DNA of 64,000 bases from the IMG/VR virus record IMGVR_UViG_3300009506_003033, positions 20,499 through 84,498 of that record, one strand, 5' to 3'. The DNA comes from a virus. The position numbers were made by a program, and so were the translations under genes. The notes under the pieces were generated by a model. That model ran no database searches. It was not told where the DNA came from and saw only the letters and a list, made by a program, of their open reading frames with translations. Below are positions 1 to 64,000 of the stretch, piece after piece. Within the stretch, counting starts at the first letter, position 1, and every line of letters starts with the position of its first letter.

Positions 1-30
1 GGGACGGGGCATTTCCCAGCCGGCGGTGAT

Positions 31-264
31 TCATTCAACAACTGCTTTCCACAGCACGCATCCGAAAGATTCCGTGCATCGCAGTGCCGCGAAGTAGCCA
101 CTCCTGTCTTCCACTGCTGCCAGCCATTCCTCCTCTTCATCGTAGGGTTCCCGTGTCGCGTGCTGCGGGCCATGTATCGCGTTGCATCTTCCCACATCCG
201 GCCAAATCGTCTCGGTCAACGGGCCGGACCAGTGAGCACATGTGCCACATGTTCTATTGACCAT
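31..264 (-). CDS. Small Cys-rich hypothetical protein
   Basis: MVNRTCGTCAHW...FGCVLW; likely start at 264, downstream of the palindrome at 299-327. Confidence 0.5.
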   Translation of the reverse strand: MVNRTCGTCAHWSGPLTETIWPDVGRCNAIHGPQHATREPYDEEEEWLAAVEDRSGYFAALRCTESFGCVLWKAVVE

Positions 265-298
265 TTCGGATGCCTTTTTGCGTTTTTCTCGGGATTTT

Positions 299-327
299 TC
301 CCAAGCGGTAAAATTTACCGCTTGGGA
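299..327. promoter_or_regulatory. 29-bp dyad, candidate operator or parS-like site (copy 1)
   Basis: TCCCAAGCGGTAAA-A-TTTACCGCTTGGGA, 14-bp perfect arms; related copy at 19566-19590. Confidence 0.6.
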
Positions 328-363
328 GAGTTGCCCCAAAGTGGGGATGCCTTATGTCATGCT

Positions 364-747
364 TCAGCGAATATCCAGCACGCCAGGATATCGCTTGTTG
401 AAGAGCACGAGCCAGGACTGCACTAGTGCTTTTTGTCTCTCAGTGACATCGCTGTCGTCGTACAGCCACTTTGGAGTGTTTGTGTGAATCCAATCCTGAA
501 CTTGTTCACAAGTCTGATCTGGTGTTATCAGTTTTCCATTTTTCCAGATGTCATAGAGACCATTACTGCTGGCGGCAACGATTTCGTAGCCTGCGAGCCG
601 CGGGACTGGGGATGCTGCGAAAACCACGTCGCCTCGACGAAATACGATCGCAAGCATGCCGAATCCCTTGCGATTCTTCAAGGCTAGTAACCGCATTAAC
701 TGTGCGTCGCCGCCAGGAATACCAGGTACAATGTTGACATTCTGCAT
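364..747 (-). CDS. Hypothetical protein
   Basis: 127-aa ORF in the leftward operon, purine-rich RBS (GAAAGGG) upstream. Confidence 0.55.
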   Translation of the reverse strand: MQNVNIVPGIPGGDAQLMRLLALKNRKGFGMLAIVFRRGDVVFAASPVPRLAGYEIVAASSNGLYDIWKNGKLITPDQTCEQVQDWIHTNTPKWLYDDSDVTERQKALVQSWLVLFNKRYPGVLDIR

Positions 748-790
748 TTTGTTTACCCTTTCAATGGAACTTGTTAGCTGACATTGGATT

Positions 791-1003
791 TCAGCTGATT
801 CGCAACACCTGCACTAGCCAATCCCGGATCGCATCGTGCATCGGGTGCCCTTCGCCCAAGATGATCGCCGCCAGCAACACGCCAGACAATCCGCCGACGA
901 CAACCTCGAAGCCGATGAACAGCCGGATCACCCACCGTTGTATCGCTCTCCGGCGCCGTGTCTTGCGTAGCTGGTGTTGTCTACGGTTCATTGAATCCAT
1001 CAT
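791..1003 (-). CDS. Small membrane protein
   Basis: Basic N-terminus then one hydrophobic segment; overlaps the stop of the upstream gene. Confidence 0.45.
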   Translation of the reverse strand: MMDSMNRRQHQLRKTRRRRAIQRWVIRLFIGFEVVVGGLSGVLLAAIILGEGHPMHDAIRDWLVQVLRIS

Positions 1004-1560
1004 CGAATATTAAATTGACTCATTTTGTTTCGTGGCCAGAGCCAGCCACCTTTCCCTCGTCTGCCACGATCTGCTTTGAATTTGCCTCCAGGCCAATCTT
1101 TGCGGTGATCACCGTATGTGAAAACATCAGCCAGCGAAATAAATAGCCACTTAGGAGGGCCATCGATTGGGCTTTCTTCATTGTCATCAAGCGGCGATTT
1201 CTCTTCGTGAATTACCAATATTACCGGAGATTCACTTTTCTTCGCGACTGTTTGATATTCCTCTAGCAGCGAGAAATCAATCCCATGTTCCCATCGTGGC
1301 CCTGGAGGATATCGTCTCCAAGTGGCAACTGCCTTTGCCTTGACTTCGTGCCATTGCACCATGCGAGCCATCAGGAGCATATCAGGGGCAACGAGTGCCG
1401 TCGTATCGACAAATATAAGCGGTGCTTTGCATTTTGCGTCTTGTTCAACCATTCCATATGTCGGTAAAACGACGTGACCACGTTTTGCCATCATCCTGGC
1501 CCATTTCTTTTGGGCACTGTCGCCTATTTTCCATTCCCGTGTTTCATGAAACTCGCTCAT
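1000..1560 (-). CDS. Putative PD-(D/E)XK nuclease
   Basis: APDMLL...WHEVKAK motif; overlaps the MTase gene. Confidence 0.6.
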   Translation of the reverse strand: MSEFHETREWKIGDSAQKKWARMMAKRGHVVLPTYGMVEQDAKCKAPLIFVDTTALVAPDMLLMARMVQWHEVKAKAVATWRRYPPGPRWEHGIDFSLLEEYQTVAKKSESPVILVIHEEKSPLDDNEESPIDGPPKWLFISLADVFTYGDHRKDWPGGKFKADRGRRGKGGWLWPRNKMSQFNIR

Positions 1561-2521
1561 AGATCATTCCAAACTTGGCGAAATGTTTCGCAAACTTCTT
1601 CGGTGCTTTTCCGAGGTATAATACGGCCTGCCCCTGTAGTGGACAGCTCTCGGTACCCTCGTCATCCCACCACTTCAGCCGTCCCTTGGGAAAGCAGATT
1701 GACGCGGCCAACGTGCCTACCGACTGGAACCACGATGTCTCCGTGGCGTTGTTCACAAGCACGCACGCCGCCGTAACATCGCCAGACTGATATGATTCTG
1801 CCAGTTTCGTCATGAATGAATCAATGAGGCCAGAAGCGTACGGCGGATTCAACCAGACTCGTCCAGTCCATTTTTTGTCGCGGCCGTCGGTTTCCGCCGT
1901 GTAGAACTTCTTGGCCTTGATGACTTCCTGTGCCGCTTCGGACGTCGCGGGATCCAAGTCGATGTCCCCCATCGTTGCCCGGGCCGCTTCGATGTATTCA
2001 GGAGGTGTGTACCATTCCGGCTGGCCGGTGTTCTGCGAGACGTGGGCCGCCTCGTTGGACGTACCCAAGTGCGGCACCGTTTTCTTGGCTTCGTTGTAGA
2101 ACTTCTGGATGTATGCTTGTAGTTTTTTCTCCGTCGAGTACTTCAGTCGCATCCGTTGACATGTGGCCGATAGATGTTCGTCAATGGCCAAATCCTCCAA
2201 TCTGCAAATCTGCACTTTTGCAGATTTGCATCGTAAGTGCTGATTTGACGGCCGTTTAGCTTTACCCCTTCCAAACACCCCGGCATCCTTCAGCCCGATG
2301 ATCTGCCCACCTAGATGCCAGCCGTTAATGACGACTTGGCTTCCGAGCTCGAATGCCTTCGGGTAGTCTGTGTTCATAGCCAGCAGGTGATCCCGTGCCG
2401 CCGATAGCACTCTTCCCCATGCCGCACGTTGTTCTGCTGGCATCGTTTTGGTGATTGCATGCAACTCTTCCTTTGTCATTTGCTCCAGCGGTTTCCCTGG
2501 AATCTCGGCAAGTTCGCCCAT
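1544..2521 (-). CDS. Phage DNA N6-adenine methyltransferase (Dam-like) with N-terminal extension
   Basis: EWYTPPEYIEAAR..IDLDPA and VWLNPPY motifs. Confidence 0.85.
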   Translation of the reverse strand: MGELAEIPGKPLEQMTKEELHAITKTMPAEQRAAWGRVLSAARDHLLAMNTDYPKAFELGSQVVINGWHLGGQIIGLKDAGVFGRGKAKRPSNQHLRCKSAKVQICRLEDLAIDEHLSATCQRMRLKYSTEKKLQAYIQKFYNEAKKTVPHLGTSNEAAHVSQNTGQPEWYTPPEYIEAARATMGDIDLDPATSEAAQEVIKAKKFYTAETDGRDKKWTGRVWLNPPYASGLIDSFMTKLAESYQSGDVTAACVLVNNATETSWFQSVGTLAASICFPKGRLKWWDDEGTESCPLQGQAVLYLGKAPKKFAKHFAKFGMIYERVS

Positions 2522-2561
2522 TCATCAGCCTCCCTGAAGATATTCGCATGAAAAAACGTCC

Positions 2562-2918
2562 CTAGTCGCGACGGGCCACCGAGGCACGTTCGCGTTCCAA
2601 AATCCGGTAAGCCTCTTCGATCATACCGTCGACGGCTTCTTTTGAAATGTCGACGTTATGTTTCCGAGCCAATGCGGGCCATTCTGTTTTCCAGACATCC
2701 AAGGCATGACATTCGCAACCGATCGCTACGTAGCGCCACGGAATCAGCAAAAAAGCATCTTCGCCATCTATCGTTCCTATGTTAGTATTGTAGCCGTAGC
2801 CGGAGCCGTAGCCGGAGCCGTAGCCGGAGCCGTCGCCGTCGCCGTAGCCGTAGCCGGAGCCGGAGCCGGAGCCGTAGCCGTAGCCGGAGCCGGAGCCGAG
2901 ATGAATATCTATGGCCAT
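2562..2918 (-). CDS. Gly-rich (GSGYGYG) phage protein
   Basis: In-frame Gly-X repeats then a VAIGCECH domain; coupled to the upstream gene. Confidence 0.7.
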   Translation of the reverse strand: MAIDIHLGSGSGYGYGSGSGSGYGYGDGDGSGYGSGYGSGYGYNTNIGTIDGEDAFLLIPWRYVAIGCECHALDVWKTEWPALARKHNVDISKEAVDGMIEEAYRILERERASVARRD

Positions 2919-3199
2919 GCTTCAATCTCTTTCGCTGCAGTCTGTGATACAGACAGATATTGACAGACATGTTCTGTGGCAGTTACCTCCACAGTATCTG
3001 TCAATTGCGTGTCACCACGCGGACCATTTTGTGCCAAGCCAAATAATCCTTTGCAGGCGGCATCCCAATACAAAACCATTCGTGCGCGATGCAATGTGAT
3101 CGGTGATCCGACGATTGGTTCCGCATCAGTCCAACCGTAGACAACACATTTACCAGTTTTGCCACAGCATATTATCCACGATCGTTGATTTGCTGACAT
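2909..3199 (-). CDS. Small beta-rich phage protein (DUF6948-like)
   Basis: GGAG RBS; ITLHRARMVLYW..GLFGLAQNGP, a type often found next to GxGYG proteins in phages. Confidence 0.6.
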   Translation of the reverse strand: MSANQRSWIICCGKTGKCVVYGWTDAEPIVGSPITLHRARMVLYWDAACKGLFGLAQNGPRGDTQLTDTVEVTATEHVCQYLSVSQTAAKEIEAWP

Positions 3200-3212
3200 G
3201 ATTGTTCTCCAG

Positions 3213-3321
3213 CAAAGAAAAACGCTCCTAGTCACGTCGGGCCAAACAGGCCAGGGACTAGCCCACCGTCGCGACCAAGAGCGTTGATTTCCTGTCCCTG
3301 TTCATGCGGGTTTGGCTCCGC
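3213..3321 (-). ncRNA. C4/CI-like structured leader RNA, copy 1
   Basis: Leader a=GCCAAAC and b=CAGGGAC; long stem enclosing loop GTCCCTG and bulge GTTTGGC; U-tract. Confidence 0.65.
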
Positions 3322-3330
3322 GTTTCCCGA

Positions 3331-3358
3331 ATTCTACCACATTATACCCGCGTCTCAA
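3331..3358 (-). promoter_or_regulatory. Sigma70-type promoter
   Basis: TTGAGA-16 nt-TAGAAT on the minus strand, just upstream of leader RNA 1. Confidence 0.55.
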
Positions 3359-3482
3359 AATCCATATTAATCTTTAAAAGTCGAGCACGGATATCCGATT
3401 CCTTGTAACCCAGACAATATCGCCGAATTGCCTCTTCGCGTTCTTGGCGATGACGGGATATCATAGTTAGGCCTCCGTCTGT

Positions 3483-3881
3483 CTAATAGCTCAATACGGC
3501 CAGGCAATACAATGCAGGCATCATGCCACGAACTCCTTTGGAATGCAACAAGTCGTCAGTTCTAGCAATGACGCTTTCCGTTAGCGCAGGAACCTCCATG
3601 TGCGGTAAACCGAATCGATGCGAACAAGTTTCCGCAACCAACAACCCGAGATACCATCCATCCCTGTTTTCATAGTCGACATGATGTATAATCGTGCCGT
3701 CCCATAGCTCGGTATCATCTATGGCAATTGCGACGCCACTTTTTGTTGCATATCCTTTTGTTTTGACTATGGCTCCATAGGGTTCTCCGGTAGTCTCGTT
3801 GTATTTGACTACTTGTTCATTTACATCAATGATCTCTATCGGTATGCCGTATACGATTTTGCATCTAATATCTAAACCCAT
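3483..3881 (-). CDS. Hypothetical protein
   Basis: 132-aa ORF, AGGAG RBS. Confidence 0.6.
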   Translation of the reverse strand: MGLDIRCKIVYGIPIEIIDVNEQVVKYNETTGEPYGAIVKTKGYATKSGVAIAIDDTELWDGTIIHHVDYENRDGWYLGLLVAETCSHRFGLPHMEVPALTESVIARTDDLLHSKGVRGMMPALYCLAVLSY

Positions 3882-3893
3882 TGTATTGCTCCT

Positions 3894-4919
3894 TTAAGCC
3901 ACCGTCTGCAAAGCCAGCTCAAAGGCGTTTCGGCAGTGCAAGTCATAACTGCCGAGCAGGCATCTGGCTGCTTTGGCCTCCGAGGTCCTCGCTTGATTCT
4001 GGACGGTCTCGGTGAAGGCGTTGAGCATCGTCCAGGCCGAGCCGCCGAACAGGCTGGATTCGATCTCCATGTTCGACAGACACTTTCCGATGAACTTAGC
4101 GGCCCGCTCCCGTTTCGCGTTGTCTTCTTCCGTCTTACCGCCAGACGGTACGGGGCCTCGCATCTTCGAATAGGCCGACAAAAAGAACAATTCGACCGCT
4201 GCCGTGTCAACGCTCGTGCTGGCCAAGCAATTCATGAGGCTGCGAGTTTCATCGATGGCGCGGCCGTAGAGCCCAAGTGCTGCCTTGGCATCGGCCACTC
4301 TCTTGCGAACGTCTCCTACGTGGCAAGCGACGAATGCCTGCGGAGTGAGTCGCTTCAGTCGGCCAGTCTCATGCTCCCGATCCGGGATGACAGCGTGCAT
4401 TGTGTTTGAGCATACAACCCTGATCGTCGTCGGCGTGCAGCGAATCGCTGTGCCGCCATCGTGGCCGTTGGAGACTAATATATAAGGACAAATGCCATCC
4501 TCGCTTTTGGCCGTCCGAACGCTGAACGAGCGGCCTTGAATCAGAAACCAGACTTTCTTTCCGCTGCGGATCGAACCGGCCGATTCGATGTGCACCGTGT
4601 CGTTCTGTTCGGCAAGCAGTTCGCAGAATTCGGCCAGTTCTGCGTTTTGAATGACATGATAACCCTTGGAGACGATCCCCAGCACTTCGCTAATGTCAGC
4701 CCGAACGTTGGCTACGACATCTGGTACTCGCTGTCCCAGCGGATCCTCGTGCTCGTCACGATGTGCTGAGAGCCACCACTGTTCAACTTCCCAGTCGAGC
4801 CCGAGTCGCTCCAAGGCCTCCCGCGGCGTAGGAGCATCTGGCCACACTTGGCCGAGTCCGTGCCAGGCACCTTGGCCTGCGAATCCTACGCTGTCAGTTA
4901 CTTCGATTTCATGCGCCAT
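3894..4919 (-). CDS. DUF932 family phage/plasmid protein
   Basis: MAHEIE..AWHGLG, SAGSIRSGKKVW, NGHDG, TTIRVVCSNT motifs. Confidence 0.9.
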   Translation of the reverse strand: MAHEIEVTDSVGFAGQGAWHGLGQVWPDAPTPREALERLGLDWEVEQWWLSAHRDEHEDPLGQRVPDVVANVRADISEVLGIVSKGYHVIQNAELAEFCELLAEQNDTVHIESAGSIRSGKKVWFLIQGRSFSVRTAKSEDGICPYILVSNGHDGGTAIRCTPTTIRVVCSNTMHAVIPDREHETGRLKRLTPQAFVACHVGDVRKRVADAKAALGLYGRAIDETRSLMNCLASTSVDTAAVELFFLSAYSKMRGPVPSGGKTEEDNAKRERAAKFIGKCLSNMEIESSLFGGSAWTMLNAFTETVQNQARTSEAKAARCLLGSYDLHCRNAFELALQTVA

Positions 4920-4954
4920 CTCTTCACCCTTTCATAAGTTTCCGTCCTAAAAAA

Positions 4955-5224
4955 TCAATCGATACTCGGGACGGGTCGATGAATCGATTGTTCATTTACG
5001 TTGTTGAGTTCGCGGCATAATATCGCGGCACACAGTGCAGCAAATTCTTTCGTGTTCGGCCGCTGATTCCCTCCCATGCCAGTTGTAAACAGTATGATTT
5101 TATCCTGGCAGCCCCAGCCATAAGTGCTACGCAAAAATTCGTACTCTGTAGCTTTTCGATTGATGACGGAAAGTTCCCAGTGTGTTTCTCCGTATTTTCC
5201 TTTTTCAAAGATTTCCCAAGCCAT
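4955..5224 (-). CDS. Hypothetical protein
   Basis: 89-aa ORF, GAGGG RBS. Confidence 0.5.
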   Translation of the reverse strand: MAWEIFEKGKYGETHWELSVINRKATEYEFLRSTYGWGCQDKIILFTTGMGGNQRPNTKEFAALCAAILCRELNNVNEQSIHRPVPSID

Positions 5225-5271
5225 TATATCCCTCTTTTCAATCGCGGCGAAAACAGATTGGCTTCACACTT

Positions 5272-5649
5272 TCAATTGTCCGCTCTAATGGAATTAGTCG
5301 ATGCCTGGAGCGGTTCAGCGCTTCGACATTCTAACATCGCGACTAGTCGTTTGAGCTTCTCGACAGAGAGCGAGGATAGATCGCGTTGACACAAGACGCG
5401 AATATGACGGATCAGTTCTCGCCGCAACTGATCCTCTCTAATTTGGTCCAGTTCTCCGTTTTCAGGTAGTCTGATGAATGTCGAATCCCACTGATTATGA
5501 CGGCCTATTTCGCGGCCATCGCGTTTTCGGAACGCTCTGTTGCACACAATGATGCGTGTTGGCGTCACGCGCTCAATACGGCAAATGTGATTCTTGTGAA
5601 GCGAGCACAAGATCAATTCGTCGCCGACTTGAACATTGTCGAGGCTCAC
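5272..5649 (-). CDS. Hypothetical protein (SH3-like N-terminus)
   Basis: LDNVQVGDEL..IERVTPTRIIV..FRKRDGREIG pattern. Confidence 0.6.
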   Translation of the reverse strand: MSLDNVQVGDELILCSLHKNHICRIERVTPTRIIVCNRAFRKRDGREIGRHNQWDSTFIRLPENGELDQIREDQLRRELIRHIRVLCQRDLSSLSVEKLKRLVAMLECRSAEPLQASTNSIRADN

Positions 5650-5791
5650 AGCAGACCCCTTCGATTCGTGTTGGTGTTTCTTTCAGCCGCCAGTTGCCGC
5701 GAAATTGGACCACCGAGCCACATCTGCTACACTCGCTGATGGGTCGAGCAGATATCATTTCGTGGCGGCAAGTACGACAAAACCATTTCAT
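5573..5791 (-). CDS. Zn-ribbon protein, first leftward gene
   Basis: CxxC..CxxC; GGGGAG RBS right after the leftward promoter. Confidence 0.5.
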   Translation of the reverse strand: MKWFCRTCRHEMISARPISECSRCGSVVQFRGNWRLKETPTRIEGVCCEPRQCSSRRRIDLVLASQESHLPY

Positions 5792-5806
5792 TTTTTGCTC
5801 CCCGTC

Positions 5807-5840
5807 TTGACAATTATAGCAGATGGGCTAGACTAGTCAA
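5807..5840. promoter_or_regulatory. Overlapping divergent promoters
   Basis: Plus strand TTGACA-16-TAGACT (5807-5834); minus strand TTGACT-16-TATAAT (5840-5813); located at the strand switch. Confidence 0.8.
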
Positions 5841-5851
5841 TAGAGGTTTCG

Positions 5852-6073
5852 ATGAGAAATTTGACGACGCGACAGGTGGCTGAAATTCTGCAGGTGACTC
5901 GCGGCCGAGTACGACAGTATGTATGCAGAGGGCAGCTCCAGGCCGGCAGGTTCAACCACGATCTGGAGTTTTCCCCGGAGGATGTGGAAAAATTCCGGCA
6001 AAAACTGGCCCAGCACCCGCTCGCAAACTGTCATGTGGCAACAATTTACGGTGATTCCGATGATCCCGGCTGA
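5852..6073 (+). CDS. Excisionase/Cro-like HTH DNA-binding protein
   Basis: LTTRQVAEILQVTRGRVRQYV..GQL. Confidence 0.8.
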   Translation: MRNLTTRQVAEILQVTRGRVRQYVCRGQLQAGRFNHDLEFSPEDVEKFRQKLAQHPLANCHVATIYGDSDDPG

Positions 6074-6113
6074 AAAATTCCGGGAAAAATTCGCCCGAGG
6101 GCCGTTTCCTGGG

Positions 6114-6141
6114 TTGACAGCTGTAGCAGTTGAGCTATAAT
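6114..6141 (+). promoter_or_regulatory. Sigma70 consensus promoter
   Basis: TTGACA-16-TATAAT with TAGC-N6-GCTA dyad in the spacer. Confidence 0.8.
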
Positions 6142-6191
6142 TGGAGCAGGATGAGGAAACGAACGGTACTCAAATTTGAAAGGGCGAAACG

Positions 6192-6383
6192 ATGAAGACG
6201 ACGATCAAACGGTTCAAAGTCAAATCAGAGGCGGAGGCCATTCAGTACGTCCAAAACCTGCGGCGCAATCATGACCGGATGGCCACCGTCGAGAAAGACG
6301 GAGATCAATATTATCTATGTGTCCCAATGGAGGTGCGAACCGTCCGGTACGACCAAATCATTGCGGCTTACCGGTTCAACTAG
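6192..6383 (+). CDS. Small early protein
   Basis: Preceded by the repeated GAA(A/G)GGG(C/T)GAAACG-ATG start motif. Confidence 0.6.
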   Translation: MKTTIKRFKVKSEAEAIQYVQNLRRNHDRMATVEKDGDQYYLCVPMEVRTVRYDQIIAAYRFN

Positions 6384-6455
6384 ATAATCATTTCGCCGGG
6401 GCGGTTCGCGTGTTGCGGCCGCCCGTGGCGAGACAATACTTGAAGGGGCGAAACG

Positions 6456-6689
6456 ATGACAAAAATTTGGTTTGACTGGCGAGATAAGCGAATTGCCATT
6501 TCAGCCGATGAAGTTGGATGGTATGGCGAAACACGACCGGTGCTGAGCGGCGTTGATCCTAGTGTTACATTGACTGCCGATGAATTGCGTGATCTGGCAT
6601 TAGCCCTAGATCAGCAGGATTATTCCGATTTCACGGTCAAACAGATGCCTTTTTCGGAATATCTGGATCTCGTCTATTTATCCGCATAG
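6456..6689 (+). CDS. Small early protein
   Basis: Same start motif. Confidence 0.6.
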   Translation: MTKIWFDWRDKRIAISADEVGWYGETRPVLSGVDPSVTLTADELRDLALALDQQDYSDFTVKQMPFSEYLDLVYLSA

Positions 6690-6722
6690 TGCGGTTCTCT
6701 CGTAACTTGAAAGGGTGAAACG

Positions 6723-7055
6723 ATGACAACAACGGATCCCTGGGTGCAAAATCAGATATCCCGTGCTCATCAGCAAATCGCGGGATCGACTGGCGATGAA
6801 ACCGATCGGCTTCATCCAACTATGTCATTTCAGTGGTGCTGCGGACCGGCTAACGGAGGTGAGTTGCCACCGGAAGAATGTCGATTACTCATAATCGATG
6901 GAACTGGTGGCAGCCGAGATGTCGACCTCATTCAGAAATCAGACGACGGAGATGAGGAATATTACATCCTGGATAATTACGGCGACGAATGGATTGGGCG
7001 ACTCGAACTCATTCTTTACTGGACTCGTGCTGATGCGTTGATTCCGGAGAAATGA
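6723..7055 (+). CDS. Small early protein
   Basis: Same start motif; acidic 110-aa ORF. Confidence 0.6.
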   Translation: MTTTDPWVQNQISRAHQQIAGSTGDETDRLHPTMSFQWCCGPANGGELPPEECRLLIIDGTGGSRDVDLIQKSDDGDEEYYILDNYGDEWIGRLELILYWTRADALIPEK

Positions 7056-7765
7056 TCATGAAAACCGACATCGCAATCGGAAACCGCGGAATACAATTAT
7101 CGAGCATTGTGGATTTGGGACGATTTGCTGAAATGGTAGCCCGCAGTCAATTGGCGCCGCTGGGTTTTCAACGGCCCGAACAGATTATGGTTGCCATACA
7201 ATACGGTGCCGAACTCGGCCTGACGCCGATGCAGTCCCTTCAGGGCTTGTGTGTCATCAATGGTCGCGTGGGGATGTCCGGTGACATGGCGAGGGCACTT
7301 GTAGAATCACATCCGGCCTGCAAATACGTCAAAGACAATGCGGCCGAGTTGGCTACAATGCCGCTCGAAAACGATAGCACTGCTGCTTGGGTGGAAGTCT
7401 GCCGTGCTGACAAGCAGCAGAAACCAACTCGTCGATACTTCAGCGTCGGAGACGCTAAGCTCGCCGGCCTCTGGGGCAAACGTGGCCACAATGGCCAACC
7501 GACGCCTTGGGTGACTTACCCGCGGCGCATGCTCTATTACCGCGCCCTCGGATTCGCACTACGGGATGGTATGCCCGACGTTCTTAAGGGAATCACCATC
7601 GCTGAGGAATTGGAGGATTATCCAAAACCTGGACTGCAATCTGGTGGCACACCTCCGTCGAGTACGCTGGACGAGCTGGCCGCAGAAATTGACGGAATAC
7701 ATTCACTCGGGACCAACGGCGTGGTTGGTCCCAATTCATTGGAGCACGAAAATGACGATGAATAG
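7052..7765 (+). CDS. RecT/Beta-like single-strand annealing protein
   Basis: AIQYGAELGLTPMQSLQ..VINGR, DAKLAGLW, PWVTYPRRML..RA. Confidence 0.85.
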   Translation: MIMKTDIAIGNRGIQLSSIVDLGRFAEMVARSQLAPLGFQRPEQIMVAIQYGAELGLTPMQSLQGLCVINGRVGMSGDMARALVESHPACKYVKDNAAELATMPLENDSTAAWVEVCRADKQQKPTRRYFSVGDAKLAGLWGKRGHNGQPTPWVTYPRRMLYYRALGFALRDGMPDVLKGITIAEELEDYPKPGLQSGGTPPSSTLDELAAEIDGIHSLGTNGVVGPNSLEHENDDE

Positions 7766-9200
7766 CAAATTTGAATTGACGAACGTGGGACCGATTAAGG
7801 GGCAATTTTCAATCGATCTTTCTGCCGGGCCGGGATTGTACGAACTTCGCGGCGGGAAGGGCACCGGCAAGTCAACGATCCTCTCGGCATTGTCATTGAT
7901 CAGCGGCCACAAAGTCTCGCTGACGGTCTATGACGGAGAATTGTCTGGCCAAATCAAAGGATTTGGAGTCGTTGCCCCAGTCGGGAGTCGGAAGCGAAAG
8001 AAAGGTGAGCTGGAACTAGAGACGATCGACACGACGCGATGTGATCTTGGGGACTTAATCGACCCTGACGGCAAGACCGCGGAAACACGCGACGCGGCAC
8101 GAATCAAAGCGCTTGCAGCACTATCCAATCTCCGCATGGTGCCGTCCGATTTCTATGAACTAGTAGGCGGTCAACAGTCCTTTGATGAGTTGGGTGTCCA
8201 AGACTCAGATGATGCCGTGACAATGTGCGGACGAGTGAAGTCGGCAATAGAGGAACAAGCCCGCAGACATGAGTCACTTGCGGAACGAGAACAAGGTTAC
8301 GCGAAAGCCAACTCTGAACGTTGCGATGGAATCGATGTAAACAGTGAATACGATCCGAACATACTGGCTATGGCAGCAGAGACGGCCGCACGGGATCTAG
8401 TGCGATTGAAAGACGGGAGAGAACGACGGTTGACTGCAGAGAAACAACGCGCATCTGCCACCGAGGCACTAGCCAAGGCTACAGCCGACTACACGGGTCC
8501 GTCGGTGGAAGAAGCCGCAGCCAACGTAGAAAAGGCTACGGAGAAACGCGACAAATTGCGGGATCAATTGGTAAAAGCCGTAGCCAATCTGAGGATTGCC
8601 GAGGAAAAAGCAACCGCTGCCGAGCAGCATCACAGAACGACAGTTGCATGGCGTGTTACCCTCGCCGAAGAATTGCCGCCTGAAGTAATAGAGCAGCAGA
8701 TTGCGGAGGCACAGATTAAACTGGAAACAGCACGTGCCGATCAAGAAATGGGCGTGCGGATCCGAGACGCACTGCAAGCATCCGAACAAGCCGCGAAGCA
8801 CAAAAGAGCTGCGGAACAGGCCATTACTATCGCGAAAAGGTACCGCGCGATCGCTGGCAATGTCTGGGACGTGCTGACGTCTAAGTTGGCGACACACGAA
8901 CTGAAAATCGAATCGGTGGATGGATATCCCCGACTCGTGGTACAGCATCCCAAACGCGGTAAGACTGTGTACGATTGCGACAATGGACTTTCGGATGGCG
9001 AGCGAGTACGAGTGGCAATCGACGAAATGCTACCGCGGCTGAAATCTCCCGGACTGCTGCCGTTGCCTCAGAGAATCTGGCAAGATTTACCTCCGAAGGA
9101 CAGATCAGAAATCGCCAGATACGCCATGGAAAAGGGACTCTACGTATTCGCGGCGCAGGTGACGGATGATGACCTTGGAGTCTATCGTTATGAATCGTGA
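7752..9200 (+). CDS. SMC/Rad50-like ATPase with coiled coil
   Basis: LTNVGPI, Walker A GGKGTGKS, long coiled coil, LSDGE signature. Confidence 0.75.
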   Translation: MTMNSKFELTNVGPIKGQFSIDLSAGPGLYELRGGKGTGKSTILSALSLISGHKVSLTVYDGELSGQIKGFGVVAPVGSRKRKKGELELETIDTTRCDLGDLIDPDGKTAETRDAARIKALAALSNLRMVPSDFYELVGGQQSFDELGVQDSDDAVTMCGRVKSAIEEQARRHESLAEREQGYAKANSERCDGIDVNSEYDPNILAMAAETAARDLVRLKDGRERRLTAEKQRASATEALAKATADYTGPSVEEAAANVEKATEKRDKLRDQLVKAVANLRIAEEKATAAEQHHRTTVAWRVTLAEELPPEVIEQQIAEAQIKLETARADQEMGVRIRDALQASEQAAKHKRAAEQAITIAKRYRAIAGNVWDVLTSKLATHELKIESVDGYPRLVVQHPKRGKTVYDCDNGLSDGERVRVAIDEMLPRLKSPGLLPLPQRIWQDLPPKDRSEIARYAMEKGLYVFAAQVTDDDLGVYRYES

Positions 9201-10056
9201 ACAATGGCTGACTGAACGTTTGGGTGGTATCGGAGCCAGCGAATCGGCCGCAATTCTCGGCTATGATCCATATCAATCTCCGTGGTCAATCTGGCAGAAG
9301 AAAGTTGATCAGGTCATCGAAGACGTTGACAGCGGTCCGATGGCCGAGTGGGGTCATCGTCACGAATCAGCGATTGCCCAGAAATTCTCCGAAGAGCATC
9401 CCGAATTCGAGATTCAGGATCCCGGAGATTATTACATCGAATGGGCAACCGGATTGTCTGTGCCGATGTTCTGCACGCCCGATCGTATTCTTTATCACGG
9501 CTCTGAGAAATCGGTGCTGGAATTGAAGTGTGCATGGTATGATCGGGCGAAAGAATTCGAGGATGATCTCCCGATTCATTATCGAATCCAGGTGACTCAT
9601 CAGATGCTTTGTCTCGGGATTGAACATGCCTACTACGCGGTACTTCTGAATGGCTATGATTTCCGCTGGTATCGCGAAGAACTGAATGAGAAATTCGCCC
9701 AAGCATTGGTGAAGAAGCTGACAGAATTCTGGGAATTGGTCCAATCGAAGACGGCCCCGGCGACAGACTGGCGGAACGGAACGAAGCAAGCCATCGTCGC
9801 CCATTATGGAGTCGCTGACGTCACCATCGAACTGCCAGAACGAATGGCAACAGTCGACTCAGAGCGAGAGCGACTCAAGTCGCAGAGAGCTGATATCGAT
9901 CGAAAAATCAAAGCCTACGACAACGAAATCAGGGCAGCACTCGGTGAGGCGACAACCGGCGTGCTTCCAGACGGACAGACGGCGTTGACATGGGCACCGA
10001 GGAAAGACGGCGTTAGGATACTCGGACGCAAGACACTCCAAAGAGAGGCATGCTGA
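9190..10056 (+). CDS. YqaJ/lambda-exonuclease family protein
   Basis: WLTERLGGIGASE, GHRHE, TPD..LELK, Y.IQV..QM. Confidence 0.9.
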   Translation: MNREQWLTERLGGIGASESAAILGYDPYQSPWSIWQKKVDQVIEDVDSGPMAEWGHRHESAIAQKFSEEHPEFEIQDPGDYYIEWATGLSVPMFCTPDRILYHGSEKSVLELKCAWYDRAKEFEDDLPIHYRIQVTHQMLCLGIEHAYYAVLLNGYDFRWYREELNEKFAQALVKKLTEFWELVQSKTAPATDWRNGTKQAIVAHYGVADVTIELPERMATVDSERERLKSQRADIDRKIKAYDNEIRAALGEATTGVLPDGQTALTWAPRKDGVRILGRKTLQREAC

Positions 10057-10610
10057 TGCAAAAGCGTACCACTCGTTGCACGGCATGCGGAAGAATATTT
10101 GCCGTGGATGCACGTCGAAACAACGAGGGAATCCCCATCCGTGAGAGGCGAGAAGCCGTTCCGGGTACGTCCTATGCTGTCCTGTGGTGCCCTTGGTGCC
10201 ATGAGGCGAGTGGCTGGAATGGGAAGCATCAGACGATTGCAGCACTGAAACGATACGCATCGATGCTCGTGAACGCAACTGTGAAGAATGCGGCTGTTCG
10301 GCCTGATGGCAGAGTCGAATGCGTGACCTGCGGATTGCTGCTAGACCGAGACGACAACCGCGTAAACGCCGGCCACTGCGCCCCACAACTCCAGTCCACC
10401 AGTTATTACTACGACCAAAGGTGTATCAGGGTCCAGTGCGCAGCGTGCAACTGTGCCCGCGGTGGAATGCAATATGAATTCTCACAAGTGATCATTGCCG
10501 AGGAAGGTGAGGAATTCTGGAATGAGGTGCTGGACGCAAAAAACCGCAAAGATGTTCCATCCGTGACAGTTGGAGAACTTAGGGAAGTGATCAATCAGTA
10601 CGACAGGTGA
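10050..10610 (+). CDS. NinG/Rap-like recombination endonuclease
   Basis: CVTCG..NAGH..QCAACN zinc/HNH-like motifs. Confidence 0.75.
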   Translation: MLMQKRTTRCTACGRIFAVDARRNNEGIPIRERREAVPGTSYAVLWCPWCHEASGWNGKHQTIAALKRYASMLVNATVKNAAVRPDGRVECVTCGLLLDRDDNRVNAGHCAPQLQSTSYYYDQRCIRVQCAACNCARGGMQYEFSQVIIAEEGEEFWNEVLDAKNRKDVPSVTVGELREVINQYDR

Positions 10611-10701
10611 ATCCGTGCTTCCCCATCGCTGTAAACACGTTGCGACGCATCGCACTTATGTCGTTGGTCGCGAGTATGTCTGCTTTTTCAAGGAATGTAA
10701 A

Positions 10702-10923
10702 ATGACGATGGTACAAGAGATTATTCGACGCCTGGAACATTACGGATATACATCACCAGGTGGGTTCAACCTCGCCGCAGACATCCTCGAATTGGCTGCG
10801 CATGAATCCGATAACCGGACGAATCGCGCAGACGATGCGATGCGAATACCTGACATGATCGGCGACACAGCGCGGATGCTGCGAGAAATGGCGCAGGCAC
10901 ATATCGATCGAATTTTAGGATAG
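10702..10923 (+). CDS. Hypothetical protein
   Basis: AAGGA RBS; helical ORF. Confidence 0.5.
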   Translation: MTMVQEIIRRLEHYGYTSPGGFNLAADILELAAHESDNRTNRADDAMRIPDMIGDTARMLREMAQAHIDRILG

Positions 10924-10990
10924 GGCCAGTCCGGTTGCCGCTGGGCCCGTTTTGTTGTTGCCCGGTTGTTGCCCGGATGGGAGCTGAACG

Positions 10991-11302
10991 ATGGAAACGA
11001 TCGAAACCTACACGTTTGAATCTAGAATGGCAGACGAACGTAGCAGGCAAATTCGGAAGTGGGGCGAGCAAACGCACTCCGGACATGCATGGATAGCGAT
11101 ACTTGTCGAGGAAGTCGGCGAATTTGCGAAAGCTGTCAACGAGGAAAAACTATCTGGTGCTTTGGATGAACTAGTCCAGATAGCTGCGGTGGCCAAGGCC
11201 GCGTGGGAAATGGCAACAGAGAAGCGAGGAATTCTTGAGCCAATCTGGGGCGAATGCTTGCAGACGCCAGCTGATGCAGACTTGACAACGACGCCGGATT
11301 GA
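10991..11302 (+). CDS. MazG-like NTP pyrophosphohydrolase domain protein
   Basis: ERSRQIRKWG..ILVEEVGEFAKA..ELVQIAAV. Confidence 0.75.
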   Translation: METIETYTFESRMADERSRQIRKWGEQTHSGHAWIAILVEEVGEFAKAVNEEKLSGALDELVQIAAVAKAAWEMATEKRGILEPIWGECLQTPADADLTTTPD

Positions 11303-11473
11303 GCAAAAATCATGGCTTCGTCAACACAGACCAAAACGCCAGATGCGTTTAGATAGGGCCGCTGTCCGGGTTCGCCCGGCACGCGGCCCGCTTTGTTGTT
11401 GTTCGGAGGGAGGTGATAATCTTGAACCCCACCGCTATACCAGGTGGCTTGTGATCGCGGGGCAGTGCCCCGC

Positions 11474-11502
11474 TTTACAGACTGATCGACTGTGTGTATA
11501 AT
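11474..11502 (+). promoter_or_regulatory. Sigma70 promoter with extended -10
   Basis: TTTACA-17-TATAAT with TG upstream of the -10. Confidence 0.65.
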
Positions 11503-11641
11503 TCAGGTGCCAAAAGTCACATGGAAGACAAAGCAATGTCACAAGACCCTCAAACCCGCAGCGGCCAGATGGATGAACCATCGGGTCGCATTGCTTCGGC
11601 CCTGGCAGGCCGCCGCGGGTCTGGGGGTCTTTCTTTGTCTT
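11503..11641 (+). ncRNA. C4/CI-like leader RNA, copy 2 (cloverleaf)
   Basis: a=TGCCA, b=AGCAATG; stem 11543-11631 encloses hairpin GATGG/CCATC, loop CATTGCT and bulge TGGCA. Confidence 0.55.
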
Positions 11642-11848
11642 CTCTAGACGAGGCCCCGCAAGTGATGATCGATGTCGCCGATCTGGTGGACTGCTTGCCG
11701 CTAGAGCATGCTACTGAAATGTCCATCTGGTTGCGAAATGCGGCCGAATATGTCGCTGGATTGTCACGAAGGTGAAGCACAGCCCGGCCCAGATCCCAGC
11801 CGGTTAAGGCCACGACTCAGCGAGCCAAAATGGGACGGCAGCCCCGCA

Positions 11849-12127
11849 GGTAACTTCGGGTGCGATAAAATCCAGGCCATAGCCACGCAAATACTCGGCC
11901 ACCATCGAGGGCTTGCGGTAGCGTTGGCCGTTAGCTGGAAGGCTATTAAGGTTTCTACCATGACTTCCTAAAAGATCATGCCCGAGGCGATCTATGATTT
12001 CTGGCGGGACAGTTATAGCCTTCCAGTCAACGGCCACGTCGGATTCGTGGAAGGACCCTTTGTTGGGCGGTTGGATACCACGTTAAAAACACGGAGCGGG
12101 CTAGGGGATTTTGCGCAAAGATTTACC
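11849..12127 (+). ncRNA. Candidate large structured ncRNA
   Basis: Nested long-range stems (11925-11946 with 12015-12036; 11860-11884 with 12099-12117) in a region without a credible ORF. Confidence 0.5.
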
Positions 12128-12153
12128 GAATCTGATTTCTGAGGACGTTATCC

Positions 12154-12537
12154 GTGTCACGCCATAGACGTCAAACAAAGAACCAACATCGCAACAGTGA
12201 TAACGAATCGTATCGCAAAGCACTCGGTCATACACAACGTTCTGGTATTTCTCGCAACGAAAACTTCCACGTCGCCACAACGCATGTCGCAATTTTTCCG
12301 ACTCTTGTGAGACGTAATCGGCAGACACAGGAAACCGTTTCGGAATCTGACAACGGTTTGATTTCTTTGAAAGAAAACCAGAAACCGAACCGCAACTTCG
12401 AGATTCGGGATCTGGCCAACAAAACGGTTGAATACTGTATTCAACGGCTGAAGACCATGGATATGGACGCCATGTCAGTACGCCGATTTTTCCAGTACTT
12501 GGCCGAGGTTTGTGACGACGTAACCAACGACAGGTGA
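12154..12537 (+). CDS. Hypothetical protein
   Basis: GAGGA RBS with GTG start; ends in the boundary repeat. Confidence 0.45.
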   Translation: MSRHRRQTKNQHRNSDNESYRKALGHTQRSGISRNENFHVATTHVAIFPTLVRRNRQTQETVSESDNGLISLKENQKPNRNFEIRDLANKTVEYCIQRLKTMDMDAMSVRRFFQYLAEVCDDVTNDR

Positions 12538-12541
12538 GACA

Positions 12542-12742
12542 GTGACTACAGAATCCGCTAAATCTGAAACTCAGCAGGCTGAGCATGTTCTCGATGGTGC
12601 TGACATGAATCAGGATCTCCACCAGCTGATTGGCTACGTGTGGTCTTGTGGTGCGGAATCGCCGGACTTTCCAGTATCACAACTGTTGGAGCTTGCACGA
12701 TGTTTTCTTTGCAAAATACCGACCATTAACCGAGGTTTGTGA
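12542..12742 (+). CDS. Small cassette ORF
   Basis: Lies between repeats; AGGTGAG RBS supplied by the repeat. Confidence 0.5.
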   Translation: MTTESAKSETQQAEHVLDGADMNQDLHQLIGYVWSCGAESPDFPVSQLLELARCFLCKIPTINRGL

Positions 12743-12768
12743 CGACGTAACCAACGACGGATGCCCCG

Positions 12769-12954
12769 ATGGACGAATGTGAACTCTGCGGAGATACAGA
12801 TTTTGATCATCATAAGTGTGTTCAATGTGGCAGGGTTATTTGTACTGAATGTTGTGAATGGTGTCATGATGAAGATGACGAACCGAGTGGTGAATGGTTT
12901 TGTACTGAATGTATTGAAGCAGCAATTGTTGACGACTTAACCAACGACAGGTGA
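12769..12954 (+). CDS. Small Cys-rich zinc-finger protein
   Basis: Four CxxC pairs. Confidence 0.6.
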   Translation: MDECELCGDTDFDHHKCVQCGRVICTECCEWCHDEDDEPSGEWFCTECIEAAIVDDLTNDR

Positions 12955-12958
12955 GACG

Positions 12959-13246
12959 ATGATTCAACCACTGACACTGGAAGAGGAGATTAACTTGCTT
13001 CCACCGCTGACACCGGAGGAACAAGCGGTATGTGACTCGATTGACTTCAATGCGATCATTGCCAAAATGCACGCAATGATGCCACCGGAAGAACGTCCGA
13101 AATGGCAAGTAATAGATGATCGTGGTGGCTCAATTAAACTGTTCTTCAAGGAAAGTGATGCGTACGACGATGCCACAGAACGCAACTACCGCGCAGGCAA
13201 CTATGGAGTCTATGCTAGATACCATGTAATCCGATACGTAACATAA
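12959..13246 (+). CDS. Small cassette ORF
   Basis: RBS supplied by the repeat. Confidence 0.55.
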   Translation: MIQPLTLEEEINLLPPLTPEEQAVCDSIDFNAIIAKMHAMMPPEERPKWQVIDDRGGSIKLFFKESDAYDDATERNYRAGNYGVYARYHVIRYVT

Positions 13247-13261
13247 TCGACGATAGGTGAG

Positions 13262-13462
13262 ATGATGGAATCGTATACACATGGTACTTGGGAATCAGCC
13301 ATACAATTTGTAATGGAACACATTGACGATTTTCGGAACGGCCGGACAGATGTATATGTTGCTGGACGAAAGAGACGGCTGAGACTTACTTCAAGTCAAT
13401 TGGCTGAACTTATCTGCCTGGCGGAATGGAGACTGGAACAATGCCAAAAGTCAGTGACATGA
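13262..13462 (+). CDS. Hypothetical protein
   Basis: AGGTGAG RBS from a degenerate repeat copy. Confidence 0.5.
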   Translation: MMESYTHGTWESAIQFVMEHIDDFRNGRTDVYVAGRKRRLRLTSSQLAELICLAEWRLEQCQKSVT

Positions 13463-13734
13463 CCAGCGAAGAATTGGCGCGGCTGATTGATGAGCGATTT
13501 AAGATTGCCGTAGATGATTTGGTGAAGCACGGAGAATCTGTGGGCCGAGCGTTTTTATTGCAGCAAGTGAATCAGTTGCGAGAAGAGATTCGCACTACGA
13601 ACGAGCGGCTGGACAAAGCGGCCAAGGTATTCGATCACCTGAAAAACGCAGTCAGCGAGCACGATCAGTGGTTGCATTCGATGAGACATCAGGCGGCGCC
13701 GGCCGAGATATCCAAAGATTTGGGCTCGGGATGA
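13441..13734 (+). CDS. Coiled-coil protein
   Basis: GGAG RBS; heptad pattern. Confidence 0.55.
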   Translation: MPKVSDMTSEELARLIDERFKIAVDDLVKHGESVGRAFLLQQVNQLREEIRTTNERLDKAAKVFDHLKNAVSEHDQWLHSMRHQAAPAEISKDLGSG

Positions 13735-14343
13735 ACACCGGCGCCGTTTTTTTCAAAGAGAGCGTGTCATGAAAGAACAGTCAGATCGACGAATCCAACG
13801 ACATCCAATCGCGCCGAAGCGAGACAGGCAGGCAATTGCCACAAAGGCCATTCGACGCCGGGCGATCGAAGAAGGTTGGAACGTGCGGCCAGTCGACTTG
13901 GGCACCGAAGGTGTGATATTGGCTGCATGGGGGACGATCGAACGAGGACTCAAGAAATGACGAACGAGTGCAGTAACCCGATTGATGATCGTAGGGATGA
14001 TTGGTGGACTTGGACGGGTGAATCGACTTGCGGATGTGAATGCAAATGGGTGCCACTGATAGGAATAGATTTTCCACCGATCGTGAGCCAGGTTCCACCG
14101 AAAGAAATCTGCGTGAAGCCGGGAGAGACAAGTCTGTGGCAGATTACAAAGACGAGACGTCGCAGAAGAAGCCGCTGATACCAATTCAAAATCTGGCAGC
14201 AATGATACTGTTATCATGTTGTATGTGGGGTTTTGTTGGTTTGATCATAGCATCGATATTATTGATGCTGTAGAAGACACCTTGTAGGTGTATCCGTGGT
14301 CAAGCGGTTTTAGGGAGGCTGCTTGGCCAGGGTAGACGAAGCC

Positions 14344-14378
14344 GTGGCGGCGGAGTGGTGTCCGCCGCCACATTTTTC
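14344..14378 (+). terminator. Rho-independent terminator
   Basis: GTGGCGGCGGA/TCCGCCGCCAC stem followed by ATTTTT. Confidence 0.7.
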
Positions 14379-14388
14379 GTTTTGAATA

Positions 14389-14416
14389 TTGACACACCCG
14401 ATCCGGTGATTATGAT
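14389..14416 (+). promoter_or_regulatory. Sigma70 promoter
   Basis: TTGACA-16-TATGAT. Confidence 0.7.
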
Positions 14417-14424
14417 GGGTGGTA

Positions 14425-14536
14425 GCGGAGCCCAACCCGCAGATGAAACCTACGAAGTGACTAACGCCTTTCATTGCGACGGTGGGCTCCGTAGGTGCCC
14501 GTTGGGAACCGTCGCAGTGAGAGGCGTTGTTTTGTT
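14425..14536 (+). ncRNA. C4/CI-like leader RNA, copy 3
   Basis: GCGG-AGCCCAAC-CCGC hairpin, b=ACCTACG; stem 14463-14528 encloses loop CGTAGGT and bulge GTTGGG; sequence related to copy 1. Confidence 0.7.
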
Positions 14537-14548
14537 AATCACACCCCA

Positions 14549-17071
14549 ATGAATGTTCATTTTGACACTCGTGATATCGATAGCTATCGGCTGTTTTGCA
14601 AGATCAAACGGCTGCCAACTTATCAACTGACTGGCCATGTCGCGACGTTTCCAGACGAGTACGCAGCCAAACTGGGATTGCAAGGCATCACGAACGAAGA
14701 GATTGGTTATGAGCCACATCCTGACGTATTTGATTACCAACGGGATATAGTGCGAATATGTCTGAGGAAGCGAAAGTTCGCTATTTTTGCTGATTGCGGA
14801 CTTGGCAAGACAATTATGTTTCTGGAATGGATTAAGGCTCTGGGAACGGTACTCAATGGCAAATCAGCACTGATTATATCTCCATTGATGGTGATTCCGC
14901 AGACGATTGCCGAGAGCCGAAAATGGTTCTACGAGGACTTGCCAATTCAACAAGTGCGAGCAGCGGAACTTGTACGGTGGCTCAAATCTCCGACGTCTCA
15001 GATTGGTATCACCAACTATGATGCATTGACACAAGATGGACTCACTAATCGCAATCTCGGAGCATTGGTACTAGATGAAAGTTCAATGCTTAAGAGTCAT
15101 TATGGCAAATGGGCCAGCCAATGTCTCGCACTCGGCCAGGGATTGGAATGGAAATTAGCTTGTACCGGTACGCCAGCACCGAATGACAGAATCGAATATG
15201 CAAATCATGCGGTGTATTGTGATGCGTTTTCATCTATCAATGGTTTCTTGGCAACATTTTTTGTCAATCGTGGCCAGACACAGGAACGATGGGTGCTAAA
15301 AGATCATGCATTGGAATCATTCTATCGTGCATTGTCGCATTGGTGCATCTTCCTGACTCGACCGGAAATCTATGGCTGGAAGGACAACACTCAACCTTTG
15401 CCGCCGATCGTGATTCACGAGCACGACATAGCGTTAACAAAAGAACAGCAATCGATATTCACATCAGAAACGGGAGAACTGTTTGCAAACCGCATGGGTG
15501 GAATTCGCACTAGAGGTAAGCTCGGGCAGTTGGCAAAGGGCCATCACAATGGCAAGGAAGTATCGACGAACAAGCCAGCAGCTATTCGCCGATTGATACA
15601 GCAGTGGCCGGATGAATCGACGATTGTGTGGTGTATCTACAACCGAGAACAAGATCAGCTCGCGAAAGAAATACCAGAGGCGGCAAGCATCTCAGGAGCA
15701 ACTCCCATTGGACAACGATTAGAATTAATCGAGGAATTTAAAGCTGGTATCCGTAGGATACTGATAACCAAGCCAAAGATACTTGGATTTGGTTTGAATC
15801 TGCAAATTGCCACGAGGCAAGTATTTGCTGGGCTACAAGACTGTTATGACGACATGACGGAAGTGTTGACTCGCAATGGCTGGAAAACATTTGGCGATTG
15901 CGACATGGATGATCAGCTGGCCACGTGCAATCCGACGACGCTCCAGTTTGAATGGCAATGGCCAACAGAAATCATTTGGTCCGAATATATGGGGCCAATG
16001 ATTCAGTTTGGCGGCCAGCGAGGCTTCGACTTACTCGTAACACCCAATCATCGGATGTTTGTTTGCAGGTGTCCGATCAGGTATCGGTTGGCAAATAGAG
16101 CGTGGCATTTCCGGTATGCCAACGAACTATGCGAGAATTACAGACGACAGGAATATCGCATGTTGTCATGCTCGCAACTCTGGCGTGGCGATTCGCCAGA
16201 GGTAATTGTAAACACATGCGAATCCGGCCGATCGCGATGGGCTACTGTCAAAACGGTGCACGAAATGGCAACAGAGGACGCGGTACGACTGGCGGGATGG
16301 TATGTGACTGAAGGGCATTGCAGATTGCCAACGACAGCTGAATTTGGTCGCATTGTAATATGTCAGAGTGATGGTAATCCATCAAATCGGGCGGAGATCA
16401 TCGACCTGCTGTCTAGGTTGTTCGGTTCCGTAAACACAAACACTAAGGATTTGACGAGCTATTGCCGGCACGTGGCACACTGGCTGCTGTCTGAGTTCGG
16501 GCATGGATCACATAACAAGCGTCTCCCCCGCTGGATTAAGGATCTTGATGCTCGTTATCTTTGTATATTGCGAGATGTCATGATGAAAGGCGACGGTGGG
16601 GCTACTGGCCGATATTATCGAACAGCGAGCCGACAATTGGCCGACGACTTCCAGGAAGTGGCAATCAAAACTGGCATTCGGGCATCCGTTAAACCCCGCA
16701 TTTGCAAGGGCTCGACTTTATACGATGTCGTTCTGGAATACGAGCATACGCAACCATCAATATCGAGTACTCCGTCTGTCGTCAGCTACGAAGGCATGAT
16801 AGGGTGTGCTCGGGTGATGAATGGGACACTGATTGTGCGTCGCAACGGTATCCCAGTCGTGAGCGGCAACAGCTACGAATCATTCTATCAGGCGGTGAAA
16901 CGTAGCAACCGCTATGGTGCTGTTAAATCACTGAATGTCCATATCCCTATGACAGATTTAGAGCGACCTATGGTTGAAAATGTGCTTAGGAAAGCAAAAC
17001 GGATTGATGAGGATACTCGGGCACAGGAGAGATACTTCCGACGAGCATCAAAGGAACTTGCGTCGTGGTAG
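14549..17071 (+). CDS. SNF2-like helicase interrupted by an intein
   Basis: DCGLGKT, LDESS, CTGTPAPND, GFGLNLQ, YQAVKRSNRYG motifs. Confidence 0.9.
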   Translation: MNVHFDTRDIDSYRLFCKIKRLPTYQLTGHVATFPDEYAAKLGLQGITNEEIGYEPHPDVFDYQRDIVRICLRKRKFAIFADCGLGKTIMFLEWIKALGTVLNGKSALIISPLMVIPQTIAESRKWFYEDLPIQQVRAAELVRWLKSPTSQIGITNYDALTQDGLTNRNLGALVLDESSMLKSHYGKWASQCLALGQGLEWKLACTGTPAPNDRIEYANHAVYCDAFSSINGFLATFFVNRGQTQERWVLKDHALESFYRALSHWCIFLTRPEIYGWKDNTQPLPPIVIHEHDIALTKEQQSIFTSETGELFANRMGGIRTRGKLGQLAKGHHNGKEVSTNKPAAIRRLIQQWPDESTIVWCIYNREQDQLAKEIPEAASISGATPIGQRLELIEEFKAGIRRILITKPKILGFGLNLQIATRQVFAGLQDCYDDMTEVLTRNGWKTFGDCDMDDQLATCNPTTLQFEWQWPTEIIWSEYMGPMIQFGGQRGFDLLVTPNHRMFVCRCPIRYRLANRAWHFRYANELCENYRRQEYRMLSCSQLWRGDSPEVIVNTCESGRSRWATVKTVHEMATEDAVRLAGWYVTEGHCRLPTTAEFGRIVICQSDGNPSNRAEIIDLLSRLFGSVNTNTKDLTSYCRHVAHWLLSEFGHGSHNKRLPRWIKDLDARYLCILRDVMMKGDGGATGRYYRTASRQLADDFQEVAIKTGIRASVKPRICKGSTLYDVVLEYEHTQPSISSTPSVVSYEGMIGCARVMNGTLIVRRNGIPVVSGNSYESFYQAVKRSNRYGAVKSLNVHIPMTDLERPMVENVLRKAKRIDEDTRAQERYFRRASKELASW
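15842..16870 (+). mobile_element. Intein with LAGLIDADG homing endonuclease (343 aa)
   Basis: GLQD|CYDDMTEVLT..VTPNHRM..LAGWYVTEG..MMKGDGG..VVSGN|S. Confidence 0.92.
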
Positions 17072-17925
17072 ATCTCCCACACGATATCATTCGCGTATTT
17101 CCCAGAAAAGCTGGATGGGTCCCGGATGATGGCATGGCATATGTTGGTGCACCTCTATTATTCCGAGAACCAGCAAGAGAAGTACATGTCTCTTGTACCT
17201 TTTCTTGGGACATGAACGAATGCGAACGATTAGCAAGAGAATGGCGGCAATTCTATAGTAATGTGAAAATTGGTGGGCCAGCATATGACACAAGACCAGA
17301 TGATTTTGTTCCCGGGATGTATTTGAAACATGGATATACTATAACATCGAGAGGCTACCATCATCGTTGTGCATTTTGCAAGGTGCATGAGAGAGAAGGA
17401 CCATTACGCGAATTGCCAATCAAAGATGGATGGATTGTGGAGGATTCAAATCTGCTTGCATGTTCGCGGAGGCATATCGAAGCTGTTTTGGAAATGTTAT
17501 CGAAGCAGCCGGAACCAGCGAGGTTTACCGGTGGATTTGAGAATCAGCTCGTCACACCATGGTTGTGCAAAGCATTGAAAGAACAGATACGGACAAGAGT
17601 TGTGTACTTGGCATATGATCGGCAAGCCCAAGCGAAATCATTGTCTAGGGCAGCTGCAATGCTATTGGAGCATGGGATACCTCGCGGTGCAATTCGCTGT
17701 TATTGTTTAGTTGGCTTCGGGGACGATACGGTTGAAGAAGCTGAAAAGCGAATGCGATGGGCATTTACACAAGGGGTTACACCATTTGCTATGTACTATC
17801 GTCCAGTGGAGACCCGACAATGGCGAGTGCCTCCTGGAGACTGGAAAGACCTCGTTCAGAATTGGATATGGGACAAAGTGATCTTTGCACGAATGGCAAA
17901 ATTAGGTATAGAGACAAAAAAATGA
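17065..17925 (+). CDS. Radical-SAM-like protein (first Cys of the motif replaced)
   Basis: VKIGGP, TSRGYHHRCAFC, EDSNLL, FTGG, YCLVGF. Confidence 0.75.
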   Translation: MVDLPHDIIRVFPRKAGWVPDDGMAYVGAPLLFREPAREVHVSCTFSWDMNECERLAREWRQFYSNVKIGGPAYDTRPDDFVPGMYLKHGYTITSRGYHHRCAFCKVHEREGPLRELPIKDGWIVEDSNLLACSRRHIEAVLEMLSKQPEPARFTGGFENQLVTPWLCKALKEQIRTRVVYLAYDRQAQAKSLSRAAAMLLEHGIPRGAIRCYCLVGFGDDTVEEAEKRMRWAFTQGVTPFAMYYRPVETRQWRVPPGDWKDLVQNWIWDKVIFARMAKLGIETKK

Positions 17926-18803
17926 TTGAGCCGTTAGCAGATGGATCCAGATGGCATTTATACCGTGGAGATTGCATTGAACACATGGCAGAGCTGCCAC
18001 AAGCGTGCTTTGATTTTGCTGTGTTTTCACCACCATTTCCGAGCCTCTTTGCTTACACGGATCTTGCTGAAGATATCGGCAACACGGATGATGTAGAAGG
18101 CGAAGGAAGACTGCATTTGTCCTGGTTTTATCGGCAGCTGGTGCGAGTGATGAAGCCAGGTCGTGTAGTGATGGTTCACGTGATGCAGATACCGTGTCTG
18201 GAACGTAGCGGTAAAGAAGGGTTGATTGATTTCCGGGGACTGAATATTCGTATCGGACAGCGAAGCGGATTGATTTATGACTACGATTGGTTGATCGGAA
18301 AAAACCCACAGGCTCAAGCGATACGTACTCGATCTCATTCGCTGATGTTTGTAACGATGGAACGTGATCGAGCCAAGATTCGCGGTACTCTTGGGGATTA
18401 CTTAATCAAATATCGCATTCCTGGAGAAAACGCGGTTCCTATTGATTCTGAAGGACAGGTAACGCGGAACGATTGGATTTCTTGGGCGGAGGCATGTTGG
18501 CCGTGGACGGACATACGCGAGACAGACACATTGAATGTTGCCGCAGGTCGCGATCAGAAAGACACGAAGCATATTTGCCCATTGCAATTGCCGGTCATAC
18601 GCAGATTAGTGAAGATGTACAGCAATCCAGACGAAATCGTTTTTTCGCCATTTGCTGGAATCGGAAGTGAGGGAGTTGAAGCATTGAAGGCAGGCCGGAG
18701 ATTCTACGGATGCGAGATCAAAGACAGTTACGTCAAGGCAGCACGAGCGAATCTAACGAAGACTGTGGCGAAGGAAGAGGATCAAATGGTTCTGTTCCGA
18801 TGA
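17922..18803 (+). CDS. DNA N4/N6 methyltransferase
   Basis: GDC..FSPPF, KHICPLQL, SPFAGIGSEG. Confidence 0.9.
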   Translation: MIEPLADGSRWHLYRGDCIEHMAELPQACFDFAVFSPPFPSLFAYTDLAEDIGNTDDVEGEGRLHLSWFYRQLVRVMKPGRVVMVHVMQIPCLERSGKEGLIDFRGLNIRIGQRSGLIYDYDWLIGKNPQAQAIRTRSHSLMFVTMERDRAKIRGTLGDYLIKYRIPGENAVPIDSEGQVTRNDWISWAEACWPWTDIRETDTLNVAAGRDQKDTKHICPLQLPVIRRLVKMYSNPDEIVFSPFAGIGSEGVEALKAGRRFYGCEIKDSYVKAARANLTKTVAKEEDQMVLFR

Positions 18804-18966
18804 GCAATTATGTCGATGGTCAAAAGAGCAGTGATGAATCATCGGCTATTGATTCGCATTCTGTCATGAGGTCATTATACCAAGTCTTCACTTTCGATGA
18901 ATTGCGACAGATGCGGAGGGACGTGCAATATTGTCGCTGTTCTTGGGTTCTCGTGGCTGAATTCAA

Positions 18967-19182
18967 ATGAGGTATACGATGTTGTGGCAGCTGCACTGGC
19001 AAGACGTCGATACTGGAAAGCTAGAATTTCGAGAACAGCGAGATTTTCCAGACGGCGAGACGCATTTTGATTTTGCCTTATGGTGGAAAGGAGTGAACGA
19101 ACGTCATCCATTGCCAGCAAACAAGAGGTGGTTTGTTTGTAACGAATTAGCTCCAGAATTTATAAAGGAGTGTGAAAGATGA
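18967..19182 (+). CDS. Hypothetical protein
   Basis: Translationally coupled 71-aa ORF. Confidence 0.5.
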   Translation: MRYTMLWQLHWQDVDTGKLEFREQRDFPDGETHFDFALWWKGVNERHPLPANKRWFVCNELAPEFIKECER

Positions 19183-20168
19183 GCGATGATTTACCAAAAG
19201 CACACGCACGGTTCAGGGCATTTCACGAGAGGTTCCCGCTGCCGGAGGATAAATTCACGGCACTCAAGGAAGACATCGTGCGAACGAAACAGGTGCGCGA
19301 TCCGTTGGTGACGTGGAAAGGCTGTCTCGTCGACGGGTACACCAGGGCCGAGATCATCGAGTCGGAGGGCATCAATATCTGGTCGAGCGAAGCGTTGGAT
19401 CCGGACTGGTCGGAGGATCGGGTCTACGAATGGGTGATCGTGAATCAGTGTGCTCGACGGAACCTCACGGAGCAGCAGATGGAGCTGGTTTGGGGGGAGC
19501 GATACAACCTCGAGAAGGCGAAAGATCACACCGAAAACTTGCCAGTCACTACGGGGGATGTCGAACCAAGCGGTAAAAATTACCGCTTGGGAGAAACTCC
19601 GGGGAAAACGCAAAAAACGACAAACGGAACCGGAAAGAAGAGGGGGAGACCGAAAACGTCGGAACGGATCGCGAAAGAGGCAGGCAAATCCGAAAAAACG
19701 GTGCGGACATGGGGGAAGCATCAGCAGATATTCGAGAGTCTCCCATCGCTCGTTCAGCGGGCGGTCACGAAGAGTCCGAAAAAACTCACCGATAGCCAGT
19801 GGAAGGCCCTGGATAGATGCGAGGGCATCGAAGGTGTGGAGCGGGCATTGCGGGTAGGCCAAGCGGACAATTTGGCGACTGCATACAAGGTTGCCACGGG
19901 AAAAGAATTTGCGGGCATGAAATCGAAACCGAAACAGAAAGGGGAATCGGAACAAACGCAGGATGATGGGCCCCTCACGGAGATTCAGATTGTCAAGCAG
20001 ATCGACGGGATCCGCAAATCTATCGTAAAGCATCGAGCAGCCATGGGATTGTGGACGGAGGCCGGATTGAAGCTGCCAGAAGTCAAACAAATCAGGCTAA
20101 TCATGGCGGCCCTGGATATCCACGTGTATCAACCATTAGGACAACTGGAAGAGGCATTGAAGAAATGA
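19179..20168 (+). CDS. ParB-like N-terminal domain protein with HTH
   Basis: LKEDI..DPLVTW..LVDGYTR..NQCARRNLT; ERIAKEAGKSEKTVR. Confidence 0.75.
   Translation: MSDDLPKAHARFRAFHERFPLPEDKFTALKEDIVRTKQVRDPLVTWKGCLVDGYTRAEIIESEGINIWSSEALDPDWSEDRVYEWVIVNQCARRNLTEQQMELVWGERYNLEKAKDHTENLPVTTGDVEPSGKNYRLGETPGKTQKTTNGTGKKRGRPKTSERIAKEAGKSEKTVRTWGKHQQIFESLPSLVQRAVTKSPKKLTDSQWKALDRCEGIEGVERALRVGQADNLATAYKVATGKEFAGMKSKPKQKGESEQTQDDGPLTEIQIVKQIDGIRKSIVKHRAAMGLWTEAGLKLPEVKQIRLIMAALDIHVYQPLGQLEEALKK
19566..19590. promoter_or_regulatory. Intragenic dyad (copy 2)
   Basis: CCAAGCGGTAA-AAA-TTACCGCTTGG. Confidence 0.55.
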
Positions 20169-20373
20169 TTGAATTCCGGGACTACAAACAGAAGGCAGCA
20201 GCAATATCACTCAGCGAAATTCGTAATCTAGAGATTCAGTGTCCGGGAGGACAGTGGTGCATGTGTTGTGGTTCTGGTTGTACTTGCGGCTGTCGCGATG
20301 AATGTCCCGTGTTTTTGGCGGCTGGACGTCGTTTCATCTTCGAACAGTCAGCCAACCAATTGCAGAAAGATAA

Positions 20374-21885
20374 TTGATGTCGATTGAACTCCGAGACTAC
20401 CAGCAGCGAGCGATACAAGCCACGCATGAGGCACTGAGACGTGTCAATCGCGTGGTGCTTGTAGCTCCCACGGGCAGTGGCAAGAATTTTTTGTGTAGGT
20501 GGTGGTGCGATGCAATTCCAAAGCGAAATCGAAGACTGGCTATCATTACCCACAGACGAGTTCTCGTATTCCAAATGTCACGACACTGTCAAAATTCTGG
20601 CATTGATCATGGCATTCGCATGGGTGACGATACGACCAATATCGAGGCCCCAGTCCAAATCTGTTCAATCGATACACTCCATTCGCGAGGCAAAGAATTC
20701 TATCCATCAGCAGACTGGGTGATCATTGACGAAATCCACTGTAACGAACAACGGTACGCCAAACTGCTAGAGCATTATCCGAGGGCCAAAATTGTCGGCT
20801 TGACGGCTACACCGGCCAACGAACGTGGAGAGCGTCTGAGCATACCGGAAGAGATAGTTGAACCAGTCTGCAACAGCGATTTGATACCGAAATGGTTGTT
20901 GCCAACTCGGGTTTATCAGATTTGTGACGTTGAAACGAAAGGAATAGGTACGTCAAATGGTGAGTGGAACCAAGAAGAACTCGGCAAGCGACTCGAAAAA
21001 GGATTCTCTGCAATCGATCTATGGAAACACTGGAAGCCATTTTCCGATCGACAAACTATTGTCTGGGTTCCAAGAGTTGCGTTTGCCAGAGGACTTGCCG
21101 ATCAGTTCGTCGAACGAGGATATTCTGCGGAGGTATTGGTTGCTTCCACAGACAACTCGGAACGCGATTCGATGTTTTCACGGTTTCAATCTGGAACACT
21201 TAGAGTGATTATTGGCGTTCAGATCCCGACAATCGGCCTGGACCTACCGATAGCCAGCTGCGGCATCGATTTACAGCCGAGTAGACAGTTGCGCAATTGG
21301 TGGCAAAAGCTAGGCAGAACGCGACGGCAGCACGGCGACCAGCAGGACGCAGTGCTTCTGGATTGCGGTGGCAACTACTGGAGGCATCAGATTCATCCCG
21401 ACGAGGATCCACCCTGGCCAACTGACGGTAAGACGACGGCCGAATTGCTGAAAGAACGTCGAGAGCGCACAGAGACGGCCGGTAAAGAGCCCTGGGAGTG
21501 TCCCATCTGCAAATACTCACTCGCTCCGTGGGAACGCCTGCACGACAATAAGTGCCCAAATTGCGGCCACGAGCTGGCTCGGGCGAAGCGGCGGATCATC
21601 ATGGGCGATGGAACCATGAGAGAAGTCACGGCGAAATCTCAGCGAGTCAAGAAACAATCTGAACACGTCAAAGTGTGGTTGTCGTGTCTGTACATCGCCG
21701 CCAATACTCACAAAACAGTTGGATTCGCATCTTGGCTATTCAAAAAACGCACGAACAAGTGGCCGCAGAGTACGGACGTAGCGTCAGCGATGAAGGGCTC
21801 TATGGCACTTCCACCGCCGAATAGTGCAGACTGGAAATTGCCGGTGGCCATGCTATATCCACAGCTACGAAGGAAACCACGATGA
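20374..21885 (+). CDS. Superfamily 2 DNA helicase with C-terminal Zn ribbon
   Basis: LRDYQ, APTGSGK, DEIH, TATP, QKLGRTRR, two CxxC. Confidence 0.9.
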   Translation: MMSIELRDYQQRAIQATHEALRRVNRVVLVAPTGSGKNFLCRWWCDAIPKRNRRLAIITHRRVLVFQMSRHCQNSGIDHGIRMGDDTTNIEAPVQICSIDTLHSRGKEFYPSADWVIIDEIHCNEQRYAKLLEHYPRAKIVGLTATPANERGERLSIPEEIVEPVCNSDLIPKWLLPTRVYQICDVETKGIGTSNGEWNQEELGKRLEKGFSAIDLWKHWKPFSDRQTIVWVPRVAFARGLADQFVERGYSAEVLVASTDNSERDSMFSRFQSGTLRVIIGVQIPTIGLDLPIASCGIDLQPSRQLRNWWQKLGRTRRQHGDQQDAVLLDCGGNYWRHQIHPDEDPPWPTDGKTTAELLKERRERTETAGKEPWECPICKYSLAPWERLHDNKCPNCGHELARAKRRIIMGDGTMREVTAKSQRVKKQSEHVKVWLSCLYIAANTHKTVGFASWLFKKRTNKWPQSTDVASAMKGSMALPPPNSADWKLPVAMLYPQLRRKPR

Positions 21886-22070
21886 ATCAAGACGACACCG
21901 ATGCAAATGTCGTGCAGTGTTGGCGATGTTTAACACGGATCTTAGTCCGAGAAGGCGTGATTATCGAACATGAATACGTTGAAGGCGAGTTTCGTCCAGT
22001 GCATGAGATGTGTGCTGAACAACGGGTCATGAATGGCCACATGCCAGATGTAACTGATTGATTGTTTTTC

Positions 22071-22322
22071 CTAAGGATTGTGGCTAACTTCTCCCATTGT
22101 GGTCGGATTCTTGGATGAAGATCGACAGAGAAGTTCATCGGTCGTACATTTCAGGCAGTCTGCCAAGAGCACGAGTTGAAGAGTCGTCGGAAGTCGTTTG
22201 TCTCGTTCAAAGTCCGACAAAGTACCCTGGCTAATTCCCGTCTGTCTTGCGATCTCCAGTTGTGTCAGTCCCCGGAGCACACGCAGATTTTTGAGAATTT
22301 CACCAGTGGTTTGCTCTTCCAT
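22071..22322 (-). CDS. Cro/C1-type HTH transcriptional regulator
   Basis: LKNLRVLRGLTQLEIARQTGISQGTLSDFER..LADCL. Confidence 0.85.
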   Translation of the reverse strand: MEEQTTGEILKNLRVLRGLTQLEIARQTGISQGTLSDFERDKRLPTTLQLVLLADCLKCTTDELLCRSSSKNPTTMGEVSHNP

Positions 22323-22371
22323 GGCTTGACGCCTATCGAACGATGTGATAACGTGCATTGCTATACTAGAC

Positions 22372-23433
22372 ATGCAGTTTAGCAAATTCATGGTCGGATT
22401 CAAAGTACAAATCGTAGCCGTCGTTCTGGTACTGGCCTCGTGGACATCTACCAGTGCCGAGCGGTGCATCGTTTTCGCCCAAGGTGCAGGCGGATGGTTC
22501 CGTGGAATGGGTGTGCTGGTAGCCAAGGAAGGCACTCGTGGCCTCGTGATGTCGGCGAAGCACGTTGTCCGAAATGCACGCGGTTCTGTGATTTGCCGAT
22601 TTGTTGGCGGTGATGTGCGAGTGAGTCAAGTGTTGCGTGTCCCGAATGCAGATATTTGCGGCATGTTGATTGACAATGTACCCGCAAGGGCAGAGCCGAC
22701 ATCGTTTGCCGAAGAAGCGCCAAGTGGCAGCGTTGGCACATTTCGAGGTCAGGCTCCGATCACTGTGCAAAATGTGTCGAGCCTGAACGGTTTGCCTCAA
22801 ATCGGATGGCTTGCATCTAGTCCACAAGGGGATTCAGGTGGACCGGTATACAACAGCAATCACGAAGTCGTCGGCATTCTTTGGGGATCCGATGGAAGAA
22901 CATCGATGTCGGAGAGCTATGCGACGGCGCGATGGGCATATGTGCAATTTTGTCAGGCATGGAATTTTCCATGTCCGAGTTGCCAACCGTTACCTTCTGG
23001 GAGGATGGTTGTAGTCCGGCCGACGCAACCGGCTGCTCCTGCTGGTAGTTCAACTCAAGTCGGTCCCTCACAGGCGACGCTGTCGCAGGAGCAGCTTCTA
23101 AACACTCTGTTGGAAAGGATGGCCAAGGATGAAAGGTTCCGGGGAGTTGCCGGACCCAGTGGGCCTCCTGGCCCGATCGGTCCTGCTGGTGGCGATGGCA
23201 GAGATGGATCTGTGGGTGCTCAGGGACCTCGCGGACCTGTTGGAGAACCTGGCCCGCCAGGACAAGATATCGACGCGAGCGGTGCTATGGCAGCGATTGC
23301 AGCAATCGGCAATCGAATTGATGATCTGACGTTTACCGTCGAGGTTGTTCAACCCGACGGAACTGTTGACACCGGTGTTGTTGTGCACGTCGACGGAGGC
23401 GTGCTCCGTATTAACCTTTCTGGAAAGGAGTAA
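22372..23433 (+). CDS. Secreted trypsin-like serine protease with collagen-like repeat
   Basis: Signal peptide, SAKHVV, ADI, QGDSGGPV triad motifs, (Gly-X-Y)n stretch. Confidence 0.85.
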   Translation: MQFSKFMVGFKVQIVAVVLVLASWTSTSAERCIVFAQGAGGWFRGMGVLVAKEGTRGLVMSAKHVVRNARGSVICRFVGGDVRVSQVLRVPNADICGMLIDNVPARAEPTSFAEEAPSGSVGTFRGQAPITVQNVSSLNGLPQIGWLASSPQGDSGGPVYNSNHEVVGILWGSDGRTSMSESYATARWAYVQFCQAWNFPCPSCQPLPSGRMVVVRPTQPAAPAGSSTQVGPSQATLSQEQLLNTLLERMAKDERFRGVAGPSGPPGPIGPAGGDGRDGSVGAQGPRGPVGEPGPPGQDIDASGAMAAIAAIGNRIDDLTFTVEVVQPDGTVDTGVVVHVDGGVLRINLSGKE

Positions 23434-23438
23434 TTCCA

Positions 23439-23765
23439 ATGGCTATTCCGGCCCCGACATCAGACGCTGATGCCATGTGGACCATGAACCTCAAGGCAAT
23501 CGCCGATAGCGGAGCATCACTTATTATGGGTGCTGCTCAAGACGTGAAGCTGAGTCAGGCTAGGCTTGCGATCCTTGGCGAGAACCTGCTGGCCCGCGCT
23601 GGCACGACTTTGGTTCAGCCCGATCCTATCGAGGCGGCTGCGACCAAGCAGATTTTGACGGGTAACGCGATGGGCGACAATGCACTTGTGACGGCTCTCG
23701 CAGCGATTCTATCGAAGGTCAGCTACGGGTTCCCAAATCCGATTCCGGCCGGCGGTACGAGCTAA
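23439..23765 (+). CDS. Ala-rich hypothetical protein
   Basis: AAGGAG RBS; followed by hairpins. Confidence 0.65.
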   Translation: MAIPAPTSDADAMWTMNLKAIADSGASLIMGAAQDVKLSQARLAILGENLLARAGTTLVQPDPIEAAATKQILTGNAMGDNALVTALAAILSKVSYGFPNPIPAGGTS

Positions 23766-23840
23766 TCGCGTGCCGTAGAGGCACGTCTACGGCTGCGATA
23801 AACCTTCACCGGTGGCGTGCCACGCCGCTGGAGGTTTTTA

Positions 23841-24173
23841 ATGACTGCCAAATTCAATATCGAAGTTCCGGTGACGCTGATCTTTCAGCCTGGTCTCGTT
23901 CTGTTGAAAGCTGGATCTCAGACTTTCAATCTCGCAGCGATTGACACCATTGATGAATTTCGTGTATTGCTGTACGGACTCGCATCTGGGGCCATACAAT
24001 CAATAGCTGGCGATTCTGCGACCAGAGTTGTTGCTCCATCCGACGCCAAGCAAACTGCGGAGGCTGCCGATATAATGGCGGATGCCTTTCGCCGACAGGC
24101 CCAGCGGTCACATCAAAATCTCAAGGAAGCTCAAGAGACTTATGAGGCTGCCGTTGCTGGACTCACCAAGTGA
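23841..24173 (+). CDS. Hypothetical protein
   Basis: GGAGG RBS. Confidence 0.55.
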   Translation: MTAKFNIEVPVTLIFQPGLVLLKAGSQTFNLAAIDTIDEFRVLLYGLASGAIQSIAGDSATRVVAPSDAKQTAEAADIMADAFRRQAQRSHQNLKEAQETYEAAVAGLTK

Positions 24174-25366
24174 ACCAACAGTAACCGCTACTGAAAAGGT
24201 TGCCGAACTACTGAAGTTTCGCCAGGACAAAAGCGAAGCTCTGAAGGAAATTCTCCGCGAATTGACAGAATACGAAGGTCGGCAAGATGCGAGGATGAAA
24301 GATTTTCTCGATTATTCGCAGCAATGGATTGCAAAGCAGAAGGAATTGGCAAATGGATGACTTTGGTAGAGAAGAAATTATTGGCATACTTGAAAGAATT
24401 GTGTCGATACAAGTAAGCATGAAAAATCTTCTGGACTCAGATTACACACAACCGATAAATGAACAACTCGCATGTGTAACGAATGACATCGATCTCGTTT
24501 TGGCTGATTTACGAGATGCCAGACGTATAGTTCATAAAAAGGAGTTGGCAAGTGAATGATTTCGACATCGCAGTCGATGATGATATTGCTGAACTTGTTG
24601 AATCAGGTAAACTGGACCCGTGGAAAGCCGGTCAGTGTCAGCTCCGACGCGATGTCGCAGAACTCAAAACACAATTGCGAGATGACATCGCAGTCCTTCA
24701 AAAAAAAATGGAAGATCGAATCACAAAGGACAGTTGGCTCAAAATCCGAAGAAGAAATCCTACTGGCTGATCGCGGTCTTGATCTTGGCATTCATCGCCG
24801 AGGCCATCATCGGATACTTAATACTGGATCAAGGATTTCTACCGACAATGAATCAACAACAGCCAATTCACATCAAACTGGAGACGCGATGAATCCAAAC
24901 GAAAATCATCAATTGATCATAGGCGGGATCACTTTGATTTCAGACGGACGTTTGGCCACTGTGACGAGTCCAGTGTGTGTTTATGAGAATCTGACGCCGG
25001 AAAACGTGCAGGAATTTTGGAATCTGGCCCGATCGAGAGGAGACATCGTAAACGCGATGGATGAATTCCGCGACAAGATGTCTTCGATCTTGATTGATAT
25101 AGGCAACGTTCGACAAGCAAAGGCTAAAGGAAATCCAGATGTCAGCATCGATCAATCCACGAAGTAATTTGCTCCGAACAGCACTTCCAAACGAACACGT
25201 GGCGAATTTTCTTCAAGGTCGCAAAGACATGCCAACGCTGCTTGGCACCATCGAATACATGGATGCTGAGATGGCACGTCTAGAAAGCGAGCTGCGAGCA
25301 GTGGAACATCAGAGACCGGGATGCCCGAAGAAATCTGATAATAACGACTGAAAGGAACAGAATCCA

Positions 25367-25708
25367 ATGAAACTGGCTGTTATCGCATCGTTTGTGGCAA
25401 TACTCTTCCTTGTCAGCGCATGTAGTGCTGACGTCATTTATCGTCCCGGATTGCTTCCGGGCGTTTGGTGGGGAATTCAGCCGGCGGGGCCACCGATCAC
25501 AGTGCAACCGATGCAACGAGTTCGCATTCGTGTTTTTCGGCCATGGTTCTTGGCTGTGCCGCCGGTCATTCAGTACCCACGAGGACCATATTCACCGGTT
25601 CAGGTAATGCCAGGATCATCGGCGCCAACGTGGGGCGAATATCAGGGTCGATGGGGATGGGGAGTCATTCCACAGCAGAATTCAACCGTAACCAAAGAGG
25701 AGCAATGA
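25367..25708 (+). CDS. Small secreted Pro/Trp-rich protein
   Basis: MKLAVIASFVAILFLVSACSA signal peptide. Confidence 0.6.
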   Translation: MKLAVIASFVAILFLVSACSADVIYRPGLLPGVWWGIQPAGPPITVQPMQRVRIRVFRPWFLAVPPVIQYPRGPYSPVQVMPGSSAPTWGEYQGRWGWGVIPQQNSTVTKEEQ

Positions 25709-25998
25709 TGGCAGGACGAGGAAAGAAAGTGTGCCCAGAATGCAGTTCAGAATGCGGCACGAGAAGCAAAGAGTGTCCGAGTTGCAGTCATGTGTTCGCG
25801 GCCAGACGCGAATCGAAGAGGCCGCGAGTGCCAACTGATGCCGAACTAAAGGCACAAGATGTTTCCAGCAACGGAGCCATGATCCAGGCATCGAATGCCT
25901 TGGCGGCAATTGAGGCCGCTCGAAAATTGGTAGACTGTTGCAGCGGAGACGCGGCAGCCGCGAACGAGTTGATTCTATCTATGATCGGCCAAGATTAA
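25705..25998 (+). CDS. Zn-ribbon protein
   Basis: GKKVCPECSSECGTRSKECPSCSHVF. Confidence 0.65.
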   Translation: MMAGRGKKVCPECSSECGTRSKECPSCSHVFAARRESKRPRVPTDAELKAQDVSSNGAMIQASNALAAIEAARKLVDCCSGDAAAANELILSMIGQD

Positions 25999-26012
25999 AG
26001 AGTCGATGGTCG

Positions 26013-26078
26013 CGAGGCACGATGGACTGCCCCGTCTCGGCTTGGAGCGATGTCGGGACGGGGTTGCCTCGCTTTTTG
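26013..26078 (+). terminator. Bulged stem-loop with U-tract
   Basis: GCGAGGCA..CCCCGTC / GACGGGG..TGCCTCGC followed by TTTTT. Confidence 0.55.
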
Positions 26079-26088
26079 AAAGCAACTC

Positions 26089-26763
26089 ATGCCTGTTTTC
26101 TGTCTTTGCACCGGCCGCTGCGGATCGCAATCTATAGTTGATCTGCTGAAGCGAAACGGCGTCGAAGGCTGTCATCACGAGAAATATCCGGCACTCTTTC
26201 GTGAAGCAATCGGTTATTATTACGGGCTCTACAGTCGGGATCGAATCGTAGCGAAGTTGCGAGAGACGCGGCAGGGCGTGTTCTTCGAGGCCAACAACAA
26301 ACTCTTTCCGTTGGCCAAGCCTCTTTTTCAGGCGTTTCCCGACGCCAAGTTCATGGTTCTGCATCGCGACGGCAGAGAAGTAGTGCGGTCGGCTCTTCAG
26401 AGCAATTGGTATCATCCCAAAGATCCCTATGGCATGTTGAGGCTCGGTGCGAGGATGAGAATCTCGCAGTTCAAGAAGGTGTGTCGATATTGGTCTGAAG
26501 TTTACCGGCGCATCTACGATGATCTGGCATCGCTGGATTGTGAATTCATTGAAGTACGATTCGATGAATTGATCAAAGGCAAATTGGCGGATCAGCTCGG
26601 CAAGTTCATCGGCAGGAGGCTAAGACTTCGCGTGCCGCGGAGACTGCACCGCACGAAGCGATGGACGGTGAAACCATACGCGCAGTGGAAGCCCGAGCGG
26701 CAGCGAGAATTTCGGAGCATCTGCGGCCCGATGATGGAACGGCTGGGATATTCTTTCGATTGA
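26089..26763 (+). CDS. Sulfotransferase family protein
   Basis: TGRCGSQ (5'-PSB loop), FPDAKFMVLHRDGREVVRS, RFDEL, MERLGY. Confidence 0.85.
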   Translation: MPVFCLCTGRCGSQSIVDLLKRNGVEGCHHEKYPALFREAIGYYYGLYSRDRIVAKLRETRQGVFFEANNKLFPLAKPLFQAFPDAKFMVLHRDGREVVRSALQSNWYHPKDPYGMLRLGARMRISQFKKVCRYWSEVYRRIYDDLASLDCEFIEVRFDELIKGKLADQLGKFIGRRLRLRVPRRLHRTKRWTVKPYAQWKPERQREFRSICGPMMERLGYSFD

Positions 26764-26768
26764 CGGTA

Positions 26769-26796
26769 TTGACAGAATATCGCAGTCGTTTATAAT
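26769..26796 (+). promoter_or_regulatory. Sigma70 consensus promoter of the RAMP/array locus
   Basis: TTGACA-16-TATAAT. Confidence 0.85.
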
Positions 26797-26806
26797 CTGG
26801 TTTATA

Positions 26807-26910
26807 CGGTGTGGCAGCCGAAGAGTCCGGAGAGCCAAAACCCTTCGGTGTTCGCAACGAGCGCTTCTCCGGTGCTCACTGCCACGCGGTCACCGAAGGG
26901 TTTTTGTTTT
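26807..26910 (+). ncRNA. C4/CI-like leader RNA, copy 4
   Basis: a=GTGGCAG, b=CCGGAGA; stem AAAACCCTTCGGTG/CACCGAAGGGTTTT encloses loop TCTCCGG and bulge CTGCCAC; U-tract. Confidence 0.7.
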
Positions 26911-26916
26911 GATGGA

Positions 26917-27105
26917 GACGGGGCGCGGCGTGGCGCGGCGAGGCATGGCAGGGCGGGGCGGGGCCAGGCAAGGCGAGGCAGGCGTGGCATGGCAGGCGAG
27001 GCAGGCAGGGCTTGGCATGGCAGGCGAGGCGAGGCGCGGCGAGGCGAGGCAGGCAGGGCACGGCAGGGCATGGCAGGGCCAGGCAGGGCGAGGCAGGCAT
27101 GGTTT
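26917..27105 (+). repeat. GGY-NN pentamer array 1 (putative guide RNA array)
   Basis: GGC-GC GGC-GT GGC-GC GGC-GA GGC-AT... with GGCA phase breaks. Confidence 0.9.
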
Positions 27106-27107
27106 TC

Positions 27108-27139
27108 GTCCGATGTGAGTGCATCGGACACTTTTTTCC
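27108..27139 (+). terminator. Hairpin closing array 1
   Basis: GTCCGATG-TGAGTG-CATCGGAC followed by ACTTTTTT. Confidence 0.7.
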
Positions 27140-27175
27140 TTTACTGCTGGCACAGGCCAGCAAGGAGTTATTGTC

Positions 27176-27865
27176 ATGGCAAAGGCCAAGAAACCAGAAG
27201 GTACGATCGAACTTCAGCGGCTCGAAGAGGCCATTCTTGAGGTGCCCATCATCGGCAAGACACCGTTGATCCCGCACAAATGGTCGGAGAAGGCCAAAGG
27301 CATGATGCCAGGGCATCCTGATCGAGACAAAGTGAAAGCCGATAAGGGTACTCGCGATCCAGCAAAGGAAGCCGAGTCCTGCCAGTACAAACTCGGCGAA
27401 CAGTACGCAGTTCCCGCTACTGCGTTCAAAGCGGCTATGATTGGTGCTTGTCGATTCTTCGAGAAGCCTACGATGGTCGAAGCCAAATCGCTGGTGTACG
27501 TCGAAGGTTCTGGCGCTGATCAGCTTGTCGAATTCGACTACAAGGACAAAGAGTTGCACGAGGATACTCCTCGCAACTCAAATGGCAGCGCCGATCTGCG
27601 GTATCGATACTATTTCACGAACTGGTCAGCTGTTCTGCGAATCTTGTACGTGCCGAAGATCATCTCCCGAGAGTCCATCATTGCTCTTGTTGATGCTGCG
27701 GGCCGCGGAGGCATCGGCGATTGGCGGCCGAGTGCCCCAAAGTCGATGACGGGAACGTACGGCACGTGGCGAGTCGATGATCGCGGCACGATCAGAGACA
27801 TCGATCCGAAAGATGTTGACAAGACATCGCCTAAACCAAAGCGGAAAGCATCAAAAGCAATCTGA
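27176..27865 (+). CDS. Stand-alone RAMP/Cas7-like RNA-binding protein (229 aa)
   Basis: Beta1 ILEVPIIGKTPLIPH; YAVPATAFKAAM (compare RAMP IPGSSLKG); C-terminal Gly-rich loop GRGGIGDWRP..GTYGTWRV; AAGGAG RBS. Confidence 0.75.
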   Translation: MAKAKKPEGTIELQRLEEAILEVPIIGKTPLIPHKWSEKAKGMMPGHPDRDKVKADKGTRDPAKEAESCQYKLGEQYAVPATAFKAAMIGACRFFEKPTMVEAKSLVYVEGSGADQLVEFDYKDKELHEDTPRNSNGSADLRYRYYFTNWSAVLRILYVPKIISRESIIALVDAAGRGGIGDWRPSAPKSMTGTYGTWRVDDRGTIRDIDPKDVDKTSPKPKRKASKAI

Positions 27866-27880
27866 TGTTTTGCGGTTGAA

Positions 27881-28760
27881 GACATGGCAAGGTAAGGCTA
27901 GGCCGGGCATGGCGCGGCAAGGCAAGGCCAGGCGTGGCAGGTTGGGTTCGGCTTGGCAAGGCTGGGCAGGCCAGGCTTGGCATGGCATGACTGGGTCTGG
28001 CAGGGCTCGGCGGGGCTTGGCGAGGCAGGCGAGGCGCGGCCAGGCTTGGCACGGCTTGGCTGGGCCAGGTGAGGCAAGGCAAGGCGTGGCAGGCTAGTCG
28101 CGGCCAGGCATGGCTGGATTAGGTAGGGCTTAGCGAGGCGAGGCACGGCAGGCGTGGCGTGGCGTGGCTAGGCAAGGCATGGCGTGGCAGGCGAGCCAAG
28201 GCTAGGCAAGGCGGGGCAAGGCTGGGCGCGGCAGGGCGAGGCTTGGCTTGGCTCGGCAAGGCGCGGCAGGCGCGGCAGGGCTCGGCGCGGCAAGGCAGGC
28301 AAGGTGTGGCGCGGCATGCGCGGCAAGGCAGGCGAGGCGTGACGAGGCGAGGCCAGGCCCGGCGAGGCGAGGCCAGGCCCGGCGAGGCGAGGCGAGGCGC
28401 GGCGAGGCGAGGCAGGCAGGGCACGGCAGGGCATGGCAGGGCGGGGCAAGGCCGGGCTTGGTTTGGCATGGCAAGGCTGGCGAGGCAGGCAAGGCGAGGC
28501 AGTCGTGGCTTGGCGGGGCATGGCATGGCCTGGCAGGGCAAGGCGCGGTGGGGCTGGGCAAGGCGTGGCAGGCATGGCCCGGCATGGCGCGGCGAGGCGG
28601 GACAGGGCGGGGCACGGCTGGGCATGGCAAGGCTGGCGAGGCAGGCAAGGCGAGGCAGTCGGGGCTCGGCATGGCGGGGCTGGGCTAGGCCAGGCGTGGC
28701 AGGTTGGGTTCGGCTTGGCAAGGCTGGGCTTGGCCCGGTAAGGCAAGGCGCGGCAGACAT
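27881..28760 (+). repeat. GGY-NN pentamer array 2 (880 bp)
   Basis: Continuous 5-nt periodicity, variable NN, segmented by GGCA or GGCT tetramers. Confidence 0.92.
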
Positions 28761-28762
28761 GA

Positions 28763-28800
28763 TGCTGGCGGTAAGTGCCGCCAGCAATATTTTCTTTCTC
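28763..28800 (+). terminator. Hairpin closing array 2
   Basis: TGCTGGCGG-TAAGTG-CCGCCAGCA followed by a T-rich tail. Confidence 0.7.
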
Positions 28801-28833
28801 TAACGTTCGCATAGGCGGACAAGGAGTTGTGTT

Positions 28834-29547
28834 ATGGCTAAGGCCAAATCTAGTGTAATCACGATGTCACTGTCTGAACTTGTGGAGGACATGGAATTGT
28901 ACCCGCGGCATGCTGTTGACAATGCACATGTCGCTTCTCTCGTGTTGGCGATGGAATCCGGCAGTCAATTGCCGCCGATCGTCGCTGACAAGAAATCCAA
29001 ACGGATCACTGATGGATGGCATCGGGCCAGGGCCTATGCGCGAATACATGGCCCAACGGCGACTGTAGAGGTCGAACTAATCGACTATGCATCAGAAGCA
29101 GATATGATTTTTGATGCAGTGCGACGTAATTCTGCTCACGGTCGCAAGCTCGATTCAATGGATCAAACGCGGTCCATCCACATGATGGAAAAACGAGGCT
29201 TGCAATCGATTCAAATCGCGGCTGCCTTGAATGTGCCAGAGAAACGGATCGAGAAGCTGCGGATCAAAGTCGCGAGCAGCCGATCATCCGGGATTGCTAC
29301 GGTTCCAGGCACGAAGTCGATCACGTTGAAGCGATCGTGTTCTCACATGGCCGGCAAATCATTGACAGCCGATCAAGTAAAAGTGCACGATTCGGCGCCT
29401 GGAACCAGCTATCTATTGGTTTCACGACAATTGCGAGAGGCACTGCGAGTTGAACTAGTGAATCTCGACGATGAGCGACTGGTGGAAGAACTTTGTGCTC
29501 TGCGTGACGCACTGAATGAGTACTTGGAGCAGCTTTGTGCTGCTTGA
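28834..29547 (+). CDS. ParB/Srx-like domain protein with HTH
   Basis: LYPR..LPPIVAD..ITDGWHRARA..NSAHG; IQIAAALNV. Confidence 0.8.
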   Translation: MAKAKSSVITMSLSELVEDMELYPRHAVDNAHVASLVLAMESGSQLPPIVADKKSKRITDGWHRARAYARIHGPTATVEVELIDYASEADMIFDAVRRNSAHGRKLDSMDQTRSIHMMEKRGLQSIQIAAALNVPEKRIEKLRIKVASSRSSGIATVPGTKSITLKRSCSHMAGKSLTADQVKVHDSAPGTSYLLVSRQLREALRVELVNLDDERLVEELCALRDALNEYLEQLCAA

Positions 29548-29721
29548 GGTTTAGGTCTGGGCAAGGCGTGGCAAGGCCAGGATGGGCTCGGCGGGGCGTG
29601 GCAGGCAGGGCACGGCAAGGCAGGGCGAGGCCGGGCCAGGCGCGGCATGGCCTGGCATGGCGCGGCGCGGCGAGGCAGGCGAGGCAAGGCGCGGCTTGGT
29701 GTGGCAGGCGAGGCAAGACAT
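29548..29721 (+). repeat. GGY-NN pentamer array 3
   Basis: Begins right after the ParB-like stop codon; same grammar as arrays 1 and 2. Confidence 0.9.
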
Positions 29722-29756
29722 CGCGGATATGAAACATGAAAGGTGTGGCGAATGAA

Positions 29757-29960
29757 ATGAAAACCTACACGAAAACAAAGCTACTGGCATATTACAAAGA
29801 GCTCGGAAAAACGCCGCCTAAGTGGGTGTTGGAGGCGCCGGAGAATGCGTTATTCAATCAAGGCTTGACACCATACGGTCACGTTCCGCTGTATATCAAG
29901 GGGATGCCTGCACCGAAAGCACAACCTGATGTTGTATCAATCGACTTTCCGGACGCTTAG
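29757..29960 (+). CDS. Small hypothetical protein between arrays
   Basis: MKTYTKTKLLAYY..; non-repetitive composition. Confidence 0.55.
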   Translation: MKTYTKTKLLAYYKELGKTPPKWVLEAPENALFNQGLTPYGHVPLYIKGMPAPKAQPDVVSIDFPDA

Positions 29961-29964
29961 AGAA

Positions 29965-30208
29965 GGCTGGCATTGTAGGCGTGGCACGGCCGGGCATGGC
30001 TCGGCAGGGCGCGGCCAGGCGCGGCCAGGCGTGGCAGGCGTGGCAGGCGTGGCTTGGCGCGGCAAGGATAGGCAAGGCAAGGCTAGGTTTGGCGAGGCGC
30101 GGCGAGGCCGAGCTCGGCGCGGCTGGCTTGGCATGGCTTGGCGAGGGCCGGTTTGGCCAGGCGCGGCATGGCTTGGCATGGCGCGGCGCGGCGAGGCAGG
30201 CGAGGTGC
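29965..30208 (+). repeat. GGY-NN pentamer array 4
   Basis: Same grammar; its 3' block is shared with array 3. Confidence 0.9.
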
Positions 30209-30271
30209 GGACAAACAACTCTCCCAAAACCCAACCCACTTGTTACACTATGGATAGCAAAGGAGGTGCCA

Positions 30272-31441
30272 GTGACATTGCAGGTAGAGACAGTGCCGAT
30301 TGACAGCGTGAGTCCTGATCCGGCGAACACGATGAACCATCCACCGCGGAACATCTCTGCCATTGAGGGATCGCTGAAGCGGTTCGGACTTCGTAAGCCG
30401 ATCGTCGTCGATAGCAACGGGGTCATCAGGGCCGGCAATGGGACATGGCAGGCAGCCAAGAATCTCGGCTGGCAAACAATTGATGTTGCACGGACTAATC
30501 TCGCTGGTTCCGAGGCAACGGCCTATTCCATCGCTGACAATCGCACGGCTGAACTGGCGGAATGGAACGAGGAGTTACTGGCTAGACTCTTGCCGGAGAT
30601 GGATTACGAGTTGCAACTCGCTACCGGATTTGATGAGGACGATCTGAAAGAGTTGTTCGCTGAACAATTGAACAACACGGACAGCGAGATAGATCGTGAA
30701 CCACTTATCGATAAGGCCGGAGAACTTCAGAGGAAATGGAAGGTTGAGTTGGGCCAATTCTGGCAAATTGATCGGCACCTTGTATATTGCGGGGATGCTC
30801 TTGACTGGTCTTACGAAGCAGATGGAGTTTGCACCGATCCACCGTATGACATGAGTTGCGAAACGATTCGAACGGTCGTCCGTCAATATGCAAAAGTAGC
30901 AGCTGTTATCTGTACGGGACGCCAGGCATTCAATTTAGCGAGGGATGGATGGGAATATGCAATGGACTTATGTTGGAGTCATAAATCTCCACGATCAATC
31001 AACACGAAGCGTACGCCATTGTTCTACCACGCGAATGTTGTCGTGATGAATCTGGGCGGAAACAAGACCGACTGGACGCGACCGAGGCCAAATTACGGCA
31101 GTCTATTACATCACGAATACGAGGACTGGGGAGGCCACGGCCAAGGCAAGTCGCCGAACTTATTCGCAGAAATTATGGAAGGATTTCCCTGGGAAACGAT
31201 GGCTGATCCTTTCGCCGGAACGCTTGCGACACTTATTGCGGCTCACAAACAAGGCAGAACATTCATTGGATGCGAAAAAGAGCCAAAAATGCTGGCGGTA
31301 GGGCTTGAACGTTGCAGCCTATTGTGTCCTAAGGTGTTGACAGACAAGCAGTTGAGTCGGTATAATGCGGGAAAGCTTGCTGGTGGTCAGCAAGCGATCC
31401 CGAAACATGCTCGAACTGTGAAGGAGTCCGAGAATGTCTGA
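30272..31441 (+). CDS. ParB-N domain / DNA methyltransferase fusion
   Basis: AGGAGG RBS with GTG start; PIVVD..AGNG..IADNR; TDPPY, DPFAG. Confidence 0.85.
   Translation: MTLQVETVPIDSVSPDPANTMNHPPRNISAIEGSLKRFGLRKPIVVDSNGVIRAGNGTWQAAKNLGWQTIDVARTNLAGSEATAYSIADNRTAELAEWNEELLARLLPEMDYELQLATGFDEDDLKELFAEQLNNTDSEIDREPLIDKAGELQRKWKVELGQFWQIDRHLVYCGDALDWSYEADGVCTDPPYDMSCETIRTVVRQYAKVAAVICTGRQAFNLARDGWEYAMDLCWSHKSPRSINTKRTPLFYHANVVVMNLGGNKTDWTRPRPNYGSLLHHEYEDWGGHGQGKSPNLFAEIMEGFPWETMADPFAGTLATLIAAHKQGRTFIGCEKEPKMLAVGLERCSLLCPKVLTDKQLSRYNAGKLAGGQQAIPKHARTVKESENV
31337..31366 (+). promoter_or_regulatory. Internal sigma70 promoter
   Basis: TTGACA-18-TATAAT inside the MTase 3' end. Confidence 0.55.
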
Positions 31442-32222
31442 AGCTATTTTAGCGGAATCGTTGCCGAAAGGAATTAAGTCAACCAAGATAGCGTGGACGG
31501 ACACCACGCTCAATTTTTGGATCGGCTGCCAGAAGATCAGTCCTGGCTGTAAGAACTGCTACGCCGAGCGGATTGTCAGAGATCGGATGGGTCGCGAGCA
31601 CTGGGCCACATCGCCACGATGGCGGACGAAAGCGGCATGGGATGATGCCTATCGCTACAACCGAATCGCCAAGAATGCTGGGCGTCGAATCATGGTATTC
31701 GCCAACGACATGTCTGATTGGGCTGAAGATCATCCCGATGTCAATCGTTGGCGATGGGACATGTGGCGGGTGATCAAGGAATGCCGCTGGCTTGACTGGC
31801 AGCTACTGACAAAAAGAGCCGATCGCATCGCAAGATGCTTGCCAGCGGACTGGAATGATGGATACCCGAACGTCTGGCTTGGTGTTTCGATCGAATCGGA
31901 TGATTATTGCTGGCGAGCTGATAGGCTCCGGGAAGTAAATTCTGGAATCAGATTCATCAGTTATGAACCGGCATTAGGTCCGCTCGATAGCCTCGATCTA
32001 GCTGGTATTGACTGGCTGATCATCGGCGGAGAATCAGGACCGCATTATCGGCCGTTCGATCACAATTGGGCTCGGGAGCTACGAGTACGATGCGCCCTGT
32101 CGAACACAGCATTTTTCTTCAAGCAATCAGCTGCCATCAGGACAGAGATGGGGATAGAACTTGATGGGGCAATCGTCAGGGAATACCCAAAAGTGATGTC
32201 AGATCTAGTAGGTGTGGGATAG
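31434..32222 (+). CDS. Phage Gp37/Gp68 (DUF5131) family protein
   Basis: IAWTD..GCQKISPGCKNCYA, LLTKR, ISYEPALG, IIGGESG, FFFKQ. Confidence 0.9.
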   Translation: MSEAILAESLPKGIKSTKIAWTDTTLNFWIGCQKISPGCKNCYAERIVRDRMGREHWATSPRWRTKAAWDDAYRYNRIAKNAGRRIMVFANDMSDWAEDHPDVNRWRWDMWRVIKECRWLDWQLLTKRADRIARCLPADWNDGYPNVWLGVSIESDDYCWRADRLREVNSGIRFISYEPALGPLDSLDLAGIDWLIIGGESGPHYRPFDHNWARELRVRCALSNTAFFFKQSAAIRTEMGIELDGAIVREYPKVMSDLVGVG

Positions 32223-32224
32223 TA

Positions 32225-32857
32225 ATGGCTGCCACCATAGAGAACAGGACGAACGGCGCCGACATCGCGAAGATGTCTGCGATGCAGCAGAAATTCTGCC
32301 TGGAGATGTTGGCGGACGAGAAATACAACGCCACGGAGGCTGCCAGAAAGGCAGGATATTCTCAGCCGAATACGGCCGCTTTCAAACTCTTAGCCAATCC
32401 CGCTATCAAGCGGTATCTAGGCAAGGCCAAGCGACTCAGGGAAGAGCGGACACAGCTTACAAGCGACGACATTTGGCGGCAGTTGCATCGTGCGATATTC
32501 TTCGATCCGGCAGAAGTTTTCGAGAGTGCCGGCAGGGGATGGTGGATACTGAAGGCACTGAATGACATCCCGGTCGAAATTCGCCAGCTCATTGAAGAGA
32601 TTCACATCACTACGCGGCAAGTGACGGTTCCGATTCGGGATGCGACCAGCGGGCACGTCACGGGGACGAAAGTCATCGACATGCCGTTGCCACGGCTGAA
32701 GTTCATCAGCAAGAGCGGTGCACTTGCAACAGCGGCCAAGCACAGCATACCTCAGCAGGTCGAGGTGAGCATCGACTACGAAAAGCTGTACCGATCCAAC
32801 CGCGACGAACCCAACGAGATCGAAGGGGAGATTCTCAAGATTGAAAGGGGTGAATGA
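32225..32857 (+). CDS. terS: Terminase small subunit
   Basis: QQKFCLE..NATEAARKAGYS..LLANPAI. Confidence 0.85.
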   Translation: MAATIENRTNGADIAKMSAMQQKFCLEMLADEKYNATEAARKAGYSQPNTAAFKLLANPAIKRYLGKAKRLREERTQLTSDDIWRQLHRAIFFDPAEVFESAGRGWWILKALNDIPVEIRQLIEEIHITTRQVTVPIRDATSGHVTGTKVIDMPLPRLKFISKSGALATAAKHSIPQQVEVSIDYEKLYRSNRDEPNEIEGEILKIERGE

Positions 32858-33310
32858 AGCATGAGGATTAGTACATCCGAGGACATGGCGGCATTCATCC
32901 AGGAAACGCTGTATCCAGATGCTGATAGGATGTTGGCGATAGTGAAGGAACATGGCTGGTGGAAAAGGGATCGGCTGGCCCACATGAGTGCACGATGGAT
33001 GCTGATTCATCTAATCCGAATGGAGACTTCCGACCAAGAATGTCATGCCCGCATTGTTCAGAAGTGTCGCAAGCGGTGATGTGTCTCAAATATGGTGGCG
33101 ATATCTACAAATGTGCGGCATGCGGTTCTACTTGGTCCAAGAGGTATCGTCATCGGGACATGGGTGTAGGAACTAAGAAAAAGGTGTGTGCCCGATGTGG
33201 CGAAGTGCGAGAGCACGAGGATCTCACCTATCATAGCTTGTGGTGTCATTGCGATTTGGATGAGGATTGTGATCACGGTCTGTGCGATGATTGCCTGTGC
33301 GAAGTGTTAG

Positions 33311-34798
33311 ATGGCGATGGATAACATCGTAGTCGATCCGATTGAATTTGCTCGGGTTCACTGGCCGGACATACGCTTTTACAAGCAGCAGCAGGACATC
33401 ATCTATTCTGTAGTAGAGAACGATGAGACGGTGGTGCCAGCTGGTAATGAACTGGGCAAAGACTTTGTAGCGGCATTCATCATTCTCTGGTTCTTCTGCA
33501 GCCGCCTTCCCGCCCGAATCGTAGCTACCGGTCCAAGTGAAAGACAAGTCGAGGACGTGCTATGGGGGGAAATCAAGCGATTCGTCGACACGTCAAAGTA
33601 CAAACTTCCCGTAGTCTATTCTCATATGCTCTTGAGGCGAACGAGAAGAGACGGATCCATCGTGCCAGCCTGTGAAGTACGGGGACAGGTGGCACAAAAG
33701 GGCGAATCATTACTTGGTAGACATACGCCGCGGGGACTGGGTGGATTGCCGATGACCATGGCAGTATTCGATGAAGGTTCTGGAATCGACGATATGCCGT
33801 ATCAGTCGAGTGACACCTGGGCACATCGCAAGCTCATAATTGGTAACCCGCGGCCCTGCACGAATTTCTTTTTCCATGCAGTGCAAAGTGGTGACAAGCG
33901 ATCTCCGGCGAACAATCATTATTGGCGCAAAGTAATCAGGATACGAGCAGATGACAGTCCGAACGTTAGGGCGGGGCGGGCCGGACTGCAAAAGATACTT
34001 GTGCCTGGGTTAGTCACTTGGGAAGATTATCAGAAGCGGCGTGCCCAGTGGGGACGAGAACAACAGGCATGGGGGCTCGATGCAGAATTCTACGAAGGTC
34101 CCGAACTCAAGCTTTTCCCGGCCGAATGGCTCAATCGGGCCGAGGCGGCAGCTGACGGCGGTGTGAAGCCGAAGGGACGAATTACTATAGGTAGCGATCC
34201 AGCGGAGGGCGGCGACAGCACGGTGTGGGCAGTCGTCTGCGAGAACGGACTGCTTGAACTGGTGAGCATGAAGACTCCGAATACGGCGGTCATCAGCAAC
34301 TGGACGCTCGGACTGATGCGAAAATGGCATGTGCAGCCCGAGGATGTCTATCTGGATCAAGGTGGTGGCGGGAAGGAACATGCTGACTATCTTCGGGAAA
34401 AGGGATATCCTGTACAGACGGTGGCCTTCGGCAAGCCGGTGAACGCGGACGGCGGAATGGTGACGTTTTGGGAGAAGCGGGACATGCGGGAACAAGGCTA
34501 CGGCTACAAGAATCGTCGGGCCCAGATGTACGATCTCATCAGTCAGAGATTGAATCCCGACAACGGTTCCCCGTTCGCTATAGGCAGGGAACACGCGGAA
34601 CTGCGGCGGCAACTCAGCCCCATTCCCCGCTTGTACGATGGAGAGGGTAGAATGTATTTGCCTCCGAAGAGGAAAGTGCCTCACAGCAACGTGCAGACGA
34701 TGATCGACTTATGTGGTCATAGTCCGGACGAGGCGGATGCATTGGCCTTGGCGGTATACGGGTTGTCACAGGAGCGATTCGAGATAGGGCCGATTTAG
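33311..34798 (+). CDS. terL: Terminase large subunit
   Basis: AGNELGKD Walker A, VFDEGSG Walker B, IGNP, GSDPAEGGD, SPDEADA. Confidence 0.9.
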   Translation: MAMDNIVVDPIEFARVHWPDIRFYKQQQDIIYSVVENDETVVPAGNELGKDFVAAFIILWFFCSRLPARIVATGPSERQVEDVLWGEIKRFVDTSKYKLPVVYSHMLLRRTRRDGSIVPACEVRGQVAQKGESLLGRHTPRGLGGLPMTMAVFDEGSGIDDMPYQSSDTWAHRKLIIGNPRPCTNFFFHAVQSGDKRSPANNHYWRKVIRIRADDSPNVRAGRAGLQKILVPGLVTWEDYQKRRAQWGREQQAWGLDAEFYEGPELKLFPAEWLNRAEAAADGGVKPKGRITIGSDPAEGGDSTVWAVVCENGLLELVSMKTPNTAVISNWTLGLMRKWHVQPEDVYLDQGGGGKEHADYLREKGYPVQTVAFGKPVNADGGMVTFWEKRDMREQGYGYKNRRAQMYDLISQRLNPDNGSPFAIGREHAELRRQLSPIPRLYDGEGRMYLPPKRKVPHSNVQTMIDLCGHSPDEADALALAVYGLSQERFEIGPI

Positions 34799-34809
34799 GA
34801 GCAAATATC

Positions 34810-35151
34810 ATGAAGAAAGAGATACTGACTGATAAGGACATAGGACGCACATATTATAGGGCACCACATCTGTATCGATCTTCTCCAAGTGAATTGATGA
34901 TAGCAACGCGGGCTATGGTAGTAGTTAAGGGTTCGGAGGGGCGTTTGTTTCTTGTACCACTTTATTGTCCCACCAGGAGCGACGAGCATGGCGATCCTAT
35001 AGTTGATCTGTATGAATTAGAGGAGATAGATCTATATGATACCATTGAAGAGGCGATGGAAAATGGAATTGACTCAACAAGAAACCGAATAGCATCGATG
35101 ATGACGGCGATACGAGAAGTGGAGACGTGGCTGGAGCAGCGGCCGAAATGA
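34810..35151 (+). CDS. Hypothetical protein
   Basis: AGGAG RBS. Confidence 0.55.
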   Translation: MKKEILTDKDIGRTYYRAPHLYRSSPSELMIATRAMVVVKGSEGRLFLVPLYCPTRSDEHGDPIVDLYELEEIDLYDTIEEAMENGIDSTRNRIASMMTAIREVETWLEQRPK

Positions 35152-35350
35152 ACGACGGAGAAGACGAAAATCTGAACGATCGAAGCGAAGCCTATCAGTT
35201 GGCTCTAGAGGAATACTACGAGCGACAGCGCGAGATGCGGGAGGACTGGGAATACGAGGAGGAACTGCGGAAGAAGCGGCCTGATGGGCCTTGGGCGGAT
35301 TTGATGCGGCGAGTGGGGAGGTTGATATAGCAATAAAAGGGAGCGAAAAG

Positions 35351-35899
35351 ATGACTGAACAGAAAATATCGAAGGTAGAACTAGATGTACTAGCGATCAA
35401 GGCCGATATCGCAGCATTGCGAGATTTCGTTGAGAATTTGGAGGGATACAAGGAATGGAATAAGCGCACGGCTCATCTATCATCAGTAATTGAGAAATTG
35501 ACGGTACAACTTAACAAAGATACGGCCCTCAAGTCGTTATCTACCGCTGTGTTAATGATGAACGATGAACTTTCGACGTTTCGTACCAGCTATCAGTCTG
35601 CATTCAAAGAATTCAGAAAGACATACAAAGATATGTCGGAAGAAGACAGATTACCGTCCGCAAAGCAATTGCGGCACATGGTGAGCAATGGTGGAATAGA
35701 AGAGATTGAAGAAACGATGACTAGACTGCGAAAGGAATTGATTAGCCTAGAAACAATCTATGTACTGGCAAAAATGCCTTGGTTGGTAAACGGGAGCGAG
35801 AAAGAAGAAAGCGAAAATGCCACGGAAAACAAAACAAGCCGATCCCGTACTAAACATCAATCGCGAAAGCATGCCGGAATCACAGCGCACGGCGACTGA
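35351..35899 (+). CDS. Coiled-coil protein
   Basis: GGGAG RBS; heptad pattern. Confidence 0.55.
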   Translation: MTEQKISKVELDVLAIKADIAALRDFVENLEGYKEWNKRTAHLSSVIEKLTVQLNKDTALKSLSTAVLMMNDELSTFRTSYQSAFKEFRKTYKDMSEEDRLPSAKQLRHMVSNGGIEEIEETMTRLRKELISLETIYVLAKMPWLVNGSEKEESENATENKTSRSRTKHQSRKHAGITAHGD

Positions 35900-37841
35900 A
35901 TCCAACAACGGTAACGGATTCAGTCGCAGTTTGTTGAGAGACATGGTGGATAATGCCATGCTCGCACGCAGCGAATTGATGGAGCGGTATTTTGATCCTC
36001 GCCGCAACCTCAACGACGAATGCGGATATCCCGAGACGAGGAAGATACAGGGGGACGACTACAGGGATCTTTACGATCGGGATCCGATAGCCGCCCGTGT
36101 GGTCGAGATATTGCCCTATGAGAGCTGGATGCTAGATCCATCTGTCATTGAAGATGAAGACGTGGAAACAATCACCAAGTTCGAGGGAGCCTTCTACGAA
36201 CTGCCCAAGAGTCTTGAGGGCGAAGAAAGTTGGTACGAGGATGAACAAGAGAACAGCATTTGGAGCTATCTGCTACGGGCGGACATTCTGAGTCGAATCG
36301 GGTGGTACGGGACGCTGCTGCTGGGAATTGACGACGGGAAGCCTCTTTCGGAGCCGGCAGAATCAAAGAAAGATCAACGACTCATCTATCTGCGTCCGTT
36401 TGACTCCACGATGTCCGTAGTCAGTCGCTGGGAGACTGATTCTGACAGTTCGCGGTTCGGCTGGCCTGCGGAATACAGCATTACTTTCGTCGACACGAAC
36501 AATGCGGCACCGTACGGACTTGGAGTCAAGAACATCACCGAGCAAGTTCACTGGAGCAGAGTCATTCACATCTGCAATAAGAGTGCGTCGAGTAACGTCG
36601 TGCACACACCGCCATTGCAGCACGTGCTCAACAGGGTACTCGATCTCCGGAAGTTGTACGCTGGCAGTGCGGAGATGTACTGGAGAGGTGCATTTCCGGG
36701 CATCAGCTTTGAAGTCGCGCCGCAACTCTTGGAAAAAGGTGTCGGCATAGGAAGCACGCGCAGGGCCGCCATACGATCCGAGATTGAGAACTACATGAAC
36801 GGGCTACAACGGTATCTGACGGCCACTGGACTGACTGCGAAGAGTCTGCCCACACAGGTTGTTGATCCGTCGCCGCAAATCGAAGTGCAACTGACGGCCA
36901 TCTGTATCCTACTGGACATCCCCAAGCGAATATTCATGGGGAGCGAGCGTGGCGAACTGTCATCGAGCCAGGACGCGGTGGACTGGCTGCGAAACCTGAA
37001 TAGTCGACAGCGGAGGCATAACACGCCAAACTTAATAGTGCCATTTGTGAACCGATGTATAAGTCTTGGCATTTTACCGAAGCCGAAAAGCTACAAGGTG
37101 ACATGGCCGGACATGTTGAACCTGAGCCCAGAGCAAAGGGCAACCATTGCCGAGAAACGCATCAAAACGATGGCGGCGTATGTTGGTGGCAACGTCGAAG
37201 CGATCATGTCTCCAATAGATTTGTACACGCGGGAACTGGATTACGACAGCAGTGAAGCCGAGCAGATACTTGATTCTGTCGAAGGGCAAGAATTTAATGA
37301 GTCAATGCCACCGCAAGCTGAAGAAGTGATACTCGAGGAGATGTTGCAGCAAGCCGACGAGGCACTGAATCAAATCGGTAGTGGACCTATCAGCGGGCAA
37401 CCAATAGGTGGTGAAGGTGAGGGAGCGTCTACGTCTTCTGATCTTGATATTGATCTATTAAGGCAGATATTAGGAGAATTGAGACGCAGAGTGGGACTGG
37501 CGACGATTGGATACATTGACAATCAGTTACTTTTCAATATTTCTACTAGAGATTTATTGATGGGAATCCTTGGAGAACTGAGGAAACTGAGGGGGGAGAA
37601 GACGCTGGGATACCGCGAAGAAGATTTCGGCGGATCGTTGTTGGATGAGACTGTTTCTGATTTTCGTGAATGGCTGGATACTGCCAAACGCATCAACGTA
37701 CGAACTGGTGAAACTATTGTATCGAAGGGCGCGAAATCGGTAGATACAATGTCCAGTTTGGCGACTATTTCAACGGCTGCCAGCATAAAAGATAAAAATC
37801 CGACTGCGGGCTTGAATATAAGAGAGAAGCAAGAATGGTGA
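35817..37841 (+). CDS. Portal protein (DUF1073-like) with C-terminal extension
   Basis: LYDRDPIAARVV, VHWSRVIH, GSAEMYW, IPKRIFMGSERGELSSSQD. Confidence 0.85.
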   Translation: MPRKTKQADPVLNINRESMPESQRTATESNNGNGFSRSLLRDMVDNAMLARSELMERYFDPRRNLNDECGYPETRKIQGDDYRDLYDRDPIAARVVEILPYESWMLDPSVIEDEDVETITKFEGAFYELPKSLEGEESWYEDEQENSIWSYLLRADILSRIGWYGTLLLGIDDGKPLSEPAESKKDQRLIYLRPFDSTMSVVSRWETDSDSSRFGWPAEYSITFVDTNNAAPYGLGVKNITEQVHWSRVIHICNKSASSNVVHTPPLQHVLNRVLDLRKLYAGSAEMYWRGAFPGISFEVAPQLLEKGVGIGSTRRAAIRSEIENYMNGLQRYLTATGLTAKSLPTQVVDPSPQIEVQLTAICILLDIPKRIFMGSERGELSSSQDAVDWLRNLNSRQRRHNTPNLIVPFVNRCISLGILPKPKSYKVTWPDMLNLSPEQRATIAEKRIKTMAAYVGGNVEAIMSPIDLYTRELDYDSSEAEQILDSVEGQEFNESMPPQAEEVILEEMLQQADEALNQIGSGPISGQPIGGEGEGASTSSDLDIDLLRQILGELRRRVGLATIGYIDNQLLFNISTRDLLMGILGELRKLRGEKTLGYREEDFGGSLLDETVSDFREWLDTAKRINVRTGETIVSKGAKSVDTMSSLATISTAASIKDKNPTAGLNIREKQEW

Positions 37842-39334
37842 AATATCTGACTGCGGTTCTATTGATGGTGCTGTTTTTGACATCGGCAGCTGCACAAGTG
37901 TATGTCGATCGAGTGATGCAGAGTACGGCAATCACTGGCACTGGCACTTATAGCTTGTCCGGTACCAATGTCGGATATAAGACATTCGTCGATGGTGTCG
38001 GGAGCGGCAATCAATGTCCCTATTGTGCCGTCATGGGGAATGATTGGGAAGTCGGTATTGGAACAGTGATAGATGCAGCTACTGATACGTTATCGAGGGA
38101 TACTATTCTGGCATCAACGAATGGCGGAGCTGCTGTGGATTGGACTGGTGGAACGAAAACGATCTTTGTGACGATGCCGGCTGCGTTTGGTAATGTTGGA
38201 TTTGTGACAACATCTCTTTCAAGTGCCATCAGTAACGAAAGATTATTAACCGGAAGCGCCAATGAGATCACCGTCACCGACGGCGGGGCAGGCAATAACG
38301 TTACGCTGTCGCTTCCCAGTGGAGTCAACCTCGGAGACGCTTCTTATCTCGCAACGGACGAGGTGCGGGCGTATGATAATGCGGGTCTCAAACTGTACGA
38401 AGATGAAGGAAGCGGTATCTTTGTACAGGATTCAACAGGCTTCATTGGCATCGGGACGACGGCGCCGAACACTTTATTAGATGTTAATACTAGTTCACAG
38501 GGTCAAGGGGTAATCGCCGGAAATATGTTTATAGGAGTTTGGAATGCGAACTCTGATTATGCTGTAGTATCTCACAAGAATTTTAGAACTACAAATGCAA
38601 GCACGAAATATGCTTTCATCCAAAGAGATAACGGAGAGACTTATTTTAATTCTCCAACGGTTTTGCACTTTAATGGTAATGGAAACGGAAAGATGAATCT
38701 TTACGTCTCTGGTGGTTTAGCTATTGGAGATATTTTTGATGATACTGACCCTGGAGCAGACAATGTAATAATAGAAGGCACCGTTGGCATCGGGACGACG
38801 GCGTCGAATAGTACAATGGAAATCAACGCCGCCACCGGAGGTACCCTGCGCCTGACGTACAACGACTCGAACGGCAGCGCCACGGATCACGCTGACTTGG
38901 CAACGGATTCAAACGGCGGGCTGACTGTGACGACCACCGATGGCGACGGGGCGGCGGGGAATATTACGCTAACCCCAGACGGTAACACAGTTATTAGTAT
39001 TGGTAATGTCACGCTGACCGATGGTGCGGTAGCAGCTGCACCGGAGACGGTGGCCACGCTCGGCGTTGGTGTAACAACGTTCGCGGTAGACTCGAATCTG
39101 TGTGTGATTACTGGGGACGGTGGCGGAAACACGGTGGCGACGATTACTGGTGGTGTGACCGGACAGATGCTCGTGCTATTGTTTACGGATGCCAATATCA
39201 CGATCACGGATACCGACGCACATACAGCCAACACAGTGGACTTGTCGGCGGCGTTCACGAGTGCGGACGATACAACGTTGACACTGGTATTTGATGGTAC
39301 TTCGTGGTATGAGACATCGCGAAGTGCAAATTAG
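37835..39334 (+). CDS. Fibre-like structural protein with apparent signal peptide
   Basis: DRV..TGTG..WEVGIG..TLSR N-domain and G.IGIGTT.P repeats; hydrophobic N-terminus ending in AAA. Confidence 0.7.
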   Translation: MVKYLTAVLLMVLFLTSAAAQVYVDRVMQSTAITGTGTYSLSGTNVGYKTFVDGVGSGNQCPYCAVMGNDWEVGIGTVIDAATDTLSRDTILASTNGGAAVDWTGGTKTIFVTMPAAFGNVGFVTTSLSSAISNERLLTGSANEITVTDGGAGNNVTLSLPSGVNLGDASYLATDEVRAYDNAGLKLYEDEGSGIFVQDSTGFIGIGTTAPNTLLDVNTSSQGQGVIAGNMFIGVWNANSDYAVVSHKNFRTTNASTKYAFIQRDNGETYFNSPTVLHFNGNGNGKMNLYVSGGLAIGDIFDDTDPGADNVIIEGTVGIGTTASNSTMEINAATGGTLRLTYNDSNGSATDHADLATDSNGGLTVTTTDGDGAAGNITLTPDGNTVISIGNVTLTDGAVAAAPETVATLGVGVTTFAVDSNLCVITGDGGGNTVATITGGVTGQMLVLLFTDANITITDTDAHTANTVDLSAAFTSADDTTLTLVFDGTSWYETSRSAN

Positions 39335-39343
39335 GAGATAGAA

Positions 39344-39817
39344 ATGAAACGACGTGAATTATTGACATCTTTGACCGCCGCCCCCTTGGCAGTATTGGTA
39401 GCCGGAGAGGCTTCATCTTCTGTAAACATTGGACCGCTCTTGGCCAGTCAAGCGGTCGGTGCACTCGAACTTGCCCGCCTGCGCATCGTTCTTGATCTGG
39501 TAAGAGATGGAATCGTAACTACGCCAGCAAACTACACGCAAGACAAGGTAGACTACCTCGACTTGGCAACGGTAAACAAGTACGTACTGCCGTTCTTGCG
39601 CGTCTGGAGCAAGTTCACGCAGGAACAGCTCGATGCGATGACCGTCGAGCAGCAGGCACTTGCCGTGATGGACCGGCTAAAGTGGTTCTTCCGATACGCC
39701 TACGTCAGCGAGCAGTCTGACATGAAGACATCGCAGCAGACGGCGATTGATACGTCTACGGCGACGGCGAGGACAGATCTTGGCGAAGACGAGTTCTCTT
39801 TACCAGAGCCAGAGTAG
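39344..39817 (+). CDS. Protein with Tat-like leader
   Basis: MKRRELLTSLTAAPLAVLVA. Confidence 0.6.
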   Translation: MKRRELLTSLTAAPLAVLVAGEASSSVNIGPLLASQAVGALELARLRIVLDLVRDGIVTTPANYTQDKVDYLDLATVNKYVLPFLRVWSKFTQEQLDAMTVEQQALAVMDRLKWFFRYAYVSEQSDMKTSQQTAIDTSTATARTDLGEDEFSLPEPE

Positions 39818-39948
39818 CCGTGTGCAGTTCCTCTGTTGACGCTTTTTGATTAGTGCAACGATTGCCGAAGGAGGGCCGCAGATGGGCACGATGCGCAGAT
39901 GGATGGTCGCCGTCTGTGGCTTTGAATTTACTATCAGAAAGAGAAACC

Positions 39949-40359
39949 ATGAAAGATAAAATGCAATGTAATTTCGATACGATGACGATAGAAAGACTTC
40001 GTATGGTATTAGAGCAGCAAGTGTCATTCAAGACGAACAGAATTTTAAATCTCCGCCCGATTGAACTGTTCAAACGCGAAGGCGATATACTCGTGATGCG
40101 AGTTGAAGCTGGGATTGCAGCACTTCCGGAGAAGACAGTATCCATACATAAACGATGGCCATCTAATTGGTTACAATCCCTCAAGGAACGATGGGCTCCT
40201 CGATGGTGGAGAAATCGGTGGCCAGTACAGTATGAACGAATCGATGTTGAACAGAAAATATATAAGGCAGTTTGTCCGCATATTAGATTTGATGATGACT
40301 GCTATAAGTTTCTAGTCGAAAGAGAATGTTGCGGAATACTGGAAGAACAGTCTGGATGA
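39949..40359 (+). CDS. Hypothetical protein
   Basis: WPSNWLQSLKERWAPRW motif. Confidence 0.55.
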   Translation: MKDKMQCNFDTMTIERLRMVLEQQVSFKTNRILNLRPIELFKREGDILVMRVEAGIAALPEKTVSIHKRWPSNWLQSLKERWAPRWWRNRWPVQYERIDVEQKIYKAVCPHIRFDDDCYKFLVERECCGILEEQSG

Positions 40360-40484
40360 AAACAAGAAGCCTGCTAAAGCGGGCCGTGCGATGGCTAATC
40401 TTGGTCCACTGGAGAATCGCACGGGTATATCCCCATGCATCTCCGGGCATTGTATCACACTAGCAGCGATAAAAAAGGGAAATT

Positions 40485-41237
40485 ATGATTACGTGGAAAA
40501 TCATCGGAGACACGCCGCAAGCTCCGGCCGTCATTGAAGGATATACGCTCGGCAATGTCATAGCAGAACGTTTCGCGATAGATTGGCAATTACCGCCAGC
40601 ACCAGAGCATCCGACATGGCAAGTGAAAATCGGAAATGTAGCTGTGAAAGCTGAAGGAAAGTCTTCAGACGGCATCGATGAACTGTTGAAGATAGAAGGC
40701 GTGGCGCATACAGATGTTACCGTGCTGTTTGACGGCACGCTCTATTCGTTTGCGAGGCGTATTCAGTTGCAGGCTAATTGTTCGGCTGTGATGATGGCTC
40801 CGAATGGAGTAGCACAGCCACTATCTCCGATTTCTTATTTCACTGTGCCATTAATATTGGAAGTCGTGCCTGGACCTGCTCGATCGAATCCGATCTGGTC
40901 AAGAGCAGTGGGTACTGAATTGCGAGAAGCTTTTCGCGGCATCAGAGCGCAGACTTTCGCCAATGCGCCACTTATTTTACGCTTTGGATCAGCTGAATGG
41001 ATTGCACCGATGACAGAAGCAGATATCAAATCAGTCAAAATAGAAGCGACGGACAAATGTGCCATCTGCAACCATTCACACGCCACGACTGATTTGTTGC
41101 CGGATGTCACTTGGATCCTTTTAGAGGACGGAAGCGGAATTGAGATGTGGCCGTCGAACTGTCAACCATACGAACGGTATCGTATAATCGTAGACAGGGG
41201 CACCGCCAAAACCATCGTACACTTGCGGACGCAATGA
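40485..41237 (+). CDS. Hypothetical protein
   Basis: 250-aa ORF coupled to the MuF start. Confidence 0.6.
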   Translation: MITWKIIGDTPQAPAVIEGYTLGNVIAERFAIDWQLPPAPEHPTWQVKIGNVAVKAEGKSSDGIDELLKIEGVAHTDVTVLFDGTLYSFARRIQLQANCSAVMMAPNGVAQPLSPISYFTVPLILEVVPGPARSNPIWSRAVGTELREAFRGIRAQTFANAPLILRFGSAEWIAPMTEADIKSVKIEATDKCAICNHSHATTDLLPDVTWILLEDGSGIEMWPSNCQPYERYRIIVDRGTAKTIVHLRTQ

Positions 41238-44200
41238 AAAGATTGAAGGTATTAGCAACCATGCCTGTGCAGCCATGCAAACGCAACGGAAAGAGAGGAT
41301 GGCGATGGGGCCAGCACGGCAAATGTTATCTCGGTTCAGGAGCAAAGGCGTTAGCTGACAAGCAGGGGCGTGCCATACGAGCCAGCGGATGGACCGGAAA
41401 TGAAGCTAAGCAACAAGCAGGTGATGATTCTGACAAGACGTTGCTGGAAGAGATTGTACATAGTTGCCTATGTACTTCTGCGCAGAAAGCGAAAGGGCAA
41501 CCGAACCCGCTGAGACGCGATCCAACTCGCATGGCGACGCTAAAACGACGTTTCGTTGCCGAGTTGAACCGCAAGCTGAATAAAATCAAAAAGGCAATCT
41601 ATGATCTGATCATCACCGAAGATGCTTTCGGATTGTCTGTCAAGGAACCGTCCATTCGGGATTTTCTGGCTAACGCGAGTACGGCGCTCGCCGCACGGCT
41701 CCCCGAGCTTTCATCTCTTTCATTCGGGGAGCCACTTTCTGAACCACCGAGAGAGCTCCCTGGGGCACTTCAAGGCGATCCTTGTCCTGGGGAGCTTATT
41801 TCACAAGAGGGATTGGATGATGATAGATGTGGACATCGAAAAATTGAGAAAGGCATTCAAAAAGGAATACGAGATACACAGGACAGCCTTCGACGAAATT
41901 CTGAAAATCAGTCGATTGCGAACGGAACAATGGATAGTGCCAGATCACAATTTGATGGAGACGCTGGAGAATTTGGGCTACGACGGGACACAGAACGTGC
42001 AGATATTCTTCTCCGCAACCAACGATTCCGATTCGGAAGCACTCAAGAGAAAGTAAACCAATTCGAGGAATGGCTGAAGACAGTTCTACAACTGCATCTG
42101 TCATCGTCCGAAGCAGTGAAGGATACCTACTGGTACAAGTTTATTGAAGAAGGCTACCAAAAGGGAGCTGGCCGGGCGTTCGATGACACGAAGCAGGCGC
42201 AACGAGTAGCGGCTGAAGAAAACCCAGAGAAGTGGTCGTTTTATCAGGGAGGAAAGGAACAGTTTCTGCGGTCATCGTTTGCTAGGCCAGAATCTATCGA
42301 CAAAGTGAAGCTGTTGGCTGGGCGGACGTTCGACGAGCTGAAGGGCATGTCAGACGACATGCGGAACAGAATGCGGCGAACGCTGCTGGATGGACTAGTG
42401 CAGGGCAAAGGGGTGATGCCCATCGTCAGGGATTTGTCGAAGGCCATCGACATCAGCCGCGACAGAGCGAAGACGATAGTCAGGACGGAACTGACGCGGA
42501 CACACTCGGAAGGCGCTCTTGATTCAATGGAACAGCTCGGTGTTGAGAAAGTCGGAGCCATGGTGGAATGGTCCACGGCAGGCTATAACGTGTGTCCCCT
42601 CTGTGCGCCTATGGAAGGCGTGGTGATGACGCTGAAAGAGATGCGAGGGTTGATCCCGCGCCATCCGAACTGCTTTGTAAATCCGAAGACATACGTTAGG
42701 ACAGACAAAGGATGGAGATCGATCGATAGTATCGGAGTTGGCGATTGGGTTCTAACGCACAGGGCGAGATATAAGCAAGTCACTCAGGTACATAGAAATG
42801 AACTGGAGTGCATTGTTGTTGATATTGTCATAGGTGATCAGCGGCTAGAAGTGACAGCCGATCATCCAATTCGCACGCTGCATGGACCATGGACACCAGC
42901 GAAGCAGATTCACATTAGGGATGTGCTAGAGGTGATTTGTTGGACGGACGATCGTACATATTATAACGCACATTCGGATGTCGATAAGATACATATCAAT
43001 GCCGCGCAGATGCACAAAACGTATAATCTTTCCGTCGAAGCAGACGAGTCATATATAGTATTTGGAGGAACACAGAATCACGCACAAACAATGGGATTCA
43101 TCGTGCATAATTGTGCATGCACACCGATCCCAGCCAATGTAGGCGAACCCGTCGATCGCAGTCGTACCATCACCGTGAAGAAAGGAAGTGGCGAAGCGAA
43201 ATCGGAAACCGTCGAGGGCCAGACTCGCGGGAAAGAGGGCGTACAGCGGGCGATAGACAAGAGCATCGCGGCAGAGATTCCGAAGACCAAGCCGCGAAGT
43301 CTGGATGAACAGAAAGAATTGACGCGATGGCCAGGTGCAGATGTGCGGATAGCGAAAGAGAGGCCGGTGAGTCCGCTGGAAATTAAGCCAGGGGAGAAGC
43401 CATCGGTGCCTCTAGAAAGGATACCATCTAGAGTACCAGGCGAAGCAAAACCGGGAGCGAAAGAGATGACATTCCCTTATCACAAAGATGTAGAAAACAT
43501 ACGACAGACGGTAATGGCGCAAATAAAGGATGTCACAGCGATTGAAGATTTAGAGGCGAAGATAGAAGAAGCAAAATGGATCCAATTAGGCAATGTGACA
43601 AAAATAGACATGTTGGCGGGTGATTGGAAATCGGGACGGATCACAAAAAAGGAATATTTGAATCAAATGAGAGAGTTGAAAGCGAGTTCCAAGGAGCTTG
43701 ATAAACTAGAGAATCAAAGACGGAAACTCCTGGATGCATACAACAAAAAAGCAAGAAAAATTTGTGAATTGCCAACGTCGGAACGAATCAAGATCGAGGT
43801 CATTAGTGAGGAAACCGACGCCCATTTCAACGCAAAGCTGAGGAAGGCCAAATCATTCGTCGAATCCGTAACGTCGCGAAATACTGAAATGCCGAGGGAG
43901 ATGAGGGCCACGATGCTGGCTGACACTGAAAGATCATACCACGAAGCATCAACTGGAATACATTGCATGAGGTGGATCGACGTAAAATCATTCGTGCACG
44001 AGATTGGGCACCATGTGGAAAGCACGTCAAAGAATGGAACGAAGTTAGCAAGGCAATTTTTAAAGAAGAGAATCACAAGGAGCGGCACTGCCGACGTGAA
44101 ATTAGCGGATCTAAATCCGATATATGCTGATGATGAAATCGGAAACGGAGATGGATTTGGAAAGTTATTTGGAGAACGATCTATCGCCGCCTACTGCGGA

Positions 44201-44332
44201 AAGAAATACGCGGATGCAACAGAAATTATTTCAATGGGTATAGCGGAGTTATATGATAATCCAGTGCATTTTGCTAGGACAGATCCGGATTATTTTAATT
44301 TCATAATATCCTATCTCCGAGGGATGCTATGA
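41234..44332 (+). CDS. MuF/SPP1 gp7-like head morphogenesis protein with mini-intein and HExxH C-terminal domain
   Basis: RAKTIVRTE, EWSTAG..VCPLC..IPRHPN|C; C-terminal HEIGHH..TEIISMG. Confidence 0.85.
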   Translation: MKRLKVLATMPVQPCKRNGKRGWRWGQHGKCYLGSGAKALADKQGRAIRASGWTGNEAKQQAGDDSDKTLLEEIVHSCLCTSAQKAKGQPNPLRRDPTRMATLKRRFVAELNRKLNKIKKAIYDLIITEDAFGLSVKEPSIRDFLANASTALAARLPELSSLSFGEPLSEPPRELPGALQGDPCPGELISQEGLDDDRCGHRKIEKGIQKGIRDTQDSLRRNSENQSIANGTMDSARSQFDGDAGEFGLRRDTERADILLRNQRFRFGSTQEKVNQFEEWLKTVLQLHLSSSEAVKDTYWYKFIEEGYQKGAGRAFDDTKQAQRVAAEENPEKWSFYQGGKEQFLRSSFARPESIDKVKLLAGRTFDELKGMSDDMRNRMRRTLLDGLVQGKGVMPIVRDLSKAIDISRDRAKTIVRTELTRTHSEGALDSMEQLGVEKVGAMVEWSTAGYNVCPLCAPMEGVVMTLKEMRGLIPRHPNCFVNPKTYVRTDKGWRSIDSIGVGDWVLTHRARYKQVTQVHRNELECIVVDIVIGDQRLEVTADHPIRTLHGPWTPAKQIHIRDVLEVICWTDDRTYYNAHSDVDKIHINAAQMHKTYNLSVEADESYIVFGGTQNHAQTMGFIVHNCACTPIPANVGEPVDRSRTITVKKGSGEAKSETVEGQTRGKEGVQRAIDKSIAAEIPKTKPRSLDEQKELTRWPGADVRIAKERPVSPLEIKPGEKPSVPLERIPSRVPGEAKPGAKEMTFPYHKDVENIRQTVMAQIKDVTAIEDLEAKIEEAKWIQLGNVTKIDMLAGDWKSGRITKKEYLNQMRELKASSKELDKLENQRRKLLDAYNKKARKICELPTSERIKIEVISEETDAHFNAKLRKAKSFVESVTSRNTEMPREMRATMLADTERSYHEASTGIHCMRWIDVKSFVHEIGHHVESTSKNGTKLARQFLKKRITRSGTADVKLADLNPIYADDEIGNGDGFGKLFGERSIAAYCGKKYADATEIISMGIAELYDNPVHFARTDPDYFNFIISYLRGML
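42671..43111 (+). mobile_element. Mini-intein (147 aa, no endonuclease)
   Basis: HPN|CFVNPKT..VTADHP..TYNLSVEADESY..IVHN|C. Confidence 0.92.
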
Positions 44333-44568
44333 GACAAATAAAAATGAAAAATATAGAGGCTGCGATGGATGACGCGGGAATTTGGACGAGCGAAACGCCT
44401 GGCGTGGCGTCATATTTACAACTATTGAGTGATCGTATAGCGAGAAGCATTGGACCAGAAGACGGAGATTTCATCGCAGCGAAGTTCTACAGGACGGTGG
44501 CAGGAATACGCGGAGCGAAGGTCAGTGATACTAGTATCATTCATGGAGTTGCTGGGAGAATCTATTGA
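44329..44568 (+). CDS. Small protein coupled to MuF (possible immunity or partner protein)
   Basis: ATGA overlap with the MuF stop; 79 aa. Confidence 0.55.
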   Translation: MRQIKMKNIEAAMDDAGIWTSETPGVASYLQLLSDRIARSIGPEDGDFIAAKFYRTVAGIRGAKVSDTSIIHGVAGRIY

Positions 44569-44580
44569 AAGAGGTGTGAG

Positions 44581-45564
44581 ATGAAGAATCTAGTGCTGCT
44601 GTTGTTGTTGTCCGTGCCATGCCAGGCCATGGAGATCACTCTACACGGGCACATGCATCACGTAGAGGGCCGACCGGCGATGAAGTATGGCATCCTCGAA
44701 AATGCCGAGGCGTACTTCACTATTCACTTCGATGACTGCTGGGTTGATCCGTTCTTGTGGACACGGTGCGGATTGCTGGAGGAATACCAGCCCGAGGTAT
44801 GCCATAGCTACGAGATGGATGCGAACATCACTGGGCGCATCATGGCGGACGACGGCGGATGGTGGCAATGGCAATACGTGCCGGCGATCTGGGAAGATCC
44901 CTACAGCAGATTGACGGTAGGCGAGTACACGGTGATCGTGATCAACACCATAATGAGCAGTACCATTCGATTCCCCGGAATGTATCAACTGGATGCTTAC
45001 GATAATATGGGGCATTTGGTTGAGCGGGATGTCGAGTGGCAGCTCAGTCCAATCAGACTCGATATTGGTACATCCAGTGGATCGTTTGGAGAACCCGATA
45101 GATATTGGCCATCAGGTGAGAGGCTGATAGATTTGCCGACGATGACGAATCTGCCACAATATTTAGTGTCTGCATTGTACATGGACTGGGATAAGCCACC
45201 GACGTATTGTTTGGGGTGCATGACCCGCTTTGATTTGGATGCCATCACGGTAGTGCAGGATACCTTGTCGCCTGGCGATGCCAACGGCGATGGCGTGTTC
45301 AACCAGATGGACATTGTAGAAGTGATGCAGGCTGGCACCTACATGACAGGTGGGATAGCGGCCTGGAGCGAGGGTGACTGGAATGCTGACGGGGTATTTA
45401 ATCAGTTCGACATCGTGCAGGCGATGATGGCTGGAGAGTATGCCGTCAACAACGCAGCAGTGATGACAGTGCCAGAACCAACAACAAAAACCATGATTGG
45501 TGGTGCATTGATATTGGTACTTTTTTTTGTAACTGGATTTGCGCTAGGCAGAAATAGGAGATAA
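44581..45564 (+). CDS. Secreted dockerin-like / PEP-CTERM surface protein
   Basis: Signal peptide; PGDANGDGVFNQMD..GDWNADGVFNQFD; VPEP plus TM helix plus RNRR. Confidence 0.85.
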   Translation: MKNLVLLLLLSVPCQAMEITLHGHMHHVEGRPAMKYGILENAEAYFTIHFDDCWVDPFLWTRCGLLEEYQPEVCHSYEMDANITGRIMADDGGWWQWQYVPAIWEDPYSRLTVGEYTVIVINTIMSSTIRFPGMYQLDAYDNMGHLVERDVEWQLSPIRLDIGTSSGSFGEPDRYWPSGERLIDLPTMTNLPQYLVSALYMDWDKPPTYCLGCMTRFDLDAITVVQDTLSPGDANGDGVFNQMDIVEVMQAGTYMTGGIAAWSEGDWNADGVFNQFDIVQAMMAGEYAVNNAAVMTVPEPTTKTMIGGALILVLFFVTGFALGRNRR

Positions 45565-45579
45565 GACAGAGAGAAATCC

Positions 45580-45777
45580 ATGAAAGATTACAACGGAGCG
45601 GATATCGAGAACGTGTGTCCGAGATGTCATTCGCCGCATCTGCTAGTGCATCTATCCAAAGACAAGAATCACGAGGGGCGAAAAGTAGTCGTGGATTGTC
45701 GGACATGTGGCCTGCGGATTACGAGGCAAAAATGTATCCATGATGCACTGGTGGCTGCACAGGCAAGTTGTTATTGA
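45580..45777 (+). CDS. Zn-finger protein
   Basis: CPRC..CRTC. Confidence 0.5.
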   Translation: MKDYNGADIENVCPRCHSPHLLVHLSKDKNHEGRKVVVDCRTCGLRITRQKCIHDALVAAQASCY

Positions 45778-45783
45778 AGTACG

Positions 45784-46026
45784 ATGTCCGGATTCACACC
45801 TACCGAGCAGGCTCTCTTGGACATGCTCGCCGATGGCCGCAGCCACTCGAAACGTGAATTGAGTACATGTCTTCGAGATGACATGGCTGAACCCGTCACA
45901 CTGCGGAGGCACATCTTTAATCTTCGGAAGAAGCTACGCGGGCAGGGACATCTCATCATTTGCGAACTGGTGGACAGCAAAGTTTTCTACAATCTGCGCC
46001 GCAATACCGGTGCGTATGACGAATGA
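45784..46026 (+). CDS. Winged-helix DNA-binding protein
   Basis: FTPTEQALLDMLADG..SKREL..HIFNLRKKL. Confidence 0.7.
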   Translation: MSGFTPTEQALLDMLADGRSHSKRELSTCLRDDMAEPVTLRRHIFNLRKKLRGQGHLIICELVDSKVFYNLRRNTGAYDE

Positions 46027-46102
46027 TATCACCCGTCAACTAGTGTTGATTATAAGCGGAGTGGTATGTCCACTATAGACATGTCCCCATATCGTTGGGG
46101 AT

Positions 46103-48163
46103 ATGGAGAATCTTGCAGCGAATATCTCAGGTCGCGTTCGGCGTACCACTCTGCACGGACGACCGCATCTGGTCGTGCCTCTGACGATGATTGTTCCTGG
46201 GGTTCTCAACGGATCTCAGGGGCCTCTTCTCTATGAATTGGAAGACATCAAGGCAGATCCTTCCGCTTGGAACGGTATGCCTGTGGTCGTCTATCATCCC
46301 CACAAAAACGGGCAGCAAGTCAGCGCTCGTGATCCAGATGTACTCGAAAAACAACAGGTGGGAATGGTTCTCCAGACTGCTGCAAACGGCAAGCTGAGGG
46401 CCAATGCCTGGTTGGATGAAGCACGCCTCAAGCAGGTTGATTCTCGGATTCTCAACGATCTGGACAAAGGCAAACCTGTTGAAATCTCAACGGGGCTCTT
46501 CGTCGAAAAGGAATCGAAGAGGGGAACCTTCAACGGAAAAGAGTATGTCGCTGTGGCCCGCAACTACCGTCCAGATCACTTGGCGATCCTACCGGATCAA
46601 GTGGGTGCCTGCTCCGTCAAAGATGGATGTGGTTTGCTCGTCAACAAACACGATTTGCAATCGGTGGCCAACATGCTGGTAGACAACCCCAAAGGCGAAT
46701 GGCAACCGCCAGAATCAGGTGACGCCCCGGATGAAGTCAAGCGGATATTGCAAACCGTCTACTCGCAATGGCGGGACAAACATCCGACCGAGAATCCAAG
46801 AGTCAAAGCTCAGGGAGCCAAAATTGCTTGGGGTGCTGTGGCTAAGGCTGGATGGTCAAAAGATGAGAACGGGGAGTGGCACAAGAAAGAAACACAAAAT
46901 GTAAATCTAACGAAAAAAGATGGCAGCACGAGTTTTCCTGCTAGTGCATATGCCTACGTGCCAGATCCCGAGAAGCCCAGCACGTGGAAGCTAAGAATAG
47001 ACGACGCTGCGCACGTGGGTGGATCCATTGTTGAGATCAGTGCGCAGAAAGTGTCGATTCCCGCCAAGGACATGCCTGCTGTCAAGGCGAAGATACGGGC
47101 CGCTTGGCTCAAGTACCATCCCGACGAAGGTCGGAACGGTTTACCAGAACCAATACGCAATTTAGGAGGAGGCCACGATATGGCTGAACTCACAGTAGAT
47201 GACAGGACTCAAATGATCGAGGACCTGATCGGAAACTGCGACGGTTGTTGGAACGAGGATCAACGAGGCATTCTCGAAGGGTTCTCCGACGAACAGCTCG
47301 CCGCACAGCATCAGTTGCTTGAAAACGCCATGTCTGCCAAGGAAAAGAAAAAGACCTTGGAAGAGATGAGTGACGAGGAACTGGAGAACGAACTGAAGAC
47401 GCGGCGCAAGGCCGCGGAACCCGCGAAGAACGAATTCACTCCGCCGGCGAATGCCGAGGATTGGTTTCGCAACGCACCAGAGAGTGTCCAGGAGACATTC
47501 AAGGTGGCGGCAACGATTGAGAAGCGGGAGAAGGATGGCATCATCGACAAGCTCACGGCTAATTTGAGTGGGCCCGAGAAATCCATTCACCGCGAGAGAT
47601 TGCATCAGCGGTCGCTGGCTGAACTGCAAGAGGATTTGTCGTTGCTGCCGAAACCGGAACCGACACCCGAACCGATACCGGCCACTAACGAGGCACCGGA
47701 TTGGGCCAAGGAAGCGGTTGCCATTGCACGAACTGGGCCGCCGATCGTTGACGACGAGCCATTGGGATTGCCTACCATGGACACCGGAAAAACGAAATCG
47801 CCTGCCACGGCGGTTACCGTCGGGAACGTCGATCCGACAGTTCTTAGCCAGCTTCCTGCCCAGTTGCAGGAAATGGTCCGGAATGCGGCTGCGATCGAGA
47901 AGCGACAACGAGCTGAACTGATTCAGCAAATCGTGGCCAACGTCGAAGGCAACGAGCGGTATCGGATCGAAGACCGATTGACAAGCAAGTCGATTGACGA
48001 ACTGAAAGACTTGCTGATTCTTCGGGGCGGGACACAGCCGCCACGCAAGCCGAACTATCGCGGGGCCGCGAGCCCTCTCAGCAACGTGTCTTCTACTGTG
48101 CTGGAAGACGAAAACGACATCCTGCCGCTTCCAACCATGAGCTACGAGAAGAAGCAGGCGTGA
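46103..48163 (+). CDS. DUF2213-type prohead protease/scaffold with ChaB-like insert
   Basis: WNGMPVVVYHP, EISTG, PDHLAILP..GACS; AKIAWGAVAKAGWSKDENGEW; helical C-terminus. Confidence 0.8.
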   Translation: MENLAANISGRVRRTTLHGRPHLVVPLTMIVPGVLNGSQGPLLYELEDIKADPSAWNGMPVVVYHPHKNGQQVSARDPDVLEKQQVGMVLQTAANGKLRANAWLDEARLKQVDSRILNDLDKGKPVEISTGLFVEKESKRGTFNGKEYVAVARNYRPDHLAILPDQVGACSVKDGCGLLVNKHDLQSVANMLVDNPKGEWQPPESGDAPDEVKRILQTVYSQWRDKHPTENPRVKAQGAKIAWGAVAKAGWSKDENGEWHKKETQNVNLTKKDGSTSFPASAYAYVPDPEKPSTWKLRIDDAAHVGGSIVEISAQKVSIPAKDMPAVKAKIRAAWLKYHPDEGRNGLPEPIRNLGGGHDMAELTVDDRTQMIEDLIGNCDGCWNEDQRGILEGFSDEQLAAQHQLLENAMSAKEKKKTLEEMSDEELENELKTRRKAAEPAKNEFTPPANAEDWFRNAPESVQETFKVAATIEKREKDGIIDKLTANLSGPEKSIHRERLHQRSLAELQEDLSLLPKPEPTPEPIPATNEAPDWAKEAVAIARTGPPIVDDEPLGLPTMDTGKTKSPATAVTVGNVDPTVLSQLPAQLQEMVRNAAAIEKRQRAELIQQIVANVEGNERYRIEDRLTSKSIDELKDLLILRGGTQPPRKPNYRGAASPLSNVSSTVLEDENDILPLPTMSYEKKQA

Positions 48164-48202
48164 TTCAGGACAATCATCCTCATTTCATAGGAGATACAAG
48201 TT

Positions 48203-48697
48203 ATGGCGAAGGGTAACGGAATTATTGTGAGCGGAGAACCCAAGGGGGTATACAAGGAGGGGATCGTCTCCGGAACTCCGAAGCCGGGCACCATCATGGA
48301 AATGGTGCCTGCAACAGCAGATGTAAACGGACATTTCACTTGGGCCGTATATGGCACTGATACTTCTTCAACTGGAGCAGTATCGGCAGATGGCGACAGA
48401 GCGCCGATCGTCGTGCTGTTATCCGATCCAACGAAAGGTCCGACGACAGCATATGCTGACGGCGATAACTGCTTTCTTTATTGCCCGATCATGGGCGAAG
48501 AGCTAAATGTGTTGATGCAGGGATCGTCCGGAACTGAGGGATCTCCGTGCATCGGTGATAAGTTCATCGTGGACGACGGAACAGGTGAACTCATCCTGAC
48601 TACTGGGACTGTAGAGGCTGAGCCTTTCATTGCCTTGGAAGCAGTGACAGAACCTGCCGCGGACACATTGGTTTGGTGCATGTACACGGGCTACTAA
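48203..48697 (+). CDS. Head decoration/cement protein
   Basis: Position between scaffold and capsid; PKPG..Y.DGD..GEE pattern. Confidence 0.65.
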   Translation: MAKGNGIIVSGEPKGVYKEGIVSGTPKPGTIMEMVPATADVNGHFTWAVYGTDTSSTGAVSADGDRAPIVVLLSDPTKGPTTAYADGDNCFLYCPIMGEELNVLMQGSSGTEGSPCIGDKFIVDDGTGELILTTGTVEAEPFIALEAVTEPAADTLVWCMYTGY

Positions 48698-48746
48698 TCG
48701 GCTGAGGCCGTTTTTCTTTTAACCTCAACAAAGGAGGCCATACACG

Positions 48747-49913
48747 ATGTATATCGACAGCATGATCTACAACGGCCAAGGCTACGGACCCGTGGGGGAA
48801 GCCCTGGCTGGTTGCCACTGGGATTGCGGGCTGCTTCGCCCTTACCGAGACGAGCGGGGCAGGCCGTGCGTAACGATGAACACAACCGAGGGGCCGAAGA
48901 AGCGGCTGATCGGAGAGATTCTCAACCAGGGGATTCCAGTCCCCGTCAACAATGCCACTCTGCTACGAAAAGATGAGTGGCTCAAAATGGATGAGACGGT
49001 TGGCGAAGCGGCACGAGCTAGATTACGAGCTTGGTCTGATCTAGCGGCGTCCAGCACGTATTCCGGCTTCGATGGCATGACGAAACTCGTATTGGAACGA
49101 GAGCAGATGTCGGATGTTGGGGAGGCCGTGCAGGACATGGACGGGCTTACTGAGGGTCGGCATGACCAGCCGATGTTCGGAGTCGATGCGACGCCGTTGG
49201 CCATCACGCACGTCGATTTTCATTTTTCGATGCGGTGGCTGTCAGTCAGTCGGCAAGGAGGAATGCCACTCGATACGCGGATGGCTGCCATGGCCGGACG
49301 CCGAGTTGCCGAACTGGTTGAGCAGCAGACCATCGGATCTGCGACTGGAATGACGTTCGGGACTGCGCAATATGCGGGATTCCCATCAGGTGGTTATGGT
49401 GCGGCTGCGATGACCAGTCAGCCAGCATCGTATGGATATCTGAACTTCCCGGCTCGGCTTACTCATGATCTGATGACGCAACCCACCGGGGCGAACGGCA
49501 CGACAGTCATGGGTGAATGGCTTGATTGTCTGGAACTGTTGTATGCGGCGAACTTTCATGGGCCTTTCATGGCCTACGTGGATGCCAGCTATCAGCAGTA
49601 TCTAGACGATGACTACAAGACCAACAGCGACAAGACGCTCCGTCAGAGGCTGTTGGAGATCGATGCCATCAGTGACATTCGCAAGCTGGACTACATGACG
49701 ACTACGGCAACCGGCAAGGGTGCCACTGTCGTGTTCGTCCAGATGACATCCGACGTCGCCCGTGCCGTCATCGGAATGCCCATTACTACGGTGCAGTGGG
49801 ACAGCCGGGGAGGCATGCAGCTGAACTTCAAGGTCATGGCGATCATGACGCCGCAGTTGTTCGTCGACTACAACGGCAACTGTGGGATTCTGGTGGCCAG
49901 GACCGCAGCCTAA
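48747..49913 (+). CDS. Major capsid protein (HK97 fold)
   Basis: LRKDEW..D..V, PL.ITH.DF, R.VAE..E, YGYLNFP; size and position. Confidence 0.85.
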   Translation: MYIDSMIYNGQGYGPVGEALAGCHWDCGLLRPYRDERGRPCVTMNTTEGPKKRLIGEILNQGIPVPVNNATLLRKDEWLKMDETVGEAARARLRAWSDLAASSTYSGFDGMTKLVLEREQMSDVGEAVQDMDGLTEGRHDQPMFGVDATPLAITHVDFHFSMRWLSVSRQGGMPLDTRMAAMAGRRVAELVEQQTIGSATGMTFGTAQYAGFPSGGYGAAAMTSQPASYGYLNFPARLTHDLMTQPTGANGTTVMGEWLDCLELLYAANFHGPFMAYVDASYQQYLDDDYKTNSDKTLRQRLLEIDAISDIRKLDYMTTTATGKGATVVFVQMTSDVARAVIGMPITTVQWDSRGGMQLNFKVMAIMTPQLFVDYNGNCGILVARTAA

Positions 49914-49925
49914 CTGGAGGACGCC

Positions 49926-50126
49926 ATGAGCACAACGTACGTCTATAAGGAATACACCGACGCTTACGGTGAGGCACTTGATTCCGTGGTGATCGACCAT
50001 AACACGATGACTGCCCAAGAGGCTGCGGCGAAGTTGGCTGCGATGATCGTCAATTACGTGGACCACAACGGGATGACTGACAGTGCCACGATGATTATTT
50101 CAACGTCAGCGCTGACGACGAATTGA
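49926..50126 (+). CDS. Small structural protein
   Basis: GGAGG RBS after the capsid gene. Confidence 0.55.
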   Translation: MSTTYVYKEYTDAYGEALDSVVIDHNTMTAQEAAAKLAAMIVNYVDHNGMTDSATMIISTSALTTN

Positions 50127-50146
50127 CTTCTCCCTTTCTACCGCTG

Positions 50147-50181
50147 TGGGCACGGGGAGTTAGGACCCCGTGCCCATTTTT
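50147..50181 (+). terminator. Rho-independent terminator
   Basis: TGGGCACGGGG/CCCCGTGCCCA followed by TTTTT. Confidence 0.75.
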
Positions 50182-50205
50182 CAACATTTGGACAAGGAGC
50201 ATGAC

Positions 50206-50604
50206 ATGGCATTGTTTCGTCTTCTCTTCGGTAAGCACGTCGGTCCCGGTCCCAGCAATTGTGATTGTGAACGCTGCACAGCTGATGCTGAACGGACGAA
50301 AAACAAAGAACTTTTTAAAGGAGTAAAGGGACACATTTACAACCGCGGAGATATCGTTGAAAGCGACAAGGATCTGGTGTCCAGATTTCCGAATAAATTT
50401 CAGATGGTGGATGCTTCAGGCAGGGTTGTAGAGACGCAGATGCGGCCTATTACTAGTAGCAACGAGCCGCGAGATTTTCTCAACACGATGACCAAGCAAG
50501 AACTGACCGATTATGCGGCCGGAGAAGAAATCGATCTCGCAGGCTGCAACACCAAACCAGAGATCATGCAGGCCATCAGGATGGCCGTGGGAGCTGCGGA
50601 CTGA
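50206..50604 (+). CDS. Head-associated protein with C-terminal Rho-N/HeH-like domain
   Basis: MTKQELTDYA..IDL..TKPEIMQAI. Confidence 0.6.
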   Translation: MALFRLLFGKHVGPGPSNCDCERCTADAERTKNKELFKGVKGHIYNRGDIVESDKDLVSRFPNKFQMVDASGRVVETQMRPITSSNEPRDFLNTMTKQELTDYAAGEEIDLAGCNTKPEIMQAIRMAVGAAD

Positions 50605-50605
50605 C

Positions 50606-51019
50606 ATGGCTTATCGGGTGGGAGAGGACGAGGTGAGGGTGTTGTTGCCCGGAGGAGGTGACAGCACCCTTGCTATTGTTCCGTTCATCGCTCAAGCACA
50701 TGTGTTAACCAATGTGATCGACGCTTGTGCGGAAGATATGGGCGTTGAACTTGCTGACGATGAATTATGGCTAATAGAGAGCAACTACGCGGCATATCTC
50801 TATGTCGATGCTGATCCAAGTCATTATCGCAGCAAAAAAACCATGGATGCTTCCGCGTCTTATGCGCAAAAAGAAAACCATCCATATCTGGATACCATCA
50901 AAAAGCTTCTTGGCCCACTCGGAATACTCAACTGCCTCGAGAACAAGGGTGGCGTGATCGATTTGTTTTGGGCCGGCCTGCCTCCTAGCGAACAGACGGA
51001 TTATGTGGACAGGGATTGA
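50606..51019 (+). CDS. Head-tail adaptor
   Basis: Position; FIAQA..L.LIE..YAA pattern. Confidence 0.6.
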   Translation: MAYRVGEDEVRVLLPGGGDSTLAIVPFIAQAHVLTNVIDACAEDMGVELADDELWLIESNYAAYLYVDADPSHYRSKKTMDASASYAQKENHPYLDTIKKLLGPLGILNCLENKGGVIDLFWAGLPPSEQTDYVDRD

Positions 51020-51025
51020 TGACCG

Positions 51026-51406
51026 ATGCCATACATGGAGGAAACCGACCGCTATCAAAAAGCCCTGTTGTGGCAGCGGACCGGTTACGACAGCGAAGGA
51101 GCGGCGTTGGTGTCTGCGAGAGAAGAACTCACAGTACGGTGGGAAGATCACAAGTTCGAGCGACGGGATGCACTCGGCAACATAACCACGTATGACGCTA
51201 GGGTGCATGTCGTGAAGGATAACATCCCCATAGGGTCGATCATGTGGCAGGGCGGCGAGGATGATGTAGTTGGGACTGGAGATCCCGACAGCGATCTATT
51301 CGAGGTGCAAACCTATCATGAAGTGCCCGACATAAAGGACCGCGTTCGGCGTCGAGTCGTATACCTTCTCCGGTATCACAACTCTCTGCCAGACTACGCA
51401 AGTTGA
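51026..51406 (+). CDS. Head closure protein
   Basis: Position; VRWED..A.V.V..IPIGS. Confidence 0.6.
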   Translation: MPYMEETDRYQKALLWQRTGYDSEGAALVSAREELTVRWEDHKFERRDALGNITTYDARVHVVKDNIPIGSIMWQGGEDDVVGTGDPDSDLFEVQTYHEVPDIKDRVRRRVVYLLRYHNSLPDYAS

Positions 51407-51460
51407 CAAGGTGCCTGGCGTCTGGCAGATGTCGACAATCACGGAATTGCGTAGTGTAGG

Positions 51461-54400
51461 GTGGCATTCACACTAGACAACTCGACGCAAGGTGCATATA
51501 GCACCGACGATCCACAAACGACCAGCCACACATGTGCAGTCGGGGCGGATTTGCTGGTGTTGCGGATCTTCGTCAACGGCACAAATGCAAGGACGGGTGG
51601 TGCTCCATCTTATGCTGGCCAGCCAATGACGGATTCCGGACAGGGATTCGTTGCCGGAAATGAAGATGGATGTGAGTTGTGGTATATCTTGGCTCCTGCA
51701 TCTGGAGCCAACAATGTTAGCATTCCTAATACTAGCCCATCCAAGAATATCCAGGCCAGTATTACTTCTTATTTTGCTGGTGCTGGCAATGATGCTGCCT
51801 TCGACAACGACAATTCAGGCACTGGCGATTCGCAGAATCCGTCTATATCTCTCAGCACGGGAGTGAACAATTGCCTTATTGATGCCGTGGTGGCCTCATC
51901 AGACAGGGATCCACCGACAGTTGGAACGGCGGAGTCATATGTTCTCGTCCACACGCTTGATGTTGGGAACCAGACATGGGGGAGTGAATATGCGTTGGAT
52001 GTGGGTGCATCCGGAGCACAAACGGTTGATTTTCACACACTTCGCAGCGATCAATGGGCGTTGATCGCCGCATCATTCAAAGAAATCGCAGCGGCAGTAC
52101 CCTCTGTATCTCCAAGCGTGTCACCTACGGGTTCACCGTCAGCATCTCCGTCAGCATCTCCATCAGCGTCTCCGAGTGCATCACCGTCGGTCTCCCCGAG
52201 TTTATCACCGTCGGCATCTCCCACGGCGTCGCCTTCGGCATCTCCATCTGTTTCGCCCAGTTTATCTCCGAGTCTTTCACCAAGTGTTTCTCCAAGTCTC
52301 TCGCCGTCGGCGAGTCCGACTGCATCTCCGTCCGCATCGCCAAGTCTTTCGCCATCTGGTTCACCATCGGCGTCTCCAAGTTTGTCGCCATCATTATCAC
52401 CCAGTTTATCCCCGTCCGCATCTCCATCGCCCAGTTTATCTCCTTCACTTTCGCCATCAGCATCACCTAGTGTATCACCGAGCGGATCTCCCAGTGCATC
52501 TCCTTCAGTTAGCCCCAGTGCATCGCCTTCGGCTAGTCCTAGCGTATCGCCATCATTGTCTCCAAGTTTATCGCCATCAGCATCACCGAGCCTTTCACCC
52601 AGTTTGTCTCCGTCGGCTTCGCCTAGCGTATCGCCATCATTGTCACCGAGCATATCGCCGTCGGTATCGCCTTCACCGAGCATGTCGCCGTCGGCCTCAC
52701 CTAGTCTTTCTCCATCGGCGTCACCGAGTGCTTCTCCATCAGCGTCACCATCGGTGTCACCATCGATATCGCCTTCACCAAGTCTATCACCGTCCGCATC
52801 GTCATCTATTGCACCGAGTAATGATTTTAGTGGCGATCCACATTGCGTCGCATTGTGGAAGTTAGAATCAAGTGCTCTCACAGTAGATTCCATTGGTACT
52901 AACACGCTCACTAATCACAATGTCGCCGAAGACACCGGGGATTACAAAGAAGGTGCGTGTAGCGGTGACTTCGTAGCTGCCAGTACGGCTTATCTCGATA
53001 TAACGGATGCTAATCTTGATAGTGGATTCCCGCTGAAAAGCGGCGAATCGAACAAAGCAATCTCCATATGCTTCTGGGTAAAGTGGGACAGCTTCGCGGT
53101 TTACAATATCGACAGTTTATTTGCCAAATGGAATGCACCCAACGACAGGTCATTTACCGTCCGTAGATACAGTACCCAAGTGGATCTGATAATCGGGCAC
53201 ACGGGTGGTACCGATTTTGAAACTGTGACTCATGCATCTGCGGTTCAGACGGGCCGATGGTATCACATCGGAGCGACGTTTGATGATTCAACAAAGGCCT
53301 ATAGAATCCGAATTTGGGATGACACTGCCGGCTCAATTCTCGGTGTAGATAAAACTGGCAATACAACAAACAACATCTCAATAACAACTGCGGATCTGCA
53401 AATTGGACAACAATCCGCATATTATTTAGATGGTCGTGGCGATGAGATCGTTGTATTTGACGACATTCTCTCTGCAGATGAAATAGACGAGATACGGCAA
53501 GGTCTCTATGCTCCGACCGGTCCCTCGCTATCTCCATCTGCGTCACCGAGTCAGTCTCCATCAGGATCACCGTCTGCATCACCATCAGCCAGCCCTAGTC
53601 TGTCCCCGAGTTTATCGCCATCAATTTCCCCAAGTGTATCTCCATCAGCAAGTCCGTCTGCATCACCTTCGGGATCTCCATCAGCATCGCCTAGCGTATC
53701 GCCTTCGATATCACCTAGTTTATCGCCTTCCATATCTCCATCACCGAGCATATCTCCATCGGCAAGTGCTGTTCCTCCGTCGGTATCGCCGAGCTTATCA
53801 CCGAGCATATCGCCGTCCGGATCGATAGTACCCAGTTGGTCTCCGGGAGCTAGTCCGAGCCCGAGCATTAGTCCGTCACCATCTGTCTCGCCTAGCCTAT
53901 CACCATCGATATCACCCAGTCCGTCTATATCTCCTAGTGCTAGCCCAACAGTCAGTCCCAGTCCATCATTATCGCCGAGTGCCAGCCCTTCCGGATTGGC
54001 AGACTTCCTGACGATAACGATAGACAACAGCGGCAAGGGAGCATATACCGATGTGCAACTCTCTTGTGACATTACAGCTGCACCGGGGATGCGAAATGAT
54101 TTCAGGGATCTCAGATTATATGACGGCGCATCCCCAGTAGCATTCGAGCTGTCAGAAATTGTCGATAGCACATCTTGCGAATTGTGGTTCAAGTGGACTC
54201 AGGGTGCCGACGACATAGATGAACTGCAATTGTGGTATAGGCCGGATCGGCCAGATGGTGGAGATGGTGCCTCGGTATTTCAGCTCTACGATGATTTCGA
54301 GTCAACGTTTGGCTATGAGAGATTAAATCCTGCCACATATCAAACGACACCAACTCCAGATCTTACTGGGCAAGGTGTCCATCCATCGGTAATCAAGTTC

Positions 54401-56893
54401 GATTCGCCGTGGCCAGACGAGAGCGGATGGATGTATTGGATGGCATTCACTCCATATGCCAATAGCGATCCAGCAAAGGAACTTCCATGCGTAGTCGTGA
54501 GTGACGACGGCGAAACTTGGGAAAATCCGCCAGGCACGGCGTTCAACCCTATCAACGATCCCGCGACCGGTGTCAATAGTGATCCATGCATCGTGTATGA
54601 CGACGATCAGGATGAGATCGTAGTCTACTACAATTGGCACGACGACGTTGATCACAAGACGTGCATGCGGACCATCGATACCAATCTGGATGTGTCCGCA
54701 GAGATTACCGTGCTTCTCAGTGATTACGCTGTCACGAGAGAAGCGGCACCCAGCGTGGTAAAGATCGGTGTCCAGTGGTTCAACTGGGGCGTGGAACTCA
54801 TCGATTCGATGATGAGGATATTCTATCGTCCGATGAACAGCCGATCTTCGATGGATTTGGCCAGACAATACATCACTTGGGACAGCAACGAAGTATCCAA
54901 TCCATGGCATTGCAGCATACGATACGATGCGGACAATGCTGAATATGTGATGATCATCGTCACCGGCAATGGCGGTGCCGGGCCGATATACATGGCCCAT
55001 TCAGATGATCGACTTCATTGGGACGGATATCCATATCCATTGCTGCGCCCAGGATTCAGCACGGCTTGGGATTGGAAGTTGTATCATCCCACCATCTTAT
55101 TAGACGGCGATGACTACAGAATTTGGTATTCGGCCTACAACGATTCTGGTGGACCAGTTGTATGGAGGATCGGATATGGAGAAACCACTCGCACCGAAGC
55201 GATAAACCGAGTCAACGGTACTGGCGCGCCTCCAGACAACGATTGGACGTATACGAACGTCTACACGGCGGGATGGCATCGTGACGGCAGAAGAAATTCC
55301 AGGCGATCGTACTGCGGAACATTCGAGGGATGGAGCGGACAGTATACACTCAAATCTGTGCCGAGCCCGCACACGTTTTATCAGGAATGCATGTTCTATG
55401 ATAATGTCGAATCGTTCAAATTCAACTTGTTTCTCGTCTACAATGGTTCGCAAACAGCGGGGATGGGTGTCAATTGGGACACATCTACGACTAAGTATGT
55501 TTACAAAGACAAGGTAGGTGCATACACAGCGAGTGCGATAAATCGATCGGCAGGATGGCATAGATTCAGCATACTTGTTGAATCGGATGATAGCATCACT
55601 TTCTATGTCGACGACGTTGAAGCCGGCAGTCTAGCAGGCCAATTCTCCGATGTCACTCACGCCAGAGTCCACGGTGATGGACAAGTGCAAGTGGATGAAC
55701 TTTGGGTGCGAAAGTACCTAGCCGACATGCCGGTGGTGACGTTAGGAAATCCACCGAGCGCGAGTCCATCCCTCAGTCCATCGGCGTCGCCATCTGCATC
55801 GCCATCTTTGAGTCCAAGTGCCAGTCCGAGCATCAGCCCGAGCCCGAGTCTCAGCCCAAGTGTTAGCCCGAGCCCGAGCATCAGTCCGAGTGCTAGTGCG
55901 GTGCCACCGTCGGTTAGTCCGAGTTTGTCACCATCTGCATCACCTTCTCTGTCGCCATCTTTGAGTCCATCGCTGTCACCGTCAGTATCTCCATCTTTGA
56001 GCCCATCGGCAAGTCCGTCTCCTTCGATATCACCTTCGATATCACCTTCCGCATCGCCATCTCTCAGCCCGTCGATGTCACCATCAGCATCGCCGTCTTT
56101 GAGCCCGTCGGTATCTCCGACGGCATCGCCGTCGGCATCGCCTTCAGTGTCACCATCTTTATCCCCGACCGCATCGCCGTCGATTTCGCCATCACCTTCG
56201 GCTTCTATTTCAGCGTCGCCATCGGCGTCACCGTCTCTCAGTCCATCAGTTTCACCTTCGCTCAGTCCATCAGCATCGCCGTCATTGAGTCCATCGCTAT
56301 CTCCATCGGTGTCGCCTTCCCTCAGTCCATCGGTGTCACCGTCTCTCAGTCCATCGTTATCGCCTTCGGTATCTCCGTCTCTAAGTCCATCGTTGTCACC
56401 ATCGGCATCACCCTCGGTCAGTCCGTCGCCATCGCTATCGCCGTCAGCCAGCCCGAGTGCATCCCCGTCGATAAGAGGCGTGCTCTCTGGCACGTTATCA
56501 ATTACCACGAGATTGTCTGCGACATTGGGCATCGGCAGCCGACTAACCGCTACAATAGGAGTCAACAATATGTCCATTCCGACGCTTTACATATCGGAAG
56601 ACAACCGATTCAGAATCACTGGCCTGAAAGACGTAGAGGAAGACGAATACGTCAACAATGCCACGGGAACATGGGAAGTTCAAACCAGGACCGGTGGAAG
56701 TATCGAGGGAGCATCTGGCGACATGACTTACCTCACAGGGACCAATGGAAATTACGTTGGATACATGGATTCAGCCGTTGCTGCATTACTCACGGAGGTC
56801 GGTAGATATCGGGTGATTATATCGATGACCAGCGACGGGCGCGATTTGTATCGTTTATTGAGCGTTCCAGCAGCATATCATGGCACCGTATAG
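51461..56893 (+). CDS. Giant virion-associated protein: SPSX repeats, LamG, DUF2341-like and glycosidase-like propeller domains
   Basis: WYHIGATFD/DEIVVFD (LamG), DFRDLR (DUF2341-like), VHPSV..WMAFTPY (propeller); three Ser-Pro blocks. Confidence 0.8.
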   Translation: MAFTLDNSTQGAYSTDDPQTTSHTCAVGADLLVLRIFVNGTNARTGGAPSYAGQPMTDSGQGFVAGNEDGCELWYILAPASGANNVSIPNTSPSKNIQASITSYFAGAGNDAAFDNDNSGTGDSQNPSISLSTGVNNCLIDAVVASSDRDPPTVGTAESYVLVHTLDVGNQTWGSEYALDVGASGAQTVDFHTLRSDQWALIAASFKEIAAAVPSVSPSVSPTGSPSASPSASPSASPSASPSVSPSLSPSASPTASPSASPSVSPSLSPSLSPSVSPSLSPSASPTASPSASPSLSPSGSPSASPSLSPSLSPSLSPSASPSPSLSPSLSPSASPSVSPSGSPSASPSVSPSASPSASPSVSPSLSPSLSPSASPSLSPSLSPSASPSVSPSLSPSISPSVSPSPSMSPSASPSLSPSASPSASPSASPSVSPSISPSPSLSPSASSSIAPSNDFSGDPHCVALWKLESSALTVDSIGTNTLTNHNVAEDTGDYKEGACSGDFVAASTAYLDITDANLDSGFPLKSGESNKAISICFWVKWDSFAVYNIDSLFAKWNAPNDRSFTVRRYSTQVDLIIGHTGGTDFETVTHASAVQTGRWYHIGATFDDSTKAYRIRIWDDTAGSILGVDKTGNTTNNISITTADLQIGQQSAYYLDGRGDEIVVFDDILSADEIDEIRQGLYAPTGPSLSPSASPSQSPSGSPSASPSASPSLSPSLSPSISPSVSPSASPSASPSGSPSASPSVSPSISPSLSPSISPSPSISPSASAVPPSVSPSLSPSISPSGSIVPSWSPGASPSPSISPSPSVSPSLSPSISPSPSISPSASPTVSPSPSLSPSASPSGLADFLTITIDNSGKGAYTDVQLSCDITAAPGMRNDFRDLRLYDGASPVAFELSEIVDSTSCELWFKWTQGADDIDELQLWYRPDRPDGGDGASVFQLYDDFESTFGYERLNPATYQTTPTPDLTGQGVHPSVIKFDSPWPDESGWMYWMAFTPYANSDPAKELPCVVVSDDGETWENPPGTAFNPINDPATGVNSDPCIVYDDDQDEIVVYYNWHDDVDHKTCMRTIDTNLDVSAEITVLLSDYAVTREAAPSVVKIGVQWFNWGVELIDSMMRIFYRPMNSRSSMDLARQYITWDSNEVSNPWHCSIRYDADNAEYVMIIVTGNGGAGPIYMAHSDDRLHWDGYPYPLLRPGFSTAWDWKLYHPTILLDGDDYRIWYSAYNDSGGPVVWRIGYGETTRTEAINRVNGTGAPPDNDWTYTNVYTAGWHRDGRRNSRRSYCGTFEGWSGQYTLKSVPSPHTFYQECMFYDNVESFKFNLFLVYNGSQTAGMGVNWDTSTTKYVYKDKVGAYTASAINRSAGWHRFSILVESDDSITFYVDDVEAGSLAGQFSDVTHARVHGDGQVQVDELWVRKYLADMPVVTLGNPPSASPSLSPSASPSASPSLSPSASPSISPSPSLSPSVSPSPSISPSASAVPPSVSPSLSPSASPSLSPSLSPSLSPSVSPSLSPSASPSPSISPSISPSASPSLSPSMSPSASPSLSPSVSPTASPSASPSVSPSLSPTASPSISPSPSASISASPSASPSLSPSVSPSLSPSASPSLSPSLSPSVSPSLSPSVSPSLSPSLSPSVSPSLSPSLSPSASPSVSPSPSLSPSASPSASPSIRGVLSGTLSITTRLSATLGIGSRLTATIGVNNMSIPTLYISEDNRFRITGLKDVEEDEYVNNATGTWEVQTRTGGSIEGASGDMTYLTGTNGNYVGYMDSAVAALLTEVGRYRVIISMTSDGRDLYRLLSVPAAYHGTV
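52100..56472 (+). repeat. Three coding (S-P-S-X)n low-complexity blocks
   Basis: About 52100-52800, 53520-53990 and 55753-56472; synonymous codons are diversified. Confidence 0.9.
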
Positions 56894-56917
56894 GAGCTGC
56901 AAAGATGGGGGGCAACC

Positions 56918-57355
56918 ATGAACGAATTTCTGGAGAAGCATCTAGAATGGATCGTAGGTGTCATTTTAGCTGCTGTTGTTTGGTTGATTGCGAGAGCAGT
57001 GTGGCTCAAAACATGGATGATGAGAGTTGATATGATGTTCACAGAATACGATACCAAAACGACACAGATGCAAGCCACTCGGGATAGGGTGTCCGATATA
57101 CTTCAGTGGATGCAAGGTGCTAAACAAACACTTGAAGCGCAACAGAAGACGGTCGAGATGTTCGTGGCGACAGCCGGAGGCAATAAAGAGCGATTGATTA
57201 GATTGGAACAGGAAGTAATTGATCTTGGCCGCAAAATAGACGAGCACTTCGCAAGACAGAATGGAACCATTCAAAAGATCGGTGACGCGGTGGTGAAAGT
57301 TCAGGAAAACTGCCTGCGGCATTACAAGCAACAGAGAGATAAACAGGAGAAATAA
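56918..57355 (+). CDS. N-terminal TM plus coiled-coil protein (possible holin or lysis accessory)
   Basis: WIVGVILAAVVWLIA followed by heptads. Confidence 0.55.
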   Translation: MNEFLEKHLEWIVGVILAAVVWLIARAVWLKTWMMRVDMMFTEYDTKTTQMQATRDRVSDILQWMQGAKQTLEAQQKTVEMFVATAGGNKERLIRLEQEVIDLGRKIDEHFARQNGTIQKIGDAVVKVQENCLRHYKQQRDKQEK

Positions 57356-57360
57356 CCGCG

Positions 57361-57768
57361 ATGGTGATAGAAGGATTGGATGCCTTGAAGACGAGACTTG
57401 ACGGTCTTGCCGCGAAATCGGCAGCCAAAGATAATGGAAGTGTGGTTGTGGGATATCGTGGCGTCGGATATGCCATCTACGTGCATGAAAATGTGGAGAT
57501 GAAGTTGAAAGGACTGCCCCGTCCGAGTGGGCGAGGAAGGTACTGGGATCCACCGGGATCGGGGCCGAAGTTCCTGGAGAATCCAGCTAGGGAGATGGCT
57601 AACAGTGGGGAAATCAACCGCATGGTGAATGGCATCTATCAGAGTACCGGATCTATCATGGAAGGACTCGTTGCAGTAGGTCAGCGTTTGCAAGCTGAAA
57701 GTCAGCGAAGAGTGCCGGAGGAATTCGGCAAGTTGAAGGGTAGTGCATTTACTGCCAAGGAACCATAG
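57361..57768 (+). CDS. HK97 gp10-like neck/tail protein
   Basis: VGY..YAIYVHE..KFLE..VP..G.LK.S. Confidence 0.7.
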   Translation: MVIEGLDALKTRLDGLAAKSAAKDNGSVVVGYRGVGYAIYVHENVEMKLKGLPRPSGRGRYWDPPGSGPKFLENPAREMANSGEINRMVNGIYQSTGSIMEGLVAVGQRLQAESQRRVPEEFGKLKGSAFTAKEP

Positions 57769-57770
57769 TA

Positions 57771-58217
57771 GTGTCAGGACTACTCACCAATTCGCCGGCT
57801 GCGGTGATTCAACAGTTGATCATCGATTTCGGATTGGGAACAGCAGTCGCAGATGATGACGACTGGCCTGTGTTCTTGAGCACGACCGTAGACAGCCCGG
57901 ACAATTGCCTTACGGTCTATGATACCACCGGGATGCACGATGGGCGGCACATGGTGAACGGGGAGGTTCAGGAGCATCACGGTTTCATGGTGCGGGTGCG
58001 AAGTAAGAGATACAGCGTGGGGTGGAGCAAGGCACATGTGATCGCGATAGCGTTCGACGAGCAAGTCAGATACACGGGAGTAGTCATAGGGACTTCGACT
58101 TATTCTGTGCGAGAAATCAACAGAGCGAGCGGTCCCATCCATTTGGGAAAAGAAGTGCCCGAAAACAAGCGGCACTTATTTACATTGAACTGTTTCACGG
58201 CGTTGCGTGAATTATAA
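57771..58217 (+). CDS. Tail completion/terminator protein
   Basis: PDNCLTVYDT.G..VRVRS..LG..R.LFTLN. Confidence 0.7.
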   Translation: MSGLLTNSPAAVIQQLIIDFGLGTAVADDDDWPVFLSTTVDSPDNCLTVYDTTGMHDGRHMVNGEVQEHHGFMVRVRSKRYSVGWSKAHVIAIAFDEQVRYTGVVIGTSTYSVREINRASGPIHLGKEVPENKRHLFTLNCFTALREL

Positions 58218-58242
58218 CACTCTTGTAATAGGAGATTAACTC

Positions 58243-58761
58243 ATGGCCACAACTGGACCTCCGAGCCCAACCGACCGACCATCGCCAACTGGGATACCAC
58301 TGGATGACGGATATTCCACCAAAGTGACCTTCGGCGACGATACCGATGGAAACCCAGATTTCAGCATCTGGGAGAAGACAGTCAAACCGCCTGGAGTCGA
58401 TGGCTTGCCCGCGATCGATACCACTACGATGCATAATGTCACGTGGCGAAGTTTCAGCCCGAGATCGTTGAAGACGCTAACAACTTTTACTGTAACTGGT
58501 GCATATGATCCAGATTGCTATGACGATGCAGTGACATTGGTGAATGAGAACATTGTCATCACCGTCACATTCCCAGATGATGCCCAAATCTGTTTCTGGG
58601 GAGCGATCACAAACATGGACTTCGCGGAATTGGCGGAAGGAACTCATCCGCAAGTTACGATCACAGTTACGCCAACAAATCAGGACAACAATGGCGTCCT
58701 CTACGGCCCGAGAATGGAGCACGTCGGCGGCACTGGTGGAGGTGGTTTGTACATCGATTGA
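58243..58761 (+). CDS. Major tail tube protein
   Basis: PPG.D..IDTT, ITVTFPD; position. Confidence 0.75.
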   Translation: MATTGPPSPTDRPSPTGIPLDDGYSTKVTFGDDTDGNPDFSIWEKTVKPPGVDGLPAIDTTTMHNVTWRSFSPRSLKTLTTFTVTGAYDPDCYDDAVTLVNENIVITVTFPDDAQICFWGAITNMDFAELAEGTHPQVTITVTPTNQDNNGVLYGPRMEHVGGTGGGGLYID

Positions 58762-58783
58762 TCTCAAGAATTAGGAGCATGAC

Positions 58784-59263
58784 ATGGAATTTGATTTCGA
58801 CGACCTGGCACTGATTGAAGTGCCAGTGAAGATCGCAGGCAAGGAATATCTGCTGCGAGAGGCCAGCGGAGAAGATGCCAGAATCTACAACAACGCGAGG
58901 ATGCAGGGCGTGCAGATGGAAGGAGAGAAGATACTTTCCCTTCCCGAAGACTCAGCCGGCATCCCGTCGCTGTTGGTAAGTAGATGCCTTTGGGAGACCA
59001 AAGATGGAAAGGCCACTGTTCGCGTTGCACTGAACAAGGTGCGTGGATTTCCAAGCAGGATAATCGGCCCGTTGTTCGAGAAAGCCAAAGAGATCAGCGG
59101 TCTCGAGGATGACACGGAGGAAACGATTAGTAAACAGATGAGCGAACTCCGAAAGCGACTCGAAAGGATCAGAGAGCAGGAAAAGGTAAAAAACGTGTTG
59201 CAAGGTACGGACGATGGCTGCGAATCGCAGATCATTTCCGTACCCCCGACATCCGAGAACTGA
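58784..59263 (+). CDS. Tail assembly chaperone (G)
   Basis: Between tail tube and tape measure; slippery site near its end. Confidence 0.8.
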   Translation: MEFDFDDLALIEVPVKIAGKEYLLREASGEDARIYNNARMQGVQMEGEKILSLPEDSAGIPSLLVSRCLWETKDGKATVRVALNKVRGFPSRIIGPLFEKAKEISGLEDDTEETISKQMSELRKRLERIREQEKVKNVLQGTDDGCESQIISVPPTSEN

Positions 59264-59454
59264 TGCAGAGGATGACGTATCGGGAGTTTCTGTTGTGGAA
59301 CGAATGGCTTGACCAGCAGGTAGAACATGTATCGGGTGCATCGAGACCGGAGCCGACACGAAGTACCATAACGAAGGAACAGGCAACGAAATGGAGCAAA
59401 TCGTTGTGGATACGAAGACTAAGATTGCAGGATAGGGCACAGGAGATCATGTAG
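59188..59454 (+). CDS. -1 frameshift extension (G-T) of the tail chaperone
   Basis: A AAA AAC at 59188-59194; the -1 frame is open: RVARYGRWLRIADHF..ELMQRMTYREFLLW. Confidence 0.8.
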   Translation, partial: KKRVARYGRWLRIADHFRTPDIRELMQRMTYREFLLWNEWLDQQVEHVSGASRPEPTRSTITKEQATKWSKSLWIRRLRLQDRAQEIM

Positions 59455-59457
59455 CAG

Positions 59458-61521
59458 ATGATTGGTGCTGCGACATCCGCTGAAGTTGGTCGGTTAGTAG
59501 TACGTCTCCTCGGAGATTCTGCCAGCTACAAGAGCATGCTTCAAGACGCCAAGAAGCAGGCAGCAGACACCGCGAAAGCCGTTGAAAACTTCGGACAAAG
59601 AATCGAAACCACTGGTGCATCATTGATGAAGTTCGGTGTCAAGATGAAATTGTTCGTCACGGCACCGCTTGTTGGTGCTGGAGTGTTGCTGGCAAAAACG
59701 GCATCAGATGCAGAAGAAACCGCCAATAAATTCGCTGTCACGTTTTCTGGGGTAGAACGACAGGCAAATAGCATGGTCGCCACATTGGACAAAGCGTACG
59801 GTTTGTCCGATATGTCAGCCCGCAAATTGATGTCTAACACAGGAGATCTGTTGACTGGATTTGGATTCACGCAAGAAGCAGCGGCTGATTTGAGTTTCGA
59901 GGTTCAGAAATTGGCAGTTGATCTCGCAAGTTTCACCAACATTGAAGGAGGTGCCGAACGTGCTAGTGATGCTCTCACCAAGGGACTGCTTGGCGAGAGG
60001 GAAATGATGAAATCTCTCGGCATTGCGATTCTTGAAAACGACGTCAAGGCTCAGATGGCCAAAGATGCTGCCAGGGGATTGACCTATGAAAGCGAACGTC
60101 AAGCGAAGGCGTATGCTACCCTTCAATTGGCCATACAACAATCAAAGAATGCAATCGGTGATTATGGTCGCACATCTGGAAGTCTGGCTAATCAAACACG
60201 TGAATTGTGGGAAGACATCAGGGACTTGCGAGTAGAATTCGGAAAACTCTTGATACCTTTGGGTTCTGCGCTTGTTGGATCAGCCCGGACTGCCGTCAGT
60301 GCCCTAGCCAATATGGGAACCACAGCCAAGATACTTCTACTGTCGATTGGAGGGCTTGTTGCTGCCATTGGGCCGACTGCATTCGCAGCGGGTTCTCTGC
60401 TTTGGGCATTTGGTAAGTTAGCTCCGCTACTGAGTACTGTAGTTATACCTGCGCTTAGGGCAACTGCAGCTGCTATGTTAGGACTCAAGGCCGCATCTTG
60501 GGAAGTATATGCTATTATTGCTGCGATGATTGGCATCTGGTATGCCTACAAGAAAGCCATGGCGGCTGCGACGGACGAAATTGATGCAGAGACGGCCGTA
60601 TTAGAGAACCAGACAAACATAATGCAGAAGCGGCTGAATCAGCTTCAACAAGAAATTGATCTGACGGGAATGAGAAATGAATTGCTGAAAGAGACGCGGG
60701 CGCAACGAGAAGCTGACGCCTTGGAATCAGCCCGATTTAATGTCCAGCGAGCGAGAGCAGCATTTGAAGAAGCCAGGGCCGGAATCACTGTCCCACCATT
60801 GGAAGGAACGCCGATACAAGAGTTTTATAGACATGGAATAACACGCAATCCATTTGTTGGGCCAGAGCATAAGGGAACGCAATTTGACCGCGATTTAATA
60901 GCAGCACGTAAGAAGGCATTAAATGATGCCTATACTAAGCTTATTCAACTCGAAACAAAAGGCCCATCTACGGAACAAGCCCAACGAGATGCGATAAAAG
61001 CGTTTCAGATTATGCGGGCTCCGTTTGAAATGCAACAACAATGGCGCGATGTGATGATGGCATCCATTAACCAAGAGCGAGAAGACACTTGGACTCGTTG
61101 GCAACGAGATTTCGGTGCACAAGCATGGGCGATGAAGCAGTTGCCAGGCGCATGGGGCGGCAATCTAGCCTCGCTATTCGGGGCGACTCGGCGCGGACTG
61201 GGGGCGTCTCTCGGGGCCATGTTCTGGAGACCGGAAGAACAGGCACAGGCACGAGGCATACAGAGTTTCGTAGGTAGACGGGAGGCAGTGGCAGTTGGCA
61301 GTGTTGAGGCCAGTCAACGCAGGGCACAGACGCTCACACAATTGAAACAGGCCGAGAAGCAGATACAGCAGGAGGCTGAGAGAAAGAGACGAGAAGAGAA
61401 GTCGCAGCAGAAAATGGACAGTCTTACGGCAGGTCTTGGCAATCTCGGTAAGACTATCGAAAAGTGGATTTCCACTGGGACGACTAGTGGAGTAACTATA
61501 GATGCAGCGGATTTTGAATAG
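59458..61521 (+). CDS. Tape measure protein
   Basis: VGRLVVRLLGD start, Ala-rich helices, LLGERE.MK.LGI core, hydrophobic middle. Confidence 0.9.
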   Translation: MIGAATSAEVGRLVVRLLGDSASYKSMLQDAKKQAADTAKAVENFGQRIETTGASLMKFGVKMKLFVTAPLVGAGVLLAKTASDAEETANKFAVTFSGVERQANSMVATLDKAYGLSDMSARKLMSNTGDLLTGFGFTQEAAADLSFEVQKLAVDLASFTNIEGGAERASDALTKGLLGEREMMKSLGIAILENDVKAQMAKDAARGLTYESERQAKAYATLQLAIQQSKNAIGDYGRTSGSLANQTRELWEDIRDLRVEFGKLLIPLGSALVGSARTAVSALANMGTTAKILLLSIGGLVAAIGPTAFAAGSLLWAFGKLAPLLSTVVIPALRATAAAMLGLKAASWEVYAIIAAMIGIWYAYKKAMAAATDEIDAETAVLENQTNIMQKRLNQLQQEIDLTGMRNELLKETRAQREADALESARFNVQRARAAFEEARAGITVPPLEGTPIQEFYRHGITRNPFVGPEHKGTQFDRDLIAARKKALNDAYTKLIQLETKGPSTEQAQRDAIKAFQIMRAPFEMQQQWRDVMMASINQEREDTWTRWQRDFGAQAWAMKQLPGAWGGNLASLFGATRRGLGASLGAMFWRPEEQAQARGIQSFVGRREAVAVGSVEASQRRAQTLTQLKQAEKQIQQEAERKRREEKSQQKMDSLTAGLGNLGKTIEKWISTGTTSGVTIDAADFE

Positions 61522-62585
61522 TGGCACAACCTGTAGATACAGCACGTCTCATCTATTGGGATCTTGAAGTTGACGATGATGGATATCGCACTTATACGGC
61601 GAGGTATATGGTGCGTGTCTCCAGTGCGATAGCGTTCTCATATTTATACGGGCCTTATTACGTATCAAATGAGCCGCAAGGTTTCGCTACTAATATTTAT
61701 GGACTGCCAAAATGGGGTGACTATTGGGCGAACGGTCGAGATATCGACAGGGACGTCATATGTGCCAAGAAGAAAAAAATTACGCCGTACGAACAGAAGA
61801 ATGACCCGCACGAATACTTCATCGTCGAATGCTATTTTACCAACAAGGTGAGTGGTGGTGGTCCTGCTGGAGGAACCGGTGTACCTGAATATCCGCGTTT
61901 CAGTGGTGGATATACATCAGGCCGCATTGAGGCGAAATACGATTTAGAAGGCAATCCAATCATCAATTCCGTGAAGGAACCAGTAAGCGGACCACAAGTC
62001 GAGTTTGATGATAATCAACCGAGCGTGGTGATAGAAAACATTTCATGGGTAGGCCCCCAACTGCCGCAATTGACTGCGTTGGTTAACAAAGTCAATGGAT
62101 TCGCGCCGATATGGGGACTGGGAACTTCGCGAGGATCACTTGGCAATGGTACGCGCATCGTAAAATGTCAGTCAATCACATGGCAAGAAGTGAAACAGCC
62201 AGCACTCGGCGGTGGATTCACTAGATACTTCACTCGACGATTTGAATTCGAGGTGGGCGACAAATTTGACCGCGACGACATCATGGATGAAGGTACGCAG
62301 GTTCTAGATGGGGAATGGCAAGGCACTAGTCCAAGGGTATGGGTTCCATCTGGCAATACAAATTTTGTGCGGGCCACAGATGCAGCCGGAAACATGGTTA
62401 CCGTCCAACTGAATGGTGCGGGCAGCAAAATGCCAGATACGGCCTTGGATTCGGAGTTGCACAAGATACCACTGATAGAGAGCAAAGAAGCGGTGCGATA
62501 CTATGGTGAATTCACAGCAAATGACCTCGACGAGGTAGGAATAAATCCAGTCGATTTTCTAGCCTCCCGAAACTTGGGAGAATAA
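61521..62585 (+). CDS. Tail tip/hub-like protein
   Basis: Follows the tape measure gene; beta-rich. Confidence 0.6.
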   Translation: MAQPVDTARLIYWDLEVDDDGYRTYTARYMVRVSSAIAFSYLYGPYYVSNEPQGFATNIYGLPKWGDYWANGRDIDRDVICAKKKKITPYEQKNDPHEYFIVECYFTNKVSGGGPAGGTGVPEYPRFSGGYTSGRIEAKYDLEGNPIINSVKEPVSGPQVEFDDNQPSVVIENISWVGPQLPQLTALVNKVNGFAPIWGLGTSRGSLGNGTRIVKCQSITWQEVKQPALGGGFTRYFTRRFEFEVGDKFDRDDIMDEGTQVLDGEWQGTSPRVWVPSGNTNFVRATDAAGNMVTVQLNGAGSKMPDTALDSELHKIPLIESKEAVRYYGEFTANDLDEVGINPVDFLASRNLGE

Positions 62586-62586
62586 C

Positions 62587-63003
62587 ATGTCAAGCGAAGC
62601 AACTATTCAATCAACACTTACCATACGCAAGCTGTCGAGCACGACAACGGTGCTTGACTACAGCAGTCGTCCGACGTCTTTCGTTGCCGATGTGACAGGC
62701 ACTAAAGGCCCATCTCCAGGTGCCGTGAGCATCACTACCGGCGGAACATCCATCGACTTGAGCGAGTTGAGTTGGCCGTCTCTATGCCGATTCATGAATC
62801 AGGACGATACAAATCGCGTGGAGGTCGGCGTCTACGATGGGGTTAGCACTTTCTATCCCTTCATTGAATTGCTGCCTGGTGAATCGTATACGATGCGATT
62901 GAGTCGCTATCTTCAGGGACCGGGGACGGCAGGGACCTGGGAACTCTATGGGCAAGCATACGGAGATACCGTAGTGCTCCTCGTGGAGGCATTCGAGTAC
63001 TAA
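62587..63003 (+). CDS. Virion structural protein
   Basis: GGGAG RBS; F.N.D.TN.VEVG..LLPGE. Confidence 0.6.
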   Translation: MSSEATIQSTLTIRKLSSTTTVLDYSSRPTSFVADVTGTKGPSPGAVSITTGGTSIDLSELSWPSLCRFMNQDDTNRVEVGVYDGVSTFYPFIELLPGESYTMRLSRYLQGPGTAGTWELYGQAYGDTVVLLVEAFEY

Positions 63004-63043
63004 AATTCAGCACCGGGAGCGGCTAAGGTAAAGGGGAGCATAA

Positions 63044-64000
63044 GTGCCTGAAGCCTTTCTTCTGAGTCAATCCGACAGGGACATTCTCCAGCGGTTTCTG
63101 GACCGCGAGCGAAAGAAAACGCCACGTCCTTTCAAGCGGCAATGGCATCGCCGTGACATGATCGAGGCTGAAGGCCATCAGTCTCCGGAGATATACTTCG
63201 CTCGGCCTAAATATGCGTGGGGCATACCGGCACGCAGCGGTGTTACTCCCGGCAGTGCAACATGCAACGTCTACAAGCTCTCTTCTGGATCACTCGTTGC
63301 AACAGGTTACACTCGACTCGTCTATAACTATTCCGAACAGTTGATTCGTTACGATTTCATTCCAATCTACAAGACAAAGTACGGCAAATGGTTCGCTGGA
63401 TCGCAAAGCCAAGTGCATCTTCTAGGGCAAGTCATTTATGATACTGATCCAGGGAACTACAGTAGCGTTACGATAAAATCTGGGCTGTGCGGTGAAGAAA
63501 CCACATCTGGATTCCAAACGAATTGCTGCAATTCGACGCATGTGAGGATATGGGCCGGTTCTTGGTGTACACTCTCGTGGATCAATTTTTCCTGGCACAT
63601 CGTGAAGCCATATAGTGCCACTTTCATTACTGGAGAAACCACTAGTGCGGCAGAGACGGGAGATAACGTGAATCTTACGGCAGTCGTTGGCATGGATGGT
63701 CACTATGCACCGACGACTGCGAGTGCATTCGTTTGTCAAGGTCCTTTGCTCGACGAGCAGTGCGTTCAAGCATTTTGGAATAAAGAAACGGAACGATGGG
63801 AAATCGCAGATGCGATGCGGGAGCTGGAATATTGTGAAGAAGAAGTAGTCTGCGATGTTATCTGCAATCCAGACGGGACCGTGGCGTATGTATGCTATGA
63901 AACGCTCAAATATCTCGTACCGAAGGATATGGACTGGACGCCATACAGCGAAGCTGTTGATTGTCCTGAATGTATATGTGTCCCATGCGGAGAAACTCAT
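63044..64000 (+). CDS. Tail protein, truncated by the window end
   Basis: GGGGAG RBS with GTG start; open to the end (MPEAFLLSQSDRDILQ...). Confidence 0.65.
   Translation, partial: MPEAFLLSQSDRDILQRFLDRERKKTPRPFKRQWHRRDMIEAEGHQSPEIYFARPKYAWGIPARSGVTPGSATCNVYKLSSGSLVATGYTRLVYNYSEQLIRYDFIPIYKTKYGKWFAGSQSQVHLLGQVIYDTDPGNYSSVTIKSGLCGEETTSGFQTNCCNSTHVRIWAGSWCTLSWINFSWHIVKPYSATFITGETTSAAETGDNVNLTAVVGMDGHYAPTTASAFVCQGPLLDEQCVQAFWNKETERWEIADAMRELEYCEEEVVCDVICNPDGTVAYVCYETLKYLVPKDMDWTPYSEAVDCPECICVPCGETH

Follow-up and report, generated by a model that had tools for sequence, protein, structure and literature searches.

Four operons headed by leader RNAs of common plan

The prophage examined here comes from marine sediment, and its host is probably a planctomycete (Planctomycetota). 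The analysed record comprises 84,498 bp and stops within tail genes, so that part of the phage is unseen; by the window we mean the whole stretch of 64,000 nucleotides of this record in which the elements were described. Each of four operons in the window is headed by one small folded leader RNA with its own pairing code. The initial annotation had placed these elements at positions 3213-3321 (minus strand), 11503-11641, 14425-14536 and 26807-26910, where all four are indeed present (copies 1 to 4). They are paralogous, measure roughly 108-135 nt and lie, each with its own sigma70-type promoter, between that strong promoter and the first gene of the operon. The plan common to all four sites consists of a sigma70-like promoter, two boxes (a and b), a long hairpin and a U-tract; in every copy, the inner loop of the hairpin (b') is complementary to b and a bulge on its 3' side (a') is complementary to a.

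Copy 1 (minus strand) follows a promoter-like region at 3331-3370 with two overlapping sigma70-like sites scoring 10/12 each, TTAATA-18-TATAAT (3370-3341) and TTGAGA-16-TAGAAT with a TG (3358-3331). From the hairpin P0 to the U-tract, the leader occupies 3213-3321, as delimited by its fold and by R1, a covariance model built from copies 1 and 3 (114.1 bits). Boxes a and b are found at 3316-3310 and 3300-3294, b' and a' at 3258-3252 and 3247-3241; P0 (3321-3306) is followed by the 5' arm of stem P1 (3285-3266), hairpin P2 with b' in its loop (3264-3248), the a' bulge (3247-3241), the 3' arm of stem P1 (3240-3221) and the U-tract (3221-3213). The first gene 3' of this leader (2909-3199, minus strand) belongs to DUF6948 (PF22253, E 2.3e-09), and is succeeded by a 118-aa ORF, a Dam-type methylase gene (1544-2521; PF05869, E 5.5e-15) and a 186-aa ORF.

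The remaining copies are on the plus strand. Copy 2 has a promoter-like site at 11474-11502 (TTTACA-17-TATAAT, 11/12) and a leader at 11508-11641 (fold z -6.94; R1 20.6 bits, E 0.0078), with boxes a 11508-11512, b 11531-11538, b' 11589-11596 and a' 11603-11607. The arms of its stem P1 (11543-11566 and 11608-11631) enclose an extra inner hairpin (11568-11582), P2 with b' in the loop (11583-11602) and the a' bulge (11603-11607), and a T-rich tract ends the element (11632-11641). Just upstream of the copy 3 promoter (14389-14416, TTGACA-16-TATGAT, 11/12) lies a strong terminator-like hairpin with an 11-pair stem (14344-14371). The copy 3 leader (14425-14536; fold, and R1 127.4 bits) carries boxes a 14431-14436, b 14448-14454, b' 14490-14496 and a' 14501-14506, and folds into P0 (14425-14440), stem P1 (arms 14463-14483 and 14508-14528), P2 with b' in the loop (14484-14500) and the a' bulge (14501-14506), ahead of the U-tract (14529-14536). 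An SNF2/DEAD-type helicase gene comes next (14549-17071, plus strand), whose start at ATG 14549 agrees with the N-termini of its relatives; further along come a methylase gene and a second helicase gene. Copy 4 combines a 12/12 promoter-like site (26769-26796, TTGACA-16-TATAAT) with a leader at 26807-26911 (fold, and R1 20.3 bits, E 0.0089), in which boxes a 26811-26817 and b 26827-26833 match a' 26879-26885 and b' 26866-26872. Its P0 spans 26807-26820, the arms of stem P1 26837-26855 and 26886-26904, P2 26859-26877 (b' in the loop and 3' strand), the a' bulge 26879-26885 and the U-tract 26905-26911. Eleven nucleotides past that U-tract begins the first GGC-NN pentamer array (26922-27102, plus strand; period 5/10).

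A sigma70-like promoter was thus found before each element, as originally proposed; six sites score at least 11/12 within positions 1-40000, and three of these are the promoters of copies 2, 3 and 4. The claim of identical topology stands for the order of parts, shared at all sites, but is slightly overstated: the P0 hairpin that presents box a in an 8-nt loop occurs in copies 1, 3 and 4 (stems of 4, 4 and 3 bp), whereas copy 2 has an extra inner hairpin, no clear P0 and an a box of just 5 nt, which coincides with the predicted transcription start and which the transcript may include only in part. The downstream units comprise the DUF6948/Dam-type methylase operon, the SNF2 helicase/methylase operon, small ORFs of unknown function and the GGC-NN array locus; as anticipated, none of the genes downstream of the four leaders encodes an Icd/Ant antirepressor.

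Private pairing codes and compensated replacement

The a/b pairs GCCAAAC/CAGGGAC, TGCCA/AGCAATG, CCCAAC/ACCTACG and GTGGCAG/CCGGAGA (copies 1-4) all have exact Watson-Crick complements in a'/b', box b of copy 2 being one nucleotide longer than first given (8 nt). Copies 1 and 3, which had been noted to share primary sequence, show 80% mean column identity: the blocks 'GCGGAGCC.AACCCGCA' and 'GCGACGGTGGGCT' are unchanged, and the b box is fully replaced. All seven b:b' pairs have changed on both sides with pairing kept. In total, 13/42 pairs differ on both sides between these copies (a:a' 1/6, b:b' 7/7, stem P1 5/21), and 97.6% of the 84 cells are paired; none of 500 shuffles reaches the observed values, and slid controls give at most two such pairs. 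In the 64-kb window, R1 ranks copies 2 and 4 as the next best forward matches and finds no further copy. No homologues of the leaders were found outside the record, so the covariation rests on paralogues only, essentially on one sequence pair.

Each of the four box sets is predicted to be private to its own RNA, in line with the original suggestion of switches without cross-talk: the cofold gain ranges from -11.5 to -24.3 kcal/mol for cognate and from -2.6 to -9.8 kcal/mol for non-cognate combinations. Because no two RNAs share a pairing code, each operon can probably restrain its own expression without affecting the others.

Leader hairpins as terminators

All four leaders have the make-up of intrinsic (Rho-independent) terminators, in which a G+C-rich stem, here of 16-22 contiguous pairs, runs directly into a U-tract with at least five T within 8 nt. 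Minimum free energies for copies 1-4 are -52.2, -70.9, -59.3 and -46.2 kcal/mol, and 0, 0, 0 and 3 of 200 shuffles, respectively, fold as well. In the full-length ensemble, the boxes are unpaired at a fraction of 0.45-1.0, compared with an RNA average of 0.33-0.39.

The late layout of lambda (PR'-tR' with 6S RNA) likewise places a strong terminator some 100 nt after a strong promoter. The leaders could accordingly be read as plain promoter-proximal terminators opened by a Q-like antiterminator, the box complementarity being due to chance. We consider this very improbable, given the fully compensated b:b' changes and the nested two-box complementarity at the same places in 4/4 elements. Random 60-mers of the same record, its own sites left in, reach the observed nested a+b score in 6, 113, 14 and 35 of 5000 cases (copies 1-4). 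Moreover, the 84,498-bp record contains 50 terminator-like candidates, of which these four alone combine a score of at least 13 with a stem of at least 14 bp, whereas only two of 704 candidates do so in 2,182,171 bases of control DNA from other loci. No Q-like protein was recognised among 50 ORFs scanned, a subset of all ORFs.

Relationship to known antisense and attenuator RNAs

The likeness to C4 with its a1/b1 leader, proposed at the outset, agrees with the annotated record of phage P1 and with the Rfam consensus structures: an outer stem surrounds an inner hairpin with b' in its loop, and a' forms a 3' bulge. In P1 and the consensus, a 4-bp hairpin carries a1 in its loop, the inner hairpin carries b' likewise, and a' is a 7-nt 3' bulge. 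The leaders repeat the P1/P7 order of promoter, a in an 8-nt loop of a 3-4-bp hairpin, single-stranded b, and long outer stem around the inner b' hairpin with a 5-8-nt 3' bulge a'. The c4-a1b1 part (a in an 8-nt hairpin loop, then single-stranded b) is recognisable in copies 1, 3 and 4 and ambiguous in copy 2, which in turn has the first inner hairpin of C4; the P0 loop of copy 4 resembles the c4-a1b1 consensus loop, and the first hairpin of the c4-a1b1 Rfam motif is absent in all four leaders. Box sequences differ between leaders, as they do between heteroimmune P1 and P7.

Nevertheless, the covariance models do not match. Rfam C4 (RF01695) gave no hit at its gathering threshold (45 bits) in the 64-kb window, nor any with E<=10 when run on 30 kb, on the four loci (664 nt) or on the 84.5-kb record; c4-a1b1 (RF03163, threshold 46.7 bits), which shares Rfam clan CL00128 with C4, had no match at E<=10 in the four loci, and neither had isrK (RF01394). 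At the same settings, P1 C4 was detected in 661 nt with 68.8 bits (E 2.9e-13) and its c4-a1b1 with 51.0 bits. The leaders are therefore not members of these families as currently modelled.

Several features set them apart from P1. The leaders' stems run straight into a T-rich tract, whereas C4 of P1 and the consensus ends in CCACC; C4 is matured by RNase P. Box b is separated from the stem by 66 nt in P1 and by 3-8 nt in the leaders. P1 immI has a downstream a2/b2 target over the icd/ant ribosome-binding site, and its record annotates repression of icd/ant translation by a2/b2, so the initial description, in which P1 C4 as well as P4 CI acts by termination, runs two systems together. The leaders lack such a site, have no icd/ant downstream and, unlike those of P1/P7, occur four to a genome. 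Finally, the Rfam motifs are reported, in a table of PMC2864571, from Proteobacteria and their phages, whereas the host here is probably a member of the Planctomycetota.

The P1 precedent allows another reading, in which the RNAs are trans-acting C4-type antisense RNAs with their real a2/b2-like targets at ribosome-binding sites elsewhere (in the missing prophage end, the host or competing phages), the upstream a/b would do no more than aid folding or processing, and the U-tract no more than close a small RNA gene. In its favour, P1 works through a2/b2 at the start of icd, with a1/b1 annotated as merely putative; the record breaks off inside the tail genes, leaving some phage sequence unseen; and a' of copy 3 has a possible partner in CCCAAT at the start codon of the helicase gene (14545-14550), with which it could form 6 bp, one of them G-U. 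Yet a search of both strands of the 84.5-kb record (up to one mismatch, gap 0-45 nt) revealed no second a+b site of sensible spacing near any gene start, exact a+b targets being limited to each RNA's own leader and its mirror image. Furthermore, each of the four terminators separates a strong promoter from the first gene of its operon and must therefore affect the operon genes. We regard this reading as improbable.

Termination through leader targets, claimed initially for P4 CI as well, does apply there: the account of P4 in PMC4825925 has CI pairing with seqA/seqC to cause premature termination, and notes that the promoter can remain active while downstream genes are off. As in P4, a leader-encoded small RNA is complementary to sequence upstream in the same leader, with termination as the presumed outcome. 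P4 CI also uses the downstream target seqC and is processed out of the transcript, whereas the leaders have upstream boxes only, as far as the 84.5 kb extend, and their own stem is the terminator. For IsrK of Gifsy-1, the same source describes two products of one promoter, a read-through mRNA and a short RNA that is terminated and acts on the former in trans. IsrK activates orf45/anrP translation, whereas the leaders are proposed to promote termination; the P1 a1/b1 region gives 35.1 bits with the isrK model, and isrK is thus related to that module.

In plasmid copy control of the pT181 and pIP501 type, an antisense RNA acting on the nascent leader decides between read-through and a terminator; this antisense RNA is read from the opposite strand, and a terminator arm takes part in the alternative fold. 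Here, by contrast, the regulator would be the leader itself, with its boxes in loop and bulge.

Proposed mechanism

We propose that the four leaders are self-targeting attenuators of the P4 CI type, a reading to which we assign a probability of about 0.55. Intramolecular pairing of a/b with a'/b' and the closed terminator would be mutually exclusive because the linker between b and the stem measures just 3-8 nt and the stem 18-30 bp. On the nascent transcript, a:a' and b:b' could form first, since the 3' arm of the stem is transcribed only after a' and b', and would hinder terminator closure and permit read-through. Unlike in classical antiterminators, a and b do not pair with a terminator arm, and we infer that the hindrance is steric. 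In transcripts ending after a', the fold with a:a' and b:b' is the minimum-energy one for copies 1, 2 and 4 (-32.3, -30.7 and -33.7 kcal/mol), and for copy 3 another fold is preferred by 5 kcal/mol (-31.2 versus -26.2 with both pairings forced). At full length, copies 1-3 strongly favour the terminator over the a:a'/b:b' fold (-52.2/-44.1, -71.2/-40.7 and -55.4/-36.7 kcal/mol), hence any anti-termination would have to be kinetic.

In the terminated or processed leader, a stable stem would expose a' in its bulge and b' in a hairpin loop. With rising levels, this RNA would bind a/b of new transcripts in trans, remove the hindrance and promote termination. Each operon would limit itself via its own RNA, like P4 CI immunity and the short/long IsrK pair, and the four channels would run without mutual interference. 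In a lysogen, the methylase, helicase and VIPR-like operons could stay low, and RNA-based superinfection immunity could result.

The same structural evidence is compatible with elements working only in cis, in which one transcript chooses between the a:a'/b:b' fold and the terminator according to a factor other than the RNA itself, such as a phage or host protein on the shared P0/upper-stem sequence, RNA polymerase speed or ribosomes translating a very short leader ORF over b. The sequence blocks kept in copies 1 and 3 despite the replaced b box are in keeping with this, as are the ATG retained in both, opening ORFs of 15 and 5 codons over b, and ATG 11521 in copy 2, opening an ORF that spans b and the terminator. 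Copy 4, however, has no ATG-initiated leader ORF, and almost no sequence is common to the four copies for one protein to recognise (R1 gives about 20 bits on copies 2 and 4). Private box sets, needless in a cis-only element, are expected of RNA-RNA recognition without cross-talk. We judge a purely cis-acting device unlikely.

C4 and CI, textbook examples of RNA-based phage immunity, are known as single modules before antirepressor or replication genes of proteobacterial phages. In this prophage, a C4-like design is fused to a terminator and occurs in four copies with predicted orthogonal codes; its setting is DNA-modification, helicase and VIPR-like operons in a phage of a probable planctomycete host. 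Beyond the self-targeting attenuators, we tentatively suggest, as a possibility short of even odds, RNA-only control through four independent channels, in which every early or accessory operon, including a CRISPR-like VIPR locus, is gated by its own C4-like RNA, at once terminator and trans repressor of its own leader; box codes would evolve by compensated replacement, and the whole would represent an uncatalogued attenuator class, distantly akin to C4/CI and extending beyond Proteobacteria. If the proposal works, the leaders would offer a naturally occurring set of transcription attenuators that are compact (about 110 nt) and predicted to be orthogonal, illustrate code diversification by whole-box compensated replacement, mark a blind spot in current Rfam models and provide a first lead on the regulation of a VIPR locus.

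The VIPR-like locus and a small HTH gene

The unit behind copy 4, initially taken for a RAMP locus, is better read from its sequence as VIPR-like, considering the GGC-NN arrays and the gene that follows the first of them (27119-27865), whose sole PDB match at E<=1 is the 'SUSP1 Vipr protein' (E 0.0031, 20.4 bits; weak). In 10.64898/2026.04.26.720920, the tail of VIPR vrRNA is defined as a 3' extension. This conserved tail lies 3' of a YNNGG repeat tract, whereas copy 4 is 5' of the first array (26922 onward) and copies 1-3 have no adjoining array, so that the leaders do not have the position of vrRNA tails. Elsewhere in the window, a divergent promoter pair accompanies the gene of a small HTH protein (5813-6141), an arrangement that speaks against the attenuator reading insofar as it may provide ordinary protein-based control.

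Four leaders of common architecture

The initial annotation had placed four structured elements in the window, and their coordinates were confirmed in its sequence: 3213-3321 (-), 11508-11641 (+), 14425-14536 (+) and 26807-26911 (+), hereafter copies 1 to 4. All of them start a few bases 3' of a sigma70-like promoter, which scores 11/12 for copies 2 (11474-11502, +) and 3 (14389-14416, +) and 12/12 for copy 4 (26769-26796, +), while copy 1 is preceded by two overlapping sites of 10/12 (3370-3331, -). Half of the six sites scoring at least 11/12 within positions 1-40000 are the promoters of copies 2, 3 and 4; no such leader follows the other three (6114+, 5840- and 31337+). The last of these, a 12/12 promoter at 31337-31366 within the 3' end of a ParB-methylase ORF, is followed by a hairpin without U-tract, directly 5' of a DUF5131 gene.

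Copies 1, 3 and 4 open with a short hairpin (P0, 3-4 bp) that holds box a in its 8-nt loop, and box b is found single-stranded, 9-18 nt 3' of box a. A long stem (stem P1) begins 3-8 nt after b, with 16-22 uninterrupted pairs and more if single mismatches are permitted. Enclosed within it are a small hairpin, P2, the loop of which is the complement of box b (b'), and then a 3' bulge of 5-8 nt that is the complement of box a (a'); in all four copies a T-rich tract comes after the 3' arm of stem P1. The interior of copy 2 holds one more hairpin, of 5 bp, towards its 5' side, and box a of this copy, of 5 nt only, lies at the predicted start site. In copy 3, positions 14425-14434 (the 5' strand of P0 and part of box a) are complementary over 10 bp to 14483-14492 at the top of stem P1/P2, which would give a truncated copy 3 transcript a third, competing fold.

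Evidence for a structured RNA family

The leaders fold more stably than shuffled sequences (z of -2.8, -6.9, -4.7 and -2.6 for copies 1 to 4), with 0, 0, 0 and 3 of 200 shuffles, respectively, folding as well. Nested two-box complementarity equal to or better than that observed occurred in 6, 113, 14 and 35 of 5000 random 60-mers from the same record. A scan of the record for a long stem, a T-run and two nested exact complements gave 50 candidates, and only the four leaders combined a score of at least 13 with a stem of at least 14 bp; 2 of the 704 candidates from 2.18 Mb of control DNA (unrelated fetched loci) reached these values.

Copies 1 and 3 are 80% identical in alignment, and covariation was counted on this small sample of two sequences, with the box pairings entered as pseudoknots. 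In the alignment 97.6% of the cells are paired, and 13 of the 42 pairs have changed on both sides: all seven of b:b', one of the six of a:a' and five of the 21 of stem P1. None of 500 shuffles reached the observed covariation values, and at most two both-side-changed pairs remained when the partners were slid by 1-3 columns. Judging from these sequences, a fully compensated exchange of the whole b box would scarcely be expected unless pairing were under selection. Such covariation speaks against the view that the copies are plain terminators with boxes complementary by chance, which we regard as highly improbable.

A covariance model was built, as the initial annotation had proposed. The model (R1) was limited to copies 1 and 3 because MAFFT misaligned the four copies and an alignment based on R1 would include copy 3 a second time, as its reverse-strand image (30.7 bits). 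It recovers copies 2 (20.6 bits) and 4 (20.3 bits) as the best remaining forward-strand matches in 64 kb; all others are mirror images of the same hairpins or stay below 11.1 bits, and there is therefore no fifth copy in the 64 kb. We conclude that the leaders constitute a real, four-copy family of structured leader RNAs. Two other assignments were rejected: a retron RNA, as no reverse transcriptase is present among the ORFs scanned, and a riboswitch, as the four copies have hardly any nucleotides in common.

Comparison with the C4 RNA of phage P1

Rfam produced no match in the 64-kb window at the gathering cut-off and none in 30 kb at E≤10. The four loci alone (664 nt) yielded four weak, unrelated matches far under the cut-offs (three miRNA families and Pseudomon-Rho), and the C4 model (RF01695), run directly against the record, had no match at E≤10. 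As a positive control, the same kind of search was applied to 661 nt of the immI region of the annotated phage P1 genome, where C4 scored 68.8 bits, c4-a1b1 51.0 bits and isrK 35.1 bits. The C4/CI likeness suggested in the initial annotation thus does not extend to the family models, neither C4 nor c4-a1b1 matching the four leaders, but it does hold for the layout, since the order of elements in phage P1 is reproduced element by element. There, according to the annotation and the consensus structures, a promoter is followed by a 4-bp hairpin that carries a1 in its 8-nt loop, and then by b1; the 77-nt C4 RNA comprises an outer stem, two inner hairpins with b' as the second loop, a 7-nt 3' bulge (a') and a closing arm; and a2 and b2 lie 3' of C4 over the icd ribosome-binding site. 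This order recurs in all four leaders, the first inner hairpin of C4 has a counterpart in copy 2, and in copy 4 all but one or two positions of the P0 loop agree with the loop of the c4-a1b1 consensus.

Several features nevertheless set the leaders apart. C4 of phage P1 has a CCACC-type 3' end, whereas here a U-tract follows the outer stem, which is therefore a terminator; b is 66 nt from the stem in phage P1 and 3-8 nt here; and the a2/b2 site has no equivalent in the record. The leaders exist in four copies with differing boxes, and while C4/CI RNAs are known from proteobacterial phages, the host here is probably outside that phylum. The leaders could also be ordinary trans-acting C4-type RNAs with targets beyond the sequenced DNA, a reading that we consider distinctly unlikely; throughout the record, exact a plus b combinations occur only in the leaders themselves and their mirror images. 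At 14545-14550, the sequence CCCAAT overlaps the start codon of the helicase (ATG 14549) and might form 6 bp, one of them G-U, with a' of copy 3. It could then represent a weak site of the a2 type; it lacks a b2 partner. The leaders are best filed under the C4/CI kind, outside Rfam C4 membership, as an apparently new variant. Our literature search, the coverage of which excluded the supplements defining c4-a1b1 and c4-2, found no description of multi-copy C4-like terminator leaders; c4-a1b1 and c4-2 are described in PMC2864571 and PMC5737381.

Box specificity and possible mode of action

Cognate boxes are predicted to gain -11.5 to -24.3 kcal/mol by pairing and the twelve non-cognate combinations -2.6 to -9.8 kcal/mol, which favours the earlier suggestion of four box sets that would not cross-talk. 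The genes behind the copies also agree with that annotation in including no antirepressor, unlike those behind C4/CI, and are of other kinds: DUF6948 and a Dam-type methylase (copy 1), small ORFs without family (copy 2), an SNF2 helicase, a methylase and a second helicase (copy 3) and a locus of GGC-NN pentamer arrays (copy 4).

Within one molecule, b:b' would be incompatible with a closed stem P1, because the linker between b and the stem is far too short for an 18-30-bp helix. Both a' and b' are synthesized before the 3' arm of stem P1, and in transcripts ending after a' the minimum-energy structure of copies 1, 2 and 4 contains a:a' and b:b'; for copy 3, another structure competes with it and is better by 5 kcal/mol. 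Presumably exclusive of the closed stem, made earlier and favoured in truncated copies 1, 2 and 4, the a:a'/b:b' pairing may act as a kinetic obstacle to terminator closure. The terminator fold is far more stable than the a:a'/b:b' fold in copies 1-3, which counts against this mechanism, and we are aware of no earlier case in which an antiterminator uses boxes placed in a loop and a bulge.

In the finished leader, b' and a' are displayed on a stable stem with a predicted unpaired probability above the RNA average. The finished RNA might then serve as a trans-acting competitor, occupying a and b on new transcripts and restoring termination, so that each operon would be negatively autoregulated; in a lysogen this would amount to a P4-like immunity with the promoter still active. 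Four loops of this kind sharing a cell would require just such private codes, and four self-targeting, non-cross-reacting attenuators are in our opinion a plausible reading. Published parallels are P4 CI, the pair of short and long IsrK (PMC4825925) and c4 itself (PMC12197685).

Alternatively, the attenuators could act in cis only, with either ribosomes or a protein reading them. In copies 1 (3305-3258, -; 15 codons) and 3 (14443-14460, +; 5 codons), short ORFs with a conserved ATG extend over box b, as this possibility would have it, and an ORF of 84 codons starting at ATG 11521 (11521-11775, +) passes through the whole terminator of copy 2. It is possible that the short ORFs encode leader peptides; no Shine-Dalgarno sequence is evident before those of copies 1-3. 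We view a purely cis-acting device as rather unlikely, though not negligible, next to the self-targeting attenuators.

A VIPR-like locus behind copy 4

GGC-NN pentamer arrays at 26922-27102 (starting 11 nt 3' of the copy 4 U-tract), 27883-28754, 29604-29717 and 29978-30210 surround a 248-aa ORF (27119-27865), the sole PDB match of which at E≤1 is 'SUSP1 Vipr protein' (E 0.0031). On sequence grounds, the locus (26922-30210) fits a VIPR-like system, and it apparently has no strong promoter besides that of copy 4. An exact-word-type search revealed no close IMG/VR relative of the Vipr-like protein. The guide RNA of VIPR has a 3' tail, according to the main text of a preprint (10.64898/2026.04.26.720920) from which the words 'leader' and 'terminator' are absent; a second VIPR preprint contains no 'terminator', and 'leader' only within 'leadership' in the acknowledgements. 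Copy 4 was rejected as such a vrRNA tail, since it lies 5' and not 3' of the array.

Searches for relatives

Pattern scans of IMG/VR retrieved 15, at least 119 and 51 stretches, with the leader anatomy in none of the matches listed; a metagenome scan gave 49 stretches, none with this anatomy, and copy 3 had no blastn match among the phages of GenBank. Among 151 genomes from the family of the nearest large terminase relative, seven matched R1 at E≤1. The best match (42.3 bits; 1501-1602, -, of locus L154, in a genome of that family) was rejected as a plain long terminator with neither P2 nor boxes, and its stem resembles stem P1 of copies 1 and 3; the next two were rejected as partial, short hairpins. 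In five related viral records R1 had no match, and our scan of these whole records found none at threshold. All nine helicase relatives (42-60% identity) are without an upstream leader, and the one DUF6948 relative is truncated by its contig end. Overall, exact-word searches and the two-sequence model with strict filters, which divergent members would escape, found no RNA relatives outside the record.

Genomic setting and host

The window, which spans positions 20499-84498 of an IMG/VR provirus record, contains phage genes for DUF932, YqaJ exonuclease, methylases, helicases, large terminase, portal, head and tape-measure proteins, and the 84,498-bp record stops within the tail region. Its first ~20 kb (record positions 1-20000, 5' of the window) carry glycosyltransferase, methyltransferase and nucleotide-sugar genes on one strand, adjoining the phage early genes, and are tentatively read as host flank. 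When one genome per GTDB species was searched, the sole terminase relative (39% identity) came from a Pirellulaceae MAG, which makes a planctomycete the probable host.

Two near-consensus, divergent promoters at 5813-6141 (5840-5813, -, and 6114-6141, +) flank a gene for a 73-aa HTH/excisionase-like protein (5852-6073). This is probably a protein-based switch region, and a C4-like leader is absent from it.

One marine-sediment study has metagenome runs that contain this DNA, and the record may derive from it; the leaders in the 3100-14600 region show no differences among the three DNA contig sets compared. A 10,134-nt contig (depth 25) from one DNA run has two 21-nt stretches, 2 kb apart and with one mismatch each, that match 14470-14490 (upper stem P1/P2 of copy 3) and 4141-4161 (the DUF932 gene); it could represent a related phage of the same sample, or the matches could be due to chance.

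What the first reader, a model, noticed from the sequence alone, without database searches (positions are those of the whole stretch)
26769..30208. Candidate phage RNA-guided system: stand-alone RAMP/Cas7-like gene within GGY-NN pentamer arrays
Seen in sequence: a consensus promoter, then a leader RNA, array 1, a 229-aa gene, array 2, a ParB-like gene, array 3, a small gene and array 4, all on one strand. The arrays total about 1.5 kb. They hold GGC (sometimes GGT) fixed every 5 nt while the other two bases vary widely, which is unlike a drifting microsatellite. The 229-aa protein has RAMP hallmarks: beta1 ..GKTPL, PATAFKAAM, and a C-terminal Gly loop GIGDWRP..GTYG. Established: Cas7-family RAMPs polymerise along RNA with a fixed footprint and expose bases for target pairing. 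Inference: the protein coats the array RNA one subunit per pentamer, binding GGY and presenting NN, so the run of NN dinucleotides forms a discontinuous programmable guide. There are no CRISPR repeats, cas1/cas2 or obvious nuclease, which suggests binding or repression of competing phage or host DNA. I recall a recent preprint naming RAMP plus GGY/NN loci VIPR; I cannot verify that here, so novelty must be checked.
Basis: partly seen in the sequence, partly recalled or inferred. Interest (0 to 1): 0.97.

Follow-up and report, generated by a model that had tools for sequence, protein, structure and literature searches.

The report
Phage VIPR system with staggered guide arrays
This marine-sediment phage carries a genuine example of the VIPR RNA-guided DNA-silencing systems first described in 2026: a Cas7-like protein, a ParB-like helper gene and four long arrays of five-letter guide repeats, though what the guides target could not be found.

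Summary
This scan has also logged it on other DNA: 448 notes in at least 339 genomes.

Evidence for membership:
- The 229-aa protein's only PDB sequence match is the SUSP1 Vipr protein (profile E 5.8e-12).
- It keeps four GGY-contacting residues.
- It folds as a Cas7-type RAMP (pLDDT 92.6; Foldseek E 1.4e-7).

The arrays:
- Four same-strand arrays hold 292 pentamer units (263 GGC, 15 GGT, 14 degenerate).
- 4-nt GGCA joints cut them into 36 register segments, 19 of guide length. This is the published "staggered" layout.

Relatives:
- 73 of 85 homologue loci carry same-strand arrays, and 47 of 47 with adequate flanks do.
- A ParB/KorB-fold gene is the conserved partner in 34 of 85 loci.

Targets:
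- No target was found: 8 public pattern scans plus offline scans.
- However, the NN spectrum mirrors sense-strand codon positions 1-2 (r 0.83, p 5e-5).

Verdict: a new member of a known kind. It is notable for array size, tail-less staggered punctuation and a ParB-like accessory gene.

The parts
26769..26796 (+). Consensus sigma-70-type promoter (TTGACA, 16 nt, TATAAT) upstream of the locus
   Evidence: 12 of 12 hexamer matches; sequence read
26803..26921 (+). Leader: long imperfect hairpin (about 26837-26904) followed by a U-tract, shaped like a terminator or attenuator; not conserved in relatives
   Evidence: RNA fold -46.2 kcal/mol, z -2.57; no Rfam match; no blastn match in the loci
26922..27100 (+). 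vrRNA array 1: 7 register segments (12, 3, 2, 4, 6, 9, 1 units) joined by GGCA 4-nt units
27108..27139 (+). Terminator-like hairpin plus T-tract closing array 1
27176..27865 (+). vipr: 229-aa Vipr (stand-alone RAMP, Cas7-like) protein
   Evidence: PDB 36pp 'SUSP1 Vipr protein' E 0.0026 single sequence and 5.8e-12 profile; phrog_4652 E 3.9e-29; AF2 pLDDT 92.6; Foldseek top hits Csm3, type VII Cas7, Cmr4, Cas7-11
27886..28756 (+). vrRNA array 2: 20 register segments (up to 17 units), inserted between vipr and the accessory gene; contains a 156-nt near-duplicate
28763..28796 (+). Terminator-like hairpin plus T-tract closing array 2
28834..29547 (+). Candidate vap: 237-aa ParB/Noc/KorB-fold accessory protein, the conserved same-strand neighbour of vipr in this subclade
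   Evidence: phrog_1033 E 2e-13; in 34 of 85 homologue loci; AF2 pLDDT 95.2; Foldseek pNOB8 ParB-N, Noc, ParB, KorB E 7.6e-7 onward
29560..29711 (+). vrRNA array 3: 4 register segments (9, 15, 6, 1 units)
29736..29960 (+). 74-aa ORF between arrays 3 and 4; no family, not conserved next to vipr; membership in the system doubtful
29978..30203 (+). vrRNA array 4: 5 register segments (12, 2, 16, 15, 1 units)

Best explanation
The locus is a VIPR (Viral Interference Programmable Repeat) system carried by a roughly 84.5-kb tailed provirus from marine sediment.

Transcription (inferred): transcripts start at the consensus promoter and produce long GGY-NN repeat RNAs.

Filament assembly (inferred by homology to SUSP1 VIPR): Vipr protomers polymerise on the RNA, one per pentamer. 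Each GGY is held by the thumb arginine and the G-loop D-W-R. The NN dinucleotides are exposed.

Guide boundaries (inferred from the sequence and a published figure legend): each 4-nt GGCA joint shifts the register by one base. That ends one filament and starts the next. The four arrays therefore encode about 19 guides of 8-17 units with no 3' tail between them, which is the 'staggered' layout.

Target recognition (shown for SUSP1, inferred here): each guide reads double-stranded DNA as NN-x-NN-x, skipping every third base. It blocks transcription of a rival mobile element or another gene. The skipped base most likely falls on the codon wobble position of the sense strand.

Accessory protein (inferred): the ParB-fold protein is the DNA-binding helper (vap) of this subclade.
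For: Protein:
- The only PDB sequence match is 36pp 'SUSP1 Vipr protein' (E 0.0026 single sequence; E 5.8e-12 with a 76-sequence profile).
- The alignment places R144, D182, W183 and R184 opposite SUSP1 R138, D177, W178 and R179. The structure paper names those as GGY contacts.
- R144, R184 and P185 are at least 90% conserved, and G176 and G179 invariant, across 76 diverse homologues.
- The AF2 model has pLDDT 92.6. The top 50 Foldseek hits listed are all Cas7-family chains, E 1.4e-7 to 2.4e-5.

Arrays:
- 29 strict runs occur only here and only on the gene's strand.
- There are 32 4-nt joints.

Association:
- 73 of 85 homologue loci carry same-strand arrays, against 5 of 85 with any minus-strand run.
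- All 47 loci with at least 300 nt of flank on both sides have arrays.
- The 12 loci without arrays all have under 300 nt on at least one side.
- 74 of 82 one-base-overlap joints in relatives read GGCAGGC.

Accessory gene:
- Present in 34 of 85 loci, always on the same strand, and mostly within -8 to +53 nt of vipr.
- Present in 22 of the 30 loci whose Vipr is at least 55% identical.

Code:
- The NN spectrum correlates with sense codon positions 1-2 of the phage's own genes (r 0.83, permutation p 5e-5). For 2,761 units from relatives, r is 0.86.
- Every other phase or strand gives r of 0.25 or less, and genomic dinucleotides 0.37 or less.
- The signal persists after removing single-base composition (r 0.60 and 0.73).

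Other:
- No self-target above the shuffled null, as the paper reports for its loci.
- No Cas1 or Cas2.
- Promoter and two terminator-like hairpins.
Against: - No target was found. Seven exact NN-x-NN scans gave 0 hits. An 8-unit core gave 28 hits, none of which extended (best 6 of 12).
- 136 unique guides scanned against 432 kb of related loci plus this phage showed no excess over shuffles at any skip length. The 1-nt-skip rule is therefore not directly confirmed in this clade.
- No RNA data exist for this locus.
- Only the C-terminal third of the protein aligns to SUSP1 Vipr by sequence. The SUSP1 contacts H17 and K33 could not be mapped.
- The fold comparison was with CRISPR Cas7 proteins only. 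The SUSP1 Vipr entry did not appear in the Foldseek results, whose library ends 8 April 2026.
- Terminator-like hairpins follow only 11 of 76 array ends in relatives.
- The ParB assignment rests on fold and a PHROG. 0 of 36 family members match Pfam ParB_N at E 0.01 or better.
- Public short-read contigs break inside the arrays, so the exact length of array 2 rests on the original assembly.
Confidence: 0.9

Rival explanations
1. The pentamer arrays act as DNA, not RNA. They would be centromere-like or iteron-like binding sites for the adjacent ParB-like protein (a partition or silencing locus), and the RAMP-like gene would be a bystander.
For: A ParB-fold gene sits between the arrays. A second ParB_N-methylase gene follows array 4. 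Partition sites are often repeat arrays; that last point is from general knowledge, not from a call.
Against: Arrays accompany Vipr homologues in 73 of 85 loci, while the ParB-like gene is present in only 34 of 85. Array polarity is tied to the vipr strand: 73 loci against 5. The variable dinucleotides have a codon-like spectrum, which a protein-binding site would not need. The homologous SUSP1 protein is shown in print to bind GGY-NN RNA.
Confidence: 0.03
2. It is a VIPR system, but its guides are aimed at host genes (for example anti-phage defence genes) or serve as decoys, rather than at rival phages or satellites.
For: The guides read like sense-strand codons, which fits any conserved coding target. 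Earlier unchecked notes of this scan claim defence-gene targets for other VIPR loci. The third preprint shows decoy-directed solo vrRNAs (abstract). Rival-phage targets were not found in IMG/VR.
Against: No host genome is known for this provirus, so this could not be tested. One such motif-spelling claim on other DNA partly fell on checking. The published natural targets of the two analysed clades are mostly satellites and prophages.
Confidence: 0.2
3. The arrays are a decaying or selfishly expanding microsatellite-like repeat next to a RAMP gene, and most segments no longer function as guides.
For: 14 of 292 units are degenerate. 17 of 36 segments are shorter than 8 units. Blocks are duplicated within and between arrays: 93% over 73 nt, and 78% over 156 nt. 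No targets were found.
Against: GGY is kept in 278 of 292 units while NN uses all 16 dinucleotides. The joints are uniform: 29 of 32 are GGCA. The same joint is conserved in relatives. The NN spectrum is codon-like, not repeat-like.
Confidence: 0.05

Closest known systems
VIPR systems with 'staggered' vrRNA arrays (bioRxiv 10.64898/2026.04.26.720920; main text and fig. S18 legend read)
   Same: A Vipr RAMP gene plus a vap gene plus GGY-NN repeats. Consecutive guides overlap by one base with no tail between them. The system is carried by a provirus.
   Different: I could not see the figure or the tables, so I cannot say whether this clade, its ParB-like vap or its type number is already listed. 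The paper says staggered arrays were not among the architectures confirmed by small-RNA sequencing. This locus has four arrays and about 292 units, more than any of the 85 relatives I fetched (maximum 144 strict units against 242 here), though many of those are truncated.
Type II VIPR of Escherichia phage SUSP1 and the Pseudomonas fulva prophage (same preprint; structures in 10.64898/2026.04.26.720927; PDB 36pp)
   Same: The protein is homologous (E 5.8e-12). It has the same G-loop motif G-x-G-D-W-R-P and the same thumb arginine. The repeat unit is the same GGY-NN, and guide lengths are similar (published 9-16 repeats; 8-17 here).
   Different: SUSP1 vrRNAs are separate units of about 100 nt, each capped by an invariant 3' tail with a pseudoknot. 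Here there are no tails, only 4-nt joints. Only the C-terminal third of the protein aligns by sequence. The accessory gene is ParB-like, and 'ParB' occurs nowhere in the text of that paper.
Cas7-family backbone subunits of class 1 CRISPR effectors (Csm3, Cmr4, type VII Cas7, Cas7-11)
   Same: RRM core, thumb hairpin and glycine-rich loop. Foldseek E 1.4e-7, probability 1.00.
   Different: TM-scores are only 0.40-0.51 and identity 8-16%. The contig has no CRISPR repeats, cas1, cas2 or other cas genes. The footprint is 5 nt with 2 read bases, rather than 6 nt with 5 read bases.
ParB/Noc/KorB family of DNA-binding proteins (for the accessory gene)
   Same: An N-terminal ParB-type domain followed by a helical DNA-binding part. 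Foldseek E 7.6e-7 to pNOB8 ParB-N, then Noc, ParB and KorB. Matches phrog_1033.
   Different: 0 of 36 family members reach Pfam ParB_N at E 0.01. Profile search of PDB sequences gives ParB only at E 0.22. Nucleotide binding, clamp formation and any specific site are untested.

Membership tests
VIPR system | Protein homologous to a characterised Vipr protein | tested here: met
   The only PDB sequence hit is 36pp 'SUSP1 Vipr protein', E 0.0026 and 5.8e-12 with a family profile
VIPR system | Minimal RAMP fold: RRM core, thumb, glycine-rich loop, no second RRM | tested here: met
   AF2 pLDDT 92.6, pTM 0.86, with a beta-hairpin at 142-158 and a Gly loop at 176-196. All listed Foldseek hits are Cas7-family. 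The domain labels are my reading of the secondary structure.
VIPR system | Residues that hold GGY in SUSP1 Vipr (H17, R138, D177, W178, R179) | tested here: inconclusive
   R144, D182, W183 and R184 align to R138, D177, W178 and R179. H17 and the backbone contact K33 lie outside the aligned part and could not be mapped.
VIPR system | Tandem GGY-NN (YNNGG) repeats of at least 4 units flanking the gene on its strand | tested here: met
   29 strict runs and 242 units on the + strand, with 0 on the - strand and 0 elsewhere. The tolerant parse gives 292 units.
VIPR system | Gene-array association conserved across homologues | tested here: met
   73 of 85 loci, and 47 of 47 with both flanks at least 300 nt
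VIPR system | Accessory vap gene next to vipr | tested here: met
   A ParB-fold gene is in 34 of 85 loci, on the same strand, usually abutting vipr. Whether it equals one of the published vap1-6 is unknown because supplements are closed.
VIPR system | No CRISPR array and no cas1/cas2 | tested here: met
   No CRISPR-like repeats in TRF. Cas1 and Cas2 profiles give 0 matches on the contig while controls ring.
VIPR system | Arrays expressed as small RNAs that co-purify with Vipr | not testable with these tools
   No RNA run is listed for this DNA. Only promoter and terminator-like motifs are available.
VIPR system | Guides match natural DNA targets under the 1-nt-skip rule | tested here: inconclusive
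   No target in 8 public pattern scans or in offline scans. Indirect support comes from the sense codon-position 1-2 spectrum of NN.
Type II VIPR (SUSP1 type) | Each vrRNA capped by an invariant 3' tail with conserved structure | tested here: not met
   Segments are joined directly by 4-nt units. Only arrays 1 and 2 end in a hairpin, and those sequences are not conserved in relatives.
CRISPR-Cas class 1 effector | Cas7 encoded with other cas genes and a repeat-spacer array | tested here: not met
   The neighbouring genes are ParB-like, methylase, sulfotransferase and terminase.
ParB/KorB family (accessory gene) | ParB N-terminal domain recognised by sequence profile | tested here: not met
   Pfam ParB_N: 0 of 36 members at E 0.01. 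The source database lists PF02195 for 7 of the 90 family members. phrog_1033 matches at E 2e-13.
ParB/KorB family (accessory gene) | ParB-type fold | tested here: met
   AF2 pLDDT 95.2. Foldseek hits pNOB8 ParB-N, Noc, ParB and KorB at E 7.6e-7 to 1e-3, TM 0.31-0.44.
ParB/KorB family (accessory gene) | CTP binding and clamp closure | not tested
   Invariant D60, G61, H63, R64, N99, H102 and G103 lie where I recall the ParB arginine patch. That placement is recalled, not aligned here.

The most novel reading that the evidence does not exclude
In this subclade the Vipr-vrRNA filament may act as a programmable loading site for the ParB/KorB-fold accessory protein. The RNA guide would pick the address on rival DNA, and the ParB-like protein would then load and spread from it to silence a wider region. 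That would couple RNA-guided recognition to a ParB-type clamp.

Separately, the guides' strong sense-strand codon signature would mean they are either chosen for, or copied from, the coding strand of their targets.
Probability: 0.12. Interest if true: 0.75.

Novelty: new member of a known kind. Interest (0 to 1): 0.3.

Why it matters
The class itself is in print, so the main value is confirmation and detail.

- The Vipr clade that includes cultured Mycobacterium and Gordonia phages uses tail-less guide arrays. They are punctuated only by a one-base register shift, or by a short GGCAG-linked spacer.
- A ParB-fold gene is the conserved partner in one subclade.
- The guide letters across 86 loci carry the composition of sense-strand codon positions 1 and 2. 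That is independent, target-free support for the published wobble-skipping logic.
- The mycobacteriophage relatives offer a tractable laboratory system for testing how staggered arrays are processed.

Tried and rejected
Target hunting
- Self-scan of the 84.5-kb contig with 19 guides at skip 0-3: nothing above shuffled guides.
- Exact NN-x-NN motifs from 4 window guides in IMG/VR: 0 hits.
- One window guide in JGI metagenomes: 0 hits.
- One guide shared by phages Saal and Pippy, in IMG/VR and in GTDB genome contigs: 0 hits.
- An 8-unit core shared by guides 29604 and 30125 gave 28 IMG/VR hits, about the chance number. None extended (best 6 of 12 upstream positions).
- All-against-all scan of 136 unique guides over 432 kb: no excess at any skip length.
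- In all, only 5 of the 19 window guides of at least 8 units were used in public scans.

Expression
- No RNA holder was listed for this DNA.
- The two DNA runs, from one study, are Logan contigs that break inside the arrays. They tile most of array 2 with identical sequence but do not bridge it.

Other negatives
- Rfam: nothing.
- PADLOC: nothing for Vipr, the ParB-like gene or the 74-aa ORF.
- Leader and post-array sequences: no counterpart in relatives.
- Host: unknown.
- Type number (I-VII) could not be assigned. It depends on figures and tables I could not see.

Rejected readings
- A repetitive protein-coding region: the 5-nt period and the register shifts exclude a reading frame.
- A CRISPR variant: there are no cas genes or repeats.

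Papers: what I saw
- 10.64898/2026.04.26.720920: outline, the whole Results, methods sections 18 and 20, and passages that include supplementary figure legends.
- 10.64898/2026.04.26.720927: outline and sections 5-6.
- 10.64898/2026.10.15.759431: outline, section 17 and passages.
- 10.64898/2026.10.21.760802: passages only.
- Supplementary tables and data were not seen. They may already list this clade, its vap and its targets.
- The statements that ParB, staggered-array processing and a sense-strand bias are not described rest on the word searches and the listings only.

Full report
WHAT IS THERE

The window is the last 64 kb of a single 84,498-nt virus record. IMG/VR classes it as a provirus, and CheckV estimates it about 96% complete. 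It is a tailed phage: it has helicases, small and large terminase subunits, portal, head-morphogenesis and tape-measure-like genes. Two DNA runs of one marine-sediment study hold the locus, and no RNA run is listed.

In order, on the + strand:
- a 12-of-12 sigma-70 promoter at 26769-26796;
- a leader that folds into a long hairpin with a U-tract;
- array 1 (26922-27100);
- a terminator-like hairpin;
- a 229-aa gene (27176-27865);
- array 2 (27886-28756);
- another terminator-like hairpin;
- a 237-aa gene (28834-29547);
- array 3 (29560-29711);
- a 74-aa ORF;
- array 4 (29978-30203).

THE ARRAYS ARE NOT CHANCE

Uninterrupted GGY-NN runs of four or more units number 29 (242 units). All lie on the + strand inside 26922-30199. 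There are none on the other strand and none elsewhere in the contig. A tolerant parse gives 292 units: 263 GGC, 15 GGT and 14 degenerate. All 16 dinucleotides occur at NN.

The register is broken 32 times by a 4-nt unit, 29 times GGCA and 3 times GGCT. The last G of one run is therefore the first G of the next. This gives 36 segments. Of these, 19 have 8-17 units, which is close to the 9-16 repeats published for vrRNAs.

Blocks that span joints are duplicated. One 73-nt block is 93% identical between arrays 1 and 2, and a 156-nt block is 78% identical within array 2. The arrays therefore grow by segmental duplication followed by divergence at NN.

THE PROTEIN IS A VIPR

- Pfam and PADLOC find nothing. 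PHROGs gives phrog_4652, of unknown function, over the full length.
- The family is large: 788 close proteins and 2,225 50%-identity clusters at E 0.001 or better.
- Against all PDB sequences the only real hit is 36pp, 'SUSP1 Vipr protein': E 0.0026 with the single sequence and 5.8e-12 with a 76-sequence profile.
- The alignment covers the thumb and the glycine-rich loop. It puts R144, D182, W183 and R184 opposite SUSP1 R138, D177, W178 and R179. The cryo-EM paper names those residues as holding G1, G2 and Y3.
- The AF2 model is confident (pLDDT 92.6). Its best structural matches are all Cas7-family subunits (Csm3, type VII Cas7, Cmr4, Cas7-11) at E 1.4e-7 and up, with modest TM-scores of 0.40-0.51.
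- The contig has no Cas1, Cas2 or CRISPR-type repeats.

THE ASSOCIATION HOLDS IN RELATIVES

I examined 85 homologue loci: 1 from IMG/VR, 4 from cultured Mycobacterium and Gordonia phages (38-52% identity), and 80 metagenomic.
- 73 carry same-strand GGY-NN runs, against 5 with any opposite-strand run.
- All 47 with at least 300 nt on both sides have arrays.
- The 12 without arrays are all truncated to under 300 nt on at least one side.

Arrays can lie upstream, downstream or on both sides of the gene. Boundaries between guides are marked in two ways. One is a one-base overlap, where GGCAGGC accounts for 74 of 82 such joints. The other is a short linker after GGCAG or GGCGT. The overlap form matches the 'staggered vrRNA arrays' of the discovery preprint, whose fig. 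[quoted passage not shown] The main text says this architecture was not among those confirmed by small-RNA sequencing.

With 242 strict units, this locus is the largest of the 86 loci. The next largest has 144, though many relatives are truncated. Earlier notes of this scan mention other arrays of 40-57 guides, so size alone is not unique.

THE ACCESSORY GENE

Of the flanking genes, only the 237-aa protein travels with vipr. It is found in 34 of 85 loci, always on the same strand, and usually within -8 to +53 nt of the vipr stop. It is in 22 of the 30 loci whose Vipr is at least 55% identical; five of the eight exceptions have under 430 nt downstream. It is in only 5 of 26 more distant loci that have at least 1 kb downstream. 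The 74-aa ORF, the ParB_N-methylase, the sulfotransferase and the small terminase occur in 0 of 85.

In this phage the 871-nt array 2 separates vipr from the accessory gene. That is the widest such gap seen; the next is 526 nt.

The model of the protein (pLDDT 95.2) matches pNOB8 ParB-N, Noc, CTP-bound ParB and KorB (E 7.6e-7 onward, TM 0.31-0.44), and phrog_1033 matches at E 2e-13. Against this, 0 of 36 family members reach Pfam ParB_N at E 0.01, and the PDB profile search gives ParB only at E 0.22. I call it ParB-fold, not a proven ParB. The word ParB does not occur in the text of the discovery paper or of the competition paper. Their supplements, which I could not open, may cover it. The complex predictor was unavailable, so I make no claim that the two proteins bind.

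HOW IT MOST LIKELY WORKS

By homology, Vipr coats the array RNA one protomer per pentamer, sequesters GGY and presents NN. The guide pairs with DNA read as NN-x-NN-x and represses transcription. This is shown for SUSP1 and inferred here. A 4-nt joint cannot be bridged by a 5-nt filament. I therefore infer that the joints set guide boundaries, with or without cleavage.

Direct confirmation through targets failed:
- no self-target above shuffled guides, as the paper also reports for its loci;
- 0 hits for seven exact motif scans;
- 28 chance-level hits for a shorter core, none of which extends;
- no excess for 136 unique guides over 432 kb at any skip length.

An indirect test did give a signal. 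The NN dinucleotide spectrum of this locus correlates with codon positions 1-2 of the sense strand of the phage's own genes (r 0.83, permutation p 5e-5). So does the pooled spectrum of 2,761 units from relatives (r 0.86). All other phases and the antisense strand give r of 0.25 or less, and genomic dinucleotides give 0.37 or less. The signal survives removal of single-base composition (r 0.60, p about 0.01; r 0.73, p about 0.001).

This fits guides that copy the first two letters of sense-strand codons, so that the skipped base falls on the wobble position, as published for SUSP1 targets. It also suggests a strand preference that I did not find stated in the texts I read. RNA- or protein-binding constraints on NN could contribute to the signal, so this is support, not proof.

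COMPARISON AND NOVELTY

The system meets the defining features of VIPR that can be tested in silico. It fails the type II feature of a conserved 3' tail. It is therefore a VIPR of the staggered-array kind, in a clade that includes cultured actinobacteriophages. I cannot give its type number.

The class, its code, its structures, non-canonical repeat units and large-scale catalogues are in four 2026 preprints. This scan has noted the class 448 times, in at least 339 genomes. It is a new member of a known kind.

The points that may be new are modest. Supplements I could not read might already cover them:
- the ParB-fold partner;
- the family-wide GGCAG punctuation;
- the target-free codon-phase signature;
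- this locus's four-array layout.

Noticed in passing
window 26803-26921: The perfect promoter is followed at once by a strong hairpin (about 26837-26904) and a U-tract, before array 1. It looks like an intrinsic terminator or attenuator placed between promoter and array. It is not conserved in relatives and has no Rfam match.
   Followed up: partly
window 31337-31366: A second 12-of-12 sigma-70 consensus promoter lies inside the 3' end of the ParB_N-methylase gene, just upstream of the phrog_2045 gene (31434-32222) and the small terminase.
   Followed up: no
window 30272-31441: A ParB_N domain fused to an N6/N4 DNA methyltransferase (phrog_498 E 7e-50; Pfam ParB_N and N6_N4_Mtase) lies directly after array 4. 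It is not found next to vipr in any of 85 relatives, so it is probably a separate phage gene.
   Followed up: partly
window 26089-26763: A sulfotransferase-family gene (Pfam Sulfotransfer_3, E 2e-10) lies immediately upstream of the VIPR promoter. This is unusual phage cargo.
   Followed up: no
window 51461-56893: A 1,810-aa ORF is full of 12-, 24-, 36- and 60-nt tandem repeats (TRF rows 52136-56440), so it encodes a highly repetitive protein in the structural-gene region.
   Followed up: no
window 2790-2898: A hexamer repeat, GTAGCC in 18 copies at 89% match.
   Followed up: no
L063 and L065 (metagenome loci): These two near-identical loci carry 15 GGY-NN runs on the strand opposite to vipr in addition to 8 on its strand. 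This may be a second, inverted array or system.
   Followed up: no
L002-L005 (Mycobacterium phages Pippy and Saal; Gordonia phages Ecliptus and UmaThurman): In the GenBank records the arrays are unannotated or lie under 'hypothetical protein' CDS. Examples are UmaThurman gp40 at locus 5634-5957 and the 5' end of Pippy gp48 from 4842. These calls are probably spurious or start too early.
   Followed up: partly
L025, L039, L060, L062: Within the same Vipr family, guides are separated by short conserved linkers (GGCAG-CCAN or GGCAG-TCAN, GGCGT-TCAG, GGCAG-CAAN) instead of the one-base overlap. The window has two GGCAGTCG joints of this kind at about 28499 and 28655.
   Followed up: partly
window 22345-23433: A 362-aa ORF with weak tail-fibre or collagen-like PHROG matches (E 9e-8) sits among the early and replication genes, far from the structural module.
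   Followed up: no

What the first reader, a model, noticed from the sequence alone, without database searches (positions are those of the whole stretch)
27881..28760. Two-level grammar: GGCA tetramers split the arrays into guide-sized units with readable NN strings
Seen: the 5-nt register is broken by a 4-nt GGCA (rarely GGCT), usually after a G-starting NN (GA, GT, GC), giving many units of about 11-16 pentamers plus short linkers. Decoded examples: 27881-27939 AT-AA-AA-TA-CG-AT-GC-AA-AA-CA-GT; 28028-28091 GA-GC-CA-TT-AC-TT-TG-CA-GA-AA-AA-GT; 28092-28150 TA-GC-CA-AT-TG-TA-AG-TT-GA-GA-AC. Several array ends carry a GAC variant of the triplet. Inference: GGCA marks processing or filament boundaries, and each unit carries about 22-32 specified bases, comparable to a CRISPR spacer. 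A gapped read (NN-x-NN-x) in phase with codons would skip wobble positions and resist synonymous escape.
Basis: partly seen in the sequence, partly recalled or inferred. Interest (0 to 1): 0.88.

Follow-up and report, generated by a model that had tools for sequence, protein, structure and literature searches.

The report
Staggered VIPR guide-RNA array in phage
The pentamer tract is the guide-RNA array of a phage VIPR system, a CRISPR-related RNA-guided DNA silencer described in 2026 preprints, and its four-base GGCA steps are the junctions between guide-sized units, so this is a new example of a known kind.

Summary
Window 27881-28760 is a + strand array of 178 GGY-NN pentamers. It is cut into 20 segments by 19 four-base steps, 17 GGCA and 2 GGCT. 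Three sister arrays lie nearby.

The gene between arrays 1 and 2 (27176-27865) is a Vipr protein. Its family profile matches solved SUSP1 Vipr at E 4.4e-6, and the residues that hold the GG of each repeat are conserved.

So this is a VIPR system (bioRxiv 10.64898/2026.04.26.720920). That preprint names "staggered arrays" whose vrRNAs overlap by 1 nt, which is the GGCA step (GGCAG/GGCNN sharing one G). It did not confirm them by RNA sequencing.

Comparison supports the units as modules:
- In the window plus 28 related phage loci, 231 of 270 four-base steps are GGCA, and unit length peaks at 10-12 pentamers.
- In 13 cultured mycobacteriophages, whole GGCA-ended units are gained or lost, and 8 of 8 substitutions inside shared units fall on NN.

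I found no target for any guide, and no RNA run exists. The gapped, wobble-skipping read therefore rests on the preprints, not on this window.

The scan has met VIPR staggered arrays before on other DNA. Verdict: new member of a known kind.

The parts
26769..26796 (+). Sigma-70-type promoter-like site (TTGACA, 16 nt, TATAAT) upstream of array 1
   Evidence: 12 of 12 consensus positions. Three sites were found in 26000-30500, against 1.4 expected from shuffles. Function is inferred.
26834..26915 (+). Long leader hairpin followed by a U-run, between the promoter and array 1
   Evidence: RNA fold of 26795-26925: -52.3 kcal/mol, z -1.95, 11 of 200 shuffles fold as well. The support is weak and the role is unknown.
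26922..27105 (+). vrRNA array 1: 38 GGY-NN units in 7 segments with 6 GGCA junctions
27108..27139 (+). Terminator-like hairpin with T-run at the 3' end of array 1
   Evidence: Nine-pair stem followed by a T-run. Fold z -3.4 for 27096-27180.
27176..27865 (+). vipr gene (229 aa), a stand-alone RAMP protein
   Evidence: phrog_4652 at 5e-29. Solved SUSP1 Vipr (36pp_D): E 0.003 with the single sequence and 4.4e-6 with the family profile. H34, R144 and W183-R184 are invariant and D182 is at least 90% conserved among 32 homologues. They align with SUSP1 H17, R138 and D177-W178-R179. 788 homologues were found.
27881..28760 (+). vrRNA array 2, the finding: 178 units in 20 segments with 17 GGCA and 2 GGCT junctions. 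Twelve segments hold 8 or more units; eleven of them give guides of 8 or more full NN pairs.
28763..28796 (+). Terminator-like hairpin with T-run at the 3' end of array 2
   Evidence: Ten-pair stem with 7 GC pairs. Fold z -2.9; 0 of 200 shuffles fold as well.
28834..29547 (+). ParB-like gene (237 aa) between arrays 2 and 3, a candidate accessory (vap-like) gene
   Evidence: phrog_1033 'ParB-like partition protein' at 2e-13. No Pfam family at E up to 0.01. A homologue sits beside vipr in 4 of 28 close loci: L002, L006, L011 and L014. A role in VIPR is not shown.
29560..29721 (+). vrRNA array 3: 32 units with 3 GGCA junctions, followed by GACAT
29736..29960 (+). Small ORF (74 aa) between arrays 3 and 4, of no known family
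   Evidence: ORF list. No NCBIfam match. Whether it is a gene was not tested.
29978..30208 (+). vrRNA array 4: 47 units with 3 GGCA and 1 GGCT junctions

Best explanation
The tract is one of four vrRNA arrays of a phage VIPR system of the 'staggered' architecture.

**Transcription (inferred).** The arrays are transcribed on the + strand together with vipr.

**Filament (established for SUSP1 Vipr by cryo-EM, inferred here).** One Vipr protomer binds each GGY-NN pentamer. It buries GGY and displays NN.

**Junction (inferred).** Where a pentamer is one base short (GGC-A-GGY), the 5-nt register slips by one. The protein filament cannot continue across it, and a new unit starts. The long transcript is thereby divided into guide units, most often 9-16 pentamers, with no tail or repeat handle between them. 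The RNA may be cut at the exposed junction, or the units may only be separated as filaments. That is not known.

**Targeting (published rule, not shown here).** Each unit would recognise double-stranded DNA by pairing its NN pairs with a target of the form NN-x-NN-x. It would silence genes of competing phages or other mobile elements.

**Evolution.** Units are modular. Related phages gain, lose and swap whole units at the junctions.
For: **Vipr identity.**
- The family profile matches solved SUSP1 Vipr at E 4.4e-6.
- The residues that hold G1, G2 and Y3 in SUSP1 (H17, R138, D177-W178-R179; section 5 of bioRxiv 10.64898/2026.04.26.720927, read) align with conserved residues here. H34, R144, W183 and R184 are invariant and D182 is at least 90% conserved.

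**Array features.**
- 295 GGY-NN units lie on the vipr strand, directly flanking vipr.
- In the window plus 28 close loci, 40 arrays (3205 units) are on the vipr strand. Two calls (88 units) are on the other strand, and both overlap + strand arrays.

**Junctions.**
- Window: 29 GGCA and 3 GGCT of 32 steps.
- Family: 231 GGCA of 270 steps (p 1e-74).
- The NN before the junction is enriched for GT, AT, GA and AA: 62% against 32% at internal positions.
- The first triplet after the junction is relaxed: GGC in only 95 of 199 cases and GTC in 36.

**Unit size.** 245 internal segments have mean 10.3 and sd 4.1 units. 65% have 9-14 units, against 20% for a geometric spread. This matches the 9-16 repeats reported for vrRNAs.

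**Modularity in 13 Cheoctovirus mycobacteriophages**.
- Arrays are mosaics of 17 unit types, nearly all of length 5n+4 nt.
- Donkeykong equals Pippy plus two whole units, 59 + 54 nt.
- SwagPigglett equals ByChance plus one 59-nt unit.
- 8 of 8 substitutions inside shared units lie on NN and none on GGY.

**No self-targeting.** The window's guides have no match to their own 84.5-kb contig above shuffled controls. This agrees with the preprint's control.

**Literature.** The preprint's Fig. S18 legend describes staggered arrays with 1-nt overlaps.
Against: **Targets.**
- 18 window guides against the own contig plus 41 related loci (1.09 million scanned positions, both strands together): best scores equal the shuffled controls at skip 0-3.
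- 294 guides, all against all: 14 reach 85% NN match at skip 1, against 16 for shuffled guides.
- Cores of two window guides gave 0 exact hits in viral contigs.
- One core gave 1 hit in metagenome contigs. Its extension matched 2 of 6 bases and the skipped base fell on codon position 1, so it is chance level.
- A core shared by two guides gave 28 hits, none of which extends.

**Proxy tests with mycobacteriophage guides also failed.**

**Other gaps.**
- The Vipr fold was not predicted, because the tool was off. The match to solved Vipr covers only about 60 of 229 residues.
- Half of the window's segments are short (2-8 units) and have no assigned role.
- Block order in array 2 is not confirmed independently.
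Confidence: 0.85

Rival explanations
1. The arrays are VIPR guide arrays, but the four-base steps are neutral slippage or deletion scars in a fast-evolving pentamer microsatellite. They would not be boundaries, and the whole array or arbitrary stretches of it would serve as guide.
For: - Short segments of 2-8 units are common: 15 of 28 internal segments in the window.
- Five-nt indels inside a unit also occur: Saal unit u16 is u14 minus one pentamer.
- No RNA ends are available.
Against: - A random one-base loss would leave any of the NN bases. Yet 231 of 270 steps are GGCA, against 32% A expected.
- Neighbouring positions are also biased.
- Unit lengths are peaked, not geometric.
- Indels between related phages remove exactly whole GGCA-ended units.
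Confidence: 0.07
2. The pentamer arrays act as DNA, as binding arrays for the neighbouring ParB-like proteins or the terminase (a centromere-like or packaging site), and not as guide RNA.
For: - In the window the arrays are interleaved with a ParB-like gene and a ParB-methylase fusion.
- They lie 2-5 kb upstream of the small and large terminase genes.
- A ParB-like gene sits beside vipr in 4 of 28 related loci.
Against: - The arrays are strand-specific and co-oriented with vipr in 40 of 42 calls.
- 24 of 28 related loci have arrays but no ParB-like homologue.
- In the mycobacteriophage locus whose annotation I read in full (Donkeykong), the array lies in the early region next to the repressor, cro-like and antirepressor genes, not next to packaging genes.
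- The adjacent protein carries the GGY-RNA-binding residues of solved Vipr.
- A 5-bp period puts successive GGC triplets on opposite faces of the duplex, a poor geometry for a cooperative DNA-binding array (my inference).
Confidence: 0.04
3. The tract codes for protein. Long ORFs are open across it on both strands, and GenBank records of related mycobacteriophages annotate 'hypothetical protein' genes over their arrays.
For: - ORFs of 214 aa are open on both strands across array 2.
- CDS features overlap the arrays in Donkeykong, LastJedi, Clifton and Zizzle (with array positions).
Against: - A conserved triplet at a 5-nt period rotates through all three codon positions.
- 32 four-base steps shift the frame.
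- Stops are rare simply because of the composition.
- All 8 substitutions inside shared units fall on NN whatever the frame.
- Whole-unit indels of 59, 54 and 49 nt are not multiples of three.
Confidence: 0.01

Closest known systems
VIPR systems with staggered vrRNA arrays (bioRxiv 10.64898/2026.04.26.720920, Results section 9 and Fig. S18 legend; read)
   Same: - A lone Vipr RAMP gene flanked by GGY/NN pentamer arrays on the same strand, in a virus.
- Consecutive guide units abut with a 1-nt overlap, which is the GGCA step.
- No tail or ribozyme lies between units.
   Different: - The preprint's main text gives no junction consensus, unit-length distribution or evidence of unit exchange. The terms 'GGCA', 'junction' and 'cassette' are absent from its main text.
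- It states that only the ribozyme and single-vrRNA architectures were confirmed by small-RNA sequencing.
I cannot say whether this contig or this clade is among its 664-667 loci, or which of the seven types it belongs to.
- 'ParB' does not occur in the main text of this preprint or of 10.64898/2026.10.15.759431. My term search of the structure preprint failed, so it was not checked there.
Type II VIPR of Escherichia phage SUSP1 (same preprint; structures in bioRxiv 10.64898/2026.04.26.720927, sections 5 and 6 read; PDB 36pp)
   Same: - GGY-NN repeats and unit sizes of 9-16 repeats.
- Conserved G-loop D-W-R, thumb R and beta-sheet H residues.
- Phage-borne.
   Different: - SUSP1 vrRNAs are separate transcripts of about 100 nt, each capped by an invariable tail of about 40 nt with a pseudoknot. 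Here up to 20 units run on without tails, and only the array ends carry hairpins.
- Protein similarity is remote: only about 60 residues align by sequence.
CRISPR arrays and Class 1 Cas7 backbone filaments
   Same: - RAMP protomers polymerise along a guide RNA and flip out bases periodically.
- Arrays hold many modular guides that differ between related genomes.
   Different: - There is no repeat-spacer structure, no Cas1/Cas2 and no Cas6-type handle.
- The guide information is non-contiguous, 2 of every 5 nt.
- Unit boundaries are a one-base register slip rather than a 30-nt repeat.

Membership tests
VIPR system | A Vipr protein: a minimal RAMP with G-loop and thumb residues that bind GGY | tested here: met
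   By sequence only. Profile against PDB 36pp_D 'SUSP1 Vipr protein': E 4.4e-6. H34, R144, W183 and R184 are invariant and D182 is at least 90% conserved in 32 homologues. They align with SUSP1 H17, R138 and D177-W178-R179. The fold was not predicted, because the tool was off.
VIPR system | Tandem GGY/NN (YNNGG) pentamer repeats in the intergenic regions flanking vipr, on the same strand, with NN hypervariable | tested here: met
   295 units, of which GGC 264 and GGT 17. 40 of 42 array calls in 29 loci are on the vipr strand. 8 of 8 substitutions in shared units of 13 mycobacteriophages lie on NN.
VIPR system | Arrays are expressed as vrRNAs that co-purify with Vipr | not testable with these tools
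   One search listed only DNA runs holding the stretch. laid only DNA contigs.
VIPR system | Guides match natural targets under the 1-nt skip rule, with the skipped base on the codon wobble position | tested here: inconclusive
   No match above shuffled controls in 1.09 million scanned positions of local sequence. Six of the window's 18 guides were tested by core patterns in public collections, with nothing beyond chance. Host genomes could not be searched because the window is a virus record.
VIPR system | Mostly viral or proviral context with a small accessory (vap) gene | tested here: met
   It is a virus record. Terminase small and large subunits and DUF5131 lie downstream. The candidate accessory gene is ParB-like, shared with 4 of 28 close loci. 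Its identity with any published vap could not be checked because the supplements were closed.
Staggered vrRNA array architecture | Consecutive vrRNAs abut with a 1-nt overlap, and no tail or ribozyme lies between them | tested here: met
   There are 32 four-base steps, GGC-A/T followed directly by the next unit. No Rfam family, hammerhead included, matches in 20000-36000. That the units are separately processed RNAs is not shown here, nor by RNA sequencing in the preprint.
CRISPR-Cas | Repeat-spacer array with cas1/cas2 adaptation genes | tested here: not met
   Tandem Repeats Finder found only rows of period 5 and longer periods describing the same pentamer arrays, with no repeat-spacer structure. 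None of the 10 larger ORFs of 22345-34798 that I scanned matched a Cas family.

The most novel reading that the evidence does not exclude
The GGC-A-GGY junction is a self-sufficient punctuation mark. A one-base register slip, together with a biased NN before it and a relaxed triplet after it, ends one Vipr filament and starts the next. Guide units would then be defined by the effector protein itself, with no dedicated nuclease, tail or repeat handle. The same junctions would serve as recombination points at which whole guides are swapped between phages. That would be a Cas1-independent way of renewing a guide repertoire. In a subclade a ParB-like protein would be an undescribed accessory of the system.
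Probability: 0.3. Interest if true: 0.55.

Novelty: new member of a known kind. Interest (0 to 1): 0.3.

Why it matters
The finding adds no new principle. VIPR, its gapped NN-x code and the existence of staggered arrays are in 2026 preprints, and this scan has met such arrays on other DNA before.

What it adds is detail on the one published array architecture that the first preprint did not confirm by RNA sequencing:
- a conserved junction consensus;
- a peaked unit length;
- exchange of whole units between related phages.

It also adds a practical point. The same Vipr clade and the same junction grammar occur in cultured Mycobacterium smegmatis phages (Cheoctovirus: Donkeykong, Pippy, Florinda and others). 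There the boundaries could be mapped directly. In some GenBank records of these phages the arrays are annotated as hypothetical protein genes.

Tried and rejected
**RNA evidence.** No RNA holder is listed for 26760-30260. There are only two DNA runs from marine sediment, in one study. Laying their contigs showed pieces that stop inside the arrays and no spanning piece. That gives nothing on transcripts or ends.

**Structure.**
- The ESM Atlas was closed for the window protein and for one stored homologue.
- Rfam found nothing at E up to 1 in 20000-36000.

**Targets, window guides.**
- Local scan of 18 guides against the own contig plus 41 loci at skip 0-3, with 30 shuffles each: no excess.
- All 294 guides of all loci against the same sequence: no excess.
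- Ten-NN cores of two guides in viral contigs: 0 and 0 hits.
- A ten-NN core of a third guide in metagenome contigs: 1 hit, in L050. The extension matched 2 of 6 bases, and the skipped base fell on codon position 1 of the covering ORF. About one chance hit is expected by my rough estimate of the collection size.
- An eight-NN core shared by two guides: 28 hits, with upstream extension 1-6 of 12 bases. None is credible.
- Degenerate peptides implied by the guides, in both orientations, showed no motif that I recognised.

**Targets, proxy guides from mycobacteriophages.**
- Two full 11-NN units in viral contigs: 0 hits each.
- A 14-NN Florinda unit with up to 3 mismatches in 401 genomes of the family of Mycobacterium szulgai: 0 hits.
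- The near-universal unit with up to 3 mismatches in 5 whole Cheoctovirus genomes: 0 hits.
- Its nine-NN core in viral contigs: 10 hits against about 2 expected, with the best match 21 of 22 bases. They lie in AT-rich phages. Of the three covering ORFs I scanned, one is a tape measure protein, one a glycosyltransferase and one unassigned. I read these hits as driven by composition and a common helical peptide, not as targets.

**Host.** The genome-collection scan returned only 7 Vipr loci, none of them planctomycete. Planctomycete genomes could not be searched.

**ParB-like partner.** A single-sequence locus search found no further relatives. There was no PDB relative.

**Supplements.** Supplementary files of the preprints were closed and I did not ask for them. 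Fig. S18, data S3/S4 and table S3 may already hold the type, the junction and this clade.
Full report
**What is there**

The window is 64 kb of an 84.5-kb virus record with 51% G+C. Two marine-sediment DNA runs hold the stretch.

Four tracts on the + strand consist of GGC triplets spaced 5 nt apart: 26922-27105, 27886-28756, 29560-29716 and 29978-30208. They are the only such arrays in the contig. The reverse strand shows no such pattern.

In the finding's tract:
- 123 of 155 GGC-to-GGC spacings are 5 nt.
- 14 are 4 nt.
- The other 18 are 9, 10, 14 or 15 nt, where one or two triplets are degenerate.

A dynamic-programming parse allows steps of 3 to 7 nt. It gives 178 units in 20 segments of 11, 6, 12, 13, 12, 8, 16, 6, 4, 3, 17, 13, 2, 3, 14, 13, 2, 3, 9 and 11 units. 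Every segment but the last ends in a four-base GGCA (17 times) or GGCT (2 times).

Over all four arrays:
- There are 295 units: GGC 264, GGT 17, other 14.
- There are 32 four-base steps: 29 GGCA and 3 GGCT.
- A occupies the step in 29 of 32 cases, against 32% at that position in full units (p 7e-12).
- The preceding NN starts with G in 24 of 32 cases, against 38% (p 2e-5).

The qualification is that only about half the segments are guide-sized.

**What it is**

The gene between arrays 1 and 2 (27176-27865, 229 aa) has no Pfam family. It matches phrog_4652, of unknown function, at 5e-29. In the PDB it matches one entry only, 36pp 'SUSP1 Vipr protein'. The E-value is 0.003 with the single sequence and 4.4e-6 with a profile of 32 homologues.

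The aligned stretches carry the residues that recognise the GG of each repeat and help hold Y3 in the SUSP1 cryo-EM work (bioRxiv 10.64898/2026.04.26.720927, section 5, read):

| SUSP1 residue | Residue here | Conservation in 32 homologues |
|---|---|---|
| H17 | H34 | invariant |
| R138 | R144 | invariant |
| D177 | D182 | at least 90% |
| W178 | W183 | invariant |
| R179 | R184 | invariant |

[quoted passage not shown] I read these parts of the first (10.64898/2026.04.26.720920): the outline, Results, Discussion, methods sections 20, 26 and 27, and the figure legends that term searches returned. Its main points:
- vrRNAs consist of 9-16 YNNGG repeats.
- The NN pairs pair with a DNA target in which one base is skipped after each pair.
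- The skipped base usually falls on the codon wobble position, which the authors argue defeats synonymous escape.
- VIPR is mostly viral.
- There are seven types with different array architectures.
[quoted passage not shown] - Only the ribozyme-interspersed and single-vrRNA architectures were confirmed by small-RNA sequencing.

A GGCA step followed by GGC is the same thing as a terminal pentamer GGCAG that shares its last G with the next unit. Its inferred gapped read is the published code.

**Comparative test of the grammar**

The Vipr family is large: 788 proteins at E up to 0.001. A scan of viral contigs returned 41 loci.

My array caller finds GGY-NN arrays in 39 of the 41. None was detected in L023 and L029. 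In the 28 loci whose Vipr is 36-62% identical, plus the window:
- 40 arrays (3205 units) lie on the vipr strand.
- Two calls (88 units) lie on the other strand, both overlapping + strand arrays.

These 29 loci hold 2883 five-base steps and 270 four-base steps. Of the four-base steps, 231 are GGCA, 16 GGCG, 5 GGCT and 5 GGCC (p 1e-74 against 32% A).

The junction is wider than the step itself:
- The NN before it is GT, AT, GA or AA in 62% of 226 long units, against 32% at internal positions.
- The first triplet after it is GGC in only 95 of 199 cases, with GTC 36, GGA 16, GCC 14 and GGT 14.
- The window's preference for a G-starting NN is only weakly shared. In the family that base is A 41% and G 39%.

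Internal segment lengths (n = 245) have mean 10.3 and sd 4.1, with a mode at 10-12. 65% fall in 9-14, where a geometric distribution of the same mean would put 20%.

**Evidence from cultured phages**

The clearest evidence comes from cultured phages. A tblastn search of GenBank phages found the same Vipr clade, at about 50% identity, in 27 Mycobacterium and 5 Gordonia phage records and one cyanophage record. I compared 13 Cheoctovirus phages: five from IMG/VR loci and eight fetched. Their arrays are mosaics of 17 unit types:
- Almost all units have length 5n+4 nt and end in GGCA.
- The last unit is shared by all 13. The first unit is shared by the 11 phages other than Florinda and Quico.
- Donkeykong equals Pippy plus two whole units, 59 + 54 nt.
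- SwagPigglett equals ByChance plus one 59-nt unit.
- Saal carries a unit one pentamer shorter than its counterpart.
- All 8 substitutions inside shared units lie on NN positions, none on GGY.

Units bounded by GGCA therefore behave as exchangeable modules with hypervariable NN. This is what guides should do, and it is not what slippage scars or coding sequence would do.

**Anatomy of the locus**

The parts, in order along the + strand:
1. A perfect sigma-70-type promoter match at 26769-26796.
2. A long leader hairpin with a U-run (weak statistics).
3. Array 1.
4. A terminator-like hairpin at 27108-27129.
5. vipr.
6. Array 2.
7. A terminator-like hairpin at 28763-28786.
8. A ParB-like gene at 28834-29547 (phrog_1033, 2e-13).
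9. Array 3.
10. A 74-aa ORF.
11. Array 4.

Downstream lie a ParB-N/DNA-methylase fusion, DUF5131 and the terminase small and large subunits.

There are no conserved tails between units, unlike SUSP1 vrRNAs. Only arrays 1 and 2 end in hairpins. A homologue of the ParB-like gene lies directly beside vipr in 4 of the 28 close loci. It is a candidate accessory gene of a subclade and no more than that.

**How it most likely works**

Shown for SUSP1 by others and inferred here: one protomer binds per pentamer, GGY is buried and NN is displayed. My inference: a unit that is one base short breaks the helical register, so a filament ends there and the next begins. The single exposed base may or may not be cut. 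The function, silencing of competing mobile elements through NN-x recognition, is carried over from the preprints.

**Targets**

I could not find a target.

Local scans:
- The 18 window guides of 8 or more NN pairs show no match above shuffled versions at skip 0, 1, 2 or 3. The scan covered the own contig and the 41 related loci, with arrays masked.
- The 294 guides of all loci show none either. 14 reach 85% NN match at skip 1, against 16 for shuffled guides.
- The absence of self-matches agrees with the preprint's control.

Exact pattern scans of public collections with cores of window guides gave 0, 0, 1 and 28 seed hits:
- The single metagenome hit extends by 2 of 6 bases and has its skipped base on codon position 1.
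- None of the 28 hits extends beyond chance.

Proxy scans with mycobacteriophage units:
- 0 hits for two full units in viral contigs.
- 0 hits in 401 genomes of the family of Mycobacterium szulgai at up to 3 mismatches.
- 0 hits in five whole Cheoctovirus genomes.
- For the near-universal unit, 10 seed hits in AT-rich phages. Of the three covering ORFs I scanned, one is a tape measure protein, one a glycosyltransferase and one unassigned. I attribute these hits to composition.

The host is unknown and its genomes could not be reached. I treat the target question as open, not as evidence against the reading.

**Limits**

- The fold of the protein was not predicted because the tools were off.
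- The preprints' supplements were closed, so I cannot assign the VIPR type. I also cannot say whether this clade, its junction consensus or the mycobacteriophage examples are already tabulated there.
- The arrays break short-read assemblies. Pieces from two runs agree with the contig, but none spans an array.

**Verdict**

The interpretation coincides with a mechanism published in 2026 and is supported here for the unit boundaries. It is not supported here for targeting.

The scan has already reported VIPR arrays on other DNA, staggered ones with GGC-A-GGY junctions included. This is a new member of a known kind.

Its residual interest lies in three points:
- The staggered architecture was not confirmed by RNA sequencing in the first preprint.
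- Guide turnover appears to go by whole-unit exchange.
- Cultured M. smegmatis phages with the same grammar offer a direct test.

Noticed in passing
L030-L041 (viral contigs), arrays next to Vipr homologues of 24-41% identity: A more distant Vipr clade keeps the GGC-NN pentamers but separates guide-sized units (7-23 pentamers) differently. Instead of a four-base step it uses a 12-nt separator of two six-base steps, typically GGCNNG followed by GAACAN.
   Followed up: no
GenBank records of Mycobacterium phages, e.g. L049 (Donkeykong gp48), L080 (LastJedi gp43), L081 (Clifton gp44), L085 (Zizzle gp53): Hypothetical-protein CDS features are annotated over the pentamer arrays just upstream of the vipr homologue. 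These are probably not genes.
   Followed up: partly
window 28834-29547, and L002, L006, L011, L014: A ParB-like gene sits directly beside vipr or between arrays in the window and in 4 of 28 related loci. 'ParB' does not occur in the main text of two VIPR preprints that I searched for the term.
   Followed up: partly
window 28381-28738, and between arrays (27052, 28415, 29604; 29640-29677 against 30160-30198): Blocks of units are duplicated within array 2: a 156-nt period with 76-82% matches. Blocks are also shared between arrays, for example three units that open with the same NN series and two units that share an eight-NN 3' half.
   Followed up: no
window 27881, 28756, 29717: The pentamer GACAT, within AGACAT, marks the start of array 2 and the ends of arrays 2 and 3. 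In the Cheoctovirus arrays GACAT is the unit just before GGCA in several units. In the family at large it is rare at array ends.
   Followed up: partly
window 30272-31441 and 31434-32222: A ParB-N/DNA methyltransferase fusion (phrog_498, 8e-50) and a DUF5131 protein lie between array 4 and the terminase genes.
   Followed up: no
window 22345-23433: An ORF combines a trypsin-like peptidase domain with collagen triple-helix repeats and gives tail-fibre-like PHROG hits.
   Followed up: no
L043 (Mycobacterium szulgai DSM 44166 contig), 7686-7868 and 9056-9318: A chromosomal, probably prophage, copy of the same Vipr clade carries two staggered arrays flanking the gene.
   Followed up: no
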